A stretch of DNA of 64,000 nucleotides from an uncultured Alphaproteobacteria bacterium. GTDB taxonomy: Bacteria; Pseudomonadota; Alphaproteobacteria; CAAHEQ01; UBA3637. Below are positions 1 through 64,000 of this stretch, in pieces (positions within the stretch are counted from its first letter, which is position 1; the number at the start of each line of letters is the position of its first letter). The position numbers were made by a program, and so were the translations under genes. The notes beneath the pieces are model-generated. The model was not told the DNA's origin. It made no database searches and was given only the letters and a program-made list of their open reading frames with translations. The stretch lies in assembly GCA_934202735.1 (NCBI GenBank), contig CAKPYH010000004.1, positions 73,407 to 137,406 of the forward strand. The letters are read 5' to 3'.

Positions 1-131
1 TGTCGTATGGGCTCACCAAATATGGTGGGTGCCGGCGATATAAGGCTTGCTCGAATAAACCGGGCTACTTATCGTGAAATTCGTAGTTTGTAACACCCAC
101 CGCCTATTGTGGCAAAATTTGGTTGGGCTGA

Positions 132-608
132 ATGGGATTTTTTTTGACTATCTGCGCATTTTTTGGCCATCGCGATACTCCGATGTCAAGCAACATAGAA
201 AACCACCTAACAGAGTTTGTTAGGGATTTGATAAATTATCACAAAGTAGATGAATTTTGGCTGTGTGGACAAGGCACGTTTGATTGTTTAGCTCGTCTTG
301 TCATGAAAGAATTAAAAAAAGAATTTAATTGGATCAATCTTTGCATATTTCCCGCATATTATCCCAACAACGCTAAAATGGATTGGATTGAAGACAACGA
401 CTATGATATGATGTATCCTGATGAAGTCGCAAAAGCACCTCCACAAGTCGCTATCTTGCGCCGTAATGATTATATTGCTAAAAATGCTGATTATATCATT
501 TGCTACATCAAACATAATTCAGGTGGAGCATATACGGCAGTCAAACGTGCCGCAAAGAATGAAAAGAAAATAATTAACATAGCAAATACTTCAGATGTTA
601 CGTTCTAA
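132..608 (+). CDS. SLOG-superfamily protein, YpsA/DUF1273-like
   Basis: By-eye alignment to B. subtilis YpsA: ICAFFGHRD ~ LAITGYKP, WLCGQGTFD ~ LISGQLGVE, Rossmann-like layout. Confidence 0.5.
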   Translation: MGFFLTICAFFGHRDTPMSSNIENHLTEFVRDLINYHKVDEFWLCGQGTFDCLARLVMKELKKEFNWINLCIFPAYYPNNAKMDWIEDNDYDMMYPDEVAKAPPQVAILRRNDYIAKNADYIICYIKHNSGGAYTAVKRAAKNEKKIINIANTSDVTF

Positions 609-713
609 CACAATTTTTAATTTGTTTAAAAGGAAAATAATCATTTCCTAATCAAAATCAATGGTACAATATCCGCAAGTAAAAATGTTCCTTCCAATGT
701 AAAACGAATCGTT

Positions 714-1286
714 TTATTCATTTGCCATTAGCTCTTTTTCACTTTGAGGGATAACGTCCTCAACATCATTTACTATTGTCAATAATCGTAATACTTTTAC
801 ACTTAGGAAACCCTCTTTTGCCAGATGTTTTAGTAATTTATAGAAAGGCGTGAAAAAATTATTAATATTCACAATAATTATTGGTTTTTTGATTATTCCT
901 AACTGTTTTAATACCATGAGTTCGGAAATCTCGTCTATTGTACCCAGTCCTCCTGGCAATACACAAAAGACATCTGCCTTTGAAATCATTGAAAACTTAC
1001 GTATAGATAATTTTGAATAAATATGTAGTTCATTAAGGTATTCCTCTTTTGTTAGATCAGGTCGCTCTAAATCAAAAAGCTCTCGAATAGTAAAGCCAAC
1101 GACATAACCTCCATTACTTTTGCAATTTGAAGCAATGAATTTCATTAATCCTGTGTTTCCCGCCCCATAGATCAATTGAATGTTATTTTTTGCCAAAAGA
1201 ACCCCTAAACGTCTAGCGACATTCTCATAGGACACGTTCTTTCCAACCTTACCGCCACAAAATACGCATATCTTTTGTAATTTCAC
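714..1286 (-). CDS. LOG family protein (cytokinin riboside 5'-monophosphate phosphoribohydrolase-like, TIGR00730)
   Basis: YGAGNTGLMKF...GGYVVGF and VLPGGLGTIDEISE (PGGxGTxxE) motifs. Confidence 0.75.
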   Translation of the reverse strand: MKLQKICVFCGGKVGKNVSYENVARRLGVLLAKNNIQLIYGAGNTGLMKFIASNCKSNGGYVVGFTIRELFDLERPDLTKEEYLNELHIYSKLSIRKFSMISKADVFCVLPGGLGTIDEISELMVLKQLGIIKKPIIIVNINNFFTPFYKLLKHLAKEGFLSVKVLRLLTIVNDVEDVIPQSEKELMANE

Positions 1287-1324
1287 TAAATACCCCTTTT
1301 TACATTGTAAAATAGCAGTAAAAA

Positions 1325-1362
1325 AATTTCAACAAAAAGGTTCCTTTTGCTAAAAAGGGACC
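1325..1362 (-). terminator. Putative intrinsic terminator downstream of glyQS
   Basis: Imperfect hairpin ggtcccttt/aaaggaacc followed by T-run on minus strand. Confidence 0.3.
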
Positions 1363-1369
1363 TTTTATA

Positions 1370-2794
1370 TCAATCTCTTTGATGCTGATTGAAAAATTGT
1401 AGTATGCGCTTGGATGATACCGTAAAATCCTGTCTTGTGTAAAAATCATGAATATATTTTGGAAGATTTTCGATTTCAACATTAATCTGTTTCATTGTAT
1501 CACGATCTCTGACTGTAACCGGATGTCGGCTATCTTCTATTGTTGTATTATCTACTGTTACGCATAAAGGAGTGCCTATTTCATCGTGTCTTCGATAAGA
1601 CTTTCCTATACTTCCACTATTTTCTAAAATAATACGGCCGATTCCAAGTTCTTGCAATTCCCTTCTGAGCCGCATTGCTGTCTGAACCATTTGTGGATTA
1701 TTTTTTACAAGAGGAATGATAGCTACCTTTACTGGTGCTATATGTTTTTTAAACTTCATTACCGCTCTGGTTTTTCCATTTTCTAAAGTTTCCTTTGTGT
1801 ATGCTTCATTCATTAAAACGACCATTGCACGATCAAGTCCCGCAGCAGTTTCAACAACAAACGGTATAAATTCTTTGTTGGTTACTGGATCCCTGTAAGA
1901 CATTTTTACCGATGAGTCTGTATTTGGCATAACGCGTGCTTGAATGTCAAAGTTATTTTGGCTCTTTGTATGTGAACCCAGGTCAAAGTCAGTTCTATCG
2001 TGAATCCCTTCAATCTCATCAAACCCCCAGGGGAATTGGTACTCTATATCTTCGGCGGCCTTTGCATAATGCGCTAAAGTAGTGTGTGGTGTTGTTCTTA
2101 ACTTCTTCGGATCAACGCCCTGTTTTACCCACCACTCTATTCTGTTCTTTTTCCATTCGTTAAACCACTTTTCGTCTTCTCCAGGAGGAACAAAGAACTG
2201 CATCTCAGCTTGTTCAAACTCCCTCATTCGAAATAGGAAATTCCTCGGAGTAATTTCATTACGGAATGATTTTCCGTGTTGAGCAATACCAAATGGCAAT
2301 CTTCTGTTCATAGAATTAAGAACATTGATAAAGTTCAAATAACTGCCCTGAGCCGTTTCTGGTCTCAAATACGCAAAACTTGTGCCATCATCAACAGGAC
2401 CAATATTTGTTTTCATCATAAGCATAAACTTACGAGGCTCTGTTAAATCAGAAGAACCACAAGTATCACACTTTGTAGGATCTTTCATTTTATCCTCTCT
2501 CATTCTTGAGTGGCAATGTTTACATTCCACTAGTGGATCAGAAAAGGTATCTTCATGTCCAGAATGTTTCCATACCAATCGGTGTGAAAGATGTGAGCAT
2601 TCGACTCCCTCAATGTCGTCACGTTCATAAATCATGCTCCTCCACCAACTATCACGAATATTTCTTTTAAGCTCTATGCCTAATGGGCCAAGATCATATA
2701 CGCCTTTTAGCCCCCCGTAGATTTCAGAGTTTTGAAAAACAAATCCTCTAGCTTTGGCTAGTGCGACTAATTCTTCCATATTTTCAAAAGCCAT
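1370..2794 (-). CDS. glyQS: Glycine--tRNA ligase, alpha2 homodimeric type
   Basis: N-terminus [22 protein letters not shown] and full length match class II GlyRS (GlyQS type). Confidence 0.9.
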   Translation of the reverse strand: [474 protein letters not shown]

Positions 2795-2932
2795 TTTTTT
2801 CTCCTAAAATTTTACAAAAGACAACAAATATCGTAAAGATAAGCAACATTATATCATATTTTTTATTTATTGTCAACCTTTTTCTTTTTTTTGTATTTTT
2901 TTATAAATATTAACATCCGTTTCACAAATATA

Positions 2933-2960
2933 TTGACAATTTCATAACATCTTATATAAT
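2933..2960 (+). promoter_or_regulatory. Sigma70-like promoter TTGACA-16-TATAAT driving SerRS-like operon; RBS AAGGAG at 2998-3003
   Basis: ttgaca at 2933-2938, tataat at 2955-2960, in divergent intergenic region. Confidence 0.5.
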
Positions 2961-3012
2961 ACCTGCGTATATTTGTAACTTTCTGTTTCTTAAACACAAG
3001 GAGACTCCTCAT

Positions 3013-4233
3013 ATGATATCTCTAAGTTATCTAACGAATTTGACGCATTTCAATGAATTATGTGCTTCTATGCAAGCTCGTAATGCTTTAGATTTATTTA
3101 AAAGTTTTATCGAGCAATATGAGATGCTTTCAAGAGATGCTTCATTTCCGTCATTTCATGAACTTGAAAATAAAGCTCGTTCTATGACGTTGGAAGAAGT
3201 TAATAATCCTAAAGATGCTACATCAAAAATGCTTTCGACATACTTGAGCCTTCCTAATATATCACACAGAATGGTTCCAATCGGAACATCGTCAGCACAA
3301 AATATCATACTAAAAAAATCTAATCCAAAAACTTTTCAAGAAAAAATGGACTACGAACAAATAGCTTCTATTTTTGGAATTTTTTCTCAGAAAATGAATG
3401 AGAACATTGCGGATTCCGGTTTTCCTGTATTGTCTGGTGTCGGACCAAAATTGGAAAGAGCACTCATTGAACTAATGTTAGATCATCACGCAAGATATGG
3501 ATACGACGAAATATCTATGCCAATACTTACTCACGAACGTACATTTTTTATGGCCGGTTCGTTTCCTAAACATCAGCATAATGTGTATAAAATTCAGGAT
3601 ACATCATTGTATTTAAATCCAACGATTGAAATGCAGGAAACAAGTTTAATCAGAAACAGAATATTTGATTTTACAGAACTACCAATGAAGGTTGTTGGCT
3701 TTGCAAGATCATTTAGAATAGAAAAAGGAAGAAGTATGGATTTGTACACAAACCTGCATGAGTTTGGGAAAGTGGAATCTTTTACTGTTTGTCGAGAAGA
3801 TCAATGGGAAGAAGTGTTGAATTTTTTATCTAATATGCTTGAAGATCTTCTAGACAACCTTGGATTCGTATGGAGAAAATTATTACTCTGTACTGGAGAT
3901 ATGGGTCAAGCAGGTTCGTTCACTTGCGACTATGAAATTTGGGCACCGGGTCAAAAAAAATGGTTAGAGATATCGAGCCTGAGTTACCGATCTACTTTTC
4001 AGGCTGTACGGCTTAATGCGATATATCATACACCAGATGGAGAAGAAAAATACGTCCATACTTATAATACACCAGGGTTTGCAATTCCCCGAGTTTTTGC
4101 GGCATTATTGGAGTGTATGTATCAAGATGACGAAACACTCCGTATTCCGGATTGTCTAGTCGGACGTTGTGGATTGCCATCAGTTGTATCTAAAGATACT
4201 TATTTCTCACACTTAACTAAAAACAAAGGATAA
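3013..4233 (+). CDS. Seryl-tRNA synthetase-like class II aaRS paralog (possible amino acid ligase)
   Basis: LLCTGDMGQAGSFTCDYEIWAPGQKKWLEISSLS matches SerRS motif-3 region (LCTGDMGF..YDLEVW..EISSCS); N-terminal arm atypical. Confidence 0.7.
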   Translation: MISLSYLTNLTHFNELCASMQARNALDLFKSFIEQYEMLSRDASFPSFHELENKARSMTLEEVNNPKDATSKMLSTYLSLPNISHRMVPIGTSSAQNIILKKSNPKTFQEKMDYEQIASIFGIFSQKMNENIADSGFPVLSGVGPKLERALIELMLDHHARYGYDEISMPILTHERTFFMAGSFPKHQHNVYKIQDTSLYLNPTIEMQETSLIRNRIFDFTELPMKVVGFARSFRIEKGRSMDLYTNLHEFGKVESFTVCREDQWEEVLNFLSNMLEDLLDNLGFVWRKLLLCTGDMGQAGSFTCDYEIWAPGQKKWLEISSLSYRSTFQAVRLNAIYHTPDGEEKYVHTYNTPGFAIPRVFAALLECMYQDDETLRIPDCLVGRCGLPSVVSKDTYFSHLTKNKG

Positions 4234-4237
4234 AAAT

Positions 4238-4894
4238 ATGAACGATATACATACAAGTGAAAGTTCTGTAAAAGACTATTTTACGGATGTTTATAATGAA
4301 GAGGCTTCCTTAAATAATATTCCTTGGGTTACAGGAGCTGTTGGTATTGAGATATTAAAAAAAGTTATTGGAAAAAAATTTCCATTAGCTTCGAATGTTT
4401 TAGATGTTGGTTGTGGTTTTGGTACCGAGGCTGTTTTCTTGGCTAGACATGGACATCATGTTATTGGAGTTGATACAGACGCCACAATTATAGGCAAGGC
4501 TAAAGAGTACGCAAAGCTTTTAGATACATTTGTTGATTTTAGAGTCTGCAATTTTCTAAAAACCGTTGAACAAAGTGAATTATCCTCTAGATTTGATATA
4601 GTCATTGATCAAGGATGTTTTCATCATATTTTACCTCAAGATAGACAAGCTTATAAAAATGCAGTAGTGCATTGTTTAAAAAACGGTGGCAAGTATTTAA
4701 TGAGAGGTTTTTCAAATCTGATGCCTCCTTCCACCTCCGGGAATGGACCAGTACGATTGACATCCGATGATATTTTAAATACTTTCTTATCTGACTTTTA
4801 CGTAGATGAAATGTACGTATTTGACAATATTCCTGTTGTGGGAAAAGAAGATATGCCTCAAAAATTCTGGTTTGTTTCCTTAACAAAAAGGTAA
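4238..4894 (+). CDS. Class I SAM-dependent methyltransferase
   Basis: VLDVGCGFGTEAVFLA (motif I GxGxG) followed by acidic residue after beta2 (VIGVDTD). Confidence 0.7.
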   Translation: MNDIHTSESSVKDYFTDVYNEEASLNNIPWVTGAVGIEILKKVIGKKFPLASNVLDVGCGFGTEAVFLARHGHHVIGVDTDATIIGKAKEYAKLLDTFVDFRVCNFLKTVEQSELSSRFDIVIDQGCFHHILPQDRQAYKNAVVHCLKNGGKYLMRGFSNLMPPSTSGNGPVRLTSDDILNTFLSDFYVDEMYVFDNIPVVGKEDMPQKFWFVSLTKR

Positions 4895-4898
4895 TTTT

Positions 4899-6182
4899 AT
4901 GAAGAGGATACTTTTTTCGGCACAAGGTTTTGGATTTGGACCAACGGCTAAAGCAGCTGTTGTTGCCACGTGGCTTCAAAAATATAAGTCAGATATTGTA
5001 ATGGATTTCATAGGATCTGGTTCTGCATATGAGTTGGCCCGATCGAGAAAAAGTATTTTTACAAATATATACAATGGCAAACAGTTGGCAACAATTCGGG
5101 AAAAAATTAAAAACAAATATTATGATGCAGTTATTTCTGTTATGGCACCACAAATAACTTTGATAGCTCATGTTTTTCACATTCCTGTCTTTTTAATTGA
5201 TAGTTTGTACTGGTTTTGGGATTGGAGACCTGATCGTATAGATTTCCTTTCGGCATTAAAAATTCAAACTCTTGAAGATATTTCTGCCATTTTTCAACAA
5301 ATACATCCACACGAACAACAATTTTTAGCTCATCGCTATGCATCAATTTCGTATTTGCAGGCTTGTTTTGATGAAGAAAAATCTTCTCGTAATATAAACC
5401 ATATTAAAAGAAAAAAAATTATAGCACCTATAGTAGACACATCTTTTATTTCTAAAAAAGAAAGGAATAATGACAATACCGTGGTTTTAAGTTTTTGTGG
5501 ACAATTTAATCCAATTGTTGATTCTGGAGAAGTATTGGATTATTGCAAACTTGTGCTAGCAGTAACCCGTGATGCATTTATTGACCTTTTGAAAAAAACA
5601 AACAATCGTTTACTTATTATTGGGCATCCTTATGTTATAGAGAATCTCCCTCAAATTATTAAATCACTACAATTTCCTGATGTAGATTGTGAACATCTTT
5701 GCTATCAAGATTACTATAAGACTATTAACTCGGCAGCAGCTATCATTGCTCCACCTTCTTTGACTACTTTCTATGAAAGTTGTGCGTATAACAAATCGTT
5801 AATATTGTTGCCAGAGCAACATGACGGACATTGGCCAAACTTTAAAACAATTACTAGGTATGAGAGGAAAGAAAATACAATTTTCCCTGGAAAAATGTTA
5901 ACACCAATGATAACCGATTTAAATGGGATGAAAGAAAATGATATCAAGTCATTATATAAGAAAATCAGAAGTATAAACGAAAATCAAAATAATTCTCTGT
6001 TTATACAACTTAAAAATGCCTATACACAAATAATTAACGATATTTCGAATGCGAGTTATCGACAAACTCTTATGAAAAAGCAGAAGTTGTATTTTGAACA
6101 TTATTTTTCATTACCGTCTACAAAGGCGGAGGAAATTATATTAGATATCAAGGAGTATCTGAATGAAAGTATTAGGAATTGA
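4899..6182 (+). CDS. GT-B fold glycosyltransferase-like protein (uncertain)
   Basis: N-terminal FGFGP..AKAAVVA and C-terminal IIAPPSLTTFYESCAYNKSLILLP resemble GT1/MurG-like donor-binding region. Confidence 0.3.
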   Translation: MKRILFSAQGFGFGPTAKAAVVATWLQKYKSDIVMDFIGSGSAYELARSRKSIFTNIYNGKQLATIREKIKNKYYDAVISVMAPQITLIAHVFHIPVFLIDSLYWFWDWRPDRIDFLSALKIQTLEDISAIFQQIHPHEQQFLAHRYASISYLQACFDEEKSSRNINHIKRKKIIAPIVDTSFISKKERNNDNTVVLSFCGQFNPIVDSGEVLDYCKLVLAVTRDAFIDLLKKTNNRLLIIGHPYVIENLPQIIKSLQFPDVDCEHLCYQDYYKTINSAAAIIAPPSLTTFYESCAYNKSLILLPEQHDGHWPNFKTITRYERKENTIFPGKMLTPMITDLNGMKENDIKSLYKKIRSINENQNNSLFIQLKNAYTQIINDISNASYRQTLMKKQKLYFEHYFSLPSTKAEEIILDIKEYLNESIRN

Positions 6183-8283
6183 AGGTGAAATTGTTGAAGT
6201 AAAAAAACCAGTTCGCTTGGCTGTCATTGGTTGTGGCAGTCATGTATATAGGAATATTTTACCCTCTATACGCTTTATACCTAATGCTATTATAACTGTT
6301 TTTTGTGATAAGAATACTGAAAAAGCAGAATTATTCGCAAAATATCATGGCGTCGAGACATGGTGCTGTTCAGCGGAAGAATTACTGAAAATGTTCCCAG
6401 AGAAATTTGATGCTTTGTTAGTAATTGTTGGTTTCTCCCCAGATACAGGAAAGCCTTTGTATTCTGAAATTGTCCCATCCTTCCTAAAGCGAGGAATTCC
6501 AGTTTGGATGGAAAAGCCACCCGCAGCATCTTGTGAAGAATTAGCTTCATTTGTGGCTGCTTCTAAACAAGGAAATACCTTTTTCCAGACTGGTTTTAAG
6601 ATGATGTTTGCCCCCGCTCTACAACAAGTAAAAAAATTGATGAATTCTGATAAATTTGGCGTACCTCAATCATTTGATATATCTTATGCAGTTAGTTTTC
6701 CGTCAGACATTCGAGATCTCACAAATATTAATGCTAGAAGGTTCTTAGATGATATTGTCCACATTTTGTCCCAAATACAATTTCTATTTGGATGCCCATA
6801 TAGAATGACAACTTTCAGAGGCGGAGAAAACGATGCTATAGCCATATTAGAGTATAAAAATGGTCTTACTGGTGCCATTCGAATATTAGGTGGAATAAGC
6901 ATTACAGGTCCTGCTGAATATTTAAGAATTGTTGGTACCTGTGATAAAGTAGATAACGGGACTCTTATTGAATTAAAAAACTCCGAAGAAATAACTCTAC
7001 ATGAACCAGGAGATCCTGGCGCTTATGGAAGAGACTTTTCGTTTATTAGAACTGATGGAACACACACACATGTATGGAGCCCAAATCTTAGAAAACCATT
7101 GGGAGCATTGAGTTTACACTCACATTCCTTGTATGGCTATATCAATGAGTTGTCTGCATTTGTAAACAGCGTTGAAAATAAAATTCCATCGATCGTTGCA
7201 GGTATAGAAGATACGCAAGCTATTATGAAAATGTACGATGCGTTTGCCGCAGATAACGCAAAGCCTCATATTCTCTCAAAGAAAATACGCACAAGTACTT
7301 TACCTGATACTATTTCAATTATAGAGGAGTTTACGTGTGACAATTGTTATGGACGTATGTATGTTAAGGATGGCTGGACGGCCAAGTGTGAAAATTGTGG
7401 CAAGACGGTTCAACTAATAAAATTTGAAAATAGATGGTCTCAAACTTCAGTCCGCAGAATTTTAAAGGATGTGTTAGAAAATCTTTCTATTGTTCCAGAG
7501 ACTTTAGATGCATGCCTTAAGTATAATAAGGGTATTGCAAAAGATAATTATAGAAGATGTTTTGTTGATCTTCGCGTAAAGAAAAACGCAAAGAAAACTT
7601 ATGATTATTTTATAAAAATAGCAAAAAATCCGAATGATATCTTTCCAGAGACTGAATATAAAGCTTTATCTCTGTTAAAAAGTCTTCCCTTTGTTCCTTC
7701 TGTATATGGGAAACCAAATCCTAAATATATTATTCAGCAATATATTGATGGCATAACTCTTTATTCGTTATTGAAAACAAATTTTGAGTCCTGCAAAGAT
7801 ATTCTATTAAAATCGGTAAAATGTTTGGCTGATTTTCATAAGACCTTTCGAAAAAGTGGTAAAAAACCATTTGGGTATGTCCATGGAGATATAGATCCGT
7901 GGCAAATTATTGTAGAAAAAGATGGTAATATAACAATTATAGATTGGGAAGACTTTAAAAAGGATGGTAATCAAATACATGACATCTTAAATTTTGTATT
8001 CATGGTTGGTGTTATTTATCTAGGTGAGAATACATCTGCTAAAGAAAAAGCAGAAATAATTCTGTATCAGAAATCGAAATTAACTGAATTAATTTTTGAC
8101 ATGCTTTCTACTTATTCCGAGGAAACATTAATCCCTGTAAAAGACATAATTGATGAGATTCCATGTTATGCTAAAAATCGGCTTATTAGACTTCAAAAAA
8201 TGTCAAGACCATCTGAAAATTTCATATATTCCTACCTTTTAAACGTTTGCAAAAAGGATATTGTATGGAAGAAAACCCAATAA
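6163..8283 (+). CDS. Fusion protein: Gfo/Idh/MocA NAD(P) oxidoreductase + zinc ribbon + APH/ChoK-like kinase domain
   Basis: N-terminus VRLAVIGCGSHVYRNILPS Rossmann; CDNCYG..CENCGK ribbon; YVHGDIDPWQIIV..IIDWED kinase catalytic/DFG-like motifs. Confidence 0.6.
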   Translation: MKVLGIEGEIVEVKKPVRLAVIGCGSHVYRNILPSIRFIPNAIITVFCDKNTEKAELFAKYHGVETWCCSAEELLKMFPEKFDALLVIVGFSPDTGKPLYSEIVPSFLKRGIPVWMEKPPAASCEELASFVAASKQGNTFFQTGFKMMFAPALQQVKKLMNSDKFGVPQSFDISYAVSFPSDIRDLTNINARRFLDDIVHILSQIQFLFGCPYRMTTFRGGENDAIAILEYKNGLTGAIRILGGISITGPAEYLRIVGTCDKVDNGTLIELKNSEEITLHEPGDPGAYGRDFSFIRTDGTHTHVWSPNLRKPLGALSLHSHSLYGYINELSAFVNSVENKIPSIVAGIEDTQAIMKMYDAFAADNAKPHILSKKIRTSTLPDTISIIEEFTCDNCYGRMYVKDGWTAKCENCGKTVQLIKFENRWSQTSVRRILKDVLENLSIVPETLDACLKYNKGIAKDNYRRCFVDLRVKKNAKKTYDYFIKIAKNPNDIFPETEYKALSLLKSLPFVPSVYGKPNPKYIIQQYIDGITLYSLLKTNFESCKDILLKSVKCLADFHKTFRKSGKKPFGYVHGDIDPWQIIVEKDGNITIIDWEDFKKDGNQIHDILNFVFMVGVIYLGENTSAKEKAEIILYQKSKLTELIFDMLSTYSEETLIPVKDIIDEIPCYAKNRLIRLQKMSRPSENFIYSYLLNVCKKDIVWKKTQ

Positions 8284-9731
8284 AAAAGTATGATACAATA
8301 ATTATTGGAGCAGGTCCAGCAGGGGCATTTTCGGCAATTTCATTAGCAAAAAGAGGCCTTAATGTCTTATTGTTGGAAAAAGGTGGAACTTTTTCGGACA
8401 ATTTATGCAAACATTTTGTAAAGCAATCATTCGATTCATCTTTAAAAGAACCCTATTGTTGTCATCAACAATGTTTGTCTGGATTTGGAGGAGCGGCTCT
8501 CCATTTTGAAGCCAATTTCGATAATTATCCTTATAACAATAATATTGATAAGCAGCGTATAAAAGACTTCACATTTTCTTCTTCTCTACAATCCGTTCTT
8601 GGTGAAAAAACTGAATTATATATTTCAAAATTCTATGATTTTATGTTTGATGCAGCTTTGGAAAAAACGGACACATTCTCGATAGATTCTGTTTCTCACT
8701 ACGTCAAAATTAGTTCATCAGGAACAATCCCTGTAAATTTAGCGAATATAAGAAAAATAGTAACTTGTTTAGAAAAAAACATTATACTATATAAAGTTCA
8801 ATACTTGACGAAGAGAAATGTTACGACTATTCAGCGAACAGGAAATTATTTTTTAGTTTCGTGTTTAAGAGATGGTGGAATATCCGGAGATGAAAATAGT
8901 GAAAGTGAACTTTTCCTTGGAAGTACCGTAATAGTCGCTACGGGGTATCGTAGTATGCCTTTTGTATTTAATTTAATCAAAGAACATAAATTAAGTCATA
9001 CTTTTCCAGATGATGTTGAATTAGGATTTAGGCTTGAAACTCCATCAGTTTATGCAGAAAAAATACTGGGCACTCAATATAATCCAAGAGTTAAGAGTCT
9101 TTGTGGAAAACACAGGACTTTTTGTATCTGTTCTGGTGGACGAATAATGAAATATCCATTTTCATGGGAAAGCAAAAATTTTGTTCTAGACGGACAACAC
9201 GCATATACACAGAAAGGAAATAAAACGAATTTTTCCCTATTATCTAAAGTCAAAGTTCCCGCAAATAAAAACAGTTATGAATACGTACATGATTTTGTGG
9301 AAAGCGCTAATAAACTAACACCTGGTTTCATCCCTGTTCAAAAATTACTTGATTACATAAACAAAAAAGCATCATCACAGAAAGAAATTGAGAAGCTATC
9401 TCTAACAATTTGCGGTTGTTCGGCAACGAATTTATTATCTCTAGTCCAAAAATATTCTATTCAACTTGATTGGTTTTTATCTTTTGCTAACGATATGTTA
9501 CCCAAACCAAAAGAATTTTACGATTCAACACTTTTGTTAGCTCCATCGGTTGTTAAATATGCACCTAGAATTTCTTTAAATGGAACTGAGAGCAGCATTA
9601 AAGGATTATATTTTATTGGAGATGCCTGTGGCTTAGTTTCTGGAATTTCTGCGGCTGGTGCAATGGGATTAATGGCCGCAGATCAAATTATAGAAAGTAA
9701 ATTAAAAAAAGGAGATTTTCATAATGAATAA
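8247..9731 (+). CDS. FAD-dependent oxidoreductase (HI0933/COG2509-like)
   Basis: YDTIIIGAGPAGAFSAISLAKRGLNVLLLEKGG dinucleotide-binding motif; ~490 aa. Confidence 0.6.
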   Translation: MQKGYCMEENPIKKYDTIIIGAGPAGAFSAISLAKRGLNVLLLEKGGTFSDNLCKHFVKQSFDSSLKEPYCCHQQCLSGFGGAALHFEANFDNYPYNNNIDKQRIKDFTFSSSLQSVLGEKTELYISKFYDFMFDAALEKTDTFSIDSVSHYVKISSSGTIPVNLANIRKIVTCLEKNIILYKVQYLTKRNVTTIQRTGNYFLVSCLRDGGISGDENSESELFLGSTVIVATGYRSMPFVFNLIKEHKLSHTFPDDVELGFRLETPSVYAEKILGTQYNPRVKSLCGKHRTFCICSGGRIMKYPFSWESKNFVLDGQHAYTQKGNKTNFSLLSKVKVPANKNSYEYVHDFVESANKLTPGFIPVQKLLDYINKKASSQKEIEKLSLTICGCSATNLLSLVQKYSIQLDWFLSFANDMLPKPKEFYDSTLLLAPSVVKYAPRISLNGTESSIKGLYFIGDACGLVSGISAAGAMGLMAADQIIESKLKKGDFHNE

Positions 9732-10914
9732 TACTATGTCTTTTTTATATCCCGTCCTAACTGAAAAACATTTATCTGCTATCCAGAAATGCTTCTTGGA
9801 AAATGACATATCGTTTCCAAAAGAAAATGGTATTACACGAGTACTAGAAGAAAAACTGAAACAGTTTTTTGGTGTTGATTATTTATTAACGATGAACAAT
9901 GGAACTTCTACTCTTCATTCTGCTTTTTTTGCAATCGGGGATGGATTTAATCCCTCAAAAGCCTTAGAAGGCAAAGAATTATTGTGTCCTTCTTATACTT
10001 GGTGGGCCTCAATTTTACCAGCAGTTAATTGTGGAGCTACAATTAATTTTGTCGAGATTAATGAAGAGACTTTAACTATGGATCCTCAAGATGTAGAAAG
10101 AAAAATTAACAGCAAAACGGCGGCAATTGTTATTCCTCACCTCTTTGGACAAGTTTCGAATTTAGATGAAATAGGTCATATTTCAAAATCACATCATATT
10201 CCAGTAATTGAAGACGCATCTCATGTTTTGGGATCTTATTGGAGAAATAAACCTGTTGGAACACTTTTTGATATAGGTTGCTTTAGTATGCAAGCTGGAA
10301 AGCCTTTATGCGCCGGAGAGGGAGGAATTTTTTTAACAAAGAACAAGCGTTATTATGAACGCGCACTACTATTAGGTCATTATGAAAGGGCTAGAAAAGC
10401 GTTAACTTCTTTTGTTGATTATGCACATATTGGGCTTGGATTTAAATACAGAATCAGTCCTCTTTCTGCTGCACTAGCTTGTGTTGAATTTGATGAATTA
10501 GTAGATCGGTTAAGAAAAGAAAACGAACTTCACAAAACGTTCTATTCAGCCTTAGAAAAAATTCCTTTCATCAAAGTGCCAAGACAAAATTCTTCTCTTT
10601 TTCAGCCAGGAGGACATTTCAGCTATAGAGTCTTAATAGACATGGAAGATCTTTCGATATCCAAAGAGAGTTTGATATCAATATTGAATAAGAGGAGGGT
10701 TCCTTTTGAAAATGAATTCTATCCTCTCCTCCACACATTTAAAGCATTCGAGGATAAAGCTGTAAATTTTGGGTATGGAAAATTAGCAAGAACAGAGGCT
10801 CTTTACAAAAATTCCTTTGCAATGCCTATCTTTCGTGTGGGCACATCTACAGAGGCAATTTTAAAGTGTGTAGAAACTTTAGAAAAAACGCTATCAGAGT
10901 TTAGAAAAAAGTGA
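9724..10914 (+). CDS. DegT/DnrJ/EryC1/StrS family PLP-dependent aminotransferase
   Basis: Typical DegT layout; AAIVIPHLFGQ, IPVIEDASH, FSMQAGKPLCAGEGG motifs. Confidence 0.8.
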   Translation: MNNTMSFLYPVLTEKHLSAIQKCFLENDISFPKENGITRVLEEKLKQFFGVDYLLTMNNGTSTLHSAFFAIGDGFNPSKALEGKELLCPSYTWWASILPAVNCGATINFVEINEETLTMDPQDVERKINSKTAAIVIPHLFGQVSNLDEIGHISKSHHIPVIEDASHVLGSYWRNKPVGTLFDIGCFSMQAGKPLCAGEGGIFLTKNKRYYERALLLGHYERARKALTSFVDYAHIGLGFKYRISPLSAALACVEFDELVDRLRKENELHKTFYSALEKIPFIKVPRQNSSLFQPGGHFSYRVLIDMEDLSISKESLISILNKRRVPFENEFYPLLHTFKAFEDKAVNFGYGKLARTEALYKNSFAMPIFRVGTSTEAILKCVETLEKTLSEFRKK

Positions 10915-11058
10915 TCTGTATACCAGCTACATGGTTAATTTGCGTAATTGACTACACAAAAACTTACTCAACTGACCGACTTATGAGAACATGAGATGGA
11001 GTAGAACTACCTGAAATTAAGTGATCTTGCCCGTATAAACCAATCAATTTTTATGAGA

Positions 11059-13128
11059 TCAAACTATAAATTGGTGCATTAAGCTTGATATGTCCCCCAA
11101 AAGGTAAACTCTGTTCCTGTGTTCTTCATTATTATCCTTTGATAAGATCATGTTATTATCAAAAAACACGTTAACTAATTTACAGCACCCATACATAACA
11201 TTGACAAAAGAAATATAATCACTTTCCTTTAAATGATTTTTTGCCAAATCTTTAACCTTATTATATGCATCAAAAACAGCTTGCTCATCAGGATTTTCAA
11301 TCAAAGTAGCATTGAATGTTTGTTGTCTTTCTTCTTTTGATATTAAGTTATCAATTCGTTGTAACGTTTGTGTGAAGGTTTGAAATTGCTCCGTAGAAAG
11401 TAAAGACGTAATGGTTGAAGCTTTCTTTTCAATTGTAACAACATTAATAGAGGATAAATCAATTCTATTAATCACGTCCGTAATAGAATATTTTAAATCC
11501 TCAGCCAACATAATGGACAGACGTTGTTTACTGAAAGAAATTACATAATTAACGAACTCTTCTTTTGTCGTTTTTTCCATGGTATAGAAATCATGATAAA
11601 GATCGGCAAGTTGAGAAACAACATCACTCAATGTCAGATCAAAATTAAATTTACGTATTATTGATAAAACACCAATAGTCAAACGTCGTAAGGCAAAAGG
11701 ATCTTGAGACCCTGTAGGTCTTAAATTTACAGCACATAAACCCAGAATAGTATCCAGTTTATCTGAAATAGCCATAACAGCTCCAAATTCAGATTTAGGT
11801 AACATATCATTAGCAAAACAGGGGCGATATTGATCTTCAATAGCGCAGCTTATTTCTTCGGAGTATCCTTCTTCTCTTGCATAAATTCCTCCCATAATTC
11901 CCTGAAGTTCTGAAAATTCACCAACAACGGCAGAAACTAAATCAGCTTTAAAAATTGGAGTAATAGTATTAATATTTTCCGATAAATTAAGTTTCAATTC
12001 TTTAGCCAAATAATTAGCAATTTTAGAAACTCGTTTCATTTTTTCTACGTAATTACCAAGCTTTGTCTGAAATATGACATTAACCAACTTTTTAGACTTA
12101 TCCATAAGAGTTGTATTTTTATCCTCTTTATAGAAAAATTCGCCATCCTTTAAACGTGCTGTTAGCACGCGTTGGTTTCCTTTGATGACATTCTCCATGC
12201 AGTAATTATCACCGTTTCTGACAAAGACAAACTGATTTATGAGCTTTCCATCCTTATAAACAGGAAAATATCTTTGATGATCTTTCATTGGGGTAATAAT
12301 AATAGGATCTGGAAGAGACAAAAATGATCTATCAAAATAGCCAACGGCAACAGTTGGATATTCAACGAGGTTTACAATCTCTTCTAACAGATCATCATCA
12401 ACAGAAACTTGAATACCATTATCAGATTCAATTTTTTTAATTTGTTGTAAAATTAAATTTTTCCTTTCTTTTTGATCAATAATAACAAAAGCTTTTTTCT
12501 GTTGTTCAAAATAGTTATCAACAGAGGAAACATCAAATGGCATGTCAGCCAAAGTCCGATGTCCAAATGTAAAATTTGAACTTGATAAAAACTCCAAGGA
12601 GAAATTAAGAGAAGTCTTTCCTAAAAAAGCTAACACCCATCGAATAGGACGTATAAATTTACCAACAAAAACATTCCAACGCATAGGATTCGGTTGATAA
12701 ATGGACATTATAAGTTTTGGTAGAACATTTTCTAATACAGATATGGTATTCTTGGCAGCTGTTTTTTGTTTTGCAAAAATATAATCTACCCCTTTGATCG
12801 CAGCAATATAAGTATCTTCAATCTTTAACTTTCTGCCTTGTAAAAAACCCTCAAAGGCTTTAGTTATATTTCCATGTTCATCATAAGCATTTGCCTTTGC
12901 AGGTCCTTTTATATCCAGTTCTTGTTCAGAAATCTGTGTAGCAATAGAACTTATATATAAAACCAACCTTCTAGGAGTGTGAAAAACCTGTAATCCATCA
13001 AACAATATTAAATTATCTACAAGTGCCTTTTCTATGTTTTCTTTCAAACTATTAGCCATATCTTTTACATACTGAGCTGGAATTTCCTCAATTCCAATTT
13101 CGAGTACAAATTTATCTTGTGACATCAT
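11059..13128 (-). CDS. glyS: Glycine--tRNA ligase beta subunit
   Basis: 689 aa, N-terminus MSQDKFVLEIGIEEIPAQYV typical of GlyS; immediately downstream of glyQ. Confidence 0.9.
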   Translation of the reverse strand: MMSQDKFVLEIGIEEIPAQYVKDMANSLKENIEKALVDNLILFDGLQVFHTPRRLVLYISSIATQISEQELDIKGPAKANAYDEHGNITKAFEGFLQGRKLKIEDTYIAAIKGVDYIFAKQKTAAKNTISVLENVLPKLIMSIYQPNPMRWNVFVGKFIRPIRWVLAFLGKTSLNFSLEFLSSSNFTFGHRTLADMPFDVSSVDNYFEQQKKAFVIIDQKERKNLILQQIKKIESDNGIQVSVDDDLLEEIVNLVEYPTVAVGYFDRSFLSLPDPIIITPMKDHQRYFPVYKDGKLINQFVFVRNGDNYCMENVIKGNQRVLTARLKDGEFFYKEDKNTTLMDKSKKLVNVIFQTKLGNYVEKMKRVSKIANYLAKELKLNLSENINTITPIFKADLVSAVVGEFSELQGIMGGIYAREEGYSEEISCAIEDQYRPCFANDMLPKSEFGAVMAISDKLDTILGLCAVNLRPTGSQDPFALRRLTIGVLSIIRKFNFDLTLSDVVSQLADLYHDFYTMEKTTKEEFVNYVISFSKQRLSIMLAEDLKYSITDVINRIDLSSINVVTIEKKASTITSLLSTEQFQTFTQTLQRIDNLISKEERQQTFNATLIENPDEQAVFDAYNKVKDLAKNHLKESDYISFVNVMYGCCKLVNVFFDNNMILSKDNNEEHRNRVYLLGDISSLMHQFIV

Positions 13129-13140
13129 TTAAAAACTCCT

Positions 13141-13983
13141 CTAACATTCTTTTGACAAATACAATTTTGCAATTTCTTTCATTACATTTCTAATACGAGC
13201 AATATAATTAGCGCGCTCAGTCACACTAATAGCTCCTTTAGCATCTAACACATTAAAGGTATGGGAACATTTTAAGGCAAAATCATATGCAGTATATATG
13301 TTTTCTAAAGCCACCAACCGTTTTGCTTCTTTTTCGTAATTATTAAAGTCCAACAAAAGTTGTTTATCGTCGCATAGTTCAAAACAATACTTAGAATGAT
13401 CATATTCTCTCTGATGATAAATCTCCCCATATGTTTCTGCAGGACTGTACTGAAGATCGTATACATTTTCAACATTTTGAAGATACATTGCTATTCTCTC
13501 AAGTCCATAGGTAATTTCTACGGTAATTGGCTTACATGTCATTCCCCCAATTTCCTGAAAGAATGTAAACTGGGTAATCTCCATTCCATCTAACCATACC
13601 TCCCATCCTTTTCCAAAAGCCCCAAGAGTTGGAGATTCCCAATTGTCTTCGACGAACCTAATGTCGTGTTCTTTCTTATTAAATCCAATAAACTCAAGGC
13701 TTTTAATATAAATGTCGACAATATCTATCGGAGAAGGTTTTATAATAACTTGAAATTGGTGATGTTGATAAAGACGGTTAGGATTATCTCCATAACGTCC
13801 ATCAGCAGGACGTCTTGAAGGTTCAACGTATGCTCGCGCAAGCTTTTTATTTCCGAGCGAGCCAAAAAACGTCAAGGGATTCATAGTACCTGCACCCTTT
13901 TCAACATCGTATGGTTCCCCAATGGTGCACCCTTGTTCTTTCCAAAAATCACGTAGTTTTAATTTTAGTTCCTGAAAATCCAT
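13141..13983 (-). CDS. glyQ: Glycine--tRNA ligase alpha subunit
   Basis: [35 protein letters not shown] matches GlyQ. Confidence 0.9.
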
Positions 13984-14093
13984 CGTTTACCTCGTCAAAA
14001 TATAAAATCTCTTAGGATGATACACAAAAATAAGCCACTTGTCAATAATTTAGTAAAAAAATCCATTTATTTTTAACACATACAGATAACATA

Positions 14094-14291
14094 TTAAAGA
14101 AATTCACATAAATCATCGTAAACCACATTGTTTCTATCAATTTGACGGACAGTTTCCGGGGTGTCGTGTTCATAATCCGCATACACAGGTTCGTATAAAA
14201 GGCAAAAATCACCGTTTATATTTGTTGTGCAACCGCTTAACGCGCTTAAGGCTAGCCAGGCTATCCCGACTTCTTTTAGCTGTTTTGACAT
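14094..14291 (-). CDS. o-spanin (Rz1-like outer-membrane lipoprotein)
   Basis: Signal peptide plus lipobox LSGC; start embedded out of frame in 3' half of upstream Rz-like ORF. Confidence 0.5.
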   Translation of the reverse strand: MSKQLKEVGIAWLALSALSGCTTNINGDFCLLYEPVYADYEHDTPETVRQIDRNNVVYDDLCEFL

Positions 14292-14430
14292 TGTCCATTG
14301 CTCCTTTCATGACTTTCACTTGTTCTGTTTCCTTGCCGCGCCGATAGCCGAGTATGTATAAAACAGCCACGGCTCCGGCGATTATCCAATATTTTGTTTT
14401 ATTCCAAGCTGTCATTATGAGTGTTAACAT
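14209..14430 (-). CDS. i-spanin (Rz-like), short
   Basis: N-terminal TM helix WIIAGAVAVLYILGY then charged periplasmic segment; overlaps Rz1-like gene. Confidence 0.4.
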   Translation of the reverse strand: MLTLIMTAWNKTKYWIIAGAVAVLYILGYRRGKETEQVKVMKGAMDNVKTAKRSRDSLASLKRVKRLHNKYKR

Positions 14431-14459
14431 TATTTTTTCCTTTCTTTTTTTGAATTGAT

Positions 14460-14993
14460 ATGTTACTTTCTCCTCAGGAGTATAAAATGAAAATACAATT
14501 ACGTCCTTTACGCCAACACGAAACGGAAGATGTGTATCTTCTTTTTCAAGCTATTCCAGCACAGGAGGAAGGTTTTGATAATTTTGCAAACGGCTTGTCA
14601 AAAACGGATTTTGAAAAGTTTATTTTACATAACATCGATCGGGCAAATGGTGTTGGGCTTGATAAAGGGTATTTAAGCCACACAATTTACATATTTTTTA
14701 TTGATGGGAAACCTGTTGGTATTTCCAAAATCAGGACCTATTCTGACAACACCCTATTAAAACGCGGCGGGCATATTGGTTGCGCAATCAGTCCCGCTTT
14801 CAGAGGAAAAGGCTACGGCACCTTATTGCTGGCCGAAACCATAAAAGAGGCTCACAAAAAAGGACTAAAAGACATTTTAATGGGATGTTATAGCAGCAAT
14901 TTACCCTCTAGTCATATGATTGAGAAGAATGGTGGTGTATTAGAAGAAAAAAGCAACAACATTTCATGGTATTGGATAAAACCAAAGACTTAA
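14460..14993 (+). CDS. GNAT family N-acetyltransferase (moron inside lysis cassette)
   Basis: GHIGCAISPAFRGKGYGTLLL acetyl-CoA binding motif; AT-rich, opposite strand to phage genes. Confidence 0.75.
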   Translation: MLLSPQEYKMKIQLRPLRQHETEDVYLLFQAIPAQEEGFDNFANGLSKTDFEKFILHNIDRANGVGLDKGYLSHTIYIFFIDGKPVGISKIRTYSDNTLLKRGGHIGCAISPAFRGKGYGTLLLAETIKEAHKKGLKDILMGCYSSNLPSSHMIEKNGGVLEEKSNNISWYWIKPKT

Positions 14994-15214
14994 TTTCGTT
15001 CCAAAAGTTTGTTATTTGATAGCACATCTTGTGTTTTTCTTTTCTTTAATCCAATATCTCGTGCGCCACTGACACCGAGTAAAATGCCCATGGCCGTTAA
15101 TAAATATTCCCAGTCTACTACCGGCAGGCCCGTTATAGGTGCGATCAGGCAGTTATGGAGGAATCCATAACACAGGATCCACCCGAGGACCGGGATCCAA
15201 AGCCGCTTTTTCAT
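14990..15214 (-). CDS. Holin-like protein (two TM helices, charged C-terminus)
   Basis: Two hydrophobic helices plus KKRK-rich tail; immediately downstream of endolysin candidate. Confidence 0.45.
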   Translation of the reverse strand: MKKRLWIPVLGWILCYGFLHNCLIAPITGLPVVDWEYLLTAMGILLGVSGARDIGLKKRKTQDVLSNNKLLERN

Positions 15215-15723
15215 GCCATTTGTATTCCTTTCAATAGAGTTTCATTAGAGTATGGCTGTATGCCGTTTTCATGTCTGATGATTGCCTTAATAAAGACCAT
15301 CAAAACACCATCTTCCACAAGGTCTACCGGTGTGTCCGGCGTGATGTTTAACTGCCGGGATACGCTGTCAATATACGAAACTGTCTCATTTTCGGTTGGT
15401 GGTGCATACTGGCTGATAATCTTCTGGGGCGTATTAAGATCATAAAGCCGCTGATAGTTCCGGAGTAATTTAGCCAACGCTCGGATCCCATATTCTGGCT
15501 TTTCAAATGCGCAAAAGGACGGATCCTGTTGCTTTCCGTCTTTCTTTAATCCTTTCCAGTCTGCTCCCCAACGGATGTGCCCGGGGTTATTATTTGCGAT
15601 GCCTCTCGGCACGCCAACACGTAAGCCTCGAACTTCGCCGTTGACTCGTTCTCGACAACTATCGTTTCTTATGCCGCGTGGTGTGTTCATTGTGCATTTC
15701 CCATAAAAGCTGATGTAATTCAT
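15211..15723 (-). CDS. Putative endolysin / peptidoglycan hydrolase (start uncertain, ORF open to 15810)
   Basis: Position between tail tip gene and holin/spanins; GIANNNPGHIRWG motif reminiscent of phage muramidases; assignment mainly contextual. Confidence 0.35.
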   Translation of the reverse strand: MNYISFYGKCTMNTPRGIRNDSCRERVNGEVRGLRVGVPRGIANNNPGHIRWGADWKGLKKDGKQQDPSFCAFEKPEYGIRALAKLLRNYQRLYDLNTPQKIISQYAPPTENETVSYIDSVSRQLNITPDTPVDLVEDGVLMVFIKAIIRHENGIQPYSNETLLKGIQMA

Positions 15724-15903
15724 CAATCTTTGTCTCCAGGCGATTGATGTTAACCTGAGTGGCATATTCTTTAGCCACCGCAACTTTGAACTCGTTGAGG
15801 TCACGGTCAAGGAGTTTTATTTCCTTGCGTTGCTCCCCGAGTTTATAAAAAAACCAGCCAAAGGCCGGTACGCAGATGATCTGTAAAAATTGAATCCAAT
15901 CCA
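15659..15903 (-). CDS. Small phage membrane protein with coiled coil (holin/antiholin-like), probable start MDWIQF
   Basis: N-terminal TM ICVPAFGWFFY then heptad-like charged region. Confidence 0.3.
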
Positions 15904-15917
15904 TGGTTTGTCCTTTC

Positions 15918-18149
15918 TTAATTAGCGTGAACTCTACTGTCCTCAATAACGGCAGTAATTTCAACCTTGTCCGAGCGCGGTTTAATCCCAGTCACTCGCG
16001 CTAATGTCCCCCATTTGTCCTGTATTCCAACGGCAAAATGAGTTCGTTCTGAATCAGTCCCAGTATCAATAGGAATATCGGGCATATCCAGTAAAATGAC
16101 TTCTGTCGGCAGCGATCCGGCTTTTACCCGGTATGGCCCGGACAATTCGCCAGTGCGAGTACGTAAGGCTAAATAGTGAGCTTGGCTCTCGGTAAATTCT
16201 AACGGTTCCGATAGCGTGAGTGTTGTATCATTTACTGATATTACTTCGCCACCGGTTCCCCAATGAGGCATATCGTGTGTGATTGAGATTAAATCCCCAT
16301 AACTCGGGATTAAGCCCTCCAGTTCGGTTGAAAATGTCACAATGCGCCGGCGATAGCGGTTGGCCAACGCCATATAGACTGCTTCCCGGAGAGCTTGGTT
16401 TTTATCGGTGCAACCGAATAACTCAACAGTTGCCGTCTTAGCCGAGGCCGATTCTGCAAAGGTTCCCGTCACTTCCGATGTTTTCCAAGTTCGGTCCGAA
16501 AAATACTGAACGCAAACACTGTCCGCCGTATCTTCAGACGGCATGATATATTGAATAGTCAGGCTGTTTTTGACGATGTTTCTTGGCCCAAACAGAGCCA
16601 CCGGTATGGATTTGGGTTCGTCCCGGACAAAGCGAACAATCCCTCCTTGAATGTAGGGAACGGAACGTCCGACTTTGCAGGTTCGCGACAAGGCATCATA
16701 AACCGTCAATTTTGAATCAAAGACAGCATTAAACATATCACCGCGTGCGGCCCAAATCTGATCCAGCCGGTATAAACCTTCAAGATCTATGGATTTGTCG
16801 GTCAGCCTTGCACCATAGTTGGCCTTTAAGATATCGGCTATTACCCAAGCAATAGAGCGTGTCGGCACTCTGTCGGTCCAGCCACCTGACGGCGACCATG
16901 TTGGCAATTTTCTTGTGACAATACAATTTACCATTCGGCTAGACCTTTGCGACAGGTTGTTGGTGGCTTTCATCTGAATAGCCAGCAGCGTCACATTCCC
17001 ATAATCCGGCGTTGATACAATGAAGCCTTTTGCCGAGACCCAACGGAGCTCGTGTCCAGCGCGTGAAGATGTGTCTTTGTCATCTAACCGCGTGGCCCGG
17101 ACTACGTATCTGCCTTTTGCCACCGAATAACCATATGTCCGGTAAAGACCGTTGACCGTATTACCTGATAATGTTTCGGTCCCGAGAGTGAACCAGTCAC
17201 CCAAAGGATTATCCTCATCATCAATTTTACGGGCATCAATCCGCCATTGGACCGATTTTGTATTCAAGCCACCACTGTCGTTTGCGTAATAAAGTCCGCG
17301 CTGACAGGCGATATCTATCTCAATCCGATCAATTTCACTTTCGGTCGGGTTCAACACAAACGGCCCGATTGTATTATTTTTTAAGAGTTCCTGACCGGCA
17401 ACTTCAGGCGAAGTTACCACATCATCACGAAAGAGCGTGTTCTTCTCGCCCGGATTGAGAATCTGATATGTTATCTCTTCAAACGAGCTGTTCGGGGTAT
17501 CTTCAATTCTGATTTGTTCCACATCGTATTCGCCTTGGCCAATGCAATGGAGTTGATAAACATATTGTTCATCGTTGATATAACCATAATAAGGGGTGCT
17601 TGCAAAATCCGGATAAATCAGATGTCGGCCATAAATCACAGGGATTGGATTACCCAAGCGCGCCTGATTCCCTTGGGCTTGCAAAGAATAGGTCGGGCTT
17701 TGTGTGGCAATAGCACTTACGGATCCGCCGCCGTTTAAGGACGCTTTGGGTGTTGGTACAAAAGTATTGACCAACATACCGCCGGCCACAGACACACCGG
17801 CCGCCGCCAATCCGCCCCAAACGGCACCATAGGCTGCTCCCACAATACCGCCGGTATAAACGGAAGCGACAACAACTGCGACCATGAGAACAACCTGCAA
17901 CGGGTTGGATGATTTGCCGCCACCTCCCAAAGGAAGCGTGATGAAGCAAACAAGCGAATCCGGCTGAACAATGTCATGCCAAAACTTTCTGAGGACCGCA
18001 ACACCGTTAATCATACAAATTGTCGGGCGTTTCAGGTCCACTTTCTGTTTTTCAATCAGTTGCCAGATCGTTTTCCCTTCATCAAGGACACGATCTATCC
18101 GCCCCTTGTTCGGCTGAAAAGGGTTTGTAATGTGTGAAAAATAAATCAT
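15918..18149 (-). CDS. Phage tail tip protein, lambda gpI-like N-terminus fused to gpJ-like host-specificity region
   Basis: Gly-rich hydrophobic stretch LPLGGGGKSSNPLQVVLMVAVVVASVYTGG like lambda tail assembly I C-terminus, followed by ~600 aa J-like region. Confidence 0.55.
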   Translation of the reverse strand: MIYFSHITNPFQPNKGRIDRVLDEGKTIWQLIEKQKVDLKRPTICMINGVAVLRKFWHDIVQPDSLVCFITLPLGGGGKSSNPLQVVLMVAVVVASVYTGGIVGAAYGAVWGGLAAAGVSVAGGMLVNTFVPTPKASLNGGGSVSAIATQSPTYSLQAQGNQARLGNPIPVIYGRHLIYPDFASTPYYGYINDEQYVYQLHCIGQGEYDVEQIRIEDTPNSSFEEITYQILNPGEKNTLFRDDVVTSPEVAGQELLKNNTIGPFVLNPTESEIDRIEIDIACQRGLYYANDSGGLNTKSVQWRIDARKIDDEDNPLGDWFTLGTETLSGNTVNGLYRTYGYSVAKGRYVVRATRLDDKDTSSRAGHELRWVSAKGFIVSTPDYGNVTLLAIQMKATNNLSQRSSRMVNCIVTRKLPTWSPSGGWTDRVPTRSIAWVIADILKANYGARLTDKSIDLEGLYRLDQIWAARGDMFNAVFDSKLTVYDALSRTCKVGRSVPYIQGGIVRFVRDEPKSIPVALFGPRNIVKNSLTIQYIMPSEDTADSVCVQYFSDRTWKTSEVTGTFAESASAKTATVELFGCTDKNQALREAVYMALANRYRRRIVTFSTELEGLIPSYGDLISITHDMPHWGTGGEVISVNDTTLTLSEPLEFTESQAHYLALRTRTGELSGPYRVKAGSLPTEVILLDMPDIPIDTGTDSERTHFAVGIQDKWGTLARVTGIKPRSDKVEITAVIEDSRVHAN

Positions 18150-18265
18150 TTATTTATTCCATAAAAAATCCCCCACAAATATGTAAGGGAAAATTATCTC
18201 CGCAGTAATACAAAGGTAAGGATAAGAATTATTCATGCCATAAAATGATAAGATAGGATTTAATC

Positions 18266-18643
18266 TTATTCATAATTTTCTAATTCGGTTGTTAATGATT
18301 CCACAATCCGATCTTTTTCTTTTTTAGATAATGTTTTTACATTATCTCTAATATGATTTCTTAAAGAAAGCAGATCTTCATAATCTAGATTTCCAACAAC
18401 TTTGGCATTTTTAATTTCATTAGGTTCAAAATGAAAAACTCTATTGCAAGATACAAAACTATCATGTTCTAGGTAATTATTCTTTTTTTTAGCCAAAGGC
18501 ATACATTCATATAATTTTCTATTTAAAGAATTTATACAAAAGAATAAATTATCGTCAACTACAACACAAACAGAGTATTTATAATTGCTAGGAATAATTT
18601 GCTTATTAAAAAGATACAGGACGTTTCCAATTTCTAATGCCAT
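18266..18643 (-). CDS. Putative toxin partner of Panacea-domain protein (unknown fold)
   Basis: 125 aa, AT-rich, start 2 nt after stop of upstream Panacea gene. Confidence 0.3.
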   Translation of the reverse strand: MALEIGNVLYLFNKQIIPSNYKYSVCVVVDDNLFFCINSLNRKLYECMPLAKKKNNYLEHDSFVSCNRVFHFEPNEIKNAKVVGNLDYEDLLSLRNHIRDNVKTLSKKEKDRIVESLTTELENYE

Positions 18644-18644
18644 T

Positions 18645-19163
18645 TTAGAAAACCATTTTTTCTGTAAGATCTCCCATGTCTTCTAAATCGGCAAGTACAT
18701 CTTCGTTATTAATCATATCTTCATAAGGTATGGGACAAGAGCGTGTATTTTTTAATTCTTCTTTGTGTTTTTCCCATGCTGGATGAATATGATTCTTGTT
18801 TTTTACTTCGGAAAATGATAAATCTGCGTATTCTGAAATTCCATGTTCCAAAGCCTCTATATCCGTATCAGAAAAAACATCTAATGTTGGACTCGAGTTA
18901 GCTTTAAAACCGTTCTTTGAACATTTATAAAAGGGAACATTTTGCGTAATTTCTAGTAAATCTTTCATTAAGCTTGGAACGGTACCATAATTCATCGCTA
19001 CATAATTTTCCCCATAAATAGGACGCCCGTATTTATTTAAATGATAACAATCAGCATCAAACATCACTTTCATAATGTTATATTTATTGATACCTGGCTT
19101 TCTATTCAGTATCCAAAGCAAACACTGCATAGCCTTTTCTGGATTCTTTGTAAACTTTATCAT
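18645..19163 (-). CDS. Panacea-domain (DUF4065, SocA/GepA-like) putative antitoxin
   Basis: IMKVMFDADCYHLNKYGRPIYGENYVAMNYGTVPS matches Panacea core (KLLY.AD..HL...GRP..G..Y.A...GPV). Confidence 0.55.
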   Translation of the reverse strand: MIKFTKNPEKAMQCLLWILNRKPGINKYNIMKVMFDADCYHLNKYGRPIYGENYVAMNYGTVPSLMKDLLEITQNVPFYKCSKNGFKANSSPTLDVFSDTDIEALEHGISEYADLSFSEVKNKNHIHPAWEKHKEELKNTRSCPIPYEDMINNEDVLADLEDMGDLTEKMVF

Positions 19164-19291
19164 TTATCCTCTCAATCTTCGAGTTCTTCTGCAAGGTAAA
19201 AGCTTTTTAATAATGAATGTGCTAAAAACTACTTTTTATTATACAGTTTTTTTAAAAAAAGTCAAGTTATTTTCTATATGGCGTAAATCAT

Positions 19292-19696
19292 TTATTTTCC
19301 TTTTACCCTATAATAGCTATCAATTTGCCAGCCGCACAGGCGCATAGACGGCAAATCCTGAAACACCACACCACTATCGTGGCAACAATGGAGAACGCCT
19401 CCACCATCAACATCTAGCCACAGGCCAGCATGAACGGGATATTTAGATTGCCTAAGCAAAACGACATCACCGTCTTGCGGCTTTTCAACTTCATTAAATG
19501 CCCGGAAAGCAGGATCCTCTTTGAATGCAATTAAAACGCTCCGGAGATTATCCGGATTAACGTTTACCGCCGGCACATCTATGCCGTATTCGTGCTTCAG
19601 GATCCAGCGCACCATTCCCCAACAGTCAAATTCATCAGGGCCTTGCGCACCGGCAACCCAGGGCAAGCCTATATATTTACAAGCAAAATGTGTCAT
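19292..19696 (-). CDS. Phage tail assembly protein K-like NlpC/P60 peptidase
   Basis: FDCWGMVRW (catalytic Cys) and HAGLW (His) spacing typical of NlpC/P60; position before tip protein. Confidence 0.65.
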   Translation of the reverse strand: MTHFACKYIGLPWVAGAQGPDEFDCWGMVRWILKHEYGIDVPAVNVNPDNLRSVLIAFKEDPAFRAFNEVEKPQDGDVVLLRQSKYPVHAGLWLDVDGGGVLHCCHDSGVVFQDLPSMRLCGWQIDSYYRVKGK

Positions 19697-19716
19697 TTAA
19701 TTACTTTTTTATCTGA

Positions 19717-20520
19717 TTAATTAATTATAGTTTTTACGATATTAATGAGTGCAGAGATAAGGTAGTAAAGAGATGTAAATGCAATAACTCCACCGATAAA
19801 AGGATTTGTATGAAAAAAATTAAAAAAAGCAAAAAGATATCCACCATTTAATTGCCAATAAGAAGTATTTGTTTTTAAGTGGTTATCAGCCACCCTCTGC
19901 AAAATGTTTGCAAAAATATCAACTTTTCTTAGCGTTGATTGATGAAGTTTAATATAATTTTTTTCTTCAAAAGCTTGAGCCTCTTCTTCTCCAGACAAAA
20001 AATTTGTATCAGTTATTTTATTTTTTTTCACTATAGAAAAAAGACGTGGGTGCTCTATATAACCAACGCCATATGCATCTATCAATAAACGAGCCAGATC
20101 CTGTTTCTTATCATCTTGTATAACATATGGTTTTCCACCTAAGATTTTATAACGTAATTCAATGGCTGCAAAACCAAAATTTTCATCTCGCATATTCCAA
20201 TGAACGAATGTTTTATCTTCATTTTTGTGTACAAAATCATAAAATCTTTTGAGCATAGATTTTTCCAGTTTGTCGTAAGATTTTTCTATTTTCCTCTTAT
20301 CTATGGCTTGTAACTCTGCTTCCTTGTGTATAGAAAAAGAACGTGTTTGACCATCATTTAATTTCCTCACAGCTATAGATGTTATTTTCGGTGAGCTACC
20401 ATCTGTGCGATCATAGAAACTTTCACAAGAATAATGTATGAGTAAAACGTTTTTAGAATCCGCCATCAAAGTTCTGATCTGAGCTAAAGCATCTTTTCTT
20501 CTTTTTAAATTGATTTTCAT
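19717..20520 (-). CDS. AT-rich moron: unknown cytosolic domain plus C-terminal two-TM hairpin (candidate abortive-infection effector)
   Basis: C-terminus GGYLFAFFNFFHTNPFIGGVIAFTSLYYLISALINIV; no recognisable motifs in N domain. Confidence 0.3.
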   Translation of the reverse strand: MKINLKRRKDALAQIRTLMADSKNVLLIHYSCESFYDRTDGSSPKITSIAVRKLNDGQTRSFSIHKEAELQAIDKRKIEKSYDKLEKSMLKRFYDFVHKNEDKTFVHWNMRDENFGFAAIELRYKILGGKPYVIQDDKKQDLARLLIDAYGVGYIEHPRLFSIVKKNKITDTNFLSGEEEAQAFEEKNYIKLHQSTLRKVDIFANILQRVADNHLKTNTSYWQLNGGYLFAFFNFFHTNPFIGGVIAFTSLYYLISALINIVKTIIN

Positions 20521-20580
20521 ATTTTAACCTATATTCCTTCTAAACTTACGTATACATTAAAAATAAAAAAAAATCAATAA

Positions 20581-21123
20581 TTATCGTGTTAATCCCGGAT
20601 AGTTTTTAACGGTATAGTTTTCTGACGGAAAAGACCTGTTCCCGATATCCATCATGCGGGCCGTAGCCGTTATTTTATAACAGTCCACATGAATATCAGT
20701 AATAACCAAGGTTATCGGCGGATCCATCTGCGGCGTTGTCAGGTCGTCAGACAGATATGGCCGGTATGTCAGCTCGATCATATCCTGTGTTTCAATAGCC
20801 CGGTCAAGATAAGCGATCATCTCGGTTGAAACGTTGTCGATCGTGACCGAAATCTCAGGTGTCGGCGTGTTGTTGACCGGTGGCAATTCCAGATCAAACG
20901 CCATGGCGATAAATAAAACGGCTTGACCCGCGTCCAACGGGGCTGAATCTTCCAACACACATAAGTGGTCTTGATAATCCCGCACGACCCGAATAGCGGT
21001 CGGCGCACCCAAAGCGTCCTTAAAACTAGGGTGGCGCAGTTCCAATGTGTGCAAAATCACAACATCGCTGGGCGCAGAAGCATAGGCTTCTTTCAAAGCT
21101 TGGGAAAGCGTTTCATCTGTCAT
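20581..21123 (-). CDS. Phage minor tail protein (L-like position)
   Basis: Phage-type GC, placed between tail fibre cluster and K-like gene; no diagnostic motif. Confidence 0.35.
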   Translation of the reverse strand: MTDETLSQALKEAYASAPSDVVILHTLELRHPSFKDALGAPTAIRVVRDYQDHLCVLEDSAPLDAGQAVLFIAMAFDLELPPVNNTPTPEISVTIDNVSTEMIAYLDRAIETQDMIELTYRPYLSDDLTTPQMDPPITLVITDIHVDCYKITATARMMDIGNRSFPSENYTVKNYPGLTR

Positions 21124-21126
21124 TGT

Positions 21127-21873
21127 TTATCCGTTATTTGAGTTGGTTGCATCGGGCTCGTTATACCCCAAAAAGACAACTTTGACATAACCGCCATTAC
21201 CCAAAAAGACCTTGTTGTTAAAATCTGTCAAATCATTGATTTTAACATCTATGGAATTGCCAAGCTTGGGTGTATTTAAGTCGTCCCCAGGATAACCGCT
21301 GCCCCGCATAAAATATGTTGTATCATTATTTAAAAACAAGTTGCCGTTCTTGGTATCCGTATAAAGCGGGATATGGGTTTGACTGACGGTTGCATTGATA
21401 ACGGCCGTGCCTCCAATCCCCACTTCGTTGGGACAATCTTCGGCCATAGCCCCTTGCCGGGAATAGGCTTCTTGCCCTCCATTGGCACACAAGTACAAGA
21501 CATCATCAATATAACTGAGATCCGAGTTCATCTTGGAATTATAAACGCCTTTTGGCTCTCCCACGTGATAGGTATGTGTCCCGGCAGACAAGCGAAATAC
21601 GCCCCGGATAAATGCCCCACTGCCACCCGAAGCGCCAAAAGCCGACCACCCAAAAGCCCATTCATTGGCTCCACCCGAACCGATCAGAGTACATAAACAC
21701 CAAGCATCTTGATCCAGTTCAAATGTCCCGTTGGCACCGATTTCACTGCTTTCGGCCAGAACGGTATCTTTTGTATAAATCCCCTTTGGATAGGCCCTTG
21801 CCAATAATTTTTGCGTCAGTATAATCATATTTTCTCCTTTATGTTTTGTCCGCATCGGCATAGCATGTGGCAT
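21127..21873 (-). CDS. Glycine-rich phage tail protein (fibre/tip associated)
   Basis: Gly-rich repeats GSGGANEWAFGWSAFGASGGSGAF; tail module context. Confidence 0.3.
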   Translation of the reverse strand: MPHAMPMRTKHKGENMIILTQKLLARAYPKGIYTKDTVLAESSEIGANGTFELDQDAWCLCTLIGSGGANEWAFGWSAFGASGGSGAFIRGVFRLSAGTHTYHVGEPKGVYNSKMNSDLSYIDDVLYLCANGGQEAYSRQGAMAEDCPNEVGIGGTAVINATVSQTHIPLYTDTKNGNLFLNNDTTYFMRGSGYPGDDLNTPKLGNSIDVKINDLTDFNNKVFLGNGGYVKVVFLGYNEPDATNSNNG

Positions 21874-22072
21874 AGATTAAATCCGACACACCTTCGCTGT
21901 CTTGATAAGCTACGGCATTATCAGTAATGCGCCATTCTGTCCCCTGATAGGCACTGCCGTCCGCATTATATAATATCGTATCGGCGATAATCTCGGTTGT
22001 TTTGGTATAAATAACTTCATCGATCATACGCTCTTTGACCCGCCAAGCGTAAAGCGTCCCCGCTTCATCTAA

Positions 22073-22648
22073 CTACGGCGGCGTATAAGTCCCAACACGG
22101 ACACAAGAAAGCGCACCACAGACCCAGTTTGTCCCATTATGTTCATAAATTAAATCATAAAAGCCAGTCTCGCTGATTTGTGGTGGTTGCCCGCCAAAAA
22201 AACAGTTTGTGCCATAATCAATGGTAATGCTTTTGGTCAGTTGCATTTGCACTAAGATTTGATGAAAAACCTGATTATCCAAATCAGTCGGTAGCACAAA
22301 AGTGATATTGTCCGTGGGCGATATCCGATAAAAAGAATTATCGCAAAGCCCCATTTTCCCCGATGTAGCCAATGCCCGCACCGGCATTTTGAGTGGCTGA
22401 TAGGTCAGAGTGATTTCGTTGCCATCCTTGTCCGCTATCGTCCGTGTTGCCGTATAATTTTTCCCCAGTTTATCCGCAAGGGCGGTATAAACCGCCCCCG
22501 AGGATATGGCATTACGGGATCCCGATATTGGGGAAGAATCAACCTTGACCTTACCCGCCACCGAGGCATTACCGGTTGGTATATTGTCCGTGTATGGATA
22601 CAGATAATCACCTTTTTTATTTTTAAGTTTGACGCTTTTATTTGCCAT
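22073..22648 (-). CDS. Tail fibre-like protein, paralog 1 (full length)
   Basis: Shares N-terminal module MANK.(V/I)KLKN..G(D/E)YL.PYT and SSGAV..AL..KLGK with two downstream-truncated paralogs. Confidence 0.4.
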   Translation of the reverse strand: MANKSVKLKNKKGDYLYPYTDNIPTGNASVAGKVKVDSSPISGSRNAISSGAVYTALADKLGKNYTATRTIADKDGNEITLTYQPLKMPVRALATSGKMGLCDNSFYRISPTDNITFVLPTDLDNQVFHQILVQMQLTKSITIDYGTNCFFGGQPPQISETGFYDLIYEHNGTNWVCGALSCVRVGTYTPP

Positions 22649-22659
22649 AAATTTCTCCT

Positions 22660-22950
22660 TTATGCCATTTCTTCATAAGAAATCGCGTCCGATAATTTTT
22701 GGTAAGTTGTTGTAATCACATTACCGTCAGCATCGGCTGTGGCTTTGGAAGCAATATCCCCTTTGCCCAATTTTGCATCTAATGCAATTTTTGCTCCACC
22801 GGAAGTCAATGCATTCAATGATCCCGCAGTCGGTGTTTCGTCCAAAACCACCAAGCCTTTATCTGATGTAGAAGCGTCCGGCACATTGGTGGTATAAGGT
22901 TCCAAATACTCACCGGCTCCGTTTTTTAACTTAATTTTTTTATTTGCCAT
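22660..22950 (-). CDS. Tail fibre N-terminal module paralog 2 (probable start MANKKIKL)
   Basis: Same conserved N-terminal module; 96 aa. Confidence 0.35.
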   Translation of the reverse strand: MANKKIKLKNGAGEYLEPYTTNVPDASTSDKGLVVLDETPTAGSLNALTSGGAKIALDAKLGKGDIASKATADADGNVITTTYQKLSDAISYEEMA

Positions 22951-22963
22951 TATTTTTCCTTTC

Positions 22964-23203
22964 TTAATGTTCATCTTCGTATTCAAAAGTGATGATATCA
23001 CTCAATTTTGCATACGTTTTGTTGATAATATTGCCATCGGCATCGGCCGTTGCCTTGGCAGCTGTATCAGTCTTTCCCAACTTGTCTTTCAGAGCCTCAA
23101 AAACGGCCCCGGAAGAAATCATATTGGAACTGCCTGATTGAGGGGCAGTATCAAAACTTTTATCAGAAAGCCTTGATACCGGAATCTTGCTGCTATCCGT
23201 CAT
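22964..23203 (-). CDS. Tail fibre N-terminal module paralog 3 (short)
   Basis: ISSGAVFEALKDKLGK..ATADADGNIINKTYAKLSD matches module. Confidence 0.3.
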   Translation of the reverse strand: MTDSSKIPVSRLSDKSFDTAPQSGSSNMISSGAVFEALKDKLGKTDTAAKATADADGNIINKTYAKLSDIITFEYEDEH

Positions 23204-23910
23204 CGTGTTTCTCCTGACATTTCTTCGTACATTACACAGTCGCTTAAAGCATTCATTGATTGCAGGTCATAAAGATATTTGACGCACCACCGCTCGCCGG
23301 TCGCCAACGGGTTTAATAAAATAACCGAACGTCCATCTTGCGATAATGTATAGTTTTCAGGAAGCAAGGCCGTGTTCTCAATAATAACCGTTAAAATTTG
23401 ATTTACACTGCCAAGAGCTTCATCTAAATTCAGAGGAAAAACTGCCTGATTTTCCCTCGCAACGCCGGCCACCGTTATTGGAAAACTCCCGATTGTTGCC
23501 CGTTCGGCCAAAGCCACCCACTCCCGACACGAATGTGTACCTCCTTGTGCTTGAACTTCATCGTCCGTCCCCTCGGCCCATATCTGTGCTTTGCTGACTT
23601 CCACCTTTGTTTTTACCAAATTATCGGCAACGTTTTGAGCATTTTGCTCTGTTTGGAGCGTTGCGGCTTGGGCTTTCCCGGCGGCAATTTTGGCCTCATC
23701 GGCCGCTAATTGCGCCATATTGACAAGGCTGGACGCTTGACCATACAATTCATCGCGCACATCTTTCAAGGCTTTGGCCATTGTGGGCACAATCCCATTT
23801 TCAGTCGTAACCGTTTGGTTATCGCCTCCATGAACCATATCATGAAACAGTGATGAGTCCGTTTCAGTGCGTTCAATCGCTGTTTCCAGTCTTTCTTGCA
23901 TATTGGGCAT
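23200..23910 (-). CDS. Phage tail fibre/collar protein with N-terminal coiled coil
   Basis: Alanine/glutamine-rich coiled coil then beta-rich C-terminus; tail module. Confidence 0.3.
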   Translation of the reverse strand: MPNMQERLETAIERTETDSSLFHDMVHGGDNQTVTTENGIVPTMAKALKDVRDELYGQASSLVNMAQLAADEAKIAAGKAQAATLQTEQNAQNVADNLVKTKVEVSKAQIWAEGTDDEVQAQGGTHSCREWVALAERATIGSFPITVAGVARENQAVFPLNLDEALGSVNQILTVIIENTALLPENYTLSQDGRSVILLNPLATGERWCVKYLYDLQSMNALSDCVMYEEMSGETR

Positions 23911-23924
23911 AATGATTTTCCTTT

Positions 23925-24401
23925 TTAATTCAATTTTATCGGCAGCAACCGATGAACCAGATCGTGCAATCTGTCCGATGTTTTTAAGAGCAAATTATAG
24001 TCGCTATCCATAATGATTTTCATCGCATCTTCGGTTAATGTCGGCCTGTCACGAATTTCGAGCTCTGAGGTAATCTCCCACAGATAACCGTTCAGGAGTT
24101 TTGCTTCAAACTGCTGCGTAAATCTCGCTTCCTGACTGCTGAGGCCGATACCACCCAACAGCGTGATGAAAAACCATTCGCCCCACTCTTTGGCATGGTA
24201 TTTATACCAGGCTTCAAACACACAGAATTGCTCCGCATTCATCAACCAGCGCACAGAAATCTTTGTCGATGTTTGGGTATAACGCCGCCTTTGCCGATCG
24301 GGGCCGGCTTCCATATCCGTCCGGATAATTGCTTCACCAGGCTTGATAGAGTAATTTTCAACGGTCGGATATGGTAAATGCTGTGGAAAGTAAACGCTCA
24401 T
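23925..24401 (-). CDS. Phage minor tail protein (M-like position after tape measure)
   Basis: Context only. Confidence 0.3.
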   Translation of the reverse strand: MSVYFPQHLPYPTVENYSIKPGEAIIRTDMEAGPDRQRRRYTQTSTKISVRWLMNAEQFCVFEAWYKYHAKEWGEWFFITLLGGIGLSSQEARFTQQFEAKLLNGYLWEITSELEIRDRPTLTEDAMKIIMDSDYNLLLKTSDRLHDLVHRLLPIKLN

Positions 24402-24471
24402 CTATAACTCCCATAGGCGGGGTTTAACGCATACCTTTGTTCCAAAATCGGCGATAAACCTTCTCCCTTTG

Positions 24472-25125
24472 TTATGTTTTTACCAATTGCCTCTCGATCT
24501 GTTCAACGATAATGTCCAGATTGACATTGCCGTTCATATCGCGTGTCGGGTTTGCCGTTGTCCTTGTGCCTGAAGCCTTATTGACCACATTCACATTGAC
24601 GTAAACCGGCGGTTTTGAATTGAGTTCCGCGCCCAGTGCTTTCATCTGTCCCGGCGTGAAGACCGTTTCACCTTTTTTCGCGATAATCGGGATCTCGCCC
24701 CCGACCAGGCCACCGGTATGAAAACGTGGAGCATTTTCAAAAACAGACGGACTAATTTGCCTATAAGATAAAGAATCCGTACCAATGACACCTCCTGTAT
24801 GCGCTGTCGGGATGCCGAAGTAACCCATGACACCGCCCATGATCGGCTTGATCACAGCGTACTGCATGGCCATTCGGACCATTCCCGCGACAACTGAGTT
24901 AACAAAGTCTGCAAAGTTCGCTTTATCGGTCATGACGAAGTTTGTCAGCGTATCTTCCGTTGATTTGAAAGAGTTCTTGACCAAGTTTTCGGTCATTGAA
25001 GCCATATCCGAGGCATCTTCATAAACGCTTTTCATTCCTCGGGTTATGCCGTCTTTCCAGTCTTTTGAACTCTGAAGAGCGGCAACACCTGCTTTTTTGA
25101 CCATATCATCATAAACGCGGTTCAC
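24472..25125 (-). CDS. Tape-measure C-terminal-like segment (separate ORF; possible split of tape-measure gene)
   Basis: HTGG-containing segment typical of tape-measure C-termini; frame differs by -1 from upstream tape-measure ORF with ~90 nt gap. Confidence 0.35.
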   Translation of the reverse strand: MNRVYDDMVKKAGVAALQSSKDWKDGITRGMKSVYEDASDMASMTENLVKNSFKSTEDTLTNFVMTDKANFADFVNSVVAGMVRMAMQYAVIKPIMGGVMGYFGIPTAHTGGVIGTDSLSYRQISPSVFENAPRFHTGGLVGGEIPIIAKKGETVFTPGQMKALGAELNSKPPVYVNVNVVNKASGTRTTANPTRDMNGNVNLDIIVEQIERQLVKT

Positions 25126-25211
25126 ATCATTTTTAAAATCCTCATAACCGGCTTTTGGCTGTCAAGGTTCGCCAAAGCATCATCACGCCACTTTGCCGCT
25201 TTTTGCATGGC

Positions 25212-27056
25212 CTATTCATAAGGATCCTGCAATTCAAAGACCTTTTGTTTAATGTTCTCAATGGTCTTTTCGTAAGCTGATGTGTCAGTTTTTGGCAGAA
25301 CAGGAGGTTTCGGAACTGCCGGCTTTTCATCTTTAGGTCTTAATTCCGGATTTTGAATGTACTTCAACTCATCACGAGCTTTTTGTGCATCTATCTCAGC
25401 CACTTTCAAAAGCAGGAACTTCTCCTGAATGGCTTTTGCCTGCGGTTGAAAATCCGGATATTCAGCGGCCAAACGCCATACTTCCTTCTGGTATTCCTCC
25501 AGGTTGTATTTTGACTGCGAAAGAATGTCCGCCAAATCGTTTGCAAAAATCTGGTATTCCTTCAGGAACATATTCGGCGCGTGACGTTGAAAGAACGACA
25601 GACCGCCGGTATCCTTTAGTTCTTCATTCAGATCATTGATGTTCTTTTCGGCCACTTTTAATTTATAGGACCATTCGGCAATGGCTTGGTTTTTGCTTTG
25701 CGCTGTTACAAGATTGTTTGTTTCCTTGACCGTTTCAGCCATTTGTTCTTTGAGTTTAGCCAAAGTCTCCGCGTGGTCGTTTGCCGCACGTTTTGCCACG
25801 TTATGACTGTCTATTAATTTATGCAGGCCATAAACAACCAACATGACAAGTCCGGCCGGGCCACCAAGTAGAGCCATGACGCCTTTCAAAAGACCAACGG
25901 CACCGGCCAAAACCTTGGTTGCCACCGCGGCCCCATACATCTGAACAGCGGTCCCTTTGGAAACCTGCCACATCATTTTAAGGCCGAGTGTAGCAGAGGC
26001 TCCAGCCGTTCCGGTTCCCATAAGGGCTACATTTAAGCCATACACGCTTGCCTTTAGCAGGTCTATTCCTTTGGTTATCAGACTCGCGCCCAACCGAACC
26101 GTTAAGAGCGTGATGATTGGCTCAATGTATTGGGCCATGGTAAAAAAGGCCTTGCTGGCAACATTCACTGCCGCTGCCAAGGTTTGACCAATGGCTTTTG
26201 CCGCTTCACCCGAGCCATCTAACAACTCATTAAACTGCAAAAATGTTTCTTTTAAGGCTTTATTTAGACCGTTTTCACCAATGGACCGGATAAGCTTACT
26301 TACCGCGTCCTCAATGTTGGACATAGCACCACCCATCGTGTCCATTTGTTCTTTCATCGCACCGCCAAAGTTAATCAGGCCAATGGATTTAAGATAGGCT
26401 TCAATTTCTTGCGCACTTTTGCCAACGGTAGTCGTTATGCCTTGGAAAGTGAACCGGACTTTATCGCCCTCAACCTGGGTTTGAATACCAAACGTCCGGA
26501 GCGATTTGAAGTTCAGCATTACCGCCGAAGAGACAGCATCTGTAAAGTCCGTGATGTTTTTACCAAAGGCCGAAGCGGTATTTCCATAAGAGGTTAAGGC
26601 TTCCGAAGTCGCGTCAAGGCCCAACGCTTTCAGCCGGATAAAAGCCTCTATAATTTCATCCAGTTGATACGGCGTATCCAGCGCAAACTGTTCAATCATC
26701 GCAAAAGCCTGTTGCGCACCTTTGGCCGAGCCGGTCACTGTTTTTAAGGATCCGATCAGGCTTTCAAACTCTTTGTTTGTCTGCACAATACCTTTGAATG
26801 CTGATGTCAGCCCACGCAATCCGAGGTATGCTCCGGCCAACGATGCTGCCTGTTTCAGGGTATTATTAAAGGCCTTGGCTGTGTTATCCAAGACCTTTAA
26901 GTTATCGTTGGCAGGCATCATGACCTGAGTTATCCGCTGAAAGGCTTTCTGTCCGTCCGAGCCAATGTTCTTGAACTCTTGCCGGACCTTATCACCGCCC
27001 ACCGCTTCAAGTCTGATTGAAAGTCTTTTTGCTGTATTCATTCGTTTTTTCCACAA
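25212..27056 (-). CDS. Phage tail tape measure protein
   Basis: Long alpha-helical, Ala/Gly/Lys-rich 614 aa; immediately after G/GT chaperone slot. Confidence 0.75.
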   Translation of the reverse strand: MWKKRMNTAKRLSIRLEAVGGDKVRQEFKNIGSDGQKAFQRITQVMMPANDNLKVLDNTAKAFNNTLKQAASLAGAYLGLRGLTSAFKGIVQTNKEFESLIGSLKTVTGSAKGAQQAFAMIEQFALDTPYQLDEIIEAFIRLKALGLDATSEALTSYGNTASAFGKNITDFTDAVSSAVMLNFKSLRTFGIQTQVEGDKVRFTFQGITTTVGKSAQEIEAYLKSIGLINFGGAMKEQMDTMGGAMSNIEDAVSKLIRSIGENGLNKALKETFLQFNELLDGSGEAAKAIGQTLAAAVNVASKAFFTMAQYIEPIITLLTVRLGASLITKGIDLLKASVYGLNVALMGTGTAGASATLGLKMMWQVSKGTAVQMYGAAVATKVLAGAVGLLKGVMALLGGPAGLVMLVVYGLHKLIDSHNVAKRAANDHAETLAKLKEQMAETVKETNNLVTAQSKNQAIAEWSYKLKVAEKNINDLNEELKDTGGLSFFQRHAPNMFLKEYQIFANDLADILSQSKYNLEEYQKEVWRLAAEYPDFQPQAKAIQEKFLLLKVAEIDAQKARDELKYIQNPELRPKDEKPAVPKPPVLPKTDTSAYEKTIENIKQKVFELQDPYE

Positions 27057-27105
27057 AAAAACACCCCAACCGAATGGTTGAGAGGAAAATAATCAAGATT
27101 ATAGT

Positions 27106-27693
27106 TTATAAATCTTTTCCAAAATTATTAATAAAAGATTGCTTTTGTACAGTTGTTAAAGAAATTTTAGTTTTATTGGCAATCCATTCTATCAACTTTT
27201 GAGGAGTGTCTTGTGGGGTGAAAATAAAATCCGCAGAGTCCTGTAAAGCTTTTATGTCTTGTTCAGAAGGATGTTCAATTATTTCTCTTGCCTCTCTAGG
27301 AGATATTTTATCCCTTTGGCATATTCTAACAACTTGAGCATCTTTTGGGCAGTCACAAAATATTAGAATAGAATTTGGAAAAATGAATTTGAACTCTTTA
27401 TATACATCTTTATGTCGGAATCCATCTAATATAATACCATTTTTCCAACTAATAGATGATGCATTTTCCATTGTCCAGTGCATAAAACCCCGTTGACCAA
27501 GCTGAGTAATCAAATTTTGACCTAAATTTTGTAAATTGGATCGGGAGGGTATGATACTATTTCGCAGACAATACTCTCTTAAAACTCCTCCAAAAGAAAG
27601 AACTTGTAAACTATAATTTTGTGCTATAGCTTTTGTAACAGTTGTCTTCCCACTCGCAATAACTCCAGCTACACCAATATAAAGCTTTCTCAT
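27106..27693 (-). CDS. P-loop nucleoside/nucleotide kinase (NMP-kinase/uridine-kinase-like)
   Basis: Walker A IGVAGVIASGKTT; ILDGFRHKD resembles NMP-binding LLDGFPR. Confidence 0.6.
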   Translation of the reverse strand: MRKLYIGVAGVIASGKTTVTKAIAQNYSLQVLSFGGVLREYCLRNSIIPSRSNLQNLGQNLITQLGQRGFMHWTMENASSISWKNGIILDGFRHKDVYKEFKFIFPNSILIFCDCPKDAQVVRICQRDKISPREAREIIEHPSEQDIKALQDSADFIFTPQDTPQKLIEWIANKTKISLTTVQKQSFINNFGKDL

Positions 27694-29321
27694 TCTCTGC
27701 CTTTTTTTTGTGTTAATGAGTCAAAAAGAGAAGGTTGACAACTTTTTTCCACCGTATCTAAGATAAGCCAAGCTCTTCGATCATTTTTGGGAAATGGATA
27801 TGGTGTTTCATATTTCTTTACTCTAGCAATATGTATAAAACTAATATAACGTGAATCTTTTCTTTTTTCCCAGAAATAAGGATCATAATCAGCGCAAATT
27901 TCAGAACTATATTTCTTTAATTCTTCCATTTTTTCGGGGGATAAATCAGAAAAATATTCTACTTTCCCTGCAGTTATCTCCCCTACAACTAAACCTCCGG
28001 ATTTTTTTAATAAAATAATATCTCCTTCTTTGACTTTCTGAAATGGAGGACATTTTACTTTTGTAAACCTAGTTTCTATGGTTTTTTCGCCTTTTAAAAT
28101 TAAATCTAAAAAAGGTTGAATCAAGATTGCTAAATGTTGAGGTTTATGTTCGTTTTCATTCATAATTAATAGATCCTTTAATGTTTGATATACTATAGTA
28201 ATATCTCGTTTTATTTGATTTTTGTCAAGGTTCGAAAAATTCAATAATATTGTCTCAGAAATTTCTTCAAGATTTTTTTCCTTAGAAATTCCATCTAGAA
28301 TCAAACTCATTGTTTTCCACCCCTCAATTTTTAGACCTATATTAGTAGAGGTCCATAAATCTATATTCTTACGTATCGGTGAACGTCGACTCACAGAATA
28401 CAGAACAGCATCTTCAGGATTCTTTATCAAAATTTTTGGAGCTATATATTTACTGAGTTCTTCATTTTTCTTCTTGATTTTTACTTTTATTTTCCCTACT
28501 AAAAAATCTTCCCACTCTTCTTCAATTCGGCATTCTACATTTTCTGGTAACTTTTTACCATCATTAAGAAAAATAATCATATCTCCTTTTCTCCAATTTT
28601 TAGAAGAAATTTTGTTTTTCTCTAATGTTTCTTTTTCGAAGAAAGGTGTTTCATAAGATACGGCATCTGGTTCCAACTTGATAAGATTAAATCCTAAATT
28701 CATTGCTTTTATGATTACTTTTTTTCTTTCTTTCAGGGAAGATGGCCTTGTAAAAGCTGGGAAAAGAGCTATTCCTATACTCGAATAGTGACCAAAAGTT
28801 AATTGTTGAGCTCGTCTCATAAATAAATCATAATACTCTGGATACCAAGGAGGATCAAAAAAAACCATATCAGCAATGCCTATTAATTCATTGGGTATTT
28901 TATTTTCTGCGTTATAATGAATAGTTGAAATGTTTTTATTGAGTATATTTTTCTTTATATTTTCTAAAGTTGAGCCACTTTTATCCAGGATGATAATTTT
29001 TGTTTCTGGAAGAAAATAAGAAATATAAGAGGCAAGAATCGGAGCACCAAGAAAAGCCATTTTACGAGGTAATTCAAATGGATGATTATTTAATAAATTC
29101 CTGAAAGCTTTTTCCATTGAATCTGTGGAAAACCACCACTCATAGTCTAAACAATGTGGTAAATGTAAATTTTGTTTTAGCCTTAGTAACCCTATTTCTG
29201 CATTTTTCTTATTTTGTGTCCAATTCCTGTAAAGTTTTATTTTGCGAATTGAGTCTATCCCTTTAAGAGAAAAAGAGCCATTTTCTTGTATAATGAGTTT
29301 GTCTTTTACCATTTCTTCCAA
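27690..29321 (-). CDS. Amino-methyltransferase domain (DPPW, MT-A70-like) fused to C-terminal ASCH/PUA-like domain
   Basis: AFLGAPILA (motif I) .. IIILD .. VFFDPPWYPEYY (motif IV); C-terminus ILKGEKTIETRF = ASCH GxKxxExR. Confidence 0.55.
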   Translation of the reverse strand: MEEMVKDKLIIQENGSFSLKGIDSIRKIKLYRNWTQNKKNAEIGLLRLKQNLHLPHCLDYEWWFSTDSMEKAFRNLLNNHPFELPRKMAFLGAPILASYISYFLPETKIIILDKSGSTLENIKKNILNKNISTIHYNAENKIPNELIGIADMVFFDPPWYPEYYDLFMRRAQQLTFGHYSSIGIALFPAFTRPSSLKERKKVIIKAMNLGFNLIKLEPDAVSYETPFFEKETLEKNKISSKNWRKGDMIIFLNDGKKLPENVECRIEEEWEDFLVGKIKVKIKKKNEELSKYIAPKILIKNPEDAVLYSVSRRSPIRKNIDLWTSTNIGLKIEGWKTMSLILDGISKEKNLEEISETILLNFSNLDKNQIKRDITIVYQTLKDLLIMNENEHKPQHLAILIQPFLDLILKGEKTIETRFTKVKCPPFQKVKEGDIILLKKSGGLVVGEITAGKVEYFSDLSPEKMEELKKYSSEICADYDPYFWEKRKDSRYISFIHIARVKKYETPYPFPKNDRRAWLILDTVEKSCQPSLFDSLTQKKGRE

Positions 29322-29374
29322 AATACGCTTAAGCTCATCAGGAAAAACAGAATGACACCGTTTTGAAAGTTGAA

Positions 29375-37987: not shown

Positions 37988-39052
37988 TTATTCTTCGCTA
38001 TTTCGTATATATGAAACACCACGTGTTGTTCCTAGTTTTGTTAAATATCCTTTCTTTATCAAACTTTGCACAGATTTACGAATTGTTTCAGAATTTTTTC
38101 CCGTCTTTTTAACAATGTCAGCAATACTCATTTCTGAATTGCCTGCAAACTGGCTCATAATTTCACGTGCAGTTGGAGATAATTTATCTGTATCTACTTT
38201 TTTGATGTTTTTAATTTTATCTTCTAATGCATGTTTTTGCTTTTGAAGTGATGTGACAAAGAAGGTTAACCAAGGTTCATAATCAACCTTATCACTCCAT
38301 ATTGTTTTTTGTGTTCCACGTAAGGCCCGATAATAAGCATCTTTACTTGCTTCGATAATTGATTCCATTGAAGTATACGGCATATAACTGTATTTGTTTT
38401 TTAGCATCAATAAAATAGTCAAGGCACGTGACATACGACCATTTCCATCTGTAAATGGATGTATTGACAGGAAATGAACGAGGAATATCCCAATTGTGAT
38501 AATGGGATGCAAAAATCGATCTTCAAAAGTATCGTTTGTCCATTTAATTAATTCCCTCATCAGGTGGGGTGTATCAAAAGGAGAAGCAGTCTCAAAAATA
38601 GTTCCGATTTCTTTTCCTGTTGCATCGTAAGCAGCTACCCGATTACTATCCTTTTTGTATTCACCACGATGACGTTCATCCTTAGAAGAGTACTTCAAAA
38701 GAATTTGATGTAGCTGTTTAATATAATTTTCCGTTAGAGGGATATCATTGTAATTTTCAAATATCGTATTGATTAAATCAGAATATCCTGCAACTTCTTC
38801 CTCATCACGAGACTTAAAAAACTTTTTGTTGATATGACTAAATAACTCCTCAATTTCAGCATCGGTCATTTTATTACCTTCAATACGGTTAGAAGAACCG
38901 ACAGACTCAATCGTTGCAACCCGTTTCATAACTTTTAATTCGGCAGGTGTTAATTTAGATAAATCTATACTCCATGAACCAACGAATTGATCAATCTCAG
39001 CAATTTTATTTAACATATCTGGTGTGATAACAATATCTTTAATCCTTGGCAT
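37988..39052 (-). CDS. Fic/DOC family protein with C-terminal winged-helix domain
   Basis: HPFTDGNGRMSRA canonical Fic motif HPFx(D/E)GNGR. Confidence 0.85.
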   Translation of the reverse strand: MPRIKDIVITPDMLNKIAEIDQFVGSWSIDLSKLTPAELKVMKRVATIESVGSSNRIEGNKMTDAEIEELFSHINKKFFKSRDEEEVAGYSDLINTIFENYNDIPLTENYIKQLHQILLKYSSKDERHRGEYKKDSNRVAAYDATGKEIGTIFETASPFDTPHLMRELIKWTNDTFEDRFLHPIITIGIFLVHFLSIHPFTDGNGRMSRALTILLMLKNKYSYMPYTSMESIIEASKDAYYRALRGTQKTIWSDKVDYEPWLTFFVTSLQKQKHALEDKIKNIKKVDTDKLSPTAREIMSQFAGNSEMSIADIVKKTGKNSETIRKSVQSLIKKGYLTKLGTTRGVSYIRNSEE

Positions 39053-39131
39053 ATTGTCTCCTTTCTGCTTTACTAGATATTACCAGATATTCCCAAATAA
39101 GTCAACTAAAATTACCAGATACATAAAAATT

Positions 39132-40649
39132 TTACTCTATAGACCCTATTTTATCATTATTCGGCGACGTTTTTTCCTTCTTTCGGGTTAAATTTTCTAT
39201 TGTTAAACCTAATTCGGCGAGTTTAGCTTTTTCTCTCGCACGTTGTTCCAAAACTTCTTCCCAGTCCAAGCCTTGACCGGCACATTCGGCCTCTAATGTA
39301 GAAAGCCCGATATCCATTCGGATTTGGCAGGCCTGAGCTTCTTTGACCGGGTCAACCCAACCGCGACCTGGACCGATCCACTTACATCTTGTGTAAGCAT
39401 AGCGGTTCTCGTAAAAGTCCGGTGCATCAACCAAGCCTTTATTGACTGCTTCTTCCAGCCAAAGCTCATAAACCGGCGTAGCCCAGTAAGTTGATAGCCA
39501 TTGCCGGCGACCGTTAAAGTATCGCCAAGCCTCTAATAAAGCAGAACGGGCGAACGAGTAATTGGTCTTTGAGAAGTCTTTTAACAGCAATTCATAAGGA
39601 ATGTTCAACCCTGTGCCAATATGTCGGAGCAAGTTTTCAACGAAAGCACCATATGCCGAGTTCGGGCGAGACGGGGTAAATGGGGCGACCTTATCTCCGG
39701 GGAATATCGGGATAATCGAGCCACCCTCTAACTTAACTTGCCAATCTTTTTTGGCATTCAAGTATTCATCGCTTGAACCACCGAACAGTTCGTTTAAACC
39801 TTCATTATCCATTGGTGTTTCTATAAATGCGGCGATCATCGCGTTGACAATTGCGGCTTGAAGCTCAGATCGTTCATAATGATCCAACATTTTGAACATC
39901 GGCATTATGGAGCTCAGAACAGGTTTCCCACGGGATTAACCGATACGGTTGATGTCGTGAACGTGTAGAACTCGTCTCCGGCCAAAACTCGTGGTTGCCG
40001 GAATACGCTCCCAAGACTTTAGGTCTGTCCAAAAGTCGCCCGGGTGGTCCTTTTGAATATAGTAGGCAATCGGTGCGCCATACTGATCAATTTCAATACC
40101 ACCGCGGAGGGTCTTGCTATCCGTTTGACCGTTTGGATTTGAGAGCCGGTCCGGTTCCACCAATTGAATTGCGGTAGAGAACGGTCGATCTTTCAGCCAA
40201 AGTGGTATGGCCAAAGCCTCACCATTAATCAGGCAAGATTTGAAAACTTGTGTTGTTAGGCCATGAAAAGTTAAGGACTTGGCCGCATCACATTCAAAAG
40301 TTTCGGACCAGGATCGCCATAAACTTTCAACATGTGCCTGCCATTCTTCTTCCCATTCCTTGGTTTTGCCCAGTAGCCGATAGTCAGACTTGGCCGATAA
40401 ACGAAACCCGGTGCCGACAATGTTGTCGGACAAGGTTTGCATAGCACCGGCGGCAATTCCATGATTACGCGTTAAGTCACGCGACCGGGCAACGATCGTG
40501 TCCAATTCCGGTAGTAAGTCGCTGTCGGCTGAACCGCGGCCCGGTAGCCATGAGGCAATTTCTCGCAAAGTTTGCGAAGCTGCTTTGTGTGATGTGTCTG
40601 TCATTATTTTATCCAATAAAAAAGCCAGGTACAAAGCCCGACTTTTCAT
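39132..40649 (-). pseudogene. Lambda-type phage portal protein (gpB family) split into two ORFs
   Basis: ORF 39936-40649 matches portal N-half, ORF 39132-39905 C-half; 30-nt gap with stop. Confidence 0.65.
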
Positions 40650-40693
40650 TAATTATTTTAAAAATTAAAACCAGTTATCCATCTGAGGATAAT

Positions 40694-41920
40694 TTATTGT
40701 TTTTGACGCATTCTTTGAAGTAGCATCATCTTATTTGGCGTATCTTGTAATGTACTAATAAAAAAGTTTCTAAACGCAGTAACATCTTCTTGTTTTGGAG
40801 TAAATAATTTCCAAATATGATTTTTTAACATAAGATTTGAATCCCGTGCCGCAGGCTTCATATGAGTATTGTTATACAAATTAAGACCTATGCGCTCCGC
40901 ATAGTACTCACTTCTTATAATAGATCCGACAAAATCATTTACAGAAGGATGGCGATAGCTTTTTGATTTTAAATAACGTACATAATCAATACCTGATTTT
41001 TTTAAGTGTTCAATGGCGTGTTCCAATAACTTATGCCCCGGATAATTGAAAGGTGTCATAAAATCAAATTTACTTAAATCAAACCGCTGTTCTTTTTCAC
41101 CTACAGAAAAACGATAATAATTAATCCAATTATATTGAATCGCCCCACATAAAAAATTCAAATCAGTGTTTTTCATTTTTTCGGTAAACCAATCCATCGT
41201 CTTTCCTGTACCAACATTATCATCAAGCAACACAACAGATTTTGCTTGAGCTAATTTTTCAGGGTTAGACATTAAATCAAAAAAATCATTTTTCTGACTT
41301 AATAGCGCTAACTCTTTTTCATCTTTTATGTATGTACTTTTTAAAAAATTACTATATTCCGCTCCATACATTGATTTCAAAAAAGGTCCAATATACAGGG
41401 AACCATATCCAGGCGTAATGATATGCGCATTATCCGATAAAGATAAATTTTGACAACAAATATACAATAAAGCCTTATTATCCAACTCAATAGCTCTCTC
41501 AGCTGACATTTTATTACCAGCGGGTAAAGTATCTTTTGACGGGACTATATCATTTTTTGAAAAAATACGAATGATGTTAGTTGCATCATCTTCTAAACAT
41601 CGTTTGCTCTTTTCGTATTCGTCAGAATTACTTTTATTTATGATATATTCAGGCAAGTTTGCATAATACACTTTTGCAGAACAATTCAGCATATTTTCAA
41701 GAATCATAAAGTTTCGCTTACTTGGTTCCCGGGTCAGAAACTTCTTTAGACATTCTCGTCTATTTGAAAGTTCGGTTGCGGTTTTTGGTTCATAATAACC
41801 AGAAGACCTTGAAAGGTATTCTTTTTCCGAAATCGGCGTGACAAAACTTTCTAAACCGACCACATCTTGTAAAGTCATAATCCCTAATACGTCAAATTCA
41901 GAAAGCTCTAATTGTTCCAT
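40694..41920 (-). CDS. Type I phosphoribosyltransferase-domain protein (408 aa)
   Basis: VVLLDDNVGTGKTM = PRPP-binding motif (cf HGPRT VLIVEDIIDTGKTM). Confidence 0.55.
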   Translation of the reverse strand: MEQLELSEFDVLGIMTLQDVVGLESFVTPISEKEYLSRSSGYYEPKTATELSNRRECLKKFLTREPSKRNFMILENMLNCSAKVYYANLPEYIINKSNSDEYEKSKRCLEDDATNIIRIFSKNDIVPSKDTLPAGNKMSAERAIELDNKALLYICCQNLSLSDNAHIITPGYGSLYIGPFLKSMYGAEYSNFLKSTYIKDEKELALLSQKNDFFDLMSNPEKLAQAKSVVLLDDNVGTGKTMDWFTEKMKNTDLNFLCGAIQYNWINYYRFSVGEKEQRFDLSKFDFMTPFNYPGHKLLEHAIEHLKKSGIDYVRYLKSKSYRHPSVNDFVGSIIRSEYYAERIGLNLYNNTHMKPAARDSNLMLKNHIWKLFTPKQEDVTAFRNFFISTLQDTPNKMMLLQRMRQKQ

Positions 41921-41931
41921 ACAAATAGCCT

Positions 41932-42552
41932 TTATTTCATTTGTTTTAAAAAATGAACTAAACTATTCAATTGTTTTTCAAACTCATATCTTGTAAAAAC
42001 AGTCTCTGTCTTAGCCTCTTTCCCAATAGAATGTAAAATATAACGATCAACTTTTTCCAGCGCTTGGCGATAAAGTGGATTTTGAAGGGCAGAAATATAA
42101 ACTTCATCAACTAAATCATCATATTCAACGCTGTGGCGATTTATTTTTTCCCCTTGCCAAAAAACCTCGCCCGTTTCTTTCCAGTCATAAGAAGATGCAT
42201 TTTGAATATAAACAGCATCTAACCCCGTATAGGAAAAAACATATTTTTGCACTTGGGGCTCTGGAAATTTAATTCCTTGAAAAAAAGATTCGATACTGTG
42301 CAACTGCTCTCCCCTCAATTCAAACTCGTAAGGGAATAAGTTAGACAGCAATTTTGACAGCGGATTTTTTAATTTATAGCCAACGTTAATCCATGAATCG
42401 CAAACAGGTATAATGTTGTTTTCTTCGTCTTCCAAAGGAAAACCGTCACAAAAAGCTTTATCATGAACGTATGTAATTTCTTTTTGAGAAAAAGCATAAT
42501 TTTTCTTAAACTCTTGAAACAAGCGCAGTTCTTTTTGAATACTTCTTTTCAT
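41932..42552 (-). CDS. NADAR (YbiA-like) domain protein
   Basis: FELRGEQLHSIESFFQGIKF matches YbiA FAAWPIKVDGKTWPTSEHYFQAQKF core. Confidence 0.5.
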   Translation of the reverse strand: MKRSIQKELRLFQEFKKNYAFSQKEITYVHDKAFCDGFPLEDEENNIIPVCDSWINVGYKLKNPLSKLLSNLFPYEFELRGEQLHSIESFFQGIKFPEPQVQKYVFSYTGLDAVYIQNASSYDWKETGEVFWQGEKINRHSVEYDDLVDEVYISALQNPLYRQALEKVDRYILHSIGKEAKTETVFTRYEFEKQLNSLVHFLKQMK

Positions 42553-42639
42553 TTTTCCTCCATTTTCTTCATTCTAACTTATCTAATCTTTTTTCTCAAG
42601 AAAAATTTCAGTTTTCAAAAGAAAAACTTGTAATAAATT

Positions 42640-42876
42640 TTAAAAACTCGCTTTCAAAATCCTCCGACGACAGGTTGCTGAGCCTTCGACTGCCGCAATT
42701 TGTGATTTAAGAGAACTGATATAACTTTCAAGGGCCGTCCGGCTGGTTTGATTGTAAGTGGTGGAACCGAAATTCCCGACACTGACCGAGACTTCCTTTT
42801 CACCGATCATCAATTTATGGTAGGCTTCTTCGGCCTCAGCCAGCCTGGTTTTCAAGGTTTCTACCTTTATAGCCAT
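42640..42876 (-). CDS. Phage head-tail joining protein gpW-like
   Basis: LKTRLAEAEEAYHKLMIGEKEVSV..ESYISSLKSQIAAVEG resembles lambda W; lies between terminase and portal. Confidence 0.55.
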   Translation of the reverse strand: MAIKVETLKTRLAEAEEAYHKLMIGEKEVSVSVGNFGSTTYNQTSRTALESYISSLKSQIAAVEGSATCRRRILKASF

Positions 42877-43484
42877 GGATCATTTACCTTTGTTGGTTGA
42901 ATTTGAATGAATTTCGGTTGTTTTTTAATCTTTATCTTTTCGCTTGTTTGGGTCGGTATAGCCGATTCAAGCTCTTGCCAGCCGCGCTCGGATATCCGAT
43001 CAAGACCATATATCGCCGCACCGGCACGCGCATAAACGCGGCAGTCCAACGCTTCGTTTCTTCGAGCCGGGTCCTTTTCCCAGACCGATTTTGGATAACC
43101 GTTGGTCACCTTGACTACCTGGCGTTCGGCCGTCAGTTGTTTGAAATACTTCTCAGCGTATGCCGGGAAGTGACAGCGGCCGAACTGCGAGGCATCTTCG
43201 CCCACACGTTCTATCTTCAGCCACCGGTAAAGCTCGGTTTTGATAACCGGACCGGACACGTTCCACACCTTCAGGCCTTTCTTTTTCGTATCAGCCTTTA
43301 AAGTGGACAGGATCATCGCGGTGTCGCGGCTTTGACCTTTGATGGCGACAACAGTCCTTGGCGCATTGGCCCGGGCACCATTGCCACCCCAAGCAGCCTG
43401 ATTAAACGGACGGACAAACAAATACACATCTTGCGGGACATAAATGGTATTGAGTTTGATGTATATCCGATTTTCAAAATTCAA
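42867..43484 (-). pseudogene. C-terminal fragment of terminase large subunit (gpA-like nuclease region); N-terminus replaced by AT-rich DNA
   Basis: Position upstream of W, NEALDCRVYARAGA-type segment, only 205 aa. Confidence 0.4.
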
Positions 43485-43524
43485 ACAAATTAATAAAAAT
43501 CCTATTAGACAAGGATTAAAGTCT

Positions 43525-43941
43525 TTATTTCTTTAACCGCATGGCATTAGGAATCTGTTGAAAACCAAACTTTTTATAAAAATTCGGCAAACATGGGTTC
43601 TTTGGATCATAGAACAAACTAACCGTGGCAAAATTTTGCGCTTTAACATACTTAATGATTTCTTTCATCAAGATCGTTCCAATGCCTTGCCCATGATAAT
43701 TTGGATGAACCACAACATCATAAATCATACACATTTCTGAATCATCTACACATCGGGCAAAGCCTACAGTTTTTCTTCCATCCAATACAGACACCATAAA
43801 GGTAGATTGCTTTTTGACTACAGGCCATTGATCCGGACGATAGTTTCCCCACTTCAATAAGGAATGGATTTCGTCTATATCTTTTGTGTTAATGCGTTTT
43901 CCAATTTTAACTGATTTTTTCATTTTAACCACTCCTTGCAT
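43525..43941 (-). CDS. GNAT family N-acetyltransferase
   Basis: VVHPNYHGQGIGTILMKE motif. Confidence 0.75.
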   Translation of the reverse strand: MQGVVKMKKSVKIGKRINTKDIDEIHSLLKWGNYRPDQWPVVKKQSTFMVSVLDGRKTVGFARCVDDSEMCMIYDVVVHPNYHGQGIGTILMKEIIKYVKAQNFATVSLFYDPKNPCLPNFYKKFGFQQIPNAMRLKK

Positions 43942-44408
43942 GGGTTGCTCTGTTTTAAAATGTCTTTTAAGAAGTCATCAAATCTATTATCACAATTAGT
44001 AGCCCATCCGTACTCTGAATGTTCAGGACTTAGAGTTATCGTAGGCTCGCTTGATAATATTATTTCATAATTAAACTGAATATCATGTTTAATCCTATCT
44101 GTTTTAGAAATCTCTTCCGACACTCCTATTAACTTTACTTCTTTTTTGGAAATATCAAGGTCAACTTCCTCTTTCAATTCACGTTTAAGTGCTGAACATA
44201 AACTTTCTCCAGTTTTAACACCACCACCGGGAAATTCCCAAACATTTGGTAAAAAGTTATCTGCGGGGGATCGTTTTACAAGTAGAACTGTACCATTGTA
44301 AATGATTAATGCACAAACAGATAGTTTTATTTCTTCATTCATTAGATTAACCCCCTCTAATCCTTTTTCGTTTATCTCTTTTAACTGTTGCACCGTTAAT
44401 TTGAACAA
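43920..44408 (-). CDS. Nudix hydrolase
   Basis: GGGVKTGESLCSALKRELKEEVDL Nudix box. Confidence 0.75.
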   Translation of the reverse strand: MFKLTVQQLKEINEKGLEGVNLMNEEIKLSVCALIIYNGTVLLVKRSPADNFLPNVWEFPGGGVKTGESLCSALKRELKEEVDLDISKKEVKLIGVSEEISKTDRIKHDIQFNYEIILSSEPTITLSPEHSEYGWATNCDNRFDDFLKDILKQSNPCKEWLK

Positions 44409-44426
44409 AGCCCGACGATCCCAACG

Positions 44427-44752
44427 TTAAAAAACTTTTTTGATTTCGATACCGACTACTCCAAATTTATTTTGGGCTGCTGGTTTATAAAATTCCTCCA
44501 ACACCCTCAACAATTCTTCTTTTGAAGAAACACCTGCTCGATTAGGCTGAATAATGCTACATAACTCATCAAAATTTCGAGCGTGGTATAAATTTTTTAC
44601 AACTGCAGTAAAAGTATCGTTAGAATTTGAGGCATTGGCAAAAATGATGTTATCTCCAACCTTGATTTTTTACGCTTTTCATCAAAAAGACGCAATTCTA
44701 TAGTTTTACTACCTGATTTTAACAAATTATAATATTTTGTTTTAACATTCAT
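44427..44752 (-). pseudogene. ASCH-domain gene with frameshift in T6/A6 homopolymer
   Basis: Manual translation: MNVKTKYYNLLKSGSKTIELRLFDEKRKK (GxKxxExR) then frame change near 44666-44671, continues ..AVVKNLYHARNFDELCSI.. Confidence 0.45.
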
Positions 44753-44772
44753 GCTATGCATTATATTTCTCC

Positions 44773-45348
44773 TTGCATAATAAAAAAATAAAAGTTATAC
44801 TATCTATGTATAGCAAAAGGAGAAAAAATACGCAAATAAAAACTTATAAATCTTTTCACTCTGAACACAGTCTTTTATACAAAGATATGTTGGATTTAAC
44901 ATTGTCCATTAACAAGACTTACCCGAGATATACCGCTTGGTATAATAATACTTTTATTCCAGGATTAAAAAAGAATGAACGAATGTATATTGTCGCTTTA
45001 GACGATCAAAATATCCTTGCAGGCTGTATTTTTGCAAAAAATACACCAGATGAAAAAAAGATATGTACCTTATTCGTTAATCCTTTGTTCAAACGTCAAG
45101 GTATCGGAAAAAAGCTTTTAGAAACTGCCATAAAAGAACTAGGAGAACTACCTTTAATCACCGTATCTAGCAGAAATATTTCCCAATTAAAACCTTTATT
45201 AGATCATTTTGGTTTTCATTTATCCGCTACCAAAAAGGGAATATATGGCCAAAATGATACAGAGTTTTATTTTAATGATAAAAAAGCAGATTTAATACAA
45301 AAAGGATTACTTCCAATTCTTATTCAACAAATGCAACACTCAAGATAA
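44773..45348 (+). CDS. GNAT family N-acetyltransferase
   Basis: LFVNPLFKRQGIGKKLLETAI motif. Confidence 0.65.
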   Translation: MHNKKIKVILSMYSKRRKNTQIKTYKSFHSEHSLLYKDMLDLTLSINKTYPRYTAWYNNTFIPGLKKNERMYIVALDDQNILAGCIFAKNTPDEKKICTLFVNPLFKRQGIGKKLLETAIKELGELPLITVSSRNISQLKPLLDHFGFHLSATKKGIYGQNDTEFYFNDKKADLIQKGLLPILIQQMQHSR

Positions 45349-45495
45349 CTGTGTTAAGTCATTTTATGTTGGCAACATTTTTGCGTGTTTTGTTGCACCG
45401 TTAAATGGACAATGTGGTTTCTTTCTTTCATTAAATGTATGCGAAAAACGCCACCAACCGACGGATAATAAAAATATGGTTTCTTTTTCAATAAA

Positions 45496-46218
45496 CTATC
45501 CCCTAATTCCTAACAGGACAAAAGGAGTTGCATTATTAGGTGATAATTTATCCCTTTCTATCCAAACTGCACCATTTGAATCCAATCCATCCCCTTTTTG
45601 GGATGGCTTCCCCGCTATCATACAATCATACAGGATGCCAAAATGTTGCATAACGCCCTGTTCCCCGCTTTCTTTTGTAAAATCTGAAAAAATAACCTCT
45701 TTCTTCCTTTTGTTGCGAACAGAACACAACATGCAATTTGTTTCCTCCCTAATTTCACGAGCAACCGTTTGTTCGGGACTTTCACCTATTTCCGGACTAC
45801 CGCCGGGCAAGTCATAAAGCCCTGTATATGGCCCCCGCGCCTTCCGAATCACCAATACCTTATTTTGTTGCATAATGACACCGTAAACACCCCGATGTGT
45901 TCGCGTTACACGGCGATCACGTATAAGAAGATGGGCCTTTCCCTGCTCCAATTTATACAGATAATTTTCTATTTTTTGATTGCGATAAATTTTATGATTT
46001 GCTACCGTAATTAACACATTTTCCCCTTCTTTTTGGCGCCTTAAAATAGCGATACAGTCAGCATGACATGTTTGTCCGGAAATTTTTCCCAAAATATAAA
46101 CAGGAATTTTTGACTTATTTTTTTCCAAAAGACACCCTTGATAAACCTTTGATGATTTTTTTTCTACCTGATGAATGACAATTTTTTGTCCTAAATAATG
46201 GGTTGGAATATGATCCAT
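45496..46218 (-). CDS. Nudix hydrolase with ~110 aa N-terminal extension
   Basis: GLYDLPGGSPEIGESPEQTVAREIREETN Nudix box in C-terminal half. Confidence 0.6.
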   Translation of the reverse strand: MDHIPTHYLGQKIVIHQVEKKSSKVYQGCLLEKNKSKIPVYILGKISGQTCHADCIAILRRQKEGENVLITVANHKIYRNQKIENYLYKLEQGKAHLLIRDRRVTRTHRGVYGVIMQQNKVLVIRKARGPYTGLYDLPGGSPEIGESPEQTVAREIREETNCMLCSVRNKRKKEVIFSDFTKESGEQGVMQHFGILYDCMIAGKPSQKGDGLDSNGAVWIERDKLSPNNATPFVLLGIRG

Positions 46219-46476
46219 ACCTACTCTCCTTTACAATCAACATAATTGTTTAATAACCCAAATTTTAAAATACAAAAATTTGATTGTCAAATCTTTTTTA
46301 ATTAATTGGTTTGCAGTCATTTTTAACTTTGATGTAGAATAATTTCATTCCCAAAAGAATTAGTTGAGGAATTAGTGAAGTAATAAAATCAAGCACTTTT
46401 AAGATGATGAGTTAGATTGTTAGCGAAAATGGGTGCTTTTTGTGTTGAGTCCAATCGAACCAGCTTAAATGCTTGT

Positions 46477-46510
46477 AAATAAAAGAAAAAGTCGCCTTTA
46501 AGGGCGACTT
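46477..46510 (-). terminator. Intrinsic terminator of tRNA-Lys
   Basis: Minus strand: hairpin aagtcgcc/ggcgactt (8 bp) followed by TTTTTCTTTTATT. Confidence 0.55.
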
Positions 46511-46517
46511 ATTCAAA

Positions 46518-46594
46518 ATGGTGAGCGTGCTGGGATTCGAACCCAGGGCCACCTGATTAAAAGTCAGGTGCTCTACCAGCTGAGCTACACACTC
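46518..46594 (-). tRNA. tRNA-Lys (anticodon UUU), CCA encoded
   Basis: Manual fold: acceptor GAGTGTG/CACGCTC, anticodon loop CTTTTAA, T-arm CTGGG-TTCGAAT-CCCAG, discriminator A, CCA. Confidence 0.9.
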
Positions 46595-46612
46595 ATAAAC
46601 AAATCGTTTGGA

Positions 46613-46641
46613 AGTATAACAAAAGTTCCCGGCCTTGTCAA
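46613..46641 (-). promoter_or_regulatory. Sigma70-like promoter for tRNA-Lys (TTGACA-17-TATACT)
   Basis: Minus-strand -35 at 46636-46641, -10 at 46613-46618. Confidence 0.5.
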
Positions 46642-46746
46642 GTAGTTTTTTATCTTTTTATCATATTTTTTTAAAGACCGAACAAATTTGGAAAAACTTG
46701 CCTTTTGATTCAAACGATGATATAGTACCCGACATGAAAGGACACT

Positions 46747-47430
46747 ATGCCCGCATTTCGTAGACTTACCATTCCTGTTGACGTGGCCAAGATATTTGCC
46801 TTGATTGCCATGACGGCCGATCATGCCCCGAAAGTATTAGCTCTACCCGGGATTATCAATGACACCTTGGGTCGTATGGCTTTCCCGTTGTTTGCTTTTT
46901 TGATTATTCAAAATTACTGTCGGACACATGCTTTTTGGAAATACGCGGTGCGATTGGGGATATTTGGTGTGATGACCAGCCTGATTGTAACCCCGTTTGA
47001 TGGTACGTTCAAGAATGTTTTATTTACCTTTTTATGGGGTCTTACATTCTTGGCCGCTACCGAACATATATGTCGGCGAATCCGGTCGTTCGTTTGGCAG
47101 GCTTATTGGCTGAGTGGTATTTTATTGGCCTTGATGCCGTTGATTTTAATGTCGGATTACGGTCTGTGCGGCTTTTCGTTTTTGTTGGCTTTGTATGCGT
47201 ATCGGAGCCTTCCTAACCGAATCAACACAGTGGCCGTATTTTTAACCGCCGCTTTCTTAAACATATCGGGAATCGTACCGGTAGCCGTTACCTTGATTAC
47301 TGTCGCCGGATTGATCTACAGGGTCCGTTTGCAGGGAGGCAGCCGCTTGATCCGATGGTGGGGATTTTATGCGTACTATCCCTTGCATTTAGTCATTTTA
47401 TATGCCATCCGCACATGGTGTGGCGGTTAG
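46747..47430 (+). CDS. traX: TraX family membrane protein
   Basis: N-terminus IFALIAMTADHAPKVLAL and multi-TM profile. Confidence 0.5.
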   Translation: MPAFRRLTIPVDVAKIFALIAMTADHAPKVLALPGIINDTLGRMAFPLFAFLIIQNYCRTHAFWKYAVRLGIFGVMTSLIVTPFDGTFKNVLFTFLWGLTFLAATEHICRRIRSFVWQAYWLSGILLALMPLILMSDYGLCGFSFLLALYAYRSLPNRINTVAVFLTAAFLNISGIVPVAVTLITVAGLIYRVRLQGGSRLIRWWGFYAYYPLHLVILYAIRTWCGG

Positions 47431-47454
47431 CGAAAACACGAAAGGAGAAAAATC

Positions 47455-47835
47455 ATGACATTCAAAATTCTTGTATCCGGGATAACGGCCCTGTGCCTGA
47501 CGGCTTGTGGCAGTGAGTCGGCCTCAATCGCGGGCCATGAATACATGTACACACCGGTACCGGATATGGAAATCACACTGGGGTTTGACGCACATGAGAA
47601 TCGGTATTATGGGCATGCCGTCAATGCTTATTTCGGAACTTATAAAGCCGATGGTAAAACGATGAAATTATCTCCGGCCGGTACCACCTTGATGATGGGC
47701 CCGCGGTCGCACATGGAAGCCGAGCGCATTCACTTAAATGATTTAGAGAATGTCCGCCGGTATCTGGTAGATGAACATACGTTGACTTTGATTCTGGCCG
47801 ATGGACGCGAAATCACCCTGACACGCCGGGATTAA
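47455..47835 (+). CDS. META-domain lipoprotein (HslJ-like)
   Basis: Lipobox LTAC; YFGTYKADGKTMKL..TTLMMGP..E..HL..L..YLVDEHTLTL pattern of META domain. Confidence 0.55.
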   Translation: MTFKILVSGITALCLTACGSESASIAGHEYMYTPVPDMEITLGFDAHENRYYGHAVNAYFGTYKADGKTMKLSPAGTTLMMGPRSHMEAERIHLNDLENVRRYLVDEHTLTLILADGREITLTRRD

Positions 47836-48812
47836 GGACACAAGGGTAAAATCCGGGCAGCGGTAGCCCCATGGCCGTGCAAGATCAACCACAAGCACAC
47901 TTTGTGCTTGAATTTCAGGCCGTCATAGGAAATAATACCCCGGGCGAACAAATCGCGAAAGGCCGGTTCCATGTGGCGAAACAATGCACGGCGCAAGCGT
48001 TTATTCTTCTGTTTGCGGACCGCGGCATTCATCACCATTTTGACCCGTTTGTTCAAAATCGCCCGACGGACGGCGGCCAAATCAGACGGACGATGTTGAC
48101 GGATATCATCATAGACGGCTTGTATCACAGTCAGATAACTGTCTATTTTACGATTGTCAAAAGACGACCTTAGGATAGAAGACGGGCTGAGATAATAGTA
48201 GTACAGTTCATATTTGACCTGGGCCAACATGTGGATAGACGACAGGATATGTGTCGTGAACGGGACATCTTCAAAAAAGATACCGGGGATAAAACGTGTT
48301 TCCCCGATCGCCGATCGCCGATACAGGCGGGTACAAACCCCGGACACAATATCATCGCGATCCAAAAAGGCATGAAACGGATCCAAAATAATTTCCGGCA
48401 AGATATTCGTTTCCAAAACGGGAAAAGGGGCCGGGTAAGTCTGATTCGTCTTTTTTCGGATACACCCGGCCACATCGGCCCCCGTTGTTTCCAACGCCCG
48501 AACCAGCATTTCCAAGGCCTGGGGATGCAGATAATCATCCGAATCGCAAAAGTAAATATACTCGCCCCGCGCCTGTTCCAAGCCCCGATTACGGGTCGCG
48601 GCCAATCCGCAGTTTTTATGGTGCAACAAGATAAACCGATCATCACCCGCCATAAAATCCTGAACACATTGACGGCTGTTATCCGTAGACCCGTCATCCA
48701 AGCATATCACTTCAAAATCACGATATGTTTGATTTTGCAACGCGGTCAGGCATCCAACCACATATTTTTCCACATTATAGATAGGAACAATTACACTGAT
48801 TTTCGGGGACAT
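47832..48812 (-). CDS. Family 2 glycosyltransferase
   Basis: ISVIVPIYNVEKYV..ICLDDGSTD..YFCDSDD motifs. Confidence 0.8.
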   Translation of the reverse strand: MSPKISVIVPIYNVEKYVVGCLTALQNQTYRDFEVICLDDGSTDNSRQCVQDFMAGDDRFILLHHKNCGLAATRNRGLEQARGEYIYFCDSDDYLHPQALEMLVRALETTGADVAGCIRKKTNQTYPAPFPVLETNILPEIILDPFHAFLDRDDIVSGVCTRLYRRSAIGETRFIPGIFFEDVPFTTHILSSIHMLAQVKYELYYYYLSPSSILRSSFDNRKIDSYLTVIQAVYDDIRQHRPSDLAAVRRAILNKRVKMVMNAAVRKQKNKRLRRALFRHMEPAFRDLFARGIISYDGLKFKHKVCLWLILHGHGATAARILPLCP

Positions 48813-48816
48813 TTTT

Positions 48817-49608
48817 TTACTTCCAATATTCATCAATCCATTTTACCGGTTCGGTATGTTTATACAGGCGTTTCAGGCCACGGGGATATTTGGAATCATC
48901 GGGATTAGAACACCAGATTCCCAGGCGGGCATCTTCCATGCCGGGCATGCCGTGAAACGCCACCATTTTCAGTCCCGGCCATTTGGGGATCTTGGGCATC
49001 ATCCACCACCGAAACGGCATGGGTGGCAGGCAATGAAACCGAAAAGAGCAAAACCACTTTTCCGGCCAAAAATTCAAATGTCCGTACTTTTCAATAACTT
49101 TACTGGACAGATATTCCTGAGACGCGGTATAAAATTGATCCACCACTTCTTCGGGATGATCTTCAAAATACTTTTTAATATACCCCAACGTCCCCACAAC
49201 CCAGGAATAACAACTGGCCTGTCCCACGTGCTTCCCTTTGCTGTTCCAATCATTGATAATATAAAACTTGTCGCCCTGCGGATAGCGGAAAAACTCATCC
49301 AAATTGCCCACGATTAAAGAATCCAGATCAAAATAGAATACCCGTTGACCGTTCAGGCCCCCCAGGTTATCATCACACAGGCCCGCTTCTTTCCGATAAG
49401 CATATTTGTTTTGTTCGGGGCGCACGTTCAAATGCGTCATCGGACCCGCTATAATTTCGGGATCCAATCCTTTCGGGTCATCGGTAAAGCAATAAAAATC
49501 AATATCAAAGGACGTATGACGTTTAATCATGTGATACAGTTTATTCACATCGTCCACCGGATACCAATTTCCCCATTTCAGGCAAATGACATTATATTTT
49601 TCGGACAT
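48817..49608 (-). CDS. Putative glycosyltransferase / nucleotide-sugar transferase-like protein (start MSEKYNV)
   Basis: Adjacent to GT2 gene; weak family assignment. Confidence 0.3.
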   Translation of the reverse strand: MSEKYNVICLKWGNWYPVDDVNKLYHMIKRHTSFDIDFYCFTDDPKGLDPEIIAGPMTHLNVRPEQNKYAYRKEAGLCDDNLGGLNGQRVFYFDLDSLIVGNLDEFFRYPQGDKFYIINDWNSKGKHVGQASCYSWVVGTLGYIKKYFEDHPEEVVDQFYTASQEYLSSKVIEKYGHLNFWPEKWFCSFRFHCLPPMPFRWWMMPKIPKWPGLKMVAFHGMPGMEDARLGIWCSNPDDSKYPRGLKRLYKHTEPVKWIDEYWK

Positions 49609-49633
49609 TTTACAAACCCCTTTCGTTTTCATC

Positions 49634-49665
49634 AAAAAAAAGCCTAACACATTGTCAGGCTTTTT
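49634..49665 (-). terminator. Intrinsic terminator downstream of rnj
   Basis: Minus-strand hairpin agcctgaca/tgttaggct then T8. Confidence 0.45.
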
Positions 49666-49677
49666 GCAAGTTGAAAA

Positions 49678-51378
49678 TTAAATTCGGACCAAATGAACGT
49701 CAATCAGCGGTTTTTTCCCGTAAAATTCGTTCAAAAATTTCCGAATGGCAGATCGGACCGATTGGTCAATCTGGGTATTGGACGCTTTATGTTCCGCCGG
49801 TACCTCGTCCACCGCCCGACAAATCAAATCGGACAATTTCGCCGCATCATCGGTTTCCGAATCCAACAAACCGAATGTAGATAGTTGCGGGGTGCCCAAA
49901 ACATGTCCTTTCTGATCCACCACCAACGTTACAACCAAAGACCCGTCATCCATCATTTTGCGCCGTTTGCGAATCACTTCCGCATCCAGGTGTACAATAT
50001 GCTTGCCGTCTACGGCCAAAATACCCGTTGGCACTTCACCCAAGATTTCCGGTTCATCAGACAAAGCAATCACTTCACCGTCTTCCAAGGCAAACGTAAA
50101 CGGAGTTCCGCATTTTTGTGCCAAATCCGCATGTCCCTTTAACTCCAAGGCTTCTCCATGCACCGGCAACGCGATTTTCGGCTTTAACAAGCGATAAATA
50201 GCCTGCAAATCCGGACCGGCATAATGGCCGGAGACATGGACTAAATCGTCCCGATCGGTGATGATTTTAACCCCTTTGGCCTTTAATTTGCGTTGCAACA
50301 AGGCAATGGACTTTTCATTACCGGGAATAATGCGGGACGAAAAAATCACCACGTCATCGGGCCCTAAAAAGACCGAATTTTTTTGCGGTGTCAATGCCGA
50401 CAAGGTAGACAACGCCGATCGCGGTTCACCCTGACTGCCCGTACAAATGAACAGCACAGAACCCACCGGACGTTCCAAGGCTTCCTTTTCCGATAAAAAT
50501 TCAGGCAGATCGGCAAAATATCCGGTCGCCCGCGCCGCCGCATCAATCCGCCACAAACTGCGCCCCATCAGGCACACTTCACGTCCGTTGGCTACGGCCG
50601 CCTGATAAATACTCTTGACCCGCGATACATTGGACGCAAAGCAGGTAATGGCTATTTGTCGTTCCGGATATTCCCCGATTAAACGACACAACGTCTCTTG
50701 AACATCGGCTTCCGTTTTATCGGTATGCTCGCCAAATACATTCGTAGAATCGCAGACCAGAGCCAAAACGCCCTCTCGCCCCAGGTCGCGCAAAGCATCG
50801 GTATCCATGCCCTGACCTAACACAGGATCGGTATTTAACTTCCAATCGCCGGTATGAACCACCAAGCCTTCCCGCGTACGAATGGCCAACGCATTGGCTT
50901 CCGGAATAGAGTGGTTCATGGAAACAAACTCTACTTCAAACGGATCCAAATCAATGGCCGATCCGCGTTCCACCACATGCACATCCGCCCGTCCCAACAA
51001 ACCGGCTTGTTCCAATTTATCTTCTATCAAGGCGGCAGCAAACGGTGTCGCATAAATCGGGCACAGTAAATCACGCCACAAATACCCGATGGCCCCGATA
51101 TGGTCTTCATGGGCGTGCGTAACCACCAAACCCACAATATCTTTCTTTTTATCCTCCATAAATTTGGGATCAGGCAACAAGACATCTACCCCCGGCAACC
51201 CGTCGCCGGGAAAGCCGACACCGCAATCCACCAGCAACCATTTACCCCGATATCCGTAAGCAAAGCAATTCATACCGATACCCGTTGATCCGCCTAACGG
51301 AATAAAAACCAAACTTTCCGGCGGAATTATGACTTCATTTTGTTTTTCACTCATTTTTTTCCTTATATAAAAACACAT
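49678..51378 (-). CDS. rnj: Ribonuclease J (beta-CASP metallo-beta-lactamase)
   Basis: LVVTHAHEDHIGAIGYLW HxHxDH motif, 560 aa beta-CASP layout. Confidence 0.85.
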   Translation of the reverse strand: MCFYIRKKMSEKQNEVIIPPESLVFIPLGGSTGIGMNCFAYGYRGKWLLVDCGVGFPGDGLPGVDVLLPDPKFMEDKKKDIVGLVVTHAHEDHIGAIGYLWRDLLCPIYATPFAAALIEDKLEQAGLLGRADVHVVERGSAIDLDPFEVEFVSMNHSIPEANALAIRTREGLVVHTGDWKLNTDPVLGQGMDTDALRDLGREGVLALVCDSTNVFGEHTDKTEADVQETLCRLIGEYPERQIAITCFASNVSRVKSIYQAAVANGREVCLMGRSLWRIDAAARATGYFADLPEFLSEKEALERPVGSVLFICTGSQGEPRSALSTLSALTPQKNSVFLGPDDVVIFSSRIIPGNEKSIALLQRKLKAKGVKIITDRDDLVHVSGHYAGPDLQAIYRLLKPKIALPVHGEALELKGHADLAQKCGTPFTFALEDGEVIALSDEPEILGEVPTGILAVDGKHIVHLDAEVIRKRRKMMDDGSLVVTLVVDQKGHVLGTPQLSTFGLLDSETDDAAKLSDLICRAVDEVPAEHKASNTQIDQSVRSAIRKFLNEFYGKKPLIDVHLVRI

Positions 51379-52069
51379 CTCCGGCAGTTATTTTTTGAAT
51401 GATTTTGTCCGGAGTTTCCAAAACCAATTCCCCTTGCGGGCTTAAATCCTTAAATATCCCTGACACCTTGCCGCGCGGCGTATGAACCGTCATTGTTTGC
51501 CCCCATCCTGCCGCCCGTGAAACCCAATCCCGGCGTAAAGGCTCAAAACCGTGGTTCGCAAACAGGTCCAAATTCACCGACAGGCGTTCCAAAATCCGAT
51601 CGGCAACCTGATCCCGTGTCCAGCGTCCCCCCAGATCGGCCGTCTGATACATCATTTCCCGAGTCGGGTGCGACATCACATTGACCCCTATACCGATAAT
51701 GACCCGTCCGTCTCCGGTGCCTTCCAACAAAATCCCGGCCACTTTGCCCCCGTTCAGCAAGACATCGTTCGGCCATTTCAGACGCACGCCGAAAGTCGCC
51801 AACGCCTGGGCAACCGCCACACCGGTTATCAGGGCCAACAACGGGGTTTGCGGACCGTAATCCGATAAAACGGCAGATAAATACAAGTTGCCCGGCGGAC
51901 TGATCCATCTGCGTCCCATCCGCCCGCGACCGCCCGATTGCCTGTCCGCGATAATGACGGATCCTACGGGAAAATCAAGTGCGGTTTGATTAGTGCTGAC
52001 AACTTCAACAAAAGAGTGTCTTTGCCATTTCATGGGACTTACCATAACACATTTTTTTATAAAAAGCAA
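51347..52069 (-). CDS. birA: Biotin--[acetyl-CoA-carboxylase] ligase (no N-terminal HTH)
   Basis: QSGGRGRMGRRWISPPGNLYLS motif. Confidence 0.85.
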   Translation of the reverse strand: MLFIKKCVMVSPMKWQRHSFVEVVSTNQTALDFPVGSVIIADRQSGGRGRMGRRWISPPGNLYLSAVLSDYGPQTPLLALITGVAVAQALATFGVRLKWPNDVLLNGGKVAGILLEGTGDGRVIIGIGVNVMSHPTREMMYQTADLGGRWTRDQVADRILERLSVNLDLFANHGFEPLRRDWVSRAAGWGQTMTVHTPRGKVSGIFKDLSPQGELVLETPDKIIQKITAGDVFLYKEKNE

Positions 52070-52140
52070 GAAAATCCTTGATTTTCGTTTCCTGTTTGGG
52101 ATATATTAGAGACAGTTTTTATTCAACAAGGGAGAAAAAC

Positions 52141-53601
52141 ATGAACAAATCAATCTTATTCGGATGTGTAGCCTTAACAACTCTGGCGGTGTGTGTGGCC
52201 CATGCCCAAGAAACTGCCCCTGTCGCACCGGCCCCGGCCGATCCGGCGGCAACCGCTGCGGTACCGAAAATAGAAGACATTAAAGCCACCGTCCTGTCCA
52301 CCCTGCCCGGTAACGGTAAAGCCTGGCAAGATCAAATAACCGTTACGGCGGACGGTGATGATTTTCAGGTTATCTTGCCCGAAGTCAACATTGACAAATA
52401 TGACGAGCCTGCAATCCACTTGCCCGCCGGACAAATCCGATTGACCCGTTCGGGATCCTTTGGTCAGCAAGCCCAATACAAAGCGACTTTACCGACTGCT
52501 TCCTATTTGGACTCTTTGTTCAAATCCCTGCTCTCTTCCGATGTGCAGATGACCATGAATGTATCCAAAGATGAAGTCAATCTGGTACCGGCACACCGGT
52601 TGGTTTCGGGACAAAGCCGTCATATTAAAGACATCCGCGCGGCTTCGGAAGGCATCGTTGCCACGGTTGATACGGTTGTATCAGACGCTTTGGTACGCAT
52701 GGGAACCAATCAACAGGCAGAATCGGCCAGTGAAACAGACATCAGCGGTGTGGCGATTGAAACACCGTCCATGATTATACGCATTCCACAGATCAATACC
52801 CGGTCGCACATACAGGATATGACTCCGGCGGCCGATGGTCAATACAATATCTGGACGGCCAAAACGTTGCAAGGCACGTTGGAAATACCGAAAATTTTGT
52901 TTTTTGCCGCCGGCAGTCAACCGGACGCTTTGCCTTTACTGACGATGGCACAACACGGCACAACCACCCTGCAAGGCGAAACCTTGCACTTGGAAGGGGC
53001 CGTGGATAAAGTGCAAACGGCTCTGCCCTTACCGGCAGGATTGGAATTATCCTGGAATGCCGATGTATCGGGCCTGAATCGTGATCTTTTATCCCGTATG
53101 ACGGAAGCACAGGGCGGCCTTAAACCGGCCGATCGGGATGCTTTCCTGACCGCTGCCACATTAAAAGTCAACGCATTGACCGTCAAAAGTGATGAAGCCG
53201 GCATGGCTTTATCCGGAACGGCACGCCTGAAACCCATTGTCGGTCAAAAAGCGGCCGATGCAAATACGCCCAATTTAATCCCCGATGTAGAGGCCACGTT
53301 GGTCATTACAAATCTGGATAAAATCTCTCCGCCCCCGGTCGTCAATCAAGCGGCCTGTGATGAGGCCAAAGCCCGAATCAATGCGATCAATCCCAATGGT
53401 GAACATGCCGATGCGCAACGGGAACTCTATACGGCAATGGCGGAAGATGCATGTACACCGCGTGGCGGCGCTTTGGATAATTTACGTCCTTTGTTGGATC
53501 CCAAAAATCATCAGGTTGCACCGGACGGAACAACCACGGATACCATATATATCCGCCTGACCGAAAACGGTTTGAGCATCAACGGAAAGGATGGCAATTA
53601 A
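52141..53601 (+). CDS. Secreted protein of unknown function (signal peptide)
   Basis: MNKSILFGCVALTTLAVCVAHAQ signal; Ala/Thr-rich. Confidence 0.4.
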   Translation: MNKSILFGCVALTTLAVCVAHAQETAPVAPAPADPAATAAVPKIEDIKATVLSTLPGNGKAWQDQITVTADGDDFQVILPEVNIDKYDEPAIHLPAGQIRLTRSGSFGQQAQYKATLPTASYLDSLFKSLLSSDVQMTMNVSKDEVNLVPAHRLVSGQSRHIKDIRAASEGIVATVDTVVSDALVRMGTNQQAESASETDISGVAIETPSMIIRIPQINTRSHIQDMTPAADGQYNIWTAKTLQGTLEIPKILFFAAGSQPDALPLLTMAQHGTTTLQGETLHLEGAVDKVQTALPLPAGLELSWNADVSGLNRDLLSRMTEAQGGLKPADRDAFLTAATLKVNALTVKSDEAGMALSGTARLKPIVGQKAADANTPNLIPDVEATLVITNLDKISPPPVVNQAACDEAKARINAINPNGEHADAQRELYTAMAEDACTPRGGALDNLRPLLDPKNHQVAPDGTTTDTIYIRLTENGLSINGKDGN

Positions 53602-55449
<1,848 letters not shown>

Positions 55450-55572
55450 ACTTAAACAGATAACAACTTGATTGTAAATATATTTTACACAGAACGATTA
55501 TCTATACACAAAATTAGATGTTGCATTTACCCCCTTTTTCAGGTACAATAACCCCCAGTAAAGGAGTCATTT

Positions 55573-57036
55573 ATGGATAACACATTGGAATCAAATCGCT
55601 TGCCCCCGCAAAATATTGAAGCTGAACAAGCCTTACTGGGGGCGATTCTGTCCAATAACCGTGCGTTGGAAAAAGTGTCCGATTTTTTATACCCTAAACA
55701 TTTTTCTGACCCTATTCACGGCAAAATTTACGAAGCCTGTCGCACATATATTGAGCAAGGCCGTACGGCCGATCCCGTTACCCTGAAAGCCGTCTTTGCC
55801 CATGATGAAGCCTTAAAAAATGTCGGTGGAGCCGATTACCTGATGAAACTGGCCGCGGCATCTACCACCATTATCAATGCCGCCGATTACGGGCGGTTGA
55901 TTTTGGACCGCTACATTCGGCGTGAGTTGATTGACTTGGGTACGGATATTGTCAATGATGCGTTTACAATCAAGCTGAATGAAGAAGCCTTAAATCAAGT
56001 GGAAGGGGCCGAAAAACGTCTGTATGAAATTGCCGATCAAGGGGAAAGCAGCGGCGGACCGACTCAAATCAATATCGCGTTGCGTGAAACACTCAGTACC
56101 GTTGAAAACGCCATGAAAAATCCGACCGGTTTGTCGGGTCTGACCACAGGCTTGACGGACTTGGATAAACTGTTGGGCGGGTTGCATAATTCGGACTTAA
56201 TTATTTTGGCGGGACGGCCCGGTATGGGTAAATCCGCACTGGCGACTACGTTGGCTTTTAATGCCGCCAAAGCGATGGAAGAAAGCAACCAAAAACCGAA
56301 TGCTGAAAAAAAATCCGTTGCTTTGTTTTCACTGGAAATGTCGGCCGAACAGTTGGCTACCCGTATTTTATCATCCAAAGCACAAATTTCGGGAGATGAT
56401 ATGCGTAAAGGAAAACTGACGGGCGATCAGTTTGATGAACTGGTGGCGGGTATGTCGCTGATCAACAAAATTCCTTTATATATTGATGAAACACCCGGTA
56501 TTACGGTGCAGGCTATTTATAATCGGGCACGCCGTCTGAAACGCGATAAAAGCCGTGGTTTAGGATTGATTGTGATTGACTACCTGCAACTGATCAGCGC
56601 CGGGGGGCGTAGTGAAAATCGGGTTCAGGAATTATCCGAAATGACACGAACCTTGAAAATTATGGCCAAAGATCTGAACGTACCGGTTATCTGCCTGTCC
56701 CAATTATCCCGGACGGTAGAACAACGGGATGTGAAAAAGCCGATGTTGTCGGACTTGCGTGAATCCGGTTCTATTGAACAAGATGCCGATATTGTGATGT
56801 TTGTATATCGCGAAATTTATTACCTGAAAAACGAACAACCCAAGCAAGGGGCCAATGAAACCCCCGAACATTTTGCACTCCGCACAGCCAAGTGGGAACA
56901 GGAAAAACTGGAAAAAGAAAACCTGAGTGAAGTCATTGTGGCCAAAAATCGGCACGGTCCGTCCGACACGGTTAAACTCTACTTTGCGGGTAAGTACAGT
57001 CAATTTTCCGACCTGGCCCCGACACCACAAGCCTAA
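55573..57036 (+). CDS. dnaB: Replicative DNA helicase DnaB
   Basis: NIEAEQALLGAIL.. N-domain; Walker A GRPGMGKSA; 487 aa, no intein. Confidence 0.95.
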   Translation: MDNTLESNRLPPQNIEAEQALLGAILSNNRALEKVSDFLYPKHFSDPIHGKIYEACRTYIEQGRTADPVTLKAVFAHDEALKNVGGADYLMKLAAASTTIINAADYGRLILDRYIRRELIDLGTDIVNDAFTIKLNEEALNQVEGAEKRLYEIADQGESSGGPTQINIALRETLSTVENAMKNPTGLSGLTTGLTDLDKLLGGLHNSDLIILAGRPGMGKSALATTLAFNAAKAMEESNQKPNAEKKSVALFSLEMSAEQLATRILSSKAQISGDDMRKGKLTGDQFDELVAGMSLINKIPLYIDETPGITVQAIYNRARRLKRDKSRGLGLIVIDYLQLISAGGRSENRVQELSEMTRTLKIMAKDLNVPVICLSQLSRTVEQRDVKKPMLSDLRESGSIEQDADIVMFVYREIYYLKNEQPKQGANETPEHFALRTAKWEQEKLEKENLSEVIVAKNRHGPSDTVKLYFAGKYSQFSDLAPTPQA

Positions 57037-57899
57037 GGCCGATACACCTGCCACACAGCGATCAGGTGATTTAATACCGCCGGATTTTGAACCGGCCATA
57101 CGGCGGATTGTCCGTGCAGATTTTCTTCCAAATGCGCTATATCCGGGTCCATCGGGATCAATGTCGGCATAAATCGCCGTTCAAATGCCAGTAATGCCTT
57201 GTCGGGATCGGTGATGTCATACCCGATATCGGCCAACATTTCAGGTACCGTCGGATACACACTCGGCAACTGTTCCACGGGTTCAGGGTACAACCCGATA
57301 CCGTCCTGTGCCAACGCTTTCCACGGAAATGCCGCCCCGACATCTACCTTACGTTCGGGGGCGATATCGCTATGCGCAACGATATTTTGGGGCAAAATAT
57401 CATAACGGATGATCAGATCACTTAATACATGTTTCAAAGTCTCAATTTGAGCCGGCGTAAAAGGGGTTTGCCCCAAAGTTGCATTCTGCAATTCCACGCC
57501 GATTGCCGTTTCATTTAACCGGCTTTGCCCCCGCCAAAAACTGCTCCCCGCATGCCATGCCACTTTGTCTTCGGGGACCAACCGAAACAACCGACCATCG
57601 GTATCTATCAGGTAATGTGTACTGACATTTAACGCCGCTAACCGATGAATCATATCGGGCACGGGTATTGCAAAACTGTGCAACACGATAAACTGAACGG
57701 CGCGCGTACGTTCGCTTTGGGCTGCGGTGGTCAAAATGATAGGAGACAACCGATCAGGCTCTGTGGTTCCAATGGTCGGTTGTTTCGGCTTATCCGGCCA
57801 AATCATCCGCCCGGTCTGTCCCAACATCAGGCAGAGTTGAATCCCCAACGTGATAAAAATAAAAGCCTGAAATACTTTTCGTAAAAACCGAGATCGCAT
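57033..57899 (-). CDS. N-acetylmuramoyl-L-alanine amidase, AmpD/amidase_2 family
   Basis: HYLIDTDGRLFRLVPEDKVAWHAGSSFWRG. Confidence 0.8.
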   Translation of the reverse strand: MRSRFLRKVFQAFIFITLGIQLCLMLGQTGRMIWPDKPKQPTIGTTEPDRLSPIILTTAAQSERTRAVQFIVLHSFAIPVPDMIHRLAALNVSTHYLIDTDGRLFRLVPEDKVAWHAGSSFWRGQSRLNETAIGVELQNATLGQTPFTPAQIETLKHVLSDLIIRYDILPQNIVAHSDIAPERKVDVGAAFPWKALAQDGIGLYPEPVEQLPSVYPTVPEMLADIGYDITDPDKALLAFERRFMPTLIPMDPDIAHLEENLHGQSAVWPVQNPAVLNHLIAVWQVYRP

Positions 57900-58060
57900 A
57901 AGGATACTATAAAATAATTTCTCGCAAAAGGCAAGTGATTTTTTTATTTTTTCATCTTATATTTCAACAAGATAATCCTTGTAATTTGACAAAGATATAA
58001 AATTATGCTATAATAAAACTGTAATCGGATAAACGATCATCTTTAACCAAGGAGGAAACC

Positions 58061-58459
58061 ATGAACAAAAAATTACTTGTTACAAGCATGTTAGCTTTGG
58101 CTACGGCTACTGCGGCATTTGCAAGGCCCCACCACCACGGCCCACGCGGTCGGGACATCGCGGCCAGCGTTGCCGGGGCCGTCATTGGTAATGCTATCGG
58201 AAATATCATTAATCCGAACCCGGGATATGTGGTCACACCCGCTCCGGTAGTTGTTCCTCCGGCCCCCGTTGTTGTCACACCGGCTCCGGTGGTTGTCCCT
58301 CCGGCCCCCGTCGTTGTCACGCCGCCACCTGCAATCATGCATCCGCCGGCTCCTGTTGTCGTTCCACCGGGGATGACTATCCGGAGTGCGAGATGGGTTA
58401 AACGACCTTCTCGGACATGGACACCGACACAAAGAGCACGTACAATGAGAGTACGTTAA
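58061..58459 (+). CDS. Secreted proline/valine-rich repeat protein
   Basis: Signal peptide then PAPVVV(T/P)P repeats. Confidence 0.5.
   Translation: MNKKLLVTSMLALATATAAFARPHHHGPRGRDIAASVAGAVIGNAIGNIINPNPGYVVTPAPVVVPPAPVVVTPAPVVVPPAPVVVTPPPAIMHPPAPVVVPPGMTIRSARWVKRPSRTWTPTQRARTMRVR
58238..58345 (+). repeat. Tandem ~54-nt coding repeat (two copies) encoding TPAPVVVPPAPVVV
   Basis: Near-identical DNA units in 58238-58345. Confidence 0.45.
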
Positions 58460-58552
58460 AAATCAAAAAACATCACGCCCCTTGTGCCATACAAGGGGCG
58501 TGTTTTTCTCATTCAGCACCGGACCGGTTCGGGGCAGACTTTCCGGAAGTGC

Positions 58553-59251
58553 TTATTTAGACACAATGACCATGGCTTCCCGCAACACGCGATCACCACC
58601 AATGGTATAGCCGGGTTGCAATTCTTGAACGATTGTTCCGGCCGGTTTTGTAGCGTCTTCCACTTCCTGTATGACTTTGTGTTGATTAGGATCAAAGACT
58701 GTGCCTAAACCCGGCATCTTAGCAATATTTTGCTTTTTCAAGGCTGTCATCAAATTCCCCTGCGTCATTTCCACACCTTTCATCAGGTTTTCCAACACAG
58801 GATTGATTGGTTGGCCCGCGGCTTGTTCCTTATCCAGTTCTTGACGTGCACAGGCCATTGCCTGTTCTAAACAATCCGCCACAGGCAATAAATCCTTGGC
58901 AAAAGAGCCGGTCGCATATCGGGCATTTTTTTCCAAATCAATTTGCGTGCGTTTACGCAAATTTTCCATCTCGGCCGTTGCCCGCAAAGCCAAGTCTTTC
59001 CAGTGAGCGGCCTCCGCCAACGCCTGTTCCAAGGCCTGATTCGGCGGCAACACCGTATCAGTTTCTTTTCCCGGTGCCGGTGTATCATGGGGTTGCTTTG
59101 GACGATCCTGTGGCTGCGGTCCATTAGGCTTCAGGTGCTGATGTCCCGGTTGATTAGGTTCTCCGTGATTAAAATGATGGGGCCCGTTGGGATTGTTTTT
59201 TTGTTTGAATTGTTCCGTAAAATTTTTTGAATTCATCATGTATCCTTTCAC
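58553..59251 (-). CDS. grpE: Nucleotide exchange factor GrpE (low-complexity N-terminus)
   Basis: MENLRKRTQ..FAKDLLPVAD..FDPNQHKV motifs. Confidence 0.9.
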   Translation of the reverse strand: MKGYMMNSKNFTEQFKQKNNPNGPHHFNHGEPNQPGHQHLKPNGPQPQDRPKQPHDTPAPGKETDTVLPPNQALEQALAEAAHWKDLALRATAEMENLRKRTQIDLEKNARYATGSFAKDLLPVADCLEQAMACARQELDKEQAAGQPINPVLENLMKGVEMTQGNLMTALKKQNIAKMPGLGTVFDPNQHKVIQEVEDATKPAGTIVQELQPGYTIGGDRVLREAMVIVSK

Positions 59252-59307
59252 ATATCTATATATTTATATGCTTTCCGCACAAAAATCAAGGGGAAACATC
59301 TTTCATC

Positions 59308-59336
59308 TTGCTTTTTCATCAGAAAAAAGGTATACT
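59308..59336 (+). promoter_or_regulatory. Sigma70-like promoter upstream of rph (TTGCTT-17-TATACT)
   Basis: -35 at 59308-59313, -10 at 59331-59336. Confidence 0.35.
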
Positions 59337-59371
59337 GTTGACCATTCAACAACCGAACAAAGGAGAAAAGT

Positions 59372-60106
59372 ATGTCCAGACACAGTGGTCGCGCCGATGA
59401 TGAATTGCGATCCGTTCAACTTATTTTAGGGGCAAACAAGTATGCCGAAGGGTCTTGCTTGATTCAATGGGGCGATACCCATGTCATGTGTACGGCCAGT
59501 ATAGAAGATCGGGTCCCGTTATGGGTTAAAGGAACCGGCAAAGGGTGGGTAACGGCCGAATATGGTATGTTGCCTCGGTCTACCGGTACGCGTATGGAAC
59601 GCGAAGCCAAAAAAGGACAACAAGGGCGCACACAGGAAATTCAACGTTTGATTGCGCGGGCTTTGCGGGGATGCGTAGACTTGACGGCATTAGACGGCAT
59701 GACGGTCAAAATTGATTGCGATGTCATTCAAGCCGATGGTGGCACCCGAACCGCGTCTATAACAGGCGGATTTGTGGCTTTATATTTGGCCTTATCCAAA
59801 GTAATGACAACTAAAAAATGGGATGTCTTACCCATTACGGATTTTGTAGCGGCGGTCTCATGCGGGATTGTGGACGGCCGTCCGGTCTTGGATTTGGATT
59901 ATGAGGAAGATTCAAATGCAGGAACGGATTCTAACTTTGTGATGAACGGCCGCGGCGGCATTCTTGAAATTCAAGGAACCGCCGAACACGGGGCCTTTAC
60001 ACCGGAGGAGTTTACCCGCCTGTTTGAATTGGCCCGGCAAGGGATTGCCACCTTGATTCAAAAACAAAAGCATGCGATTTTTGAGGCGCTAGATGTCCAT
60101 CACTAA
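59372..60106 (+). CDS. rph: Ribonuclease PH
   Basis: [39 protein letters not shown].. Confidence 0.95.
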
Positions 60107-60686
60107 ATTGGTTTTAGCCACCCATAACGCACATAAATTATCCGAAGTACAGGCGATCTTGGCTCCCTTGGGCATACAGGTATTGGGGGGGACCGATGTC
60201 GGCTTGCACGATGTGCCGGAAACCGGGTCAACGTTTCAAGAAAACGCCTTGTTGAAAGCACGCGCCGCTTATCATCAGATTCACTTGCCGGTGTTGGCCG
60301 ATGATTCGGGCCTGTGTATTACGGCTCTTAATGGGGGACCGGGGCTATATTCCGCCCGTTTTGCGGCCGATCACGGGGGATATCCGGCGGTTTTTGACAC
60401 CGTTTGGCAACAAATGGGAAACAATCCCGATCGATCGGCTTATTTCATGTGCTGCATGGCTTTGGTGGCAGGGCCAGCGCCAACGGACGAACATATTTTT
60501 GAAGGAAAAATGACCGGTCAGATTGCCGCGGGTGCCACAGGCACACACCTGTTCGGATACGATCCGATCTTCATTCCCGATGGTTATACCGAAACATGCG
60601 GTGTCTTGGATCCCGATGTCAAAAACAAGATTTCTCACCGGGCCAAAGCTTTGGCGAAATTGACGGCTTTTTTACAAAAGGTTTAG
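60093..60686 (+). CDS. rdgB: dITP/XTP pyrophosphatase RdgB (Ham1 family)
   Basis: [23 protein letters not shown].. motifs. Confidence 0.9.
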
Positions 60687-61255
60687 TTTTCCATTTTGGG
60701 ACGGGTCAAAAAAATAATTTTTTCCACACCGACCGTATTTTTCAAGCGGGCCCAAACGGCTTCCTGTTCCGCCACCGATGCCGTAATGCCCATTAAATAA
60801 ACCGTACCGTTTTCCAAAACTAATTTATAATTGACGGAAGATATATCCGGTGTCAAAGCCAGAGCCGTTTTGATTTGTGTGGCAACTGCGGCTTCCAAAG
60901 CCGTATCTTTCAGGGCCGGTGCCGAATCCAAACGTACATAGTTATATACTTTACGGACACCCGGAACAGACCAAACGGCCGATAAAATGGCCTGGACGGT
61001 TTCCGCATTCGGAACGGCACCGGTCAATAAGACAGATCCCTCAAAAACGGTTACTTCTATATCTACCACCAAAGCGGCTTTTTGACGGGCCAAAGCATCC
61101 CGAATTTGCAGATTTAACTGCACATCGGCCCAATCATCGGCCACAGTCCGGTCATCGGCCACAATCGTGTACAGCCGGTGCCCGCCATTGATCAGCGTAC
61201 CCCATAGTTGACACCCGCCCAGGCAGCAGCAGATTCCAAAAAACAAGGCTCTTTT
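60683..61255 (-). CDS. BON-domain lipoprotein (DolP/YraP/OsmY-like), start MKRALFF
   Basis: Lipobox LGGC; two BON-like repeats. Confidence 0.65.
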   Translation of the reverse strand, partial: KRALFFGICCCLGGCQLWGTLINGGHRLYTIVADDRTVADDWADVQLNLQIRDALARQKAALVVDIEVTVFEGSVLLTGAVPNAETVQAILSAVWSVPGVRKVYNYVRLDSAPALKDTALEAAVATQIKTALALTPDISSVNYKLVLENGTVYLMGITASVAEQEAVWARLKNTVGVEKIIFLTRPKMEN

Positions 61256-61620
61256 CATAGCACACTCCATGCATTCGGAATATGCCGGGGCCACCGATGC
61301 GGAGCCAACAACACGGCATCGTAGCGGATCTGATACCCTTGATACCGCGGGTTATGTTGCAAAAAGACGGCCGATGTGCGGGCCACACGGACCTGATTTT
61401 GAACTGTAATCGCTTCCATCGCCCGGATCAAAGTCGGCCGATATTTGACTTCTATAAAAGCCAATGTGCGTCCCCGTACCATAATCAAGTCCACTTCGCC
61501 GGCCCCGGTTCCCCGTCCGACCACATAGTTCAAGCGGACCGGCCGCCACCCCTGACACATCAGAAAAATCAAAGCAACTTTTTCGGCCCAATGGCCCCGC
61601 GTATGATTACTGAGCATCAT
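61255..61620 (-). CDS. yraN: YraN family (UPF0102) putative endonuclease
   Basis: GHWAEKVALIFLMCQGW..GEVDLIMVRGRTLAFIEVKYR. Confidence 0.7.
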   Translation of the reverse strand: MMLSNHTRGHWAEKVALIFLMCQGWRPVRLNYVVGRGTGAGEVDLIMVRGRTLAFIEVKYRPTLIRAMEAITVQNQVRVARTSAVFLQHNPRYQGYQIRYDAVLLAPHRWPRHIPNAWSVL

Positions 61621-62437
61621 GGGCAGCCAATACCTGTTTATAAACTTGTTGTTTGGGCAATCCCGTCATATCCGCTATCATTTGAACGGTATCGCGTACA
61701 CTGTGGTGTGCCAACGTTTCGGTAATTAAAGCCGCTACTTGCACGTCCGTCCAGGTACTTTGCGCTTTGTCCGGACGGTCAATCACCAAAACCAATTCGC
61801 CTTTGGGTTCACCGTTTTCGGTATAAAACGCGATGAGTTCCGACACGGTTCCTCGGCGGACCTCCTCAAACTTTTTTGTGATTTCACGCACCACCGCCAT
61901 AGGCCGATTACCCAAGATTGCCTGAATATCCGTCAACATATCGGTCAGGCGGTTAGGCGTTTCATAAAAAACCAACGTTGCCGGCAAAGACGCAACCGCC
62001 CGTAAAGAGGCCCGTCTTCCGGACGACTTCGGGGATAAAAAACCACCGAAATAAAACGAATCAGACGGCAAGCCTGACAGTTGCAACGCCGACAAAACGG
62101 CATTGGCCCCCGGTACGGTTGTAACGGTAATACCGGCTTCATAGCAGTCCCGAACCAATTTATACCCCGGATCTGATACTAGGGGTGTACCGGCATCGGA
62201 GACCAAGGCCACCGATACACCGTGGCGCAGTTTTTCAATCAGTTTCGGTCGCACGGTATCGGCATTATGTTCATGATAAGGCATCATAGCGGCCGCGTGA
62301 ATCCCCAACAAGGAGAACAGTTGCCCGCTGGTCCGTGTATCTTCACACGCCACCAAATCCACAGATTTCAGGACCTGTCGGGCGCGATCCGATATATCCC
62401 CTAAATTTCCGATCGGTGTAGACACCAAATACAACAT
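61607..62437 (-). CDS. rsmI: 16S rRNA (cytidine1402-2'-O)-methyltransferase RsmI
   Basis: MLYLVSTPIGNLGDISDRARQVLKSVDLVACEDTR tetrapyrrole-methylase fold. Confidence 0.9.
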   Translation of the reverse strand: MLYLVSTPIGNLGDISDRARQVLKSVDLVACEDTRTSGQLFSLLGIHAAAMMPYHEHNADTVRPKLIEKLRHGVSVALVSDAGTPLVSDPGYKLVRDCYEAGITVTTVPGANAVLSALQLSGLPSDSFYFGGFLSPKSSGRRASLRAVASLPATLVFYETPNRLTDMLTDIQAILGNRPMAVVREITKKFEEVRRGTVSELIAFYTENGEPKGELVLVIDRPDKAQSTWTDVQVAALITETLAHHSVRDTVQMIADMTGLPKQQVYKQVLAAHDAQ

Positions 62438-62519
62438 TCCGAAATCCTTTCATTTTCAGGCTTGAAAAAAACGACAAAATGGAGTATACCATATAAAAAG
62501 AAAAAGGAAAAGGGTTTGT

Positions 62520-63788
62520 ATGATGAAAATGAAAATTATTTTGGCCGTTCTTTGGGTAGCGTTAATCACAGGGTGTCAAACCCGGCGCGGTGAAGATTTT
62601 GTCTGGGATAACTTGGGCACAGATGAAACCGTGCAGGTCGGCCTGACACGGCCCGTCCGGGCGGTCATGTTATTGCCTTTGACGGGCAAGAGTGCCGCCG
62701 CCGGCCAAGCGTTTCGCAACGGGGGCATGATGGCCTTGCAGGAGCACCCGGATAGTCCCCTGCGGTTGTTATTCTTTGATACCCAAGGTACCGCAGACGG
62801 AACCCGGGCCGCTTGGCAAGAAGCCAAACATTTGAACCCCGATGTTATCATCGGTCCCGTGTTTGCCTCATCTGTGACGGCCTTAAAGAACGAATCACCC
62901 CGTGCGCCCGTTATTTCCTTTACAACCGATCATACCGTTTTGGAGTCGGATATTTACACCATGGGGATTTTAATTCCCAATCAAGTGGATCGCTTGGTGC
63001 AATACATGTGTGAAGCGGGGCATAAAAACATTGCCGTCATGGGCCCCGAGGACAAAACAGGGGAATTGACCATGAATGCCTTGATGAGTACCGTCAAACG
63101 GTGTCCCGGCATGCAAGTCAATAAAATATCCCTGTATGCCCCCGATACGGTGAACTTTAACCCTGCGGTGTTGAAAATTGTACCCAAACCCGTCAACCCC
63201 AAGAAAAAAGACCTGACCGAAGAAGAAAAAATCATCTTGGCCACACCGATTCAAGAACGCTTGGATTTTGATGCCTTGTTCTTGTTTGATGACGGCGTTC
63301 GGTTGCAGCAGGTGGCTTCATTGCTGTCCTATTATGATCTTACACCCAAAGTTATACCGTTTTACGGCTTGGCAAACTGGCAAACCGTGAAAGATAAAAG
63401 CATGGAAAACGGAATCTTTGTTTCCACACCGACCACACGGGTACGCCGGTTTTCCGTACGCTATAACGCACTGTTTGGCGCGCAACCGCCACGGATTGCG
63501 TCCTTGGCATACGATACCGTCTCTCTGATGGCCGTCTTGGCGGAAAAACAGGCTCTGACCACCGGCAATTTAGAGCAGGAGCAAGGATTTAACGGAGTCA
63601 ACGGCCGTTTCCGTTTTCACCGAAACGGCACCAATGAACGGTTGTTGGAAATCTTCCGGTTCCCCCGCAATATGCGCCCGGAAACGTTTGAACCCGCCCC
63701 CGCCACATTCCCGGATCCGGATACGTTTTTCGTGACCCCCGAACCGGATATACAAGAAACGGGGAATCCGTTGTCCCCCGTTGAATAA
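62520..63788 (+). CDS. LpoA-like penicillin-binding protein activator / periplasmic binding protein fold lipoprotein
   Basis: Lipobox ITGC; divergent from rsmI as in enterobacterial rsmI-lpoA. Confidence 0.55.
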   Translation: MMKMKIILAVLWVALITGCQTRRGEDFVWDNLGTDETVQVGLTRPVRAVMLLPLTGKSAAAGQAFRNGGMMALQEHPDSPLRLLFFDTQGTADGTRAAWQEAKHLNPDVIIGPVFASSVTALKNESPRAPVISFTTDHTVLESDIYTMGILIPNQVDRLVQYMCEAGHKNIAVMGPEDKTGELTMNALMSTVKRCPGMQVNKISLYAPDTVNFNPAVLKIVPKPVNPKKKDLTEEEKIILATPIQERLDFDALFLFDDGVRLQQVASLLSYYDLTPKVIPFYGLANWQTVKDKSMENGIFVSTPTTRVRRFSVRYNALFGAQPPRIASLAYDTVSLMAVLAEKQALTTGNLEQEQGFNGVNGRFRFHRNGTNERLLEIFRFPRNMRPETFEPAPATFPDPDTFFVTPEPDIQETGNPLSPVE

Positions 63789-63795
63789 TCTGCCT

Positions 63796-64000
63796 TTACC
63801 GCCCCCGGCGATTGGCCGCTACATGCATTAAATCCGGTGGCAATTTCGGCACGCGGACTTGTTCCAACTCATCCAATTTGAACTGTACCCTTTCACCGTT
63901 GCCGACCCGTTTCACCATATCTTCAAAAAAAGCGGATAATTCTTTGGTATCACCGGTCAACGGGCGGACATTATCGGGATTGGGCAGTCCCTTATCCAGC
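63796..64000 (-). CDS. 3' end of unidentified gene running off window (C-terminus ..LPPDLMHVAANRRGR)
   Basis: Open frame to window edge, stop TAA at 63796-63798, core-like GC. Confidence 0.25.
   Translation of the reverse strand, partial: LDKGLPNPDNVRPLTGDTKELSAFFEDMVKRVGNGERVQFKLDELEQVRVPKLPPDLMHVAANRRGR

Follow-up and report, generated by a model that had tools for sequence, protein, structure and literature searches.

The window, a 64,000-nucleotide stretch (positions 43431-107430) of a 112-kb gut-metagenome contig from an uncultured human-gut alphaproteobacterium, switches sharply between AT-rich and GC-normal DNA on a kilobase scale over its first 46.7 kb. This raises the question of how so much AT-rich DNA came to lie among phage genes, and in what state it left the phage. 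A two-state HMM finds 11 AT-rich segments (31.4 kb in total, 32.2% GC), two-thirds of the region, separated by 15.0 kb of phage backbone at 47.2% GC, close to the ~30% and ~48% given in a preliminary description; the chromosome, put there at ~57%, measures 50.0%. Single AT-rich blocks fall within a narrow range (29-36% GC), and per-gene GC of cargo (25-39%, n=31) and backbone (39-51%, n=23) hardly overlaps (Mann-Whitney p=5e-10). The HMM and the per-gene values both separate cargo from backbone, so that composition is not uniform and the reported alternation holds. Since backbone and chromosome are only 3-4 points apart with overlapping per-gene ranges (p=3e-5), the earlier term "tri-modal" was an overstatement: the pattern is essentially one of two classes, with a 3-4 point offset in the second.

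The right flank carries alphaproteobacterial housekeeping genes. The variable island ends on the right at the 3' end of a tRNA-Lys(UUU) gene (46519-46594, minus strand; ARAGORN, Rfam), and between-strain homology on this side begins at 46375-46516. The best explanation of the whole, which we consider probable, is that a composite island fills 1-46.6 kb and adjoins the 3' end of tRNA-Lys in a 50% GC chromosome. The element yielded neither a recombinase or integrase nor an att repeat.

The phage scaffold and its decay

The scaffold is the late-gene region of a lambda-like siphophage, with host-like backbone composition and from a family frequent in human-gut metagenomes. Its order runs from terminase, W, portal, S49 protease, head genes, tube, G and tape measure to the tail-tip side, with M, fibres, L, K, J and lysis-type genes; all backbone genes described here are on the minus strand. 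At the terminase end, gpW is present, and of the large terminase the nuclease domain (C-terminal 205 aa) is left (42640-43484; Pfam gpW, GpA_nuclease). The fragment covers positions 156-291 of 294 of the GpA_nuclease profile, homology stops at 43443, and the ATPase two-thirds of the 646-aa TerL of relatives is absent. The lambda-family portal gene (39132-40649; Pfam Phage_portal_2 2.5e-97) is a pseudogene split over two ORFs, with an in-frame stop at 39936-39938 where translations of four relatives have Gln. Only the N-terminal 173 aa of the S49 prohead protease remain (36076-36597; Pfam Peptidase_S49, profile positions 5-47 of 154), against 370 aa in relatives. A frameshifted remnant at 34376-34687, with tblastn matches in two frames, corresponds to a 141-aa head-tail protein that precedes the tube gene in relatives (L102, L105).

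The tail side is better kept. Tail assembly chaperone G and the tail tube (30186-31708; Pfam Phage_tube_2 7e-51) are followed by a tail module (20581-27056; Pfam) with a gpL-like DUF1833 gene, fibre genes, a gpM-like gene and a tape-measure pseudogene (24472-27056), which carries a Gln-to-stop change and a frameshift when its translation is compared with L025 and L028; intact tape measures in relatives have 881 aa. Next come a gpK-like NlpC/P60 tail protein (19292-19696; Pfam NLPC_P60) and a gpJ-like tail tip protein (15918-18149; Pfam Phage-tail_3, FNIII-A_GpJ; 48% GC), 79-90% identical in amino acids to relatives. Beyond J, as in all relatives, lie four small conserved genes (14042-15810), contiguous in L085, L086, L087 and L102; two of the four have transmembrane segments, none matches a family, and the 199-aa ORF has no Pfam match. 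This set is what the preliminary description called the lysis cassette.

The prophage is dead, since its terminase is 5'-truncated, its portal and tape-measure genes are pseudogenes, its protease is truncated and its capsid region is deleted. Two AT-rich blocks have replaced essential genes and the T reading frame is disrupted, which rules out a functional prophage.

The cargo, slot by slot

The AT-rich blocks fall precisely at junctions of genes that stand side by side in clean relatives from this phage family, and five are exact intergenic insertions. Comparison with these relatives bears out all the moron positions proposed earlier: the lysis cassette, K/J, L/K, G-T/TMP, portal/protease and W/portal, as well as the protease-to-tube region (two blocks) and a position beyond or into the terminase. 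Several of the slots are also filled by variable AT-rich cargo in intact relatives.

The leftmost block (201-14150, genes at 132-13983; Pfam, NCBIfam), at 33.8% GC, is a conserved aaRS/sugar-modification module and not a small moron. It occupies a phage "cargo bay" beyond the post-J/lysis genes, which in other relatives holds type I R-M or SNF2 + methylase genes. It encodes SLOG-like and LOG proteins, an alpha2 GlyRS, a SerRS-like ligase, a SAM methyltransferase, a GT-B glycosyltransferase, a GFO/IDH oxidoreductase-kinase fusion, an FAD protein, a DegT/PseC aminotransferase, glyS and glyQ. The same gene order is found beside a diverged relative prophage in a 44% GC host; dN/dS is 0.03-0.19 and dS is saturated, with GC3 at 21-31% in both the 50% and the 44% GC host.

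The smaller cassettes follow from left to right. Among the post-J genes, a GNAT acetyltransferase cassette (14460-14993, plus strand; Pfam Acetyltransf_1 1.6e-10) is a 580-bp insert between genes that overlap in relatives, with an empty site in L102. The K/J junction holds 1121 bp, compared with 45 bp in L102: a two-gene cassette (18266-19163, minus strand; Pfam SocA_Panacea 4.7e-13) in which a Panacea-domain antitoxin (18645-19163) is paired with a putative toxin of 125 aa (18266-18643); a terminator lies at 18190-18169 and a promoter-like site (11/12) at 19265-19238. At L/K, a 30% GC gene for a membrane-anchored protein (19717-20520, minus strand; PHROGs phrog_8766, 4.9e-73) is missing from L102, L025 and L085; two low-GC relatives, L043 and L045, have it at this slot too. 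The G-T/TMP insert (3094 bp; ~106 bp lost, T reading frame included) is a three-gene cassette (27106-29971, minus strand; Pfam AAA_17, ASCH, Radical_SAM; terminator 27083-27064) encoding a nucleotide-kinase-like P-loop protein, a methyltransferase-ASCH fusion and a short radical-SAM protein, with weak PADLOC VakA and pVip matches. In intact phages with a full head module, this slot holds HipBA or a 152-aa gene.

Between tube and protease, an 845-aa UvrD-like superfamily-1 helicase (31737-34274, minus strand, 31% GC; Pfam UvrD_C_2, AAA_19; terminator 31715-31693), with weak GajB matches, forms a 2697-bp insert compared with 28 bp in L102, and resembles ~890-aa proteins of Vibrio, Shewanella and Mesorhizobium. 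The next cassette (34721-35991, minus strand; Pfam NUDIX 1.2e-15) comprises a 210-aa protein without an assigned family, a 70-aa ORF and a Nudix hydrolase, with an 11/12 promoter-like site at 36053-36025. It stands in place of ~3.1 kb of head genes, namely the protease C-terminus and the gpD-like, gpE-like capsid, FII-like and DUF6441 genes of L105-L110, and its junctions recur in strains L011 and L012. A reverse-transcriptase cassette (36598-37697, plus strand; Pfam RVT_1 8e-17; PADLOC retron-type RT models ~1e-17) pairs a 248-aa RT (36951-37697) with ~360 nt of strongly structured RNA upstream (fold z-score -5.3); in intact relatives it adjoins either SoFic or an AAA_14/DUF4143 ATPase. The portal/protease slot holds a SoFic-type Fic protein (37988-39052, minus strand; PADLOC SoFic 1.2e-50, full length; terminators 37903-37883 and 37839-37811). 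SoFic sits at the same slot in the intact phages L105-L110, and further relatives have the AAA_14/DUF4143 ATPase or another Fic there.

W and portal overlap in relatives and are parted here by a two-gene cassette (40694-42552, minus strand) of a 408-aa PRTase-like protein (Pfam Pribosyltran 8e-4, below cut-off) and a T4 gp30.3-family protein (Pfam Phage_30_3 7e-28). A right-hand block (43525-46218; Pfam) carries GNAT, Nudix, an ASCH fragment, GNAT on the plus strand and a 240-aa Nudix. It stands in place of the terminase 5' part and everything upstream; in strain L013 it also adjoins a terminase fragment and tRNA-Lys.

The cargo inventory given in the preliminary description survives in large part. 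Pfam matches support the three Nudix proteins, LOG, Fic, RT, the UvrD-like helicase and the Panacea antitoxin. ASCH domains are likewise found by Pfam, the one described as frameshifted being a 54-aa fragment. Three of the four GNATs lie in the window and the fourth ~6 kb to its left on the source contig. SLOG- and PRTase-like proteins are present, both below the Pfam cut-off. The supposed NADAR protein is the Phage_30_3 match, with no NADAR model, and the CYTH-like assignment is without significant support (sole hint PDB 1yem at E=0.24; AlphaFold model unusable at pLDDT 40). As for a defence/anti-defence toolkit, SoFic, the PanA-type toxin-antitoxin pair and the RT with its upstream RNA fit the description and make up only part of the cargo. 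SoFic alone confidently matches a validated defence system, the other PADLOC matches being generic or weak.

Strain divergence and the origin of the cargo

We propose that the phage family has fixed accessory slots among its conserved genes, together with a large cargo bay beyond the post-J set, and that AT-rich cassettes fill the slots, most of them equipped with a terminator and a promoter-like site of their own. The best-scoring terminators stand at the 3' ends of the cassettes and strong promoter-like sites at the 5' ends; site totals are not above shuffled controls, so that only these positions are suggestive, and cassette expression is a prediction from them. In this strain, terminase ATPase, capsid genes and T frame are lost, and the cassettes are intact and under constraint. 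In effect, the bacterium would be keeping an island of defence-type and nucleotide-handling cargo in which phage fragments act as spacers. Leftover backbone fragments would serve as homology arms that recombine with circulating relatives.

Strain comparison, suggested in the preliminary description, shows that the island varies block by block within one species, at one locus whose neighbouring TraX gene is identical. L011 and L012 lack the RT-SoFic block, and L011-L015 show differing deletions. Chromosomes of these strains differ by 0.6-0.8% and cargo by 0.04-3.8% (mostly about 1%), whereas the backbone differs by 5-15% at dN/dS 0.04-0.27, with divergence switching within 100 bp of the GC boundaries. 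The G/tube piece, for example, is 12.2% divergent from L012 and the cargo on both sides is nearly identical. A backbone so much more divergent than cargo and chromosome, at low dN/dS, points to recombination with circulating phages, as would be expected if its fragments recombine with relatives. The contrast may be read in two ways: the backbone may have been overwritten, or the cargo may be spreading.

An alternative that we regard as unlikely is that the cassettes move on their own, through homing or site-specific insertion. They would target these junctions and pass from one diverged phage or prophage to another, with the island as a by-product. The helicase block differs from L012 at 1 position in 2631 bp, significantly less than the chromosomes (0.83%), which favours recent exchange of this block. 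Intact phages show the same contrast as the strains (one SoFic allele with 0-1% mismatch between flanks 4-14% different), divergence switches within 100 bp of cassette ends, and the RT cassette occurs with two different neighbours. However, no terminal repeats (shared between cassettes), target-site duplications, homing endonucleases, transposases or integrases were found in or beside the cassettes, whose ends are unrelated terminator hairpins. Homologous recombination in conserved flanking genes is enough to account for this; such exchange between temperate phages and defective prophages is documented (PMC3945230).

The preliminary description spoke of one donor GC class, at ~30% GC, colonising one prophage many times. 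This can be read as at least eight separate colonisations of a functional or recently functional prophage by one donor lineage. The narrow GC range of the blocks and the five precise intergenic insertions would fit, but we find this decidedly improbable. Tetranucleotide signatures of the cargo are heterogeneous (r=0.52 within cargo vs. 0.90 within the chromosome; phage-to-chromosome 0.71), and nearest homologues differ in source: those of the aaRS genes are in Alphaproteobacteria MAGs with native glyQS at 41-43% GC, another cassette belongs to a phage-only family, and the helicase resembles the Vibrio, Shewanella and Mesorhizobium proteins. Intact relatives already carry AT-rich cargo in several slots, and a recently functional prophage is at odds with the missing essential genes. 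SoFic differs from the L105-L110 alleles by dS 0.48-0.50 (dN/dS 0.05; GC3 25% vs. 30%), with neighbour genes staying at GC3 45-50%. SoFic and the 14-kb module have thus kept GC3 at 21-31% during co-divergence within the phage family, over dS from 0.5 to saturation, so that low GC is no mark of recent import; it would instead be a stable property of the accessory gene pool.

We hold it very improbable that the island is a domesticated phage-tail device (F-type tailocin) or gene-transfer-agent-like element kept for its structural genes: the tube-to-J tail genes are mostly full length and the head genes gone, but a stop and a frameshift interrupt the tape-measure gene, the T frame is broken and other strains keep only fragments of the tail module. 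Portal, terminase and protease are lambda-type, and not HK97-type as we take those of RcGTA to be.

A chimeric assembly joining reads of 32% and 50% GC organisms, also raised earlier, is hardly credible: although the source is a short-read metagenome assembly, and the Logan assembly of ERR7738553 splits island and chromosome into two sets of contigs with the break near the tRNA, most junctions are spanned by contigs of other samples and other assemblers (five AT/GC junctions at 29.4-36.6 kb in L012; TMP/kinase and rSAM/G in L011; terminase/GNAT and Nudix/tRNA in L013; portal/SoFic in L105-L110; protease/RT in L113-L119; L/g22/K and lysis/glyQ in the diverged relative L043), and 11 alternations on gene boundaries with phage gene order kept are not expected of a chimera. 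For most junctions, therefore, the alternation is not an assembly artefact; three junction sets (lysis-region GNAT, K/J toxin-antitoxin, W/portal PRTase/gp30.3) are seen only in two assemblies, possibly of the same sample.

Relation to known systems

The composite island is a real and well-documented case of a known phenomenon and not a new kind of system. Morons of lambdoid phages, a concept of Hendrix and Juhala, are extra genes that separate two direct neighbours in the gene order of related phages; they deviate from the backbone in base composition, have their own terminator and promoter-like site, and are presumed to be expressed from the prophage. The island shares the intergenic sites, the deviant composition and the flanking signals. 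It differs in having at least 10 slots, a 2:1 ratio of cargo to backbone, a dead carrier, two blocks that replace essential genes, and a low GC kept through long co-divergence with no sign of recent import.

Dead prophages are known to exchange DNA with infecting relatives through diverged homologous segments (PMC3945230; E. coli O157 defective prophage pool, PMC2669165). In the island, where no recombinase gene remains, such exchange is inferred from sequence alone, from backbone fragments 10-20 times more divergent than chromosome and cargo, at low dN/dS.

Two cargo units resemble characterised systems. As in Panacea (PanA) antitoxin-toxin pairs (PMC8832971), the Panacea-domain protein stands immediately before a small ORF unrelated to it, on a mobile element; the 125-aa partner matches no family, and its toxicity is therefore only presumed. 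SoFic is a single-gene abortive-infection defence (PADLOC model; PMC12249575). The island's protein matches over its full length, with a Fic domain and a C-terminal winged helix, but its gene is phage-borne at a structural-gene junction, and AMPylation activity and protection against phages are predicted.

P2-like phages and P4-like satellites have fixed backbone positions with interchangeable anti-phage genes, at which close relatives differ (PMC9122126). The island belongs to another phage family and host group (gut Alphaproteobacteria), its slots lie within head and tail operons, and one of its cargo genes matches a validated system. The interchangeability is alike: the portal/protease slot is filled by SoFic, another Fic, the AAA_14/DUF4143 ATPase and/or the RT, and the G-T/TMP slot by HipBA or the kinase/ASCH/rSAM set.

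AT-rich cassettes in a decaying lambda-like prophage

The island at 1-46.6 kb is a prophage in decay that lies at a tRNA gene and carries accessory and defence hotspots; regions of this kind are already known, and it is a well-resolved example. The features that deserve attention are the long-term low GC of its cargo and an inverted pattern of divergence between the cargo and the phage backbone. The preliminary description, which saw ~30% GC cargo at moron sites of a ~48% GC prophage in a ~57% GC chromosome, was largely right except for the chromosomal GC and a few domain calls. A two-state HMM (50-bp bins) finds 11 AT-rich segments within 1-46.7 kb, with a sum of 31.4 kb and 32.2% GC, and between them 15.0 kb of GC-normal pieces at 47.2% GC; the sharp alternation is therefore real. 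The chromosome to the right of the island, on the other hand, measures 50.0% GC. At the gene level, mean GC is 32.8% for cargo (n=31, range 25-39%), 46.1% for backbone (n=23, 39-51%) and 50.1% for chromosomal genes (n=21, 44-57%). Cargo and backbone are clearly different (p=5e-10; GC3 25% vs 48%), and backbone and chromosome differ with overlapping ranges (p=3e-5). Tetranucleotide correlations are 0.90 for chromosome blocks, 0.79 for phage blocks mutually and 0.71 for phage blocks against the chromosome, and only 0.52 among cargo blocks, so that the AT-rich class is not uniform in composition. Taken together, these values describe two distinct classes plus a small phage-host offset: in the proposed tri-modal GC, the separation of cargo from everything else holds, and the third mode shrinks to that offset.

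The GC-normal pieces are in lambda order on the minus strand and encode, according to Pfam, the terminase gpA nuclease domain, gpW, a lambda-family portal, S49 protease, tail tube, G, tape measure (TMP), DUF1833 (L), NlpC/P60 (K) and a gpJ-like protein, with four small conserved genes downstream of J. The tail tube protein is shared with 17 IMG/VR contigs, most at 88-93% identity, and intact relatives are found on several long metagenome contigs. These carry TerL (646 aa), W and portal (490 aa), then a slot; protease (370 aa), gpD-like and gpE-like capsid genes, a 77-aa gene, FII-like, DUF6441, a 141-aa gene, tube and G, then another slot; and TMP (881 aa), M, fibres, L, K, J and the four small genes, followed by a cargo bay. 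The window retains only the C-terminal 205 aa of TerL, with homology stopping at 43443. Its portal gene is interrupted at 39936-39938 by a stop codon in place of the Gln of four relatives, its protease ends after ~170 aa (a 173-aa fragment), and the 3.1 kb beyond that fragment with the gpD-like and gpE-like capsid genes are missing. The 141-aa gene is a frameshifted remnant, and TMP has a Gln-to-stop change and then a frameshift. Stop-codon recoding does not explain the split portal and TMP, because relatives have Gln at these stops and TMP carries a frameshift as well. A family search of the window and the DNA to its left found neither an integrase nor early genes. An intact, inducible prophage would have complete terminase, portal, protease, capsid, tape-measure and integrase genes; this prophage is dead.

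Comparison with clean relatives, chiefly L102 (87-92% nucleotide identity), resolves five AT-rich blocks as exact intergenic insertions. These are a GNAT cassette (580 bp) between two post-J genes that overlap in relatives, a PanA antitoxin with a 125-aa ORF (TA; 1121 bp) at K/J, the phrog_8766 membrane protein g22 (897 bp) at L/K, a helicase cassette (2697 bp) at the 141-aa gene/tube junction, and a PRTase-like plus gp30.3-like pair (2033 bp) precisely at the W/portal overlap. The kinase/methylase-ASCH/radical-SAM cassette (3094 bp) lies at G-T/TMP, where ~106 bp including the T frame have been lost. Empty sites in five relatives (L102, L025, L027, L028 and L105) place these cassettes, from GNAT to PRTase-gp30.3 and including kinase-ASCH-rSAM, between genes that are adjacent in related phages, and their composition is unlike that of the backbone. 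SoFic plus an RT cassette occupy the portal/protease slot, a 210-aa/70-aa/Nudix block replaces the capsid region, and a GNAT-Nudix-ASCH-GNAT-Nudix block replaces the terminase ATPase and everything upstream as far as tRNA-Lys. Since block positions match junctions in clean relatives, the sites listed from sequence inspection are correct, and "moron positions" is a fair label for most blocks.

The same alternation had raised the suspicion of a chimeric assembly. An independent assembly, Logan ERR7738553_9573 (57.8 kb), has an identical arrangement throughout, and contigs from other samples and assemblers cross most AT/GC junctions, which speaks against a chimera. Junctions are spanned by the island contigs of other strains (L012 and L011, both Hadza and assembled with SPAdes, and L013); portal/SoFic is crossed by the intact phages L105-L110, protease/RT by contigs L113-L119, and both L/g22/K and post-J genes/glyQ by the diverged relative L043. 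The GNAT/post-J, K/J TA and W/portal PRTase/gp30.3 junctions are seen only in two assemblies that possibly share a sample.

Cargo slots and defence-type genes

Close relatives carry different systems in the same slot, as expected for hotspots. At the portal/protease junction, 7 of the 9 IMG/VR relatives covering it have a 1.3-1.7-kb block of 32-36% GC encoding an AAA_14/DUF4143-type ATPase or another Fic protein, and six intact phages from other samples have a SoFic allele that the index of the contig collection places in 236 blocks; across relatives, this slot holds SoFic, another Fic, AAA_14/DUF4143 and/or an RT. The G-T/TMP slot is either empty or filled by HipBA, a 152-aa gene or a 2.7-kb block. 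Beyond the post-J genes, relatives have 9 kb of 27-43% GC DNA with a type I R-M system and helicases, SNF2 and a methylase, or other genes. An extra variable slot lies directly upstream of the terminase genes in L105-L110 (locus 2500-4320), with a GmrSD-type restriction enzyme or a T5orf172 protein upstream of TerL; a ParB-methylase fusion is close by, as is a SAM synthetase in some relatives. This phage family, which is frequent in human-gut metagenomes, offers at least five cargo slots that could be mined for defence genes.

The best-scoring hairpin-plus-T-run terminators of the region fall at four cassette 3' ends, those of helicase, kinase, TA and SoFic, with total counts equal to the shuffled expectation; the same limit applies to the 11/12 promoter-like sites, which directly precede the TA, the Nudix and the right-hand Nudix genes. 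In the K/J intergenic region of L102 (9943-9989) there are two ~36-nt copies, 45 bp apart, of the J ribosome-binding site and first codons, and the TA cassette of the window sits between remains of these copies (18100-18200 and 19250-19300). The split copies may be a trace of the opening of this slot. A repeat search of 1-47 kb gave low-complexity chance matches only, and no cassette-end repeats, IS ends or attC-like sites. With neither repeat families nor an integrase, the region is not an integron cassette array, which would have repeated recombination sites and IntI.

The cargo had been described as a defence/anti-defence toolkit, which is plausible and is borne out for one gene. SoFic (1.2e-50) is, by its family match, a confident member of a validated defence family and the sole such cargo gene, giving the island one recognised anti-phage system; SoFic is described as an abortive-infection AMPylator (PMC12249575). 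Other matches are generic or weak: the Nudix proteins match only the candidate model PDC-S07, and the kinase, rSAM and helicase have weak matches to VakA, pVip and GajB. With three Nudix and three GNAT genes, the 31 cargo ORFs have many more of these than would be typical of a genome on average. The PanA-type pair has the architecture described for Panacea TA systems (PMC8832971), with the 125-aa partner, an ORF for which we found no family match, as putative toxin. The short RT (248 aa; cassette 36598-37697, plus strand) is matched by retron classes and other defence RT models at ~1e-17, and the 363 nt upstream of it fold far better than shuffles (z=-5.3). In intact relatives the cassette is free-standing, beside SoFic or the AAA_14/DUF4143 ATPase. 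The cassette looks like a retron- or DRT-type RT-plus-ncRNA unit, but Rfam has no match near the RT, its only hit in the region being a tRNA, and no effector gene is evident in the RT operon. Two domain calls did not survive: CYTH for the 210-aa protein has no Pfam support and a sole PDB hint at E=0.24 (a single-sequence AlphaFold model with pLDDT 40 was set aside), and the supposed NADAR protein matches only Phage_30_3 and has no PDB relative.

Strain variation at the tRNA-Lys locus

The right boundary of the island is tRNA-Lys(UUU) at 46519-46594, with strain homology beginning at 46375-46516. The island abuts the tRNA 3' end and varies between strains, and lacks the direct repeat and integrase expected at the far end of a classical tRNA-linked element: no repeat of the tRNA-Lys 3' end of at least 13 nt is present in the window or the 10 kb to its left, and no protein matches an integrase family. 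The window corresponds to 43431-107430 of ena:ERZ27287494:k141_227068, a contig of 112,399 bp from a human-gut metagenome. To the right of the island, 46.7-64 kb contains housekeeping genes in alphaproteobacterial style (RNase J, BirA, SufE, Obg, RsfS, DnaB, GrpE, RNase PH, RdgB and RsmI), and some window proteins have close relatives labelled "Alphaproteobacteria bacterium" MAGs. Among strains with an identical TraX protein and a flank that is >99% identical, the locus has at least six different occupants: the full mosaic; versions without the RT-SoFic block, in which portal and protease are joined directly, or without tube and helicase; a terminase fragment with AT-rich genes on either side; a NERD gene only; and a GrpB gene only. 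The blocks are thus polymorphic between related strains.

A Nudix, GNAT and ASCH set is found at both island ends, at 43525-46218 of the window and at L001 16992-20380 (on the source contig, 6-9 kb to the left of the window). In the left copy the set is joined by DUF3850, two Ham1/ITPase genes and a shikimate-kinase-like-ASCH fusion, and in strain L013 the two sets are nearly adjacent with only a terminase fragment between them. The combination may be a functional nucleotide-handling module.

Divergence between the window and other strains depends strongly on segment type, in a pattern that is inverted between cargo and backbone. The chromosomal flank differs by 0.6-0.8% and most cargo by 0.7-1.9% (up to 3.8% in a few diverged patches), whereas the interleaved backbone pieces differ by 5-15% (p 1e-15 to 1e-146), with the switch occurring no more than ~100 bp from the GC boundaries. 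For the backbone pieces dS is 0.24-0.96 and dN/dS 0.04-0.27; this low dN/dS implies that the divergence arose in functional phages, and in-situ decay as its source can be rejected. In addition, island-to-island distances of backbone fragments equal island-to-free-phage distances. On the simplest reading, cargo would travel with the chromosome, and backbone fragments would be replaced repeatedly as infecting relatives undergo homologous recombination with them; such exchange is known between defective prophages and temperate phages (PMC3945230). Cargo alleles also spread over diverged backbones, as shown by SoFic among intact phages (0-1% mismatch vs 4-14% elsewhere) and as suggested for the helicase allele, whose block has fewer differences than expected (p=7e-9). 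In the comparison with L012, the helicase cassette (31720-34350) differs at 1 of 2631 positions, the chromosomal flanks at 0.83% and the adjacent tube genes at 12%, which suggests that this cassette was exchanged on its own and very recently. Backbone replacement and cargo spread are inseparable in the present data. The locus provides a population-level view of a prophage after its death, in which accessory cassettes are retained under constraint and structural genes decay, yet would still recombine with live relatives.

Persistent low GC and an aminoacyl-tRNA synthetase-rich module

The low GC of the cargo had been attributed to one donor GC class. The cargo blocks are heterogeneous in tetranucleotide signature, and their homologues differ in affinity. 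AT-rich glyS shares 56-71% identity with its counterparts in Alphaproteobacteria MAGs and only ~40% with Firmicutes sequences; in two of these MAGs that were examined (57% and 64% identical glyS, genomes of 39-44% GC) glyQS is native at 41-43% GC. The alpha2 GlyRS matches proteins of MAGs labelled "Rickettsiales" and "Alphaproteobacteria" at 61-69% identity. The L/K gene is a member of a phage family that occurs in phages of 36-60% GC, and in the GC-rich example checked, L051 (59.5% GC), it has a lower GC than its backbone. The helicase is rare, with 60% and 40-49% identical matches to uncultured sequences, and among named organisms the nearest matches, at ~30%, are proteins of ~890 aa from Vibrio, Shewanella, Photobacterium and Mesorhizobium. 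For the helicase and the SoFic, PRTase-like and PanA proteins, scans of IMG/VR turned up no close relative.

The strongest argument against one donor is the persistence of low GC3. SoFic of the window and of intact phages is separated by dS 0.48-0.50 (dN/dS 0.05), the same depth as the neighbouring portal (dS 0.39-0.76), and its GC3 is 25% and 30%, respectively, with 45-50% in neighbouring genes. A 14-kb left module (window 132-13983) is conserved in the same gene order next to the diverged relative prophage L043/L111 (L043 9147-21530; L111 10001-21425), whose host chromosome is 44.3% GC and whose backbone GC3 falls to 27-38% in L, K and J. Between the two, dS is saturated and dN/dS is 0.03-0.19. 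The same cassettes thus keep GC3 of 21-31% both where the surrounding phage backbone is adapted to a 44% GC host and where it is adapted to a 50% GC host. As low GC3 is kept from dS 0.5 to saturation, low GC is a stable attribute of the accessory pool, which argues for a maintained equilibrium and not a donor imprint. Candidate causes are AT-biased mutation with weak compositional selection, silencing-dependent tolerance, or constant host-to-host circulation. The equilibrium can be tested in this system, and it bears on a long-standing question: what makes accessory and horizontally moved genes AT-rich.

Among single components of the region, the left module itself is the most unusual. It encodes an alpha2 GlyRS and a GlyQ/GlyS pair, both complete, a SerRS-like ligase without the N-terminal tRNA arm, a SAM methyltransferase (weak glycine/sarcosine N-methyltransferase match), a GT-B glycosyltransferase (best family match cytosylglucuronate synthase, E=1.8e-7), a fusion of a sugar oxidoreductase with a kinase-like domain, an FAD protein, a PseC/DegT sugar aminotransferase, and LOG and SLOG-like proteins. 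Judged from its genes, this enzyme set runs parallel to the gougerotin pathway (summarised in PMC12835213). The pathway would join the two GlyRSs and the SerRS-like ligase with the CGA-synthase-like glycosyltransferase, sugar oxidoreductase, sugar aminotransferase and N-methyltransferase; an amino-acid-decorated surface sugar is as likely a product as a gougerotin-like one. We put forward, as a speculative and on balance improbable whole, that the AT-rich fraction would be the long-lived, selected accessory genome of a widespread gut phage family, shuttling between live phages and dead chromosomal copies via backbone homology arms, and that the left module would be a phage-borne pathway to a gougerotin-like aminoacylated amino-sugar nucleoside or such a decorated sugar. 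Finally, the native glyQS of the related Alphaproteobacteria MAGs L039-L041 groups with Firmicutes at ~40% identity, with no closer match to other Proteobacteria among the matches listed, which hints at an old GlyRS replacement in this gut clade.

What the first reader, a model, noticed from the sequence alone, without database searches (positions are those of the whole stretch)
1370..13983. Two different complete glycyl-tRNA synthetase systems (alpha2 glyQS and alpha2beta2 glyQ-glyS) within 13 kb
Bacteria normally carry one GlyRS type. Here a fused-type glyQS and a separate glyQ-glyS operon flank the biosynthetic-like operon on opposite sides, both in AT-rich DNA. One copy may be an antibiotic-resistance or pathway-dedicated synthetase, or the region may be a mosaic of two donors.
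Basis: seen in the sequence. Interest (0 to 1): 0.5.

Follow-up and report, generated by a model that had tools for sequence, protein, structure and literature searches.

The report
Extra glycine-tRNA synthetase tied to antibiotic-like operon
An uncultured gut alphaproteobacterium carries both unrelated kinds of glycyl-tRNA synthetase, and the extra one appears to belong to a conserved operon that probably makes an amino-acid-bearing nucleoside, which would be the first such pathway-linked synthetase known for glycine.

Summary
An intact α2-type GlyRS (1370-2794, −) and an intact glyQ-glyS pair (13983-11059, −) flank a six-gene operon. All three genes are AT-rich compared with the core genes. 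"Fused-type" is a misnomer: the 474-aa enzyme is the unrelated class IIa dimer.

glyQ-glyS is the type native to this gut alphaproteobacterial family. The α2 copy belongs to a monophyletic accessory clade that always lies beside aaRS paralogues.

The operon encodes:
- an arm-less SerRS paralogue
- a SAM methyltransferase
- a glycosyltransferase distantly related to cytosylglucuronate (CGA) synthase
- a MocA dehydrogenase fused to an APH-like kinase
- an FAD enzyme
- a DegT aminotransferase

It recurs in a sister species (α2 GlyRS as first gene), in a third species (fused to glyQ-glyS only), in a distant lineage (an independently recruited α2 GlyRS) and in another (a full-length SerRS in that slot).

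The closest precedent is albomycin's AbmK/AbmF pair. There, an in-cluster canonical synthetase supplies the aminoacyl donor to an aaRS-like ligase and also gives immunity.

The gene-level evidence is solid. The chemistry, the donor role and the immunity role are inferred. I could not exclude a third GlyRS elsewhere in the genome.

The parts
132..608 (+). YpsA-like SLOG protein (weak match). It lies inside the AT-rich block and is found only in this species.
   Evidence: Pfam PF06908, E 1.9e-4, below cut-off. Not found in the sister species or in L099.
714..1286 (-). LOG-family (TIGR00730) nucleotide N-glycosidase-like protein. It is a candidate for releasing a free base.
   Evidence: TIGR00730 145 bits, cut-off 96. 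PF03641 and PF18306. In L016 a SLOG domain is fused to the orthologous glycosyltransferase.
1370..2794 (-). α2-type (class IIa) glycyl-tRNA synthetase of the accessory 'long-form' clade, here called GlyQS-L. Compared with its nearest 449-455-aa relatives it has a C-terminal tail of about 20 aa.
   Evidence: Family and structure matches. Monophyletic long-form clade. It keeps 156 of 161 conserved positions. dN is 0.085 against the sister species.
2848..2876 (-). Perfect sigma-70 consensus promoter (TTGACA-17-TATAAT, with an extended TG) facing GlyQS-L.
   Evidence: 12 of 12 match in the 218-bp divergent intergenic region. This is a consensus match only.
2933..2960 (+). Perfect sigma-70 consensus promoter (TTGACA-16-TATAAT) facing the operon.
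   Evidence: 12 of 12 match, 53 bp upstream of the SerRS-like start codon. This is a consensus match only.
3013..4233 (+). Arm-less SerRS paralogue (SerL). The class II catalytic core is intact but the long coiled-coil tRNA-binding arm is absent. It is the predicted amide-forming aminoacyl ligase.
   Evidence: serS 238 bits, below the 301.65 cut-off; no Seryl_tRNA_N domain. Motif 2 and motif 3 residues are invariant. AF2 model pLDDT 85.6, with only short N-terminal helices. Best structural matches are bacterial SerRS. Pro sits at the position of SerRS Thr380.
4238..4894 (+). SAM-dependent methyltransferase (TPMT-like).
   Evidence: Pfam Methyltransf_25/31/11 and TPMT. It always accompanies the canonical aaRS + SerL pair.
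4899..6182 (+). GT-B-like glycosyltransferase, distantly related to cytosylglucuronate (CGA) synthase.
   Evidence: TIGR04467 E 1.8e-7. 50 of 56 sampled family members hit TIGR04467 (best 9e-25, all below cut-off). Some members are fused to LOG-like, DegT or MocA domains.
6163..8283 (+). Gfo/Idh/MocA sugar dehydrogenase fused to an APH/RIO-like kinase domain.
   Evidence: PF01408, RIO1 and APH. PDB matches are sugar 3-ketoreductases and dehydrogenases. In L016 and L108 the two halves are separate genes.
8247..9731 (+). FAD-dependent protein (HI0933-like). Present in the three alphaproteobacterial cassettes and absent from L016 and L108.
9724..10914 (+). DegT/DnrJ/EryC1 sugar aminotransferase.
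   Evidence: PF01041 222 bits. Conserved in all cassettes.
11059..13128 (-). glyS, the β subunit of α2β2 GlyRS.
   Evidence: TIGR00211 700 bits. Nested in the family's GlyS clade. dN is 0.19 against the sister species.
13141..13983 (-). glyQ, the α subunit of α2β2 GlyRS.
   Evidence: NF006827 441 bits. PDB 8ie2, E 1e-114. 91-93% identical to relatives. dN is 0.041.
14017..14045 (-). Near-consensus sigma-70 promoter (11 of 12) upstream of glyQ.
   Evidence: This is a consensus match only.
14460..14993 (+). Small GNAT acetyltransferase at the right edge of the AT-rich block. It may be an immunity or tailoring enzyme.
   Evidence: phrog_1249 acetyltransferase. GC 0.376. Small GNATs recur in related clusters.

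Best explanation
glyQ-glyS is the native translation enzyme of this gut alphaproteobacterial family. The second, α2-type GlyRS (GlyQS-L) is a working glycyl-tRNA synthetase that was recruited from Enterousia-like bacteria and now functions with the adjacent six-gene operon.

The operon most likely builds an aminoacylated amino-hexosyl nucleoside. The inferred steps are:
1. A LOG-type hydrolase releases a free base.
2. A CGA-synthase-like glycosyltransferase joins the base to a hexose.
3. The MocA dehydrogenase and the DegT aminotransferase install an amino group on the sugar.
4. The arm-less SerRS paralogue acylates that amine.
5. The methyltransferase, kinase and FAD enzyme tailor the product.

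By analogy with albomycin's AbmK/AbmF pair, GlyQS-L would make the activated glycine (Gly-AMP or Gly-tRNA) that the aaRS-like ligase transfers. Because it is structurally unrelated to α2β2 GlyRS, it probably also keeps translation going if the glycyl-nucleoside product mimics Gly-AMP.

Shown: gene identities, conserved linkage, phylogeny, purifying selection and composition.
Inferred: the product, the donor role and the immunity role.
For: 1. Conserved linkage. The sister species has GlyQS-L (87% identical) as the first, co-directional gene of the same operon, with glyS-glyQ at the other end.
2. Independent recruitment. L016/L100 carries a collinear cassette with an α2 GlyRS one base upstream of SerL (41/37.5/36/31/38/35/41% identity along the cassette). 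That GlyRS falls far outside the window's GlyRS clade, and it shares the island's GC3 rather than the host's.
3. Slot equivalence. In L108 a full-length SerRS (with Seryl_tRNA_N) plus the methyltransferase occupy the divergent slot beside arm-less SerL-GT-MocA-kinase-DegT.
4. Covariation. The residue aligned with the serine-hydroxyl-binding Thr380 of T. thermophilus SerRS (position recalled from the literature) is Pro in both GlyRS-linked SerL groups. It is Ser or Thr in the SerRS-linked and unlinked groups and in canonical SerRS. The two GlyRS-linked groups are not sister clades (0 of 60 bootstraps).
5. An accessory clade. GlyQS-L forms a monophyletic group. Elsewhere its members always lie beside an AlaRS-like paralogue and an S66 peptidase, with a HIT protein in L011 and a second (AspRS/LysRS-like) paralogue in L008. 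All sit in AT-rich islands.
6. It looks functional. It keeps 156 of 161 conserved positions, and dN is 0.085 with dS saturated.
7. Back-to-back perfect consensus promoters lie between GlyQS-L and SerL.
8. Cassette chemistry. The glycosyltransferase family resembles CGA synthase and occurs fused to LOG, DegT or MocA domains. SerL has an intact catalytic core but no tRNA arm.
9. Precedent. AbmF (aaRS-like) uses seryl-adenylate made by the in-cluster SerRS AbmK, which also confers immunity (PMC9032320, PMC8323819, PMC9092360).
10. glyQ-glyS is native. In relatives it sits in housekeeping contexts with host-like GC3, and the window's GlyS is nested in that clade.
Against: - No product, activity or expression data exist.
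- L099 has the cassette fused to glyQ-glyS with no α2 GlyRS within 10 kb, so GlyQS-L is dispensable in at least one genome.
- GlyQS-L shows no remodelling of the active site (only D160N and R438S are clade-specific), unlike the divergent resistant synthetases such as AbmK.
- No recognised aminoacyl-tRNA transferase (Fem/GNAT-pair, CDPS, LanB) is present.
- The LOG gene is not conserved in the sister species or in L099.
- The glycosyltransferase scores far below the CGA synthase cut-off.
- Homology of SerL to AbmF was not tested.
- glyQ-glyS here is as AT-rich as the island, so a third, core-GC GlyRS elsewhere cannot be excluded.
Confidence: 0.5

Rival explanations
1. Supply only, with the ribosome as target. 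The operon makes a gougerotin- or blasticidin-like peptidyl hexosyl nucleoside carrying both serine (through SerL) and glycine or sarcosine (through GlyRS plus the methyltransferase). GlyQS-L merely boosts the pool of activated glycine. No synthetase is inhibited.
For: The part list parallels gougerotin: 4-amino-CGA, Ser, and Gly N-methylated to sarcosine (PMC12835213). Related SerL clusters carry rRNA methyltransferase (RrnaAD) and APH genes, which are typical of ribosome-targeting antibiotics. In L099 the operon is simply co-directional with the housekeeping glyQ-glyS. GlyQS-L has an unremarkable active site. VlmL is a precedent for a supply-only aaRS.
Against: No enzyme able to use Gly-tRNA is recognisable. 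The Thr380-equivalent residue of SerL changes to Pro precisely in the GlyRS-linked groups, which suggests SerL itself handles glycine rather than serine. Elsewhere GlyQS-L relatives sit beside S66 and HIT proteins, families known to give immunity against aminoacyl-nucleotides. Gougerotin's own pathway uses no aaRS.
Confidence: 0.2
2. Coincidental redundancy. GlyQS-L is a horizontally acquired xenologue caught during non-orthologous displacement of glyQ-glyS (or the reverse), and its position next to the operon has no functional meaning.
For: Both genes lie in compositionally foreign DNA. aaRS xenologues are common and mostly come from horizontal transfer (PMC5388404). L099 works without GlyQS-L.
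Against: Both systems have been kept under purifying selection since the window and sister species split, with dS saturated. A canonical aaRS lies next to SerL in three lineages that acquired it independently. GlyQS-L-clade members are always next to aaRS paralogues. The gene has its own consensus promoter back-to-back with the operon's.
Confidence: 0.12
3. The operon decorates a cell-surface glycan or lipid with amino acids rather than making a diffusible antibiotic, and the GlyRS genes feed a tRNA-dependent aminoacylation of the envelope.
For: DegT, MocA, glycosyltransferase and methyltransferase genes are staples of O-antigen and capsule sugar pathways. Gly-tRNA is used for cell-wall bridges in other bacteria (PMC4574755 abstract).
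Against: There is no flippase, polymerase, polyprenyl-phosphate transferase or Fem/MprF-type transferase. The glycosyltransferase's nearest family is CGA synthase, which takes a nucleobase as acceptor, and it occurs fused to LOG/SLOG domains. An APH-like kinase is present, and sibling clusters carry rRNA methyltransferases. L016 and L108 add Nuc_deoxyrib_tr, CYTH and NUDIX, which act on nucleotides.
Confidence: 0.08
4. Artefact: the contig is a chimeric metagenome assembly that joins two organisms with different GlyRS types.
For: GC content is strikingly mosaic across the window.
Against: The same arrangement was assembled independently in at least five samples, on contigs up to 146 kb. It is also conserved, with 62-93% protein identity per gene, in a sister species.
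Confidence: 0.02

Closest known systems
Albomycin AbmK / AbmF pair (Streptomyces)
   Same: A full-length, functional canonical aaRS is encoded inside a nucleoside-antibiotic cluster next to an aaRS-like protein. The aaRS-like protein forms an amide between an aminonucleoside and the amino acid activated by the canonical enzyme. The canonical enzyme also gives immunity. A nucleobase N-methyltransferase is part of the cluster.
   Different: The amino acid here is glycine, not serine. The scaffold genes differ: a CGA-synthase-like glycosyltransferase, MocA and DegT, rather than the thioheptose enzymes AbmH/D/J. There is no siderophore module. The host is a gut alphaproteobacterium. GlyQS-L is not markedly divergent from its housekeeping relatives; instead it is a different structural type from the host's enzyme. 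Homology of SerL to AbmF was not tested.
VlmL / VlmA in valanimycin biosynthesis
   Same: A paralogous class II aaRS is encoded in a biosynthetic cluster solely to supply an aminoacyl donor.
   Different: VlmL works with a Fem/MprF-type transferase (VlmA) that uses seryl-tRNA. No such transferase is present here. The partner here is an arm-less SerRS paralogue.
Self-resistance aaRS copies in clusters for aaRS inhibitors (MupM/IleRS, BorO/ThrRS, AgnB2/LeuRS, AbmK/SerRS)
   Same: A second synthetase of the same specificity is encoded beside the biosynthetic genes.
   Different: The reviews read here list no natural GlyRS inhibitor and no GlyRS resistance copy. The protection proposed here would come from target-type bypass (α2 versus α2β2), not from a resistant variant of the same type.
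Gougerotin / blasticidin S / mildiomycin pathways (CGA-derived peptidyl nucleosides)
   Same: The logic is similar: free base plus NDP-hexose joined by a CGA-synthase-type glycosyltransferase, then oxidation and transamination to a 4-amino sugar, then amide-linked amino acids. Gougerotin carries Ser plus N-methyl-Gly.
   Different: The glycosyltransferase is only a distant relative (30.7 bits, cut-off 300). Those pathways activate amino acids through CoA or GNAT chemistry or other ligases, not through aaRS-type enzymes.
Genomes carrying both class I and class II LysRS (Bacillus cereus group, Streptomyces)
   Same: Two evolutionarily unrelated enzymes for the same amino acid coexist in one genome. 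This is rare: 39 of about 2,500 genomes.
   Different: The amino acid is different. There the pair is not described as flanking a biosynthetic operon.

Membership tests
α2 (class IIa, dimeric) glycyl-tRNA synthetase | Passes the curated equivalog models for glycine--tRNA ligase | tested here: met
   NF003211 547.6 bits (cut-off 312); TIGR00389 443.6 bits (cut-off 243).
α2 (class IIa, dimeric) glycyl-tRNA synthetase | Class II core plus a C-terminal HGTP anticodon-binding domain, collinear with solved α2 GlyRS structures | tested here: met
   PF00587 and PF03129. Residues 4-449 align to 1ATI/1B76 with motif 2 conserved ([10 protein letters not shown]…REFEQ.E).
α2 (class IIa, dimeric) glycyl-tRNA synthetase | Glycylation of tRNA-Gly | not testable with these tools
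   Indirect evidence only: 156 of 161 conserved positions kept, dN 0.085 with dS saturated.
α2β2 glycyl-tRNA synthetase (glyQ + glyS) | Separate α and β subunit genes, adjacent and co-directional, each passing its equivalog model | tested here: met
   glyQ NF006827 441.5 bits (cut-off 369). glyS TIGR00211 699.9 bits (cut-off 300). A 12-bp gap separates the genes on the − strand.
   NF011499 scores are 449 and 554 bits for the separate glyQ and glyS, against a cut-off of 1244. The 474-aa protein matches neither the α nor the β family.
Cluster-embedded dedicated or resistance aaRS (AbmK, VlmL, MupM type) | A second synthetase of the same amino-acid specificity in the genome, in addition to the housekeeping one | tested here: met
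   Two complete GlyRS systems lie in one 13-kb stretch.
Cluster-embedded dedicated or resistance aaRS (AbmK, VlmL, MupM type) | Encoded within or next to the biosynthetic genes, with the linkage conserved across taxa | tested here: met
   Sister species. L016/L100 with an independent GlyRS. L108 with a SerRS.
Cluster-embedded dedicated or resistance aaRS (AbmK, VlmL, MupM type) | Insensitivity to the pathway product, or altered kinetics compared with the housekeeping enzyme | not testable with these tools
   Sequence shows only two clade-specific changes at conserved positions. The two GlyRS types do bind glycine differently.
AbmF-like aaRS-like amide ligase | An aaRS-like protein without the tRNA-binding apparatus, encoded beside a canonical aaRS | tested here: met
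   SerL lacks Seryl_tRNA_N and has only short N-terminal helices (pLDDT above 90 there). It lies beside GlyRS or SerRS.
AbmF-like aaRS-like amide ligase | Sequence homology to AbmF itself | not tested
The SerL homologue list contains no protein named AbmF.
Canonical seryl-tRNA synthetase | Passes the serS equivalog model and has the N-terminal coiled-coil arm | tested here: not met
   TIGR00414 238.4 bits, below the 301.65 cut-off; no PF02403. The arm is absent in the model.
Amino acid:[carrier protein] ligases (SerRS-like; Mocibob 2010) | Derived from methanogen-type SerRS and encoded next to a carrier protein | tested here: not met
   The nearest sequences and folds are bacterial-type SerRS. 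No carrier-protein gene lies in the operon.
Cytosylglucuronate (CGA) synthase | Passes the TIGR04467 equivalog cut-off (300 bits) | tested here: not met
   30.7 bits for the window protein. 50 of 56 family members hit the model, but all below cut-off (best E 9e-25). It is a distant relative only.

The most novel reading that the evidence does not exclude
Gut and environmental bacteria carry a previously undescribed class of biosynthetic clusters. In each, a canonical aaRS (GlyRS or SerRS) is paired with an arm-less SerRS paralogue to make aminoacyl-aminohexosyl nucleosides that mimic aminoacyl-adenylates. The window's version would produce the first natural GlyRS inhibitor. The producer would protect itself by carrying both structurally unrelated GlyRS types, that is, by bypassing the target type rather than mutating it.
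Probability: 0.2. Interest if true: 0.8.

Novelty: new variant of a known kind. Interest (0 to 1): 0.62.

Why it matters
GlyRS is among the most stably single-copy synthetases (PMC5388404). The reviews I read list no natural product that targets GlyRS and no pathway with a dedicated GlyRS.

This locus gives a concrete, testable case in a human-gut commensal. An extra GlyRS of the other structural type is tied to an uncharacterised nucleoside-type operon.

If the AbmK/AbmF-like logic holds, the rule "canonical aaRS next to an arm-less aaRS paralogue" becomes a way to mine genomes for aaRS-directed antibiotics. The amino acid of the warhead could then be read off the partner synthetase.

The locus also offers a natural system for comparing how the two convergent GlyRS types respond to inhibitors.

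Tried and rejected
- **DNA searches.** The block (1-14500) has no match in the plasmid or phage collections. The core end has no match among E. coli genomes. Only trivial short hits to gut phage fragments turned up.
- **RNA elements.** There is no T-box or other Rfam element, and no tRNA-Gly, in the window or in 12 related loci.
- **Phage cargo rejected.** The adjacent 15-46 kb region is a decayed prophage remnant that is also present in the sister species. IMG/VR holds no relative of SerL or GlyQS-L.
- **Anti-phage defence system rejected.** PADLOC gives only generic domain hits.
- **Co-occurrence test failed.** I queried a chimeric GlyQS+GlyS protein against GTDB genomes. The single sequence found nothing. 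The alignment version drew both its search patterns from the α2 half, so only α2 loci came back. Genome-wide co-occurrence and a third GlyRS therefore remain untested.
- **Structure of the glycosyltransferase.** Single-sequence AlphaFold failed (pLDDT 35). I classified the family through its homologues instead.
- **No shared core genes.** There were none between the window and the related loci, so the species tree could not be compared with the GlyRS trees.
- **Firmicutes origin of the family's glyQ-glyS.** Firmicutes are the next-best GlyS hits at 38-43% identity. I treat this only as a lead, because the search is word-based and composition-sensitive.
- **First SerL bootstrap run.** It had a name-matching bug and was repeated correctly.

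Full report
**1. What is there**

The ORF map matches the finding base for base.
- 1370-2794 (−) encodes a 474-aa protein. It passes NCBI's equivalog models for dimeric glycine--tRNA ligase (NF003211 547.6 bits against 312; TIGR00389 443.6 against 243). It has the class II core and the HGTP anticodon-binding domain. It aligns over residues 4-449 with the T. thermophilus GlyRS structures, and motif 2 is conserved.
- 13141-13983 (−) is glyQ (NF006827 441.5 against 369; PDB α subunits at E 1e-114).
- 11059-13128 (−) is glyS (TIGR00211 699.9 against 300).

So both GlyRS systems are complete.

"Fused-type" is wrong. The 474-aa enzyme is the class IIa α2 enzyme, which is evolutionarily unrelated to α2β2 and binds glycine through different residues (PMC4938167). 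The true αβ-fusion model is not met.

**2. The genes in between (3013-10914, + strand)**

| Coordinates | Product | Evidence |
|---|---|---|
| 3013-4233 | SerRS paralogue below the serS cut-off (238 against 302 bits), no Seryl_tRNA_N | |
| 4238-4894 | TPMT-like SAM methyltransferase | |
| 4899-6182 | 427-aa protein with no Pfam hit; weak match to cytosylglucuronate (CGA) synthase | |
| 6163-8283 | Gfo/Idh/MocA dehydrogenase fused to an APH/RIO-like kinase | |
| 8247-9731 | FAD protein | |
| 9724-10914 | DegT aminotransferase | |

To the left lie a LOG-family protein and a weak YpsA-like SLOG protein. To the right of glyQ lies a small GNAT.

Two perfect 12/12 sigma-70 consensus promoters sit back to back in the 218-bp gap between the α2 GlyRS gene and the SerRS-like gene. 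An 11/12 site precedes glyQ. These are consensus matches only.

**3. Source organism and composition**

- The identical α2 protein occurs on contigs from at least five gut-type metagenome samples and in an NCBI MAG (contigs up to 146 kb), all with the same arrangement.
- The best relatives of all three GlyRS genes are uncultured gut or rumen Alphaproteobacteria.
- The right third of the window holds chromosomal housekeeping genes: RNase J, Obg, DnaB and RNase PH.
- Those genes have GC 0.47-0.53 and GC3 0.49-0.53. The whole block from about 1 to 15000 has GC 0.32-0.39 and GC3 0.21-0.35, both GlyRS systems included.
- The stretch from 15 to 46 kb is a decayed lambda-like prophage with a split portal, a split tape measure and a terminase fragment. 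It is peppered with AT-rich insertions and ends at tRNA-Lys.
- The same remnant abuts glyQ in the sister species, so it is old and fixed rather than an active vehicle.
- IMG/VR holds no relatives of the cassette or of the α2 GlyRS.

**4. Which GlyRS is native**

*glyQ-glyS.*
- GlyS relatives at 56-64% identity come from 'Alphaproteobacteria bacterium' MAGs. In three of them glyQ-glyS sits in housekeeping surroundings, has the GC3 of its flanks, and has no cassette.
- In an NJ tree the window and its sister form a somewhat longer-branched sister group to part of that clade. Identity to the outgroup members (56-58%) is close to that of the other ingroup members (58-63%).
- I read this as vertical descent within the family.

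*The α2 enzyme.*
- It belongs to a large radiation found in Candidatus Enterousia and allied gut alphaproteobacteria. There it is the housekeeping enzyme. In L010, for example, it lies next to ffh-rpsP-rimM-trmD-rplS and has host-like GC3.
- None of the 80 GTDB loci of that radiation has glyQ, glyS or the cassette within 10 kb.
- Within the radiation, the window's protein and seven clusters that carry a C-terminal tail of about 15-25 residues form a monophyletic 'long-form' clade, GlyQS-L.

*Both are maintained.*
- Between the window and the sister species, dN is 0.085 for GlyQS-L, 0.041 for glyQ and 0.19 for glyS, with dS saturated.
- GlyQS-L keeps 156 of the 161 positions that are at least 95% conserved in its relatives. 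Only two changes are clade-specific, D160N and R438S.

**5. Is the α2 copy tied to the operon?** Five lines of evidence say yes.

(a) In the sister species (proteins 62-93% identical), GlyQS-L is the first, co-directional gene of the same six-gene operon, and glyS-glyQ lie at the far end. The linkage therefore survived an inversion and a change of the left flank.

(b) A distant, unidentified lineage (L016 and L100) has a collinear cassette:
- The order is α2 GlyRS, SerRS-like, methyltransferase, [IS110], glycosyltransferase::SLOG fusion, MocA, kinase, DegT.
- Identities to the window run from 31% to 41%.
- The GlyRS stop codon lies one base before the SerRS-like start codon.
- That GlyRS falls far outside the alphaproteobacterial radiation, so it was recruited independently. 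It shares the island's GC3 (0.23) rather than the host's (0.38).

(c) In L108 the divergent slot is filled by a full-length SerRS with the N-terminal arm, plus the methyltransferase. It sits opposite arm-less SerL, glycosyltransferase, MocA, kinase, DegT and CYTH/NUDIX. The general pattern is therefore [quoted passage not shown].

(d) A residue in SerL covaries with the partner synthetase.
- The residue lies six positions before the motif 3 arginine. By my recollection of the T. thermophilus SerRS-adenylate structures, this is Thr380, which binds the serine hydroxyl.
- It is Ser or Thr in canonical SerRS, in the SerRS-linked SerL and in the unlinked SerL groups. It is Pro in both GlyRS-linked groups.
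- Those two groups are not sister clades. Joint monophyly appeared in 0 of 60 bootstraps, whereas the L016 group joined the unlinked group in 60 of 60.
- The ligase's pocket therefore appears to track its partner synthetase.

(e) Outside this lineage, GlyQS-L-clade members (L008, L011, L020) always lie beside an S66 peptidase and an AlaRS-catalytic-domain-like protein.
- L008 adds an AspRS/LysRS-like paralogue, an HD protein, a methyltransferase and a second S66 peptidase. L011 adds a HIT protein.
- Where flanking core genes could be compared (L008, L011), these genes are AT-rich relative to them.
- S66 (MccF), HIT (MccH) and GNAT (MccE) are the known immunity families against aminoacyl-nucleotide aaRS inhibitors (PMC8323819).

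**6. A complication**

A third species (L099, JAEEGL011929739.1) has the six-gene operon directly upstream of, and co-directional with, glyQ-glyS. An ADP-ribosylglycohydrolase gene precedes it, and there is no α2 GlyRS within 10 kb. There the operon has host-like GC of 0.44-0.50.

A close relative (L014, 89% nucleotide identity over glyQ-glyS) lacks exactly this ~10 kb segment.

Cassette proteins and GlyS diverge in parallel among the three species.

So the cassette's adjacency to glyQ-glyS is old in this family. GlyQS-L was added later, or was lost in L099, and it is not indispensable.

**7. What the operon probably makes (inference)**

- The 427-aa protein's family has 373 representatives. 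Of 56 sampled members, 50 hit the CGA synthase model (best E 9e-25, all below the 300-bit cut-off). Individual members are fused to LOG-like, DegT or MocA domains.
- CGA synthases join a free pyrimidine base to UDP-glucuronate in the blasticidin, mildiomycin and gougerotin pathways (the model's own name, and my knowledge).
- A base-releasing hydrolase accompanies most cassettes: LOG here, SLOG and Nuc_deoxyrib_tr in L016, ADP-ribosylglycohydrolase in L099.
- With a sugar dehydrogenase and a DegT transaminase, the parts list reads as a route to an amino-hexosyl nucleoside. An aminoacyl ligase then acylates its amine.
- SerL keeps all the class II catalytic residues. A confident model (pLDDT 85.6, above 90 in the N-terminal 100 residues) shows only short N-terminal helices in place of the long coiled-coil arm. 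Its best structural matches are bacterial SerRS cores.
- The same SerL family also marks a second cluster type, which carries preQ0 genes, a radical SAM enzyme, PIG-L, GT4, an rRNA-adenine methyltransferase, APH and GNAT. This supports an antibiotic-like context in general.

**8. Closest precedent**

In albomycin biosynthesis the aaRS-like protein AbmF joins an aminonucleoside to serine, using seryl-adenylate made by AbmK. AbmK is a full-length SerRS encoded in the cluster. It is insensitive to the product and also confers immunity. Seryl-tRNA has not been excluded as the donor. AbmF homologues are generally found next to SerRS genes (PMC9032320, PMC8323819, PMC9092360).

The architecture here is the same, with GlyRS (or SerRS in L108) as the canonical partner. 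The reviews I read list no natural inhibitor of GlyRS and no GlyRS resistance copy. They also rank GlyRS among the most stably single-copy synthetases.

**9. Verdict**

glyQ-glyS is best read as the family's native translation enzyme.

GlyQS-L is best read as a cluster-linked synthetase that supplies activated glycine to the arm-less ligase. It possibly doubles as an immune bypass, because it is structurally unrelated to α2β2 GlyRS.

My estimates:

| Reading | Probability |
|---|---|
| GlyQS-L is functionally tied to the operon in some way | about 0.7 |
| AbmK-like role (supply, probably with immunity) | 0.5 |
| Supply only, ribosome-targeting, gougerotin-like product | 0.2 |
| Coincidental xenologue | 0.12 |
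| Envelope decoration | 0.08 |
| Assembly artefact | 0.02 |

Three things remain unexplained:
- Why glyQ-glyS and the cassette are AT-rich in two species but GC-normal in L099.
- Whether a third GlyRS exists elsewhere in this genome.
- How L099 manages without GlyQS-L.

All of these can be decided with whole-genome data and simple biochemistry (see next steps).

Noticed in passing
window 15211-46218 (− strand), tRNA-Lys 46519-46594: A decayed lambda-like prophage. It has a lysin, TipJ, minor tail proteins, a tape measure split into 25212-27056 and 24472-25125, a portal split into 39936-40649 and 39132-39905, and a terminase nuclease fragment at 42867-43484. It ends at tRNA-Lys(UUU). The same remnant abuts glyQ in the sister species (L018).
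   Followed up: partly
window 18266-18643, 19717-20520, 27690-29321, 31737-34274, 36951-37697, 37988-39052: AT-rich ORFs (GC 0.25-0.34) are interleaved gene by gene with phage ORFs of GC 0.45-0.49. They include an ASCH protein, a UvrD-like helicase, a reverse-transcriptase-like ORF and a Fic/HTH protein. The cause of this fine-grained GC mosaic is unknown.
   Followed up: partly
L008 3142-10268; L011 6834-11434; L020 2868-5606: Outside this lineage, the long-form α2 GlyRS clade sits in a conserved module: an AlaRS-catalytic-domain-like protein (353-369 aa) plus an S66 (MccF/LdcA-family) peptidase, divergent from the GlyRS. L008 adds an AspRS/LysRS-like 338-aa protein, an HD protein, a methyltransferase and a second S66 peptidase. 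L011 adds a HIT protein. This may be a second aaRS-paralogue pathway or an immunity island.
   Followed up: partly
L015 8704-19124; L017 9435-20493; L102-L106, L109: The arm-less SerRS-like family also marks a different cluster type in environmental metagenomes. Its genes include a radical SAM enzyme, Fe-ADH_2, QueC, PIG-L deacetylase, DegT, GT4, MocA, an rRNA-adenine methyltransferase (RrnaAD) and GNAT, with FolE2/QueD/QueE and APH in some. It looks like an aminoglycoside- or 7-deazapurine-type antibiotic cluster with self-resistance genes.
   Followed up: partly
L099 7892-17914 versus L014 8988-9071: A clean presence/absence polymorphism of about 10 kb lies immediately upstream of glyQ. The segment holds a 196-aa ORF, an ADP-ribosylglycohydrolase gene and the six-gene cassette. 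The two genomes are 89% identical in nucleotide sequence over glyQ-glyS.
   Followed up: yes
L108 360-9124: A cassette variant in which a full-length SerRS (with Seryl_tRNA_N) plus the methyltransferase are transcribed divergently from arm-less SerL, glycosyltransferase, MocA, kinase, DegT and a CYTH-NUDIX fusion. The canonical aaRS slot can therefore hold SerRS instead of GlyRS.
   Followed up: yes
window 2848-2960: Two perfect 12/12 sigma-70 consensus promoters lie back to back and are nearly mirror-symmetric (inverted repeats 2848-2862/2946-2960 and 2869-2883/2926-2940). They sit in the divergent control region between the α2 GlyRS gene and the operon. No operator-like element was identified.
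   Followed up: partly
GlyS homologue list: Beyond the small gut alphaproteobacterial clade (at least 56% identity), the next-best GlyS relatives drop to 38-43% and are Clostridia or Bacilli, not typical Alphaproteobacteria. This could mean an old Firmicutes origin for the family's glyQ-glyS, or a compositional or word-search bias.
   Followed up: no
L001 14136-21425 (left of the window start): Beyond the AT-rich block the contig continues with a P-type cation ATPase, DUF3850, NUDIX, two Ham1-like proteins, a GNAT, an SKI/ASCH protein and SecDF. The ATPase and SecDF have core-like GC (0.44-0.47), which places the left edge of the island about 1.3-1.5 kb before window position 1.
   Followed up: partly

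Follow-up and report, generated by a model that had tools for sequence, protein, structure and literature searches.

Why does a compact operon led by a relative of seryl-tRNA synthetase (SerRS) sit between two complete glycyl-tRNA synthetase (GlyRS) systems in a gut or rumen alphaproteobacterium? We analysed the operon within a 64,000-nucleotide stretch of contig (the window) and compared it with related loci (L numbers). Its pairing with aminoacyl-tRNA synthetase (aaRS) genes is repeated in distant bacteria and suggests an as yet undescribed route by which amino acids are attached to a sugar or nucleoside-like molecule.

A foreign, strain-variable block

The interval 3013–10914 is filled by six tightly packed, co-directional plus-strand ORFs with junctions of, in order, +4, +4, −20, −37 and −8 nt. 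The original prediction was right about the common strand and the close spacing, but it counted seven genes; the dehydrogenase and the kinase form one fused ORF of 706 aa. The sigma-70-type promoter of the operon (TTGACA-16-TATAAT, 2933..2960, plus strand), described as near-consensus, is present and matches perfectly (12/12). The only other perfect match within 600–14500, also 12/12, is a TTGACA-17-TATAAT promoter with an extended −10 TG on the minus strand (2848..2876), facing the alpha2 GlyRS gene. An AAGGAG ribosome-binding site lies upstream of the ATG at 3013.

The alpha2-type GlyRS (1370..2794, minus strand; 474 aa, complete; NF003211 547.6 bits, cut-off 312; HGTP_anticodon 2.7e-21) forms a single-gene unit with a promoter of its own and a terminator hairpin at 1337–1367. 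On the other side of the operon, the minus strand carries glyS, the beta subunit of an alpha2beta2 GlyRS (11059..13128; TIGR00211 699.9 bits), and glyQ, its alpha subunit (13141..13983; NF006827 441.5 bits). All three are genuine by profile score, and the operon is indeed bracketed by two complete GlyRS systems, as had been proposed. The ORFs fill the interval proposed as a unit, but the true extent is larger: a LOG gene, a weak YpsA-SLOG match and both GlyRS systems share one low-GC block with the operon.

From the LOG gene through glyQ, GC3 ranges from 0.21 to 0.33 (0.23 in glyS and 0.28 in glyQ), against 0.47–0.53 in native genes of the same window (P-type ATPase, phage tail genes, RNase J, Obg and DnaB). 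With native GC3 near 0.5, these are not ordinary vertical genes of an AT-rich organism. The AT-rich block is found only in some strains of the gut or rumen alphaproteobacterium, and its genes are rarer in assemblies than core genes: most belong to 90%-identity protein clusters of 4–9 members (7 for LOG, as for other block genes; 5 for glyS, whose exact sequence occurs on 3 contigs), with 11 for glyQ, other lineages included, as compared with 33–135 for core genes except DnaB (11). The left flank of the block in L001 differs from that in the window, and the alpha2 GlyRS gene is flipped relative to L001. Within 10 kb, we found no alpha2 GlyRS gene in the close relatives L010 and L011, and no LOG gene in L001, L010 or L011. 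The block is thus foreign and strain-variable, and the best explanation is horizontal acquisition of about 15–15.5 kb with the six-gene operon as its core. A 158-aa YpsA-type SLOG protein (132..608, plus strand; PF06908 E=1.9e-4, a weak match below the cut-off) has a GC3 of 0.33, within the low-GC block, and its membership of the system is uncertain.

An arm-less SerRS paralog and its partner enzymes

The first ORF of the operon (3013..4233, plus strand; 406 aa) scores 238 bits against TIGR00414, under the cut-off of 301.65, and a Pfam search found no Seryl_tRNA_N domain (PF02403). In its AlphaFold2 model (pLDDT 92.5), the longest N-terminal helix is 14 aa and there is no long coiled-coil arm, the element by which SerRS binds tRNA-Ser (PMC10817482). 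In alignment A2, about 27–30 residues are missing from the arm; the motif-2 loop lacks DTRG and is shortened by 3 residues. These features agree with the prediction of a divergent paralog. The class II catalytic core is nevertheless intact, all activation residues checked being retained: motif-2 R235/E237, F251, the TxE residues T204/E206, E255, E319 and motif-3 R360 are invariant in paralogs and true SerRS alike, and the serine-type residues T204, E206, E255 and T350 are kept. The peptide strings earlier quoted as the motif-3 region do occur, but LLCTGDMG...EISSLS falls in the segment that separates motif 2 from motif 3; the true motif 3 is GFAIPRVFAALLE. The PDB matches are bacterial and eukaryotic SerRS only, and the paralog is of bacterial type. 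We infer that it acts as an ATP-dependent seryl ligase.

Synthetase paralogs have been recruited for such chemistry before. MshC, a CysRS paralog, is the cysteine:GlcN-inositol ligase of mycothiol biosynthesis; it retains adenylate chemistry and delivers an amino acid to an amino-sugar amine and not to tRNA, as the window protein would. MshC derives from a class I CysRS, whereas the window protein is a paralog of a class II SerRS of bacterial type, and the amine arises by GlcNAc deacetylation in the former pathway but would come from oxidation and transamination in the latter. The amino acid:carrier-protein ligases of Mocibob et al. 2010 are reportedly truncated SerRS homologs. They share with the predicted window enzyme a SerRS origin, the loss of tRNA binding and a non-tRNA acceptor, but are of methanogen-type SerRS descent with a linked carrier-protein gene, whereas the window paralog is bacterial-type and no PP-binding gene was found in the block.

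The predicted methyltransferase, dehydrogenase-kinase, FAD and DegT assignments, like the SerRS-like one, all hold in profile matches. The SAM-dependent, TPMT-like methyltransferase (4238..4894, plus strand; Methyltransf_25 3.4e-15; TPMT 9.2e-10) is kept in every variant of the cluster. The fusion ORF (6163..8283, plus strand) joins a Gfo/Idh/MocA NAD-dependent dehydrogenase (about residues 1–420; top NCBIfam match IolG, weak at 39 bits) to a RIO/APH-like kinase (about residues 450–700), which are two genes in L004 and L008. The FAD-dependent oxidoreductase (8247..9731, plus strand; HI0933-like N-terminus and FAD-depend_C) probably starts a few codons 3' of 8247; it is present in the window, L001, L008, L010, L011 and L026, and absent from L004, L019 and L033. 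The last gene encodes a DegT/DnrJ/EryC1-family PLP aminotransferase (9724..10914, plus strand; PF01041 1.4e-65). Among solved structures it is closest to a sugar aminotransferase (7b0m) and to 2-deoxy-scyllo-inosose aminotransferases; its NCBIfam matches to PseC, LegC and WecE-type enzymes are each far under the cut-off.

The 427-aa protein called GT-like (4899..6182, plus strand) has no Pfam match, and the assignment holds through structure: its AlphaFold2 model (pLDDT 87.4) matches natural-product GT1 enzymes with a Foldseek probability of 1.00, and the protein models as a GT-B fold glycosyltransferase of GT1 (small-molecule) type. The family is rare, with only 15 homologs found, and its best family match, cytosylglucuronate (CGA) synthase, scores 30.7 bits, well short of its cut-off (300). 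Some homologs lie in NRPS-type clusters (L012 and L014), and in L004, L008, L019 and L024–L027 the glycosyltransferase and a SLOG domain form one fusion protein. The stand-alone LOG/SLOG protein of the window (714..1286, minus strand; TIGR00730 145 bits, over the 96-bit cut-off; Lysine_decarbox 6.8e-28; LDcluster4 1.1e-12) carries the PGGxGTxxE-type motif LPGGLGTIDE and aligns with the SLOG domain at the C-terminus of the L008 fusion protein (29% identity, 98 aa, E=6e-9). By this similarity, it probably corresponds, as a free protein, to the fused domain in distant relatives.

Synthetase pairing in related loci

A core of methyltransferase, glycosyltransferase, Gfo/Idh/MocA dehydrogenase, kinase and DegT aminotransferase, with the FAD enzyme in some, occurs in seven lineages, from gut Alphaproteobacteria to low-GC metagenomic contigs that may belong to the Candidate Phyla Radiation (CPR). 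Two synthetase-type genes adjoin every core, one for a genuine GlyRS or SerRS and one for a truncated aaRS-like protein: GlyRS with SerRS-like in the window, L001, L004-6 and L008; glyQS with SerRS-like in L010 and L011; SerRS with a 372-aa SerRS-like protein in L033; and SerRS with a 400-aa AspRS/AsnRS-like protein in L019 and L026. The proposed operon–GlyRS link thus recurs in distant lineages, and in the window both systems lie within the one block. Across the four alphaproteobacterial loci the linkage could partly be inherited synteny, and in the low-GC metagenomic loci the organism may have no other GlyRS or SerRS than the adjoining one. As the genuine and truncated enzymes are mostly of different amino-acid types, the pairing fits the installation of two amino acids better than a matched inhibitor/immunity pair. 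Related loci also carry nucleotide-handling genes: NUDIX, CYTH, Nuc_deoxyrib_tr and one GNAT in L004 and L033 and, in L004 and L026, short genes resembling UDP-glucose dehydrogenase. MshA/B/D-like partners (GT4, PIG-L and GNAT) occur in the putative CPR loci L003 and L007.

The ascamycin biosynthetic cluster likewise combines a full-length, genuine aaRS (AcmD) with a truncated aaRS-like partner (AcmF); there AcmD supplies aminoacyl-tRNA and self-resistance and the acceptor is a nucleoside analogue (PMC12945691). Both Acm enzymes are AlaRS-type, whereas the window pairs two types, GlyRS and SerRS-like; and AcmF lacks the ATP and amino-acid activation residues, whereas the truncated window enzyme retains all those checked.

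A candidate pathway and its alternatives

We see roughly an even chance that the block makes a small amino-sugar molecule and attaches amino acids to it with enzymes recruited from translation. We infer the substrates, the sequence of reactions and the biological role as follows. The GT1-type glycosyltransferase, together with the LOG/SLOG protein, would make a glycoside, most likely a hexosyl nucleoside, from a nucleobase freed from a nucleotide. The kinase would phosphorylate the sugar and the dehydrogenase turn one hydroxyl into a ketone, which DegT would convert to an amine. Following MshC logic, the arm-less SerRS paralog would form seryl-AMP and transfer serine to an amine on the intermediate and not to tRNA. 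Glycine could be the second residue, supplied via Gly-tRNA or directly by the genuine GlyRS (alpha2 and/or glyQS), which may also shield the producer, as AcmD does; the conserved core contains no recognised aa-tRNA-dependent transferase (Fem/GNAT, CDPS, PacB or Pur6), which counts against this step. Tailoring by the methyltransferase and the FAD enzyme would yield an amino-acid-decorated amino-hexose compound, probably nucleoside-type. Two further points weigh against the scheme: L001, L010 and L011 have no LOG gene within 10 kb, and the block has no exporter gene, unusual if the product is a secreted antibiotic.

Puromycin/cystocin (Pur10, Pur4, Pur6, Pur7 and PAC) and gougerotin/blasticidin biosynthesis resemble this scheme in logic, with no ortholog-level identity shown: a dehydrogenase and a DegT enzyme place an amine on a nucleoside sugar, and aminoacylation and methylation follow, as they would here. 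Gougerotin/blasticidin pathways employ a CMP hydrolase, CGA synthase, oxidation, transamination, seryl and sarcosyl addition and N-methylation. Base release coupled to the GT1 enzyme could parallel the first two activities, although the CGA synthase model is unmatched at family level, and serine, glycine and an N-methyltransferase would parallel the sarcosyl-serine. Gougerotin biosynthesis employs GouK and GouJ (CoA-type activation and acyltransferase) and no aaRS-like enzymes (PMC12835213), whereas the window has an aaRS-like enzyme.

An aminoacyl-nucleoside or aminosugar product that inhibits GlyRS, with the extra GlyRS genes serving purely as resistant immunity copies, is unlikely. Such copies classically mark the clusters of aaRS inhibitors, as for albomycin, mupirocin and indolmycin (PMC9437257), with AcmD as a further example, and two complete GlyRS systems do share the foreign, strain-variable block with the operon. 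The genes around close relatives of the alpha2 GlyRS (73–76% identity) include truncated AlaRS-like, class II aaRS-like, Peptidase_S66 (MccF/LdcA family), HIT and GNAT genes, in keeping with immunity. Yet the ligase has serine-type residues and its neighbour is a GlyRS, and in L019 and L026 an AspRS/AsnRS-like ligase lies beside a SerRS, so that the presumed warhead amino acid and the presumed immunity enzyme are mismatched; the alpha2 copy missing within 10 kb in L010 and L011 argues the same way. We know of no natural GlyRS inhibitor, which we also count against this explanation.

The same enzymology might instead, though improbably, make a non-nucleoside aminocyclitol/aminoglycoside-like pseudosaccharide or a puromycin-type 3'-amino nucleotide. 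The StrI/StsC/inosamine-kinase logic combines a Gfo/Idh/MocA dehydrogenase, a DegT aminotransferase and an APH-like kinase, and by analogy the operon's set could take inositol through inosose and inosamine to phosphorylation, as in streptomycin or fortimicin; the DegT relatives and the weak IolG-like matches would fit this route equally well, and RrnaAD-family rRNA methyltransferase genes edge some SerRS-paralog loci (L003, L007 and L008). The block has no inositol-phosphate synthase or 2-DOI synthase, however, and the SLOG-GT fusion with the NUDIX, CYTH and Nuc_deoxyrib_tr neighbours points to nucleotide or nucleobase handling. For the amino nucleotide, Pur10 and Pur4 (oxidoreductase and DegT) apply the same logic to ATP and make an aminonucleotide (PMC11641026), but puromycin uses Pur6, of which the window has no homolog.

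A role for the operon in modifying surface sugars of the cell (O-antigen, capsule or glycoprotein), with the synthetase genes as unrelated hitch-hikers, is very improbable: DegT and Gfo/Idh/MocA enzymes are frequent in surface-sugar pathways, the sub-threshold PseC, LegC and WecE-type matches point that way and synteny might explain part of the glyQS linkage, but the block lacks a nucleotidyltransferase, flippase, polymerase, polyprenyl-phosphate glycosyltransferase and ABC exporter, and the glycosyltransferase resembles small-molecule GT1 enzymes and otherwise occurs in NRPS-type clusters. The operon has no O-antigen/capsule hallmarks; the original prediction of an aminosugar/aminocyclitol pathway is supported, with a nucleoside-type small molecule as a further option, and the adjacency to aaRS genes is repeated in four different gene combinations in distant lineages.

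The operon and its SerRS paralog

The original prediction placed a seven-gene operon at 3013-10914; all of its genes indeed lie on the plus strand, but they form six open reading frames, as the dehydrogenase and the kinase are fused. Using Pfam and NCBIfam, we identified a SerRS-like gene (3013-4233), a methyltransferase (4238-4894), a Gfo/Idh/MocA dehydrogenase fused to a RIO/APH-like kinase (6163-8283), an HI0933-like FAD enzyme (8247-9731), and a DegT aminotransferase (9724-10914); the third frame, a 427-aa protein labeled GT-like (4899-6182), had no Pfam match. The successive junctions are +4, +4, -20, -37, and -8 nt. On the minus strand, the operon is accompanied by an alpha2 GlyRS (1370-2794) and by glyS and glyQ (11059-13983), each of the three exceeding its NCBIfam equivalog cut-off, as expected from the proposal of two complete GlyRS systems. 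A free-standing LOG gene with an intact PGGxGTxxE-type motif is found at 714-1286. Perfect (12/12) sigma-70 matches occur only twice in 600-14500, both within the 218-bp region 5' of the operon: the first is directed toward the operon (2933-2960) and the second, which has an extended-10 TG, toward the alpha2 GlyRS (2876-2848). With a promoter and a terminator of its own, the alpha2 GlyRS forms a self-contained cassette, and the terminator-like hairpin on its 3' side rules out a joint operon with LOG. We found no tRNA genes, T-box, or other Rfam elements in the block region.

The view of the SerRS-like protein as a paralog with an atypical N-terminal arm is borne out by its score, domain content, alignment, and predicted structure. 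It scored 238.4 bits against TIGR00414 (cut-off 301.65), with the match limited to model positions 77-414; the genuine SerRS of three related loci (L019, L026, and L033) scored 444-461 bits. No match to PF02403 (Seryl_tRNA_N), representing the coiled-coil tRNA arm, was found, the arm is approximately 27-30 residues shorter in an alignment with true SerRS, and the N-terminal helices of the AlphaFold2 model (pLDDT 92.5) are short, at most 14 residues. In the same comparison with true SerRS, the residues of class II motifs 2 and 3 and of the serine pocket are conserved: R235, E237, F251, T204, E206, E255, E319, and R360 are invariant and T350 nearly so. The motif-2 loop has three residues fewer and has lost the conserved DTRG. 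In SerRS, the motif-2 loop touches the acceptor stem. From the alignment and the model, we infer that the paralog still forms seryl-adenylate and passes the serine to an acceptor other than tRNA.

The relatives of the paralog in the database (P0001-P0017) form a small, exclusively metagenomic clade lacking Seryl_tRNA_N, and the next matches are ordinary SerRS with approximately 30-35% identity. Sequence matches in PDB were limited to bacterial, mitochondrial, and cytosolic SerRS and to ThrRS, and no second SerRS is present in the 64-kb window. Amino acid:carrier-protein ligases descend from the methanogen-type SerRS and are encoded next to the gene of a carrier protein, whereas the paralog is of the bacterial type and has neither feature, the block containing no PP-binding (carrier-protein) domain.

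The GT-like label of the 427-aa protein also held, despite the missing Pfam match. A search of 5.8 billion proteins yielded just 15 homologs. The AlphaFold2 model (pLDDT 87.4) matched GT-B/GT1 small-molecule glycosyltransferases with Foldseek probability 1.00, including plant UGTs, YojK, LanGT2, CalG, OleD-type enzymes, and GtfD. A sequence-only search of PDB was uninformative for this protein and for the kinase domain. In related loci L004, L008, L019, and L024-L027, the homologous glycosyltransferase carries a C-terminal SLOG (LDcluster4) domain, to which the LOG of the window aligns with E=6e-9; the separate LOG and glycosyltransferase of the window and the SLOG-GT elsewhere are thus predicted to be in a split-versus-fusion relationship. 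Two distant members of the glycosyltransferase family are located in NRPS-type clusters. That of Streptosporangium sp. KLBMP 9127 (L012, 5254-13904) lies next to condensation, carrier-protein, and adenylation genes, two Gfo/Idh/MocA genes, and a xylose-isomerase-like TIM barrel, and that of locus L014 occurs with NRPS, BtrH_N, UDP-glucose dehydrogenase, an ATP-grasp enzyme, and an adenylosuccinate-synthase-like gene.

Synthetase pairing in related loci

The core of the operon (methyltransferase, glycosyltransferase, fused to SLOG or not, dehydrogenase, kinase, and DegT; some loci also have the FAD enzyme) has close relatives with 77-80% protein identity in L001/L002, L010, and L011 (= L017), the last two from the MAGs "Proteobacteria bacterium MAG-R073" and "Alphaproteobacteria bacterium Tb.RUG.243". 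It is also found with approximately 38% identity in distant low-GC lineages (L004-6 (= L025), L008, L019, L026, L027, and L033). Wherever the flanking sequence of a lineage is long enough, the core has two synthetase-related neighbors, a genuine aaRS and a truncated aaRS-like gene. The genuine enzyme is an alpha2 GlyRS and the truncated one an arm-less SerRS-like protein in the window, L001, L004-6, and L008; glyQ-glyS is combined with a SerRS-like gene in L010 and L011; and a full SerRS is accompanied by a 372-aa SerRS-like protein in L033 and by a 400-aa AspRS/AsnRS-like protein in L019 and L026. Chance is a poor explanation for four gene combinations that share one architecture, and the pairing with interchangeable amino-acid types suggests modular variation of the amino acids on the scaffold.

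The alpha2 GlyRS of the window is only 41-42% identical to the GlyRS of L004 and L008, and a joint arrival of this gene and the cluster from these distant low-GC lineages is unsupported; the enzyme is 60-76% identical to many GlyRS of Alphaproteobacteria and Rickettsiales MAGs. The closest relatives outside the clusters, with 73-76% identity, are in L015 (6881-11407) and L016 (3142-10268), where the neighbors are a truncated AlaRS-like gene (353-355 aa), a 338-aa class II D/K/N-type aaRS-like gene, one or two Peptidase_S66 genes (MccF/LdcA family), and HIT, HD, GNAT, and methyltransferase genes. This gene content suggests a locus of another kind, for aaRS paralogs or for the handling of aminoacyl nucleotides.

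A second type of cluster contains members of the arm-less SerRS clade and was seen in Candidatus Levybacteria, belonging to the Candidate Phyla Radiation (CPR) bacteria (L003, 8704-19124), and in a similar form in L007 (9435-20493). Between them, the two include GT4, PIG-L deacetylase, and GNAT genes, following a mycothiol-like logic, as well as radical-SAM, Fe-ADH_2, QueC, DegT, and a Gfo enzyme; L007 additionally has an APH kinase and, for 7-deazapurine synthesis, FolE2, QueD, and QueE. Both clusters have an RrnaAD-family rRNA methyltransferase at the edge, as does L008.

Proposed product and comparison with known systems

Known pathway logic supports a route in which a sugar would be oxidized and then transaminated to an amine, followed by aminoacylation and methylation. 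Equivalent oxidize-then-transaminate steps exist in the gentamicin, kanosamine, and streptomycin pathways. In the puromycin (pur) cluster, Pur10, Pur4, and Pur7 follow such a route on nucleotides (PMC11641026); the oxidoreductase and DegT families of pur are present in the block, the comparison being at the level of families only, and the block contains no protein of unassigned family with the size of Pur6, the aminonucleoside synthetase. We favor a nucleobase-hexose as the scaffold because of the SLOG-GT coupling, the NUDIX, CYTH, and Nuc_deoxyrib_tr neighbors in related loci, and the short UDP-glucose-dehydrogenase-like genes. The best PDB match of DegT is 7b0m. As the closest solved relatives of DegT are 2-deoxy-scyllo-inosose aminotransferases, we keep an aminocyclitol scaffold open as the alternative.

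On the amino-hexose, serine would be put on by the SerRS paralog and glycine through GlyRS, giving two unlike residues. A genuine aaRS within a cluster can serve as both donor and immunity, as in AcmD/AcmF (PMC12945691). There, the partners are of the same type and the truncated one lacks the residues for ATP and amino-acid activation, whereas here GlyRS is combined with a SerRS-like protein in which the activation residues are kept. The amino-acid types of the genuine and truncated enzymes, which are unlike in most loci, and the retained activation residues therefore favor the installation of two different residues. An extra copy of a presumed target aaRS next to biosynthetic genes, typical of inhibitor clusters, is found in the block in the form of the alpha2 GlyRS and glyQS, and the product could inhibit the aaRS type of the cluster, with the copy in the block being insensitive; the mismatch between the types of the ligase and the neighboring aaRS is a weak argument against this. 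A pure immunity role of GlyRS is less likely than the two-residue reading. No recognizable aa-tRNA-dependent transferase or exporter is present in the system.

Taken further, the enzymes might make a novel family of seryl- and glycyl-decorated amino-hexosyl nucleosides that inhibit translation or an aaRS. The amides would be formed by translation-derived enzymes, the arm-less bacterial-type SerRS acting as a tRNA-independent ligase and the genuine GlyRS as a dedicated donor and self-protection, and the module would have been exchanged between CPR and gut Alphaproteobacteria, with the aaRS parts (GlyRS, SerRS, and AspRS/AsnRS-like) swapped to vary the peptide. We regard this full scenario as tentative and rather doubtful. 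If the low-GC metagenomic loci are from CPR bacteria, they would represent a conserved specialized-metabolite pathway in very reduced genomes.

The system resembles MshC-type ligation and the AcmD/AcmF pairing but belongs to neither, and it is likewise distinct from the amino acid:carrier-protein ligases, CGA synthase, and O-antigen pathways. With CGA synthase (gougerotin/blasticidin), the glycosyltransferase of the window has only the GT1/GT-B fold in common, scoring 30.7 bits against the TIGR04467 equivalog (cut-off 300) over a partial region. The gougerotin cluster uses GouK and GouJ rather than aaRS-like enzymes and, together with the low CGA synthase score, this rules out an ortholog and leaves a chemical analogy only. 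A match to an O-antigen or capsule sugar pathway, which would have spoken against the original prediction, was not seen: sugar nucleotidyltransferase, Wzx/Wzy, ABC exporter, and polyprenyl-phosphate glycosyltransferase genes are all absent from the block and its immediate flanks. Few aaRS paralogs are known to form amides independently of the ribosome (MshC, amino acid:carrier-protein ligases, AcmF, and SbzA), and all of them have been informative. Neither a SerRS paralog like this one nor a comparable bacterial GlyRS duplication is listed in reviews of aaRS duplications and aa-tRNA-dependent natural-product enzymes, and the reviews consulted and our targeted literature searches gave no arm-less bacterial-type SerRS ligase linked to an aminosugar or nucleoside pathway.

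The foreign block and its surroundings

The block, both GlyRS systems included, is foreign and strain-variable. From a small ORF approximately 0.7 kb outside the left end of the window, visible in locus L045, through glyQ, GC is 0.31-0.39 and GC3 0.21-0.33; GC3 is 0.47-0.53 in the flanking P-type ATPase, phage tail genes, RNase J, Obg, and DnaB. In L001, the same low-GC block has another left flank (ligA-recN-bamD-dacC). Most block genes have 4-9 members in their 90%-identity clusters of the protein collection searched (glyS 5, SerRS-like 7, and alpha2 GlyRS 5), glyQ having 11, some from other lineages, and the core-genome genes of the same organism have 33-135, with the exception of DnaB (11); exact sequences of Obg and DnaB are found on 40-49 contigs vs. 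3 for glyS. By these counts, glyQS varies together with the operon rather than with the core genome, although the count is indirect and can be biased by assembly and sampling. A mobile block with two complete GlyRS systems is unusual and provides a test of synthetases as substrate suppliers, immunity genes, or both.

Both GlyRS systems are inverted between relatives. The alpha2 GlyRS (window 1440-2806, L001 8422-9788) is divergent from the operon in the window and co-directional in L001, and glyQS (window 11441-13983, L010 17994-20537) is convergent with the operon in the window and co-directional downstream of DegT in L010 and L011. Around the inverted genes we found no convincing inverted repeats, only weak AT-rich matches at the GlyRS gene (22 nt at 77%). 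We saw no sign of the cluster on known plasmids: the glycosyltransferase had no match and the SerRS paralog matched ordinary serS only, with at most 34% identity. Locus L009 (3003-8492), on a contig with 46% GC, contains the start of the operon (SerRS-like, methyltransferase, and glycosyltransferase; 64% identical) with no GlyRS upstream; this copy directly adjoins a phage-type integrase, AlpA, and a TIR-domain gene, a setting suggesting that the operon moves on integrative elements.

A GNAT gene at 14460-14993 was rejected as a conserved resistance gene, as it has no homolog in the related loci and a core-like 90%-identity cluster of 27 members. At 15918-44400, the window contains a lambda-like prophage or GTA-like remnant of near-native GC, with tail tip protein J-like, NlpC/P60, DUF1833, and tape measure genes, a portal gene divided between two ORFs (39132-39905 and 39936-40649), and a fragment of the terminase nuclease. 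Low-GC inserts in this region include SocA/Panacea (18645-19163), a 543-aa unknown protein, a UvrD-like gene (31737-34274), and Fic (37988-39052). The ORFs checked included no integrase; tRNA-Lys(UUU) at 46519-46594, which marks the boundary of the prophage and accessory region to the core genes of approximately 50% GC (RNase J, Obg, and DnaB), may be an integration site. On the other side, beyond the native-GC P-type ATPase, a second lower-GC patch (L045, 16992-20380, approximately 5.6-9 kb left of the window start) carries DUF3850, NUDIX, two Ham1/ITPase-like genes, an Acetyltransf_3 GNAT, and an SKI/ASCH protein, a set that could clean up or detoxify abnormal nucleotides.

Follow-up and report, generated by a model that had tools for sequence, protein, structure and literature searches.

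Organization of the interval between glyQ and tRNA-Lys

The window analysed, a 64-kb stretch of DNA from an uncultured gut alphaproteobacterium, includes a 32.5-kb interval (positions 14094–46594) between glyQ and a tRNA-Lys gene in which phage genes alternate with non-phage genes (Table 1). The phage core makes up 15.4 kb with a GC content of 0.466 and is interleaved with nine blocks of non-phage cargo, together 17.1 kb with a GC content of 0.313. A preliminary description had recognized the phage genes, which were confirmed here, and had overlooked the cargo. The interval yielded no integrase, repressor or replication gene, and the window as a whole contains no integrase.

Table 1. Phage features and cargo blocks of the interval, in order of position
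Feature	Position	Strand	Location	Matches	GC
Rz1-like (14094–14291) and Rz-like (14209–14430) spanin pair	14094–14430	−		Rz1, phrog_1275 (Rz-like spanin)	
Cargo block 1: GNAT acetyltransferase	14460–14993	+	p74/Rz junction	Pfam Acetyltransf_1	0.38
Lysis genes: 74-aa protein (14990–15214), endolysin (15211–15690), holin-like 81-aa protein (15659–15904)	14990–15904	−		endolysin, phrog_873 (E 2e-51)	
J-like tip/host-specificity protein, 743 aa, full length	15918–18149	−		Pfam Phage-tail_3, FNIII-A_GpJ	
Cargo block 2: SocA/Panacea antitoxin-like (18645–19163) and 125-aa partner	18266–19163	−	K/J junction	Pfam SocA_Panacea	0.29
K-like NlpC/P60 tail protein, full length	19292–19696	−		Pfam NLPC_P60	
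Cargo block 3: 267-aa protein	19717–20520	−	L/K junction	phrog_8766 (phage family), E 5e-73	0.29
L-like (20581–21123), variable fibre region (21127–23910), 158-aa virion protein (23925–24401)	20581–24401	−		L-like, Pfam DUF1833; 158-aa protein, phrog_384	
Tape-measure pseudogene	24472–27056	−		Pfam TMP_3 and Tape_meas_lam_C on two ORFs in different frames	
Cargo block 4: P-loop kinase (27106–27693), 543-aa ASCH/methyltransferase-like (27690–29321), 198-aa radical-SAM fragment (29375–29971)	27106–29971	−	GT/TMP junction	Pfam	0.31
Tail assembly chaperones G (30186–30722) and T frame (30022–30372)	30022–30722	−		phrog_313	
Tail tube protein, 313 aa, full length	30722–31663	−		Pfam Phage_tube_2 (E 7e-51)	
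Cargo block 5: 845-aa UvrD-like ATPase	31737–34274	−	between terminator remnant and tube	Pfam UvrD_C_2, AAA_19	
Tail-terminator pseudogene	34349–34684	−		L044 homologue, phrog_4204 (tail terminator)	
Cargo block 6: 210-aa protein and 148-aa NUDIX	34721–35991	−		Pfam NUDIX	0.31
Prohead protease (S49), N-terminal fragment	36076–36597	−		Pfam Peptidase_S49, profile positions 5–47 of 154 only	
Cargo block 7: 47-aa ORF (36827–36970, +), 248-aa reverse transcriptase (36951–37697, +), SoFic-like Fic/HTH (37988–39052, −)	36827–39052	mixed	portal/protease junction	Pfam RVT_1, Fic	
Portal pseudogene (lambda family)	39132–40649	−		Pfam Phage_portal_2 split across two ORFs	
Cargo block 8: 408-aa phosphoribosyltransferase-like and 206-aa T4 gp30.3-like	40694–42552	−	W/portal junction	Pfam Phage_30_3; Pribosyltran weak; PADLOC PRTase_III-A weak	0.32
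gpW (42640–42876) and terminase large-subunit C-terminal fragment (42867–43484)	42640–43484	−		Pfam gpW, GpA_nuclease	
Cargo block 9: GNAT, NUDIX, ASCH fragment, GNAT (+), NUDIX	43525–46218	mixed	adjoins tRNA	Pfam	
tRNA-Lys(UUU) (46519–46594) and 144 nt on its 3' side	46375–46594	−		ARAGORN, Rfam	

State of the head, tail and lysis genes

The head and tail genes were compared with those of L044, the closest intact-looking phage contig. The preliminary description had reported a truncated terminase, a split portal, a shortened protease and no capsid gene, and all four were found. The terminase fragment corresponds to aa 452–646 of the 646-aa terminase of L044 and covers only positions 156–291 of 294 of the GpA_nuclease profile. 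The two portal ORFs (39936–40649 and 39132–39905) share a reading frame, and what divides them is a single CAA>TAA substitution (39936–39938) in a codon that is CAA (Gln) in four relatives. The S49 protease ends after about 166–173 aa, equivalent to aa 1–166 of 370 in L044, compared with 370–384 aa in relatives. The terS, decoration, major capsid and two adaptor proteins of L044 had no tblastn match in the whole 64-kb window, the 191-aa adaptor gene next to the tail terminator being among the losses. Cargo block 6 stands where the protease C-terminus, decoration, capsid and adaptors would be.

The tail and lysis module had been described as intact, and this was true of only part of it. The tube, G/GT, DUF1833, NlpC/P60, J-like, fibre, holin, endolysin and Rz/Rz1 genes, as well as that for the 74-aa lysis protein, are full length when compared with relatives. 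The tube is 93 % identical to that of L044 across aa 1–313, the K-like protein is 88–98 % identical to its relatives across aa 1–134, and the J-like protein is 83–91 % identical across aa 1–743 to copies in prophages from MAGs of gut Alphaproteobacteria. The fibre ORFs were 92–98 % identical to those of L022, and frame and heptamer analysis located a −1 slippery site, A_AAA_AAC, at 30303–30309 in G/GT. Rz and Rz1 are the last phage genes, 110 nt from glyQ.

The tape-measure gene, previously thought to be intact, contains a CAG>TAG stop at 25212–25214 and lacks 1 nt between 25158 and 25157; both lesions were seen at assembly level, in the output of two pipelines run on the reads of one individual. 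At these sites CAG and the additional base are present in each of the nine relatives aligned, and in L004 the gene is a single 871-aa ORF. In the tail terminator, alignment with L044, L023 and L031 revealed that about 26 N-terminal codons have been replaced and that 1 nt has been deleted at 34584/34585, which shifts the frame. Because the majority of genes for the tail tip, fibres and lysis retain their full length, the tail has decayed either recently or only in part.

Cargo at phage-gene junctions

The cargo blocks are placed at junctions between phage genes, most of which are occupied by accessory genes in related phages as well. Block 1 is missing from strain L137 and from relatives, where p74 adjoins Rz. 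In most relatives K directly adjoins J, while L007 and L027 have other inserts at this junction, and the DUF1833 gene directly adjoins K in relatives, which have no block 3. The GT/TMP junction carries other inserts in L025, L031, L033, L044, L051 and L052. Strains L125 and L126 lack block 7, their portal and protease remnants lying side by side, and share the junctions of block 6 with the window. The UvrD-like ATPase gene differs from that of L126 by one nucleotide in 845 codons, and block 9 in strains L127 and L134 is 98–100 % identical to the window.

The repertoire includes SoFic, a small reverse transcriptase, the UvrD-like ATPase, NUDIX and GNAT genes and a SocA pair. PADLOC matched SoFic (E 1e-50), retron-type RT models (~1e-17) and, for the NUDIX genes, PDC-S07; the matches to VakA and pVip in block 4 and to GajB for the UvrD-like ATPase were weak. 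Several cargo genes resemble anti-phage defence genes, and these profile matches, several of them weak, suggest a possible role in defence.

Phage morons and the accessory or defence hotspots of temperate phages and satellites, such as those of P2 and P4, are similar in that variable, compositionally distinct genes, some resembling defence systems here, occupy fixed intergenic spots between conserved phage genes. Unlike in those cases, there are at least 10 cargo junctions within the head-tail operon of a single phage family, and the dead copy in the window has at least six of them occupied (17 kb), compared with 0–3 in any sampled relative.

The tRNA-Lys boundary

Strain comparison supports the earlier placement of one boundary of the element at tRNA-Lys(UUU). 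The sequences of strains L126 and L129 stop matching the window precisely where the tRNA ends on its 3' side (46516). In L125, the stretch made up of the tRNA and the adjacent 144 nt is duplicated around the remnant, which is flanked by a 150-bp direct repeat (1838–1987 and 9627–9778, 88.8 % identity) that includes the last 6–7 nt of the tRNA. A 24-mer at 46441–46464 had been put forward as an att remnant, but 373 of 1000 shuffles reached its tRNA alignment score, so that its likeness to the tRNA does not exceed chance expectation. No other copy of the tRNA 3' end was found within the window.

Strains vary in how the NUDIX cluster and the remnant are ordered. tRNA-linked genomic islands with tandem accretion are cis-mobilisable elements. 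The locus resembles them in that its variable content begins exactly at the tRNA-Lys 3' end and in the tRNA terminus carried by the L125 repeat, and differs in having no integrase in the window and in this changing order.

Related phages and sister strains

The probable parent belongs to a temperate lambda-like siphophage family that is common in uncultured gut Alphaproteobacteria. IMG/VR contigs, L044 among them, carry a complete structural module, and prophage copies were found at other chromosomal sites in Alphaproteobacteria MAGs from human, rabbit, deer and rumen sources, none of them adjacent to glyQS.

The same remnant was present in different states of decay in strains L125, L126, L127, L134 and L137, with host flanks that are 99–100 % identical. 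The sister strains have different deletions and tail lesions of their own. The strains do not preserve a common tail, because in L126 the tube and G genes carry independent frameshifts, and L125 is missing G, the tube and the greater part of the tape-measure gene.

Between strains, the cargo blocks are mostly 98–100 % identical whereas the phage core is 85–95 % identical. When the window was compared with L126, identity fell across 30000–31680 from ~100 % in the rSAM cargo on one side and the UvrD cargo on the other. The dS values were 0.00–0.06 for the flanks and most cargo, with NUDIX148 in L125 (0.23) and p210 in L126 (0.10) as the exceptions among the cargo, and 0.21–0.94 for the phage core blocks, for which dN/dS was 0.04–0.26 in most and 0.47 in Rz. 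The phage blocks thus combine many synonymous differences with strong purifying selection, which points to exchange with alleles from functional phages. For none of the core blocks of the window did the search turn up a donor closer than about 88–96 % nucleotide identity. The exchange may have run in either direction, with phage blocks replaced or with cargo swept across diverged remnants.

Origin and fate of the element

The interval is very probably a defective, cargo-laden remnant of a temperate lambda-like siphophage in which phage blocks have been exchanged. The preliminary description had offered two readings, a decaying prophage, which is retained, and an F-type (flexuous) tailocin, which is not. 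A tailocin would have shed the head, while selection maintained its functional tail and lysis cassette as a weapon against competitors. Like the F-type pyocins of Pseudomonas, the interval has a lambda-like tube, G/T chaperones with the slippery site, tip proteins (L-, K- and J-like), fibres, holin, endolysin and spanins, all full length, and no capsid gene, and F-pyocins without a terminator can still kill (PMC13455828). However, the F-pyocin tail tip includes the tape-measure protein (PMC13455828), and here the gene for that protein is interrupted by a stop and a frameshift; the terminator gene is likewise a pseudogene, and the adaptor gene beside it has been lost. Loss of the head is ragged, leaving fragments of terL, portal and protease, no regulator was found, and the relatives are ordinary prophages at other loci. 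The differing lesions and deletions in the sister strains, in which the locus is not conserved, also argue against a selected tailocin. The preliminary description had itself counted inactivating lesions in the tail genes against a tailocin, and as the tail genes carry them we consider this reading extremely unlikely.

An assembly artefact, with a metagenome contig switching between remnant and phage or joining two organisms at the tRNA, might also produce the mosaic pattern or the lesions. The GC content is 0.34 in the left flank and 0.49 in the right, a Logan contig of the same run stops 24 nt before the tRNA, and related phages are common in gut samples. Yet the join at the tRNA recurs in independent samples, with both sides present in L127 and the cargo running into the tRNA in L134, and the Rz1–glyQ junction recurs in two further samples (L137 and L138). 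Alleles at about 88 % identity would seldom share the 31–141 nt k-mers needed for path switching, and the diverged blocks bear strain-specific stops and frameshifts, which are not expected in functional phages. An artefact is thus very unlikely. Least likely of all is a phage satellite or helper-dependent element that uses the head and packaging functions of a related helper: structural homology to circulating phages and the evidence of frequent recombination with them would fit, but no integrase, replication, packaging-redirection or terS genes were found, the element's tape-measure, terminator and portal genes are themselves defective, and deletion has progressed across strains.

As a defective prophage, the element resembles the cryptic lambdoid prophages Rac, DLP12 and Qin of E. 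coli K-12, which are chromosomal remnants of temperate siphophages that have lost lysogeny and head functions, have kept scattered structural, lysis and accessory genes, and exchange DNA with infecting relatives by relaxed homologous recombination (PMC3945230). It differs from them in its host, an uncultured gut alphaproteobacterium, in that more than half of it is low-GC cargo at nine junctions inside the structural operon, and in that between strains the cargo is conserved and the phage blocks are exchanged. Lambdoid phages and defective prophages trade diverged DNA by means of phage recombinases (PMC3945230). Here, homologous recombination with functional relatives, whether newly arriving or resident in the same host, may have replaced phage blocks one piece at a time, and every block so acquired would then decay anew. 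Given its lesions and losses, the element would make neither virions nor tail particles, and the part that persists in the host population would be the cargo rather than the tail.

Boundaries and base composition of the island

The window is contained in a 112 kb metagenome contig (ENA ERZ27287494 k141_227068), and the sequence of the locus was identical in the Logan assembly of run ERR7738553. All of the phage-like genes of the island (14094–46594) are on the minus strand. The GC content switches sharply along the island, with the phage-derived segments (15.4 kb) at 0.466 versus 0.313 for the nine interleaved blocks (17.1 kb). It also differs across the island, being 0.34 in the left flank (1–13983), which includes glyQ, glyS and two class II aminoacyl-tRNA synthetase-like genes, versus 0.49 in the right flank (46595–64000), where TraX is found with the housekeeping genes for RNase J, Obg and DnaB. 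Both island junctions were also seen in independent samples. An exact GlyQ match was found on only six contigs versus 61 blocks of the collection in which TraX is listed, and the low-GC left side of the window may therefore be a variable region itself. The gene cluster at 1370–10914 in this flank resembles a sugar- or amino-acid-modifying pathway more than plain housekeeping genes.

The element had been described as ending at the 3′ side of tRNA-Lys, and this was borne out by comparison with two other strains, L126 and L129, which both stop matching the window precisely at the 3′ end of the tRNA. This tRNA was the only match in the window in an Rfam search at gathering thresholds. A 24-mer at 46441–46464 proposed as an old att remnant was not retained, as its tRNA alignment score was reached by 373 of 1000 shuffled sequences and is not significant. 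A search of the whole window for att repeats involving the tRNA revealed nothing beyond chance, and no fragment of the tRNA recurs. When GTDB genomes were scanned with glyS for an empty site, no relative was found.

Positions of features in the window and in related reverse transcriptase (RT) loci, with the cargo genes of the island
Feature	Position	Strand	Description
tRNA-Lys(UUU)	46519–46594	minus	single tRNA; 3′ end toward the element
tRNA-synthetase class II-like gene	1370–2794		left-flank cluster
tRNA-synthetase class II-like gene	3013–4233		left-flank cluster
Further members of left-flank cluster			methyltransferase, 706-aa GFO/IDH/MocA protein, FAD-binding protein, DegT aminotransferase
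RT unit with upstream region	36600–37697	plus	window; cargo, 248-aa RT
Hydrophobic ORF before RT	36827–36970	plus	47 aa
RT unit with upstream region, L141	4640–5753
RT unit with upstream region, L144	4600–5765
RT unit with upstream region, L146	4600–5789
Fic protein	37988–39052	minus	cargo; matches SoFic at 1e-50
Three-gene block	27106–29971	minus	cargo; 198-aa radical-SAM fragment (CNFHCWYC motif), 543-aa ASCH/methyltransferase-like protein, P-loop kinase
UvrD-like ATPase			cargo
GNATs			cargo; three genes
NUDIX			cargo; three genes
ASCH fragment			cargo; one
SocA/Panacea pair			cargo
phrog_8766 protein			cargo
Phosphoribosyltransferase-like protein			cargo
T4 gp30.3-like protein			cargo

Head and tail genes

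Profile searches identified lambda-like head and packaging families in the window (GpA_nuclease, gpW, Phage_portal_2 and Peptidase_S49), and decoration (gpD-like) and major head (gpE-like) proteins were matched in L044, the closest intact-looking phage contig. The head module had been described as dismantled, and comparison with relatives confirmed this. The terminase ORF (42867–43484) matches the GpA nuclease domain over its last half only and corresponds to residues 452–646 of the 646-aa L044 terminase. The portal is represented by two ORFs in one frame, separated by a TAA codon (39936–39938) that is CAA in four relatives, and the S49 homology of the protease ends after approximately 166 residues (370–384 in relatives). 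Using tblastn with the L044 terS, decoration, major capsid, and 124-aa and 191-aa adaptor proteins, no match was found anywhere in the window, in agreement with the reported absence of a capsid gene. The L044 genes upstream of terS also had no match in the window, and no integrase, repressor or replication module was found among the ORFs scanned (Pfam, PHROGs and PADLOC, with small ORFs covered in part).

The tail and lysis modules had been described as intact, and this holds for most of their genes. Pfam and PHROG searches and alignments with relatives showed that the tube, G and the T frame, a 158-aa virion protein, the fibre ORFs, DUF1833 and NlpC/P60 are full length, as are the 743-aa J-like protein, holin, endolysin, a 74-aa lysis-cassette protein (p74) and Rz/Rz1. 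The G/T region includes a −1 slippery heptamer, A_AAA_AAC, at 30303–30309. However, the tape-measure gene (TMP) is split in the window into 614-aa and 217-aa ORFs in different frames. The faecal phage record MT836000 encodes it as one 871-aa ORF, and in all other relatives checked its N- and C-terminal parts share a reading frame. Comparison with nine intact relatives revealed two lesions private to the window, a CAG to TAG change at 25212–25214 and, 55 nt downstream of it, a 1 nt deletion between 25158 and 25157, so the gene is interrupted, although the preliminary description had listed it among those that look intact. The gene directly upstream of the tube, a tail terminator (phrog_4204), has approximately 26 N-terminal codons replaced by the end of a low-GC gene and a 1 nt deletion at 34584/34585.

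The related phage family

The remnant is collinear with L044, L023 and others, at 70–97% protein identity, in the order terL-W-portal-protease-...-terminator-tube-G/GT-TMP-...-L-K-J-lysis. The J-like protein matched 17 loci in IMG/VR and 22 in GTDB genomes. Nearly all matches of 73–91% identity were in uncultured Alphaproteobacteria MAGs (human, Hadza, rabbit, roe-deer and rumen), and most of the more distant copies (50–54%) came from Micavibrio and Rhodospirillales MAGs. With the portal fragment, approximately 600 IMG/VR stretches were matched, amongst them contigs of 30–48 kb with the full order terS-terL-W-portal-protease-decoration-capsid-adaptors-terminator-tube-G/GT-TMP. Decayed copies are also present elsewhere in the family (e.g. 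L024, L032, L041 and L043). glyQS does not adjoin any of the genomic copies. In the 17 related loci searched, the J or portal genes had no tRNA within 10 kb, and hence the family shows no general preference for tRNA-Lys in the stretches examined. The family consists of mobile temperate phages, as opposed to a domesticated locus at a fixed site.

In some genomic relatives, a second full or partial Rz/Rz1 copy was found approximately 2 kb downstream of the first (11783–12107 and 13772–14096 in L041; 13307–13492 and 15525–15635 in L025), suggesting that remnants of this phage family lie in tandem or nested within one another. L023, a prophage in an Alphaproteobacteria MAG, includes bAvd and a 349-aa RT directly after the lysis cassette (14636–16692), the signature of a diversity-generating retroelement, and no counterpart of this pair is present in the window.

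Variation of the island between strains

The same chromosomal neighbourhood was recovered from other strains by exact-protein look-ups with TraX, NUDIX240 and GlyQ; the same look-ups with the J-like protein, the UvrD-like protein and the 158-aa virion protein gave matches only in assemblies from the same individual, and the TMP lesions are accordingly documented from this individual. The host flanks are 99–100% identical between strains, indicating that both island junctions are real. In L126, the tRNA is followed by approximately 400 nt of unique sequence and then a portal fragment, and the block containing the RT and the SoFic-like gene is absent. L137 lacks the GNAT gene between p74 and Rz. 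L125 retains only the kinase, ASCH, NUDIX148 and a 210-aa cargo protein (p210), together with fragments of the TMP N-terminus, radical-SAM, GT, protease and portal genes, and has lost G, the tube and most of TMP. The L125 remnant is flanked by a 150 bp direct repeat that includes the last 6–7 nt of the tRNA. The two copies (1838–1987 and 9627–9778) are 88.8% identical, and the window equivalent (46375–46524) covers the stretch 3′ of tRNA-Lys together with those last tRNA nucleotides. NUDIX240 is outside the repeat in L125, whereas in the window it separates the remnant from the tRNA.

Idiosyncratic deletion junctions are common to the strains, for example in the order protease fragment, NUDIX148, p210, terminator fragment and UvrD, and the head genes had therefore already been lost in their common ancestor. 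L126 has private frameshifts in the tube gene and in the slippery run of G. The tail module is thus not conserved across strains at a fixed locus, given the deletions in L125, the frameshifts in L126 and the related copies at other loci, and the tail is not under selection.

A probable defective prophage rather than a tailocin

The preliminary description raised the possibility of an F-type tailocin, and the tube, the G/GT chaperones and the M/L/K/I/J-like tip proteins expected of one are indeed present and full length. The F-pyocin terminator is encoded elsewhere and activity is retained without a terminator (PMC13455828); in the present host, too, another terminator copy may lie outside the locus. 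However, the TMP protein contributes structurally to the tail tip complex of the F-pyocin (PMC13455828), and the TMP lesions therefore count against a tailocin on the preliminary description's own terms, which named inactivating lesions in tail genes as contrary evidence; the terminator carries such lesions too. With TMP broken, the local terminator truncated and frameshifted and the tail module not conserved at a fixed locus, the tailocin reading is not supported and the island consequently provides no new bacteriocin lead. An RcGTA-like gene transfer agent was also considered and rejected. Such agents are conserved, vertically inherited clusters at a fixed locus with an intact head, whereas here the head genes are missing, and related copies occur on full-size phage contigs and as prophages at various loci.

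The alternative of a decaying prophage, which had also been put forward, agrees with the collinearity with functional phages and the state of the genes essential for the virion: terS, capsid, decoration and adaptors are absent, terL and protease are truncated, and portal, TMP and terminator are pseudogenes. The island is a defective prophage remnant at a variable site linked to tRNA-Lys, and is very probably unable to make heads or tails.

Cargo genes and their junctions

DUF1833, K and J are contiguous in most relatives, and portal–protease, GT–TMP and p74–Rz in several; the window holds inserts in these positions. Amongst approximately 100 related loci, the junctions variably occupied by low-GC DNA were terL–W, W–portal, portal–protease, 191-aa adaptor–terminator, terminator–tube, tube–G, GT–TMP, TMP–M, L–K, K–J and p74–Rz. 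Each related locus has 0–3 of its junctions occupied, and the window has six of 13 measurable junctions occupied plus three replacement blocks. When the cargo boundaries were searched for a shared motif or repeat, only AT-rich chance matches were found.

The Fic protein fits the SoFic defence model near end to end (PADLOC, E 1.2e-50, residues 13–348 against profile positions 25–349 of 361) and has Pfam Fic and HTH_24 domains with a C-terminal winged helix; a defence role is predicted. Distant Fic-like genes (25–30% identity) were seen at the portal–protease or K–J junctions of L027, L048 and L050. The three-gene block had only weak PADLOC matches (pVip and the viperin-associated kinase VakA), and a metagenome scan with its kinase found only two isolated remnants consisting of an ASCH fragment, the kinase and the TMP N-terminus (L149 and L150) and one short kinase-bearing contig. 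In MT836000, a 2.7 kb insert between tube and G (6261–8829) encodes five proteins which, judged from sequence reading alone, resemble an ArsR-like regulator, membrane proteins or a permease, and a thioredoxin-like protein; this would illustrate that the junction set also takes up cargo unrelated to defence.

A small reverse transcriptase unit

The RT belongs to a family of small RTs (approximately 245–260 aa; 77 database hits) and gave partial matches to retron models at only approximately 1e-17, with no Rfam match at the locus. In four distant loci, the RT is preceded by a hydrophobic ORF of 40–54 aa with a conserved ribosome-binding site, and the region upstream of this ORF is conserved with covarying stems. 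Other neighbouring genes are not conserved among the four loci. The stem-bearing region may be a retron-like ncRNA and, together with the 47-aa ORF and the RT, may constitute an undescribed retron-like system, both being candidates drawn from sequence comparison. The RT was also considered as that of a diversity-generating retroelement, but has no significant similarity to the L023 RT (E 0.28).

Probable exchange with functional phages

Between strains, the cargo is mostly 98–100% identical, like the flanks, versus 85–95% for the interleaved phage blocks. In 100 nt windows, identity to L126 is approximately 100% in the flanking radical-SAM and UvrD cargo versus 74–97% over GT-G-tube, and the shift falls within approximately 100 nt of the junctions. 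In codon-based counts on the alignments, dS was 0.00–0.06 for the flanks and most cargo, the exceptions being NUDIX148 in L125 (0.23) and p210 in L126 (0.10), versus 0.21–0.94 for the phage blocks. Most phage blocks had dN/dS of 0.04–0.26, with Rz at 0.47. Values of dS and dN/dS were 0.52 and 0.06 for the tube, 0.77 and 0.06 for G, and 0.42–0.46 and 0.06–0.08 for the terL fragment; dS for the C-terminal part of the portal was 0.24 and 0.94.

The divergence of the phage blocks is of a size and kind that could not have accumulated at the locus after the strains separated, and the alleles evolved in functional phages. Switching between alleles during assembly could generate a mosaic of this kind but is unlikely, since alleles that are approximately 88% identical would not be expected to share long k-mers, and stops and frameshifts private to single strains are present in the diverged blocks. 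The most economical explanation is repeated patchwise recombination of the remnant with related phages, in which either the phage blocks were replaced or the cargo was swept across diverged remnants. [quoted passage not shown]

A broader reading, in which the dead prophage is a scaffold carrying defence and accessory genes, is tentative and, taken as a whole, rather doubtful. The conserved phage genes to either side of each slot would provide homology arms, each meeting with a related phage could swap phage blocks and perhaps bring in new cargo, and selection would retain the cargo. The outcome would be a remnant whose cargo exceeds the packaging capacity of any viable phage.

The remnant stands out for the amount of conserved low-GC cargo that it carries and for clear traces of exchange with functional phages. 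At one locus in an uncultured gut lineage, accessory genes are at host-level identity and the phage blocks between them at phage-level synonymous divergence, providing evidence from a natural population that the phage-homologous DNA of a remnant was exchanged with functional phages while the cargo was kept. The comparison also maps the junctions that receive accessory genes inside the structural operon in a gut phage family that is widespread, and draws attention to a small RT family with a conserved, predicted upstream RNA and a micro-ORF.

Follow-up and report, generated by a model that had tools for sequence, protein, structure and literature searches.

A putative Panacea toxin–antitoxin cassette with a predicted MazF-fold toxin, carried as a moron among the tail genes of a likely lambda-like prophage

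Introduction

The Panacea domain (PanA) was named by Kurata et al. (2022, PNAS, PMC8832971), who predicted 1,268 PanAT loci in 88 toxin clusters, with antitoxin-first being the commoner gene order and PemK-type domains being among those reported for the toxins (PanTs). The MazF-like clusters are T5 (Arcticibacter, Chryseobacterium bovis), T6 (Pseudomonas moraviensis), T8 and T25 (Bifidobacterium ruminantium) (PMC8832971). A T5 representative was matched to EndoA/MazF by HHpred at 99.5%, and the toxins of P. moraviensis and B. ruminantium, which had no CDD match, were likewise found to be EndoA/PemK/MazF-like by HHpred; these last two were toxic, were neutralised by their own PanAs and inhibited protein synthesis (PMC8832971). 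In E. coli the Chryseobacterium bovis toxin (T5) was toxic and was not neutralised by its own PanA, and the T8 MazF-like partner of F. xanthum was non-toxic (PMC8832971). Stable PanA:PanT complexes were obtained for five of five tested pairs, including the MazF-like pair of P. moraviensis, and the PanATs were classed as type II (PMC8832971). Ernits et al. (2023, PMC10440598) then reported direct toxin neutralisation by a Panacea domain standing alone and, in other PanAs, neutralisation by appended elements such as Phd-C, PAD1 or ZBD; they proposed Panacea as a possible sensor.

The window, i.e., the whole stretch of 64,000 nucleotides that was analysed, carries a gene pair, panA–panT, whose antitoxin shares PF13274 with that of SocAB from Caulobacter crescentus, the founding Panacea pair. 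SocB, which acts on the replication clamp, is not known to be related to MazF, and SocA serves ClpXP as an adaptor. In the classification of Kurata et al. the SocB toxin occupies a separate cluster, T10 (PMC8832971). The MazF-like PanAT systems are closer in layout to the pair described here: a stand-alone Panacea antitoxin without an N-terminal domain comes first and is followed within a few nucleotides by a toxin of about 120–150 aa, and the toxin, like the PanT of the window, has no CDD/Pfam match and yet an EndoA/PemK/MazF fold, which for the window PanT is that of a predicted structure. The MazEF, Kis–Kid and PemIK systems differ in having a MazE/Kis antitoxin of the AbrB/SpoVT or RHH type where the window module has a Panacea antitoxin.

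The pair is read here as a cassette of a PanA antitoxin and a MazF-like PanT, inserted as a moron into the tail module of a lambda-like prophage and probably acting by the mechanism outlined below. We put the probability of this reading as a whole at about 0.75.

The panAT locus

The genes and signals of the cassette, all on the minus strand, and the two tail genes that flank the module without being part of it, are as follows:

18645..19163, minus strand: panA, 172 aa, Panacea domain (PF13274), putative antitoxin, without an extra N-terminal domain.
18266..18643, minus strand: panT, 125 aa, predicted MazF/PemK fold, putative endoribonuclease toxin, coupled to panA.
18150..19291, minus strand: inserted cassette, 1142 bp, 28.8% GC, from the gpK-like stop to the gpJ-like start.
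19238..19265, minus strand: predicted sigma-70-like promoter, TTGACT-16 nt-TATAAT, from a consensus scan (11/12 match), about 75 nt upstream of the PanA start.
19167..19173, minus strand: Shine–Dalgarno GAGAGGA, read from the sequence, 3 nt upstream of the PanA ATG.
18160..18190, minus strand: terminator-like hairpin with T-run, a predicted intrinsic terminator from a consensus scan (9-bp stem with 4 GC pairs).
19292..19696, minus strand: gpK-like tail protein (NlpC/P60), PF00877 (E 7.7e-10), phrog_329; flanking gene.
15918..18149, minus strand: gpJ-like central tail fibre/tip protein, 743 aa, with a gpI-like N-terminus, PF13550, PF24801, phrog_469, phrog_31 and phrog_32; flanking gene.

The junction of the two genes reads TAA-A-ATG, i.e., a single nucleotide separates them and the panT ATG begins two bases after the panA stop, where Kurata et al. 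allowed a spacing of up to 100 nt for a PanAT (PMC8832971). The Shine–Dalgarno GAGAGGA precedes panA, whereas panT has none, which fits translational coupling of panT to panA. At the local GC content of 25–32% the chance of a stop-free run is about 8e-6 for 125 codons and about 1e-7 for 172 codons; these low values, together with the many homologues of both products, exclude chance ORFs. The terminator-like hairpin lies 76 nt past the panT stop, directly before the gpJ-like start, and is one of 4 terminator-like sites in the region (1.3 expected). Promoter-like sites overall were fewer than in shuffled sequence (3 versus 8.0), although the site upstream of panA matches 11 of 12 consensus positions.

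An imperfect inverted repeat of 16 nt with 81% complementarity (19198..19213 / 19236..19251) extends across the −10 hexamer of the promoter proposed for panAT. The palindrome TAAAAGCTTTTA lies in this repeat, just downstream, and an operator is possible, yet such repeats are common in AT-rich DNA. Looking for a target-site duplication at the flanks, or for a convincing operator, turned up only weak AT-rich inverted repeats, which were not counted as evidence.

PanA has a Panacea domain: residues 30–130 align with positions 1–112 of the 113 of PF13274 (SocA_Panacea) at 55.1 bits, above the gathering cut-off of 25.7 (E 1.7e-14), and the motif FDADCYHLNKYGRPIYGENYVAMNYGTVPS is present. The protein also matches phrog_1281 (E 1e-19), and its homologues comprise 38 at 41–72% identity plus its own 100% cluster. 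Its C-terminal tail (approximately residues 131–172) is acidic and conserved, with the consensus IxYEDMIxNxEVLxDLxELGxLTENMVF. A PDB sequence search found no solved structure related to PanA, and neither PanA nor PanT was matched in PADLOC or NCBIfam.

Much of this anatomy had already been claimed in a first-pass annotation of the same DNA, which described a 172-aa Panacea-domain gene, a 125-aa ORF starting two nucleotides downstream, translational coupling of the two, and a position between the tail genes J and K. The Panacea assignment was to stand or fall with a profile search, which it passed; the coordinates of both ORFs were confirmed, the junction and the lack of a Shine–Dalgarno at panT agree with the proposed coupling, and the neighbours are indeed the NlpC/P60 gpK-like gene upstream and the gpJ-like gene downstream.

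The PanT family and its predicted fold

Taken alone, the PanT sequence had no match in Pfam (no PF02452 at E ≤ 1), and its sole library match was to phrog_1936, “MazF-like growth inhibitor”, at E 0.024. Nothing was matched among phages by megablast of 17900–19800 or by tblastn of PanT, and tblastn against plasmids gave a few weak matches, all annotated as hypothetical. A word-indexed homology search returned one relative (43% identity), which is also encoded directly downstream of a Panacea gene, with the overlap TGATG, and a two-sequence PanT alignment found no related loci in the genome and viral collections. The single relative wrongly suggested that PanT was an orphan, until an exhaustive HMMER search with the two-sequence profile produced at least 265 clusters at E ≤ 1e-3, 59 of them at E ≤ 1e-10 (clusters counted at 50% identity), consisting of proteins nearly all of about 115–135 aa. 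When the 65 sequences of the family alignment were each scanned against the family libraries, 14 matched PF02452 (PemK_toxin), all below the cut-off (best E 2.7e-4), and 10 matched phrog_1936 (best E 4.5e-5); any other family was matched by a single relative. PDB sequence searches with the PanT profile gave matches at chance level only, with no MazF among them.

Structure prediction depended on the depth of the alignment. AlphaFold2 returned an unusable model with two sequences (pLDDT 56), and with the 65-sequence alignment a model of pLDDT 97.8 and pTM 0.90. When this model was compared with the PDB using Foldseek, the best 50 matches were all MazF, Kid, MoxT or related MazF-type toxins, with probabilities of 0.98–1.00 and query-normalised TM scores mostly of 0.52–0.66 (0.39–0.40 for two poorly superposed chains). 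Two independent fold-search methods agreed on the MazF/Kid fold, and the model has the SH3-like barrel and C-terminal helix by which that fold is recognised, with an extra C-terminal helix at residues 107–124. PanT, as modelled, thus has the MazF/Kid fold. A type III toxin–antitoxin system (ToxN and CptN share the fold) was considered and rejected, there being no tandem repeat array and no Rfam match in 17900–20700.

The catalytic Arg of MazF is R29 in E. coli and R25 in B. subtilis, and the catalytic Thr is T52 or T48, respectively. A profile–profile alignment (hhalign) of PanT was made with E. coli MazF, Kid, B. subtilis MazF and ChpBK, using sequences that we take to be those of the four toxins and that a profile search confirmed as PemK_toxin. 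The alignments were weak (P about 5e-4 to 6e-3, probability 6–13%), with a sensible register. This weak alignment pairs K22 of PanT with MazF R29, N38 with the invariant N40 and “HDSF” with “RDGV”/“RDSV”, and it sets MazF T52 against Ala51 of PanT, which is not conserved. Within the PanT family (n = 185) the most conserved residues are N38 (89%), K22 (88% Lys, 9% His) and G6 (83%), followed by I37, S62 and D61. That a basic residue is kept at the position of the catalytic Arg suggests a functional groove in PanT. The chemistry may nevertheless differ from that of MazF, or be lost, given the Lys in place of the catalytic Arg and the Ala at the Thr52 position. Compared with the toxins of MazEF, Kis–Kid and PemIK, PanT thus lies below the PF02452 cut-off, appears to have Lys for Arg, has the extra helix in its model and, as far as the weak alignment can be followed, is without an equivalent of the conserved Thr52.

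A conserved gene pair related to described PanATs

Through PanA alignments, 78 loci were retrieved (31 viral and 47 genomic), 73 of which had an ORF immediately downstream of PanA. This ORF matched the PanT family HMM in 55 of the 73 loci, and in 62 after one iteration of the HMM, the gap between the two genes being mostly −4 to +3 nt. The paired loci came from Cloacimonadota, Fibrobacterota, Bacteroidota, several proteobacterial classes, Verrucomicrobiota, Chloroflexota, relatives of Planctomycetota and gut viral contigs; the pair also stands on bacterial chromosomes of many phyla, and nearly all members of the PanT family appear to accompany a single clade of stand-alone PanAs. The conserved two-gene arrangement by which Kurata et al. 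(2022, PMC8832971) recognised a PanAT is found here in 62 of 73 loci, across phyla and viral contigs.

Among distant PanA homologues the partner was swapped or absent. Two Planctomycetota MAGs (L052 and L053, 3727..4308) encode a 193-aa Zeta-toxin/AAA_33-like protein about 100 nt after PanA, and in a viral contig (L007, 1703..2173) a small terminase subunit follows PanA and there is no toxin. A Magnetococcales MAG (L081, 3543..4577) has a 344-aa ORF after PanA that matches the PanT family (E 6.5e-19), is about 220 aa longer than that family and has no Pfam match, maybe being a fusion with a further domain.

The link to published systems came through one of the retrieved loci. L047 is from Arcticibacter svalbardensis MN12-7 and holds the same pair, WP_016196096.1/WP_052017021.1, that is entered in Dataset S1 of Kurata et al. 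as cluster T5, order A|T, gap −4 (PMC8832971), the gap being −4 here too. The PanT family HMM matched the Arcticibacter T5 toxin (L047 3558–4016) at E 5.9e-9, and at 5.6e-22 after one iteration. The direct BLASTP comparison of PanT with this toxin was marginal (24% over 54 aa, E 0.014), so that the link depends on the profiles. On this profile evidence PanT is homologous to the known MazF-like PanTs, the sequence-level comparison having covered T5 among the clusters T5, T6, T8 and T25; with its marginal pairwise similarity to the T5 toxin, the PanT subfamily may join one of these clusters or form one of its own.

These results bear on what the first-pass annotation had said of the 125-aa partner, namely that it had no recognisable fold and may represent a new PanT toxin family. 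A high-confidence predicted MazF/Kid fold (pLDDT 97.8) contradicts the former. The latter does not hold either, as the family HMM reaches the Arcticibacter T5 toxin and MazF-like PanTs of T5, T6, T8 and T25 had already been described. Two of these had been validated as translation-inhibiting toxins. panAT adds a member to a known class of PanTs and not a new toxin family. The remote homology search that had been recommended for the 125-aa protein was carried out, and the profiles of its relatives together with the fold search arrived at MazF/PemK-type toxins. Of the toxin–antitoxin reading as first proposed, the PanAT module anatomy was retained and the novelty of the partner was given up.

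Insertion of the cassette as a moron

The cassette has a GC content 19 points lower than that of the flanking gpK-like and gpJ-like genes (47–48%). The closest phage relative of the gpJ-like protein, with 68.7% identity, is found in MT839233.1, a fragment of a human faecal phage, in which a gpK homologue of 134 aa (233–637) and gpJ (642–2870) are separated by 4 nt and panAT is absent, i.e., the site is empty. In none of the 78 other loci was the pair flanked by homologues of the window's tail genes. The absence of shared flanks, and of the pair from MT839233.1, agrees with the rule of Kurata et al. that a PanAT should not lie in an operon longer than three genes (PMC8832971).

Phage morons are recognised by absence from a relative, deviant composition and signals of their own. 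All three were found for panAT, the signals being consensus matches only: the drop in GC, the promoter-like and terminator-like sites and the absence from MT839233.1 mark the pair as a moron, and the occurrence of other PanAT loci away from these tail genes marks it as mobile. panAT is a mobile cassette inserted as a moron and not a component of the tail. The genes lom and bor of lambda are examples of morons in lambdoid late regions. Like panAT, the lambdoid morons are autonomous inserts of deviant composition that lie between conserved structural genes with promoter-like and terminator-like signals of their own; they carry an outer-membrane or virulence factor, whereas the panAT moron carries a putative toxin–antitoxin pair. 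Among the tested systems of Kurata et al. that were compared here, the entries are marked “NotPhage”, and a prophage moron between gpK and gpJ does not occur. The surrounding element is likely a lambda-like prophage, extending from about 14 kb in the window, next to glyQ/glyS, to a tRNA-Lys gene at 46519..46594.

Proposed mechanism

The cassette is probably transcribed from the sigma-70-like promoter to the terminator-like hairpin that it carries itself, and with such signals its expression in the lysogen could be uncoupled from that of the late tail operon. The antitoxin would be translated from the good Shine–Dalgarno and the toxin by termination–reinitiation at TAA-A-ATG, an arrangement that would keep the toxin at or below the level of the antitoxin. 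By analogy with its fold and with the validated MazF-like PanTs, PanT is most likely a sequence-specific, ribosome-independent endoribonuclease that blocks translation, whose groove for RNA binding and catalysis would be built from G6, K22 (His in some relatives), N38 and D61–S62. Neutralisation most likely follows the type II scheme, with PanA binding PanT directly; the part of PanA in contact could be either its Panacea core or its acidic C-terminal tail, the latter much as the acidic tail of MazE fills the groove of MazF. The biological role is probably that of a prophage-encoded abortive-infection defence against other phages, a stabilisation of the prophage, or both. Toxicity, neutralisation and RNase activity are putative properties of this pair.

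Alternative readings

The view that the 125-aa protein belongs to a new PanT toxin family without a recognisable fold had arisen from the absence of matches for the single sequence in Pfam, NCBIfam and PADLOC, from the one relative of the word-indexed search and from the poor model (pLDDT 56) that two sequences gave. It was refuted at the level of the fold by the deep-alignment model and the agreement of both fold searches, and the 265 or more clusters, the repeated matches of relatives to PemK_toxin and the MazF-like PHROG, and the profile link to the published T5 toxin leave it very improbable. Even less credence can be given to the idea that panA and panT are accessory tail or virion-assembly genes and form no autonomous cassette. 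The pair does share its strand with gpK and gpJ within the tail operon, but its composition departs sharply from theirs, a related phage has gpK abutting gpJ with the pair missing, and elsewhere the pair occurs apart from homologues of these tail genes, including on the chromosomes of many phyla.

A different question is whether a MazF-fold PanT is still a toxin, or whether the module has decayed or been repurposed, with PanT serving, e.g., as an RNA-binding or regulatory protein together with PanA. The Lys for the catalytic Arg and the unconserved position equivalent to Thr52 would favour such a loss, the MazF-like T8 protein of F. xanthum offers a non-toxic precedent (Kurata et al., PMC8832971), and the role of Panacea may at times be sensing instead of neutralisation, as Ernits et al. 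propose (PMC10440598). Against this stand the strong conservation of K22 (with its His alternative), N38 and D61–S62 among 185 sequences, pointing to an active or binding site that has been kept, the tight coupling to PanA across phyla, which is what selection on a toxin would be expected to produce, and the toxicity of the MazF-like PanTs of T5, T6 and T25 (PMC8832971). We consider a dead or non-toxic PanT unlikely. It is also conceivable that the pair works in the SocAB-like, type VI manner, with PanA handing PanT over to ClpXP for proteolysis instead of sequestering it, the adaptor role that SocA plays towards SocB; SocA is after all the founding Panacea protein, and the Pfam domain is named SocA_Panacea. 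This we regard as highly unlikely, as all five tested PanA:PanT pairs formed stable, type II complexes (PMC8832971) and as the antitoxin-first order and tight coupling seen here are typical of type II. The preferred reading is thus that of a type II PanAT with a MazF-like toxin.

Significance

The record is hereby corrected in one respect: an apparent candidate for a new toxin family turned out to be a divergent MazF-fold PanT, as modelled, of a type already catalogued and partly validated. It belongs to a coherent PanT subfamily that Pfam, NCBIfam and PADLOC miss, and a dedicated profile would improve annotation. A further-reaching and rather doubtful proposal is that this large, unannotated MazF-fold subfamily may have a different substrate or chemistry, as its position below the curated models, the Lys/His for Arg, the lack of a conserved Thr52 equivalent and the extra C-terminal helix could indicate, and that panAT would act in abortive-infection defence with Panacea sensing the incoming phage. 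The Lys/His-for-Arg variant and the acidic tail of PanA constitute specific hypotheses that are open to mutagenesis. The gpK–gpJ site, filled here and empty in the related phage, offers a clean natural contrast that shows the acquisition of a PanAT cassette as a moron, and fits the view that toxin–antitoxin modules ride on prophages, possibly as defence cargo.

Other genes of the prophage

The likely limits of the prophage, together with a possible cargo gene, lie at 11059..13983, 14460..14993 and 46519..46594 of the window: glyS/glyQ mark one end and the tRNA-Lys(UUU) gene the other, and the possible cargo is a GNAT acetyltransferase gene, encoded on the opposite strand at the glyQ-proximal end. 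The gpJ-like protein contains, in its N-terminal part, a glycine-rich, hydrophobic gpI-like “tail assembly protein” segment (phrog_32, residues 73–179), and since there is no separate gpI gene between K and J, the I and J functions of lambda seem to be fused.

A second AT-rich moron (19717..20520, minus strand, 30.5% GC) is located between the gpL-like (DUF1833) and gpK-like tail genes. Its product, 267 aa long with a hydrophobic segment at the C-terminus, matches phrog_8766 (E 5e-73), a family of unknown function. The closest phage homologues, at 42% identity, are found in Streptococcus prophages of the Javan series, in each case about 3 kb from one end of the record, so that this moron has moved across phyla.

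Just upstream of the gpL-like gene, the tail module encodes a 248-aa glycine-rich protein (21127..21873, minus strand) with a weak match to Gly_rich_2 (E 0.012) and no PHROG match. Further upstream, beyond the tape-measure gene (27106..27693 and 27690..29321, minus strand), the annotation of the equivalent contig (L002 1..1538) has a kinase-like gene of the AAA_17/AAA_18 type and another gene that faintly matches ASCH, both unusual neighbours for a tail module.
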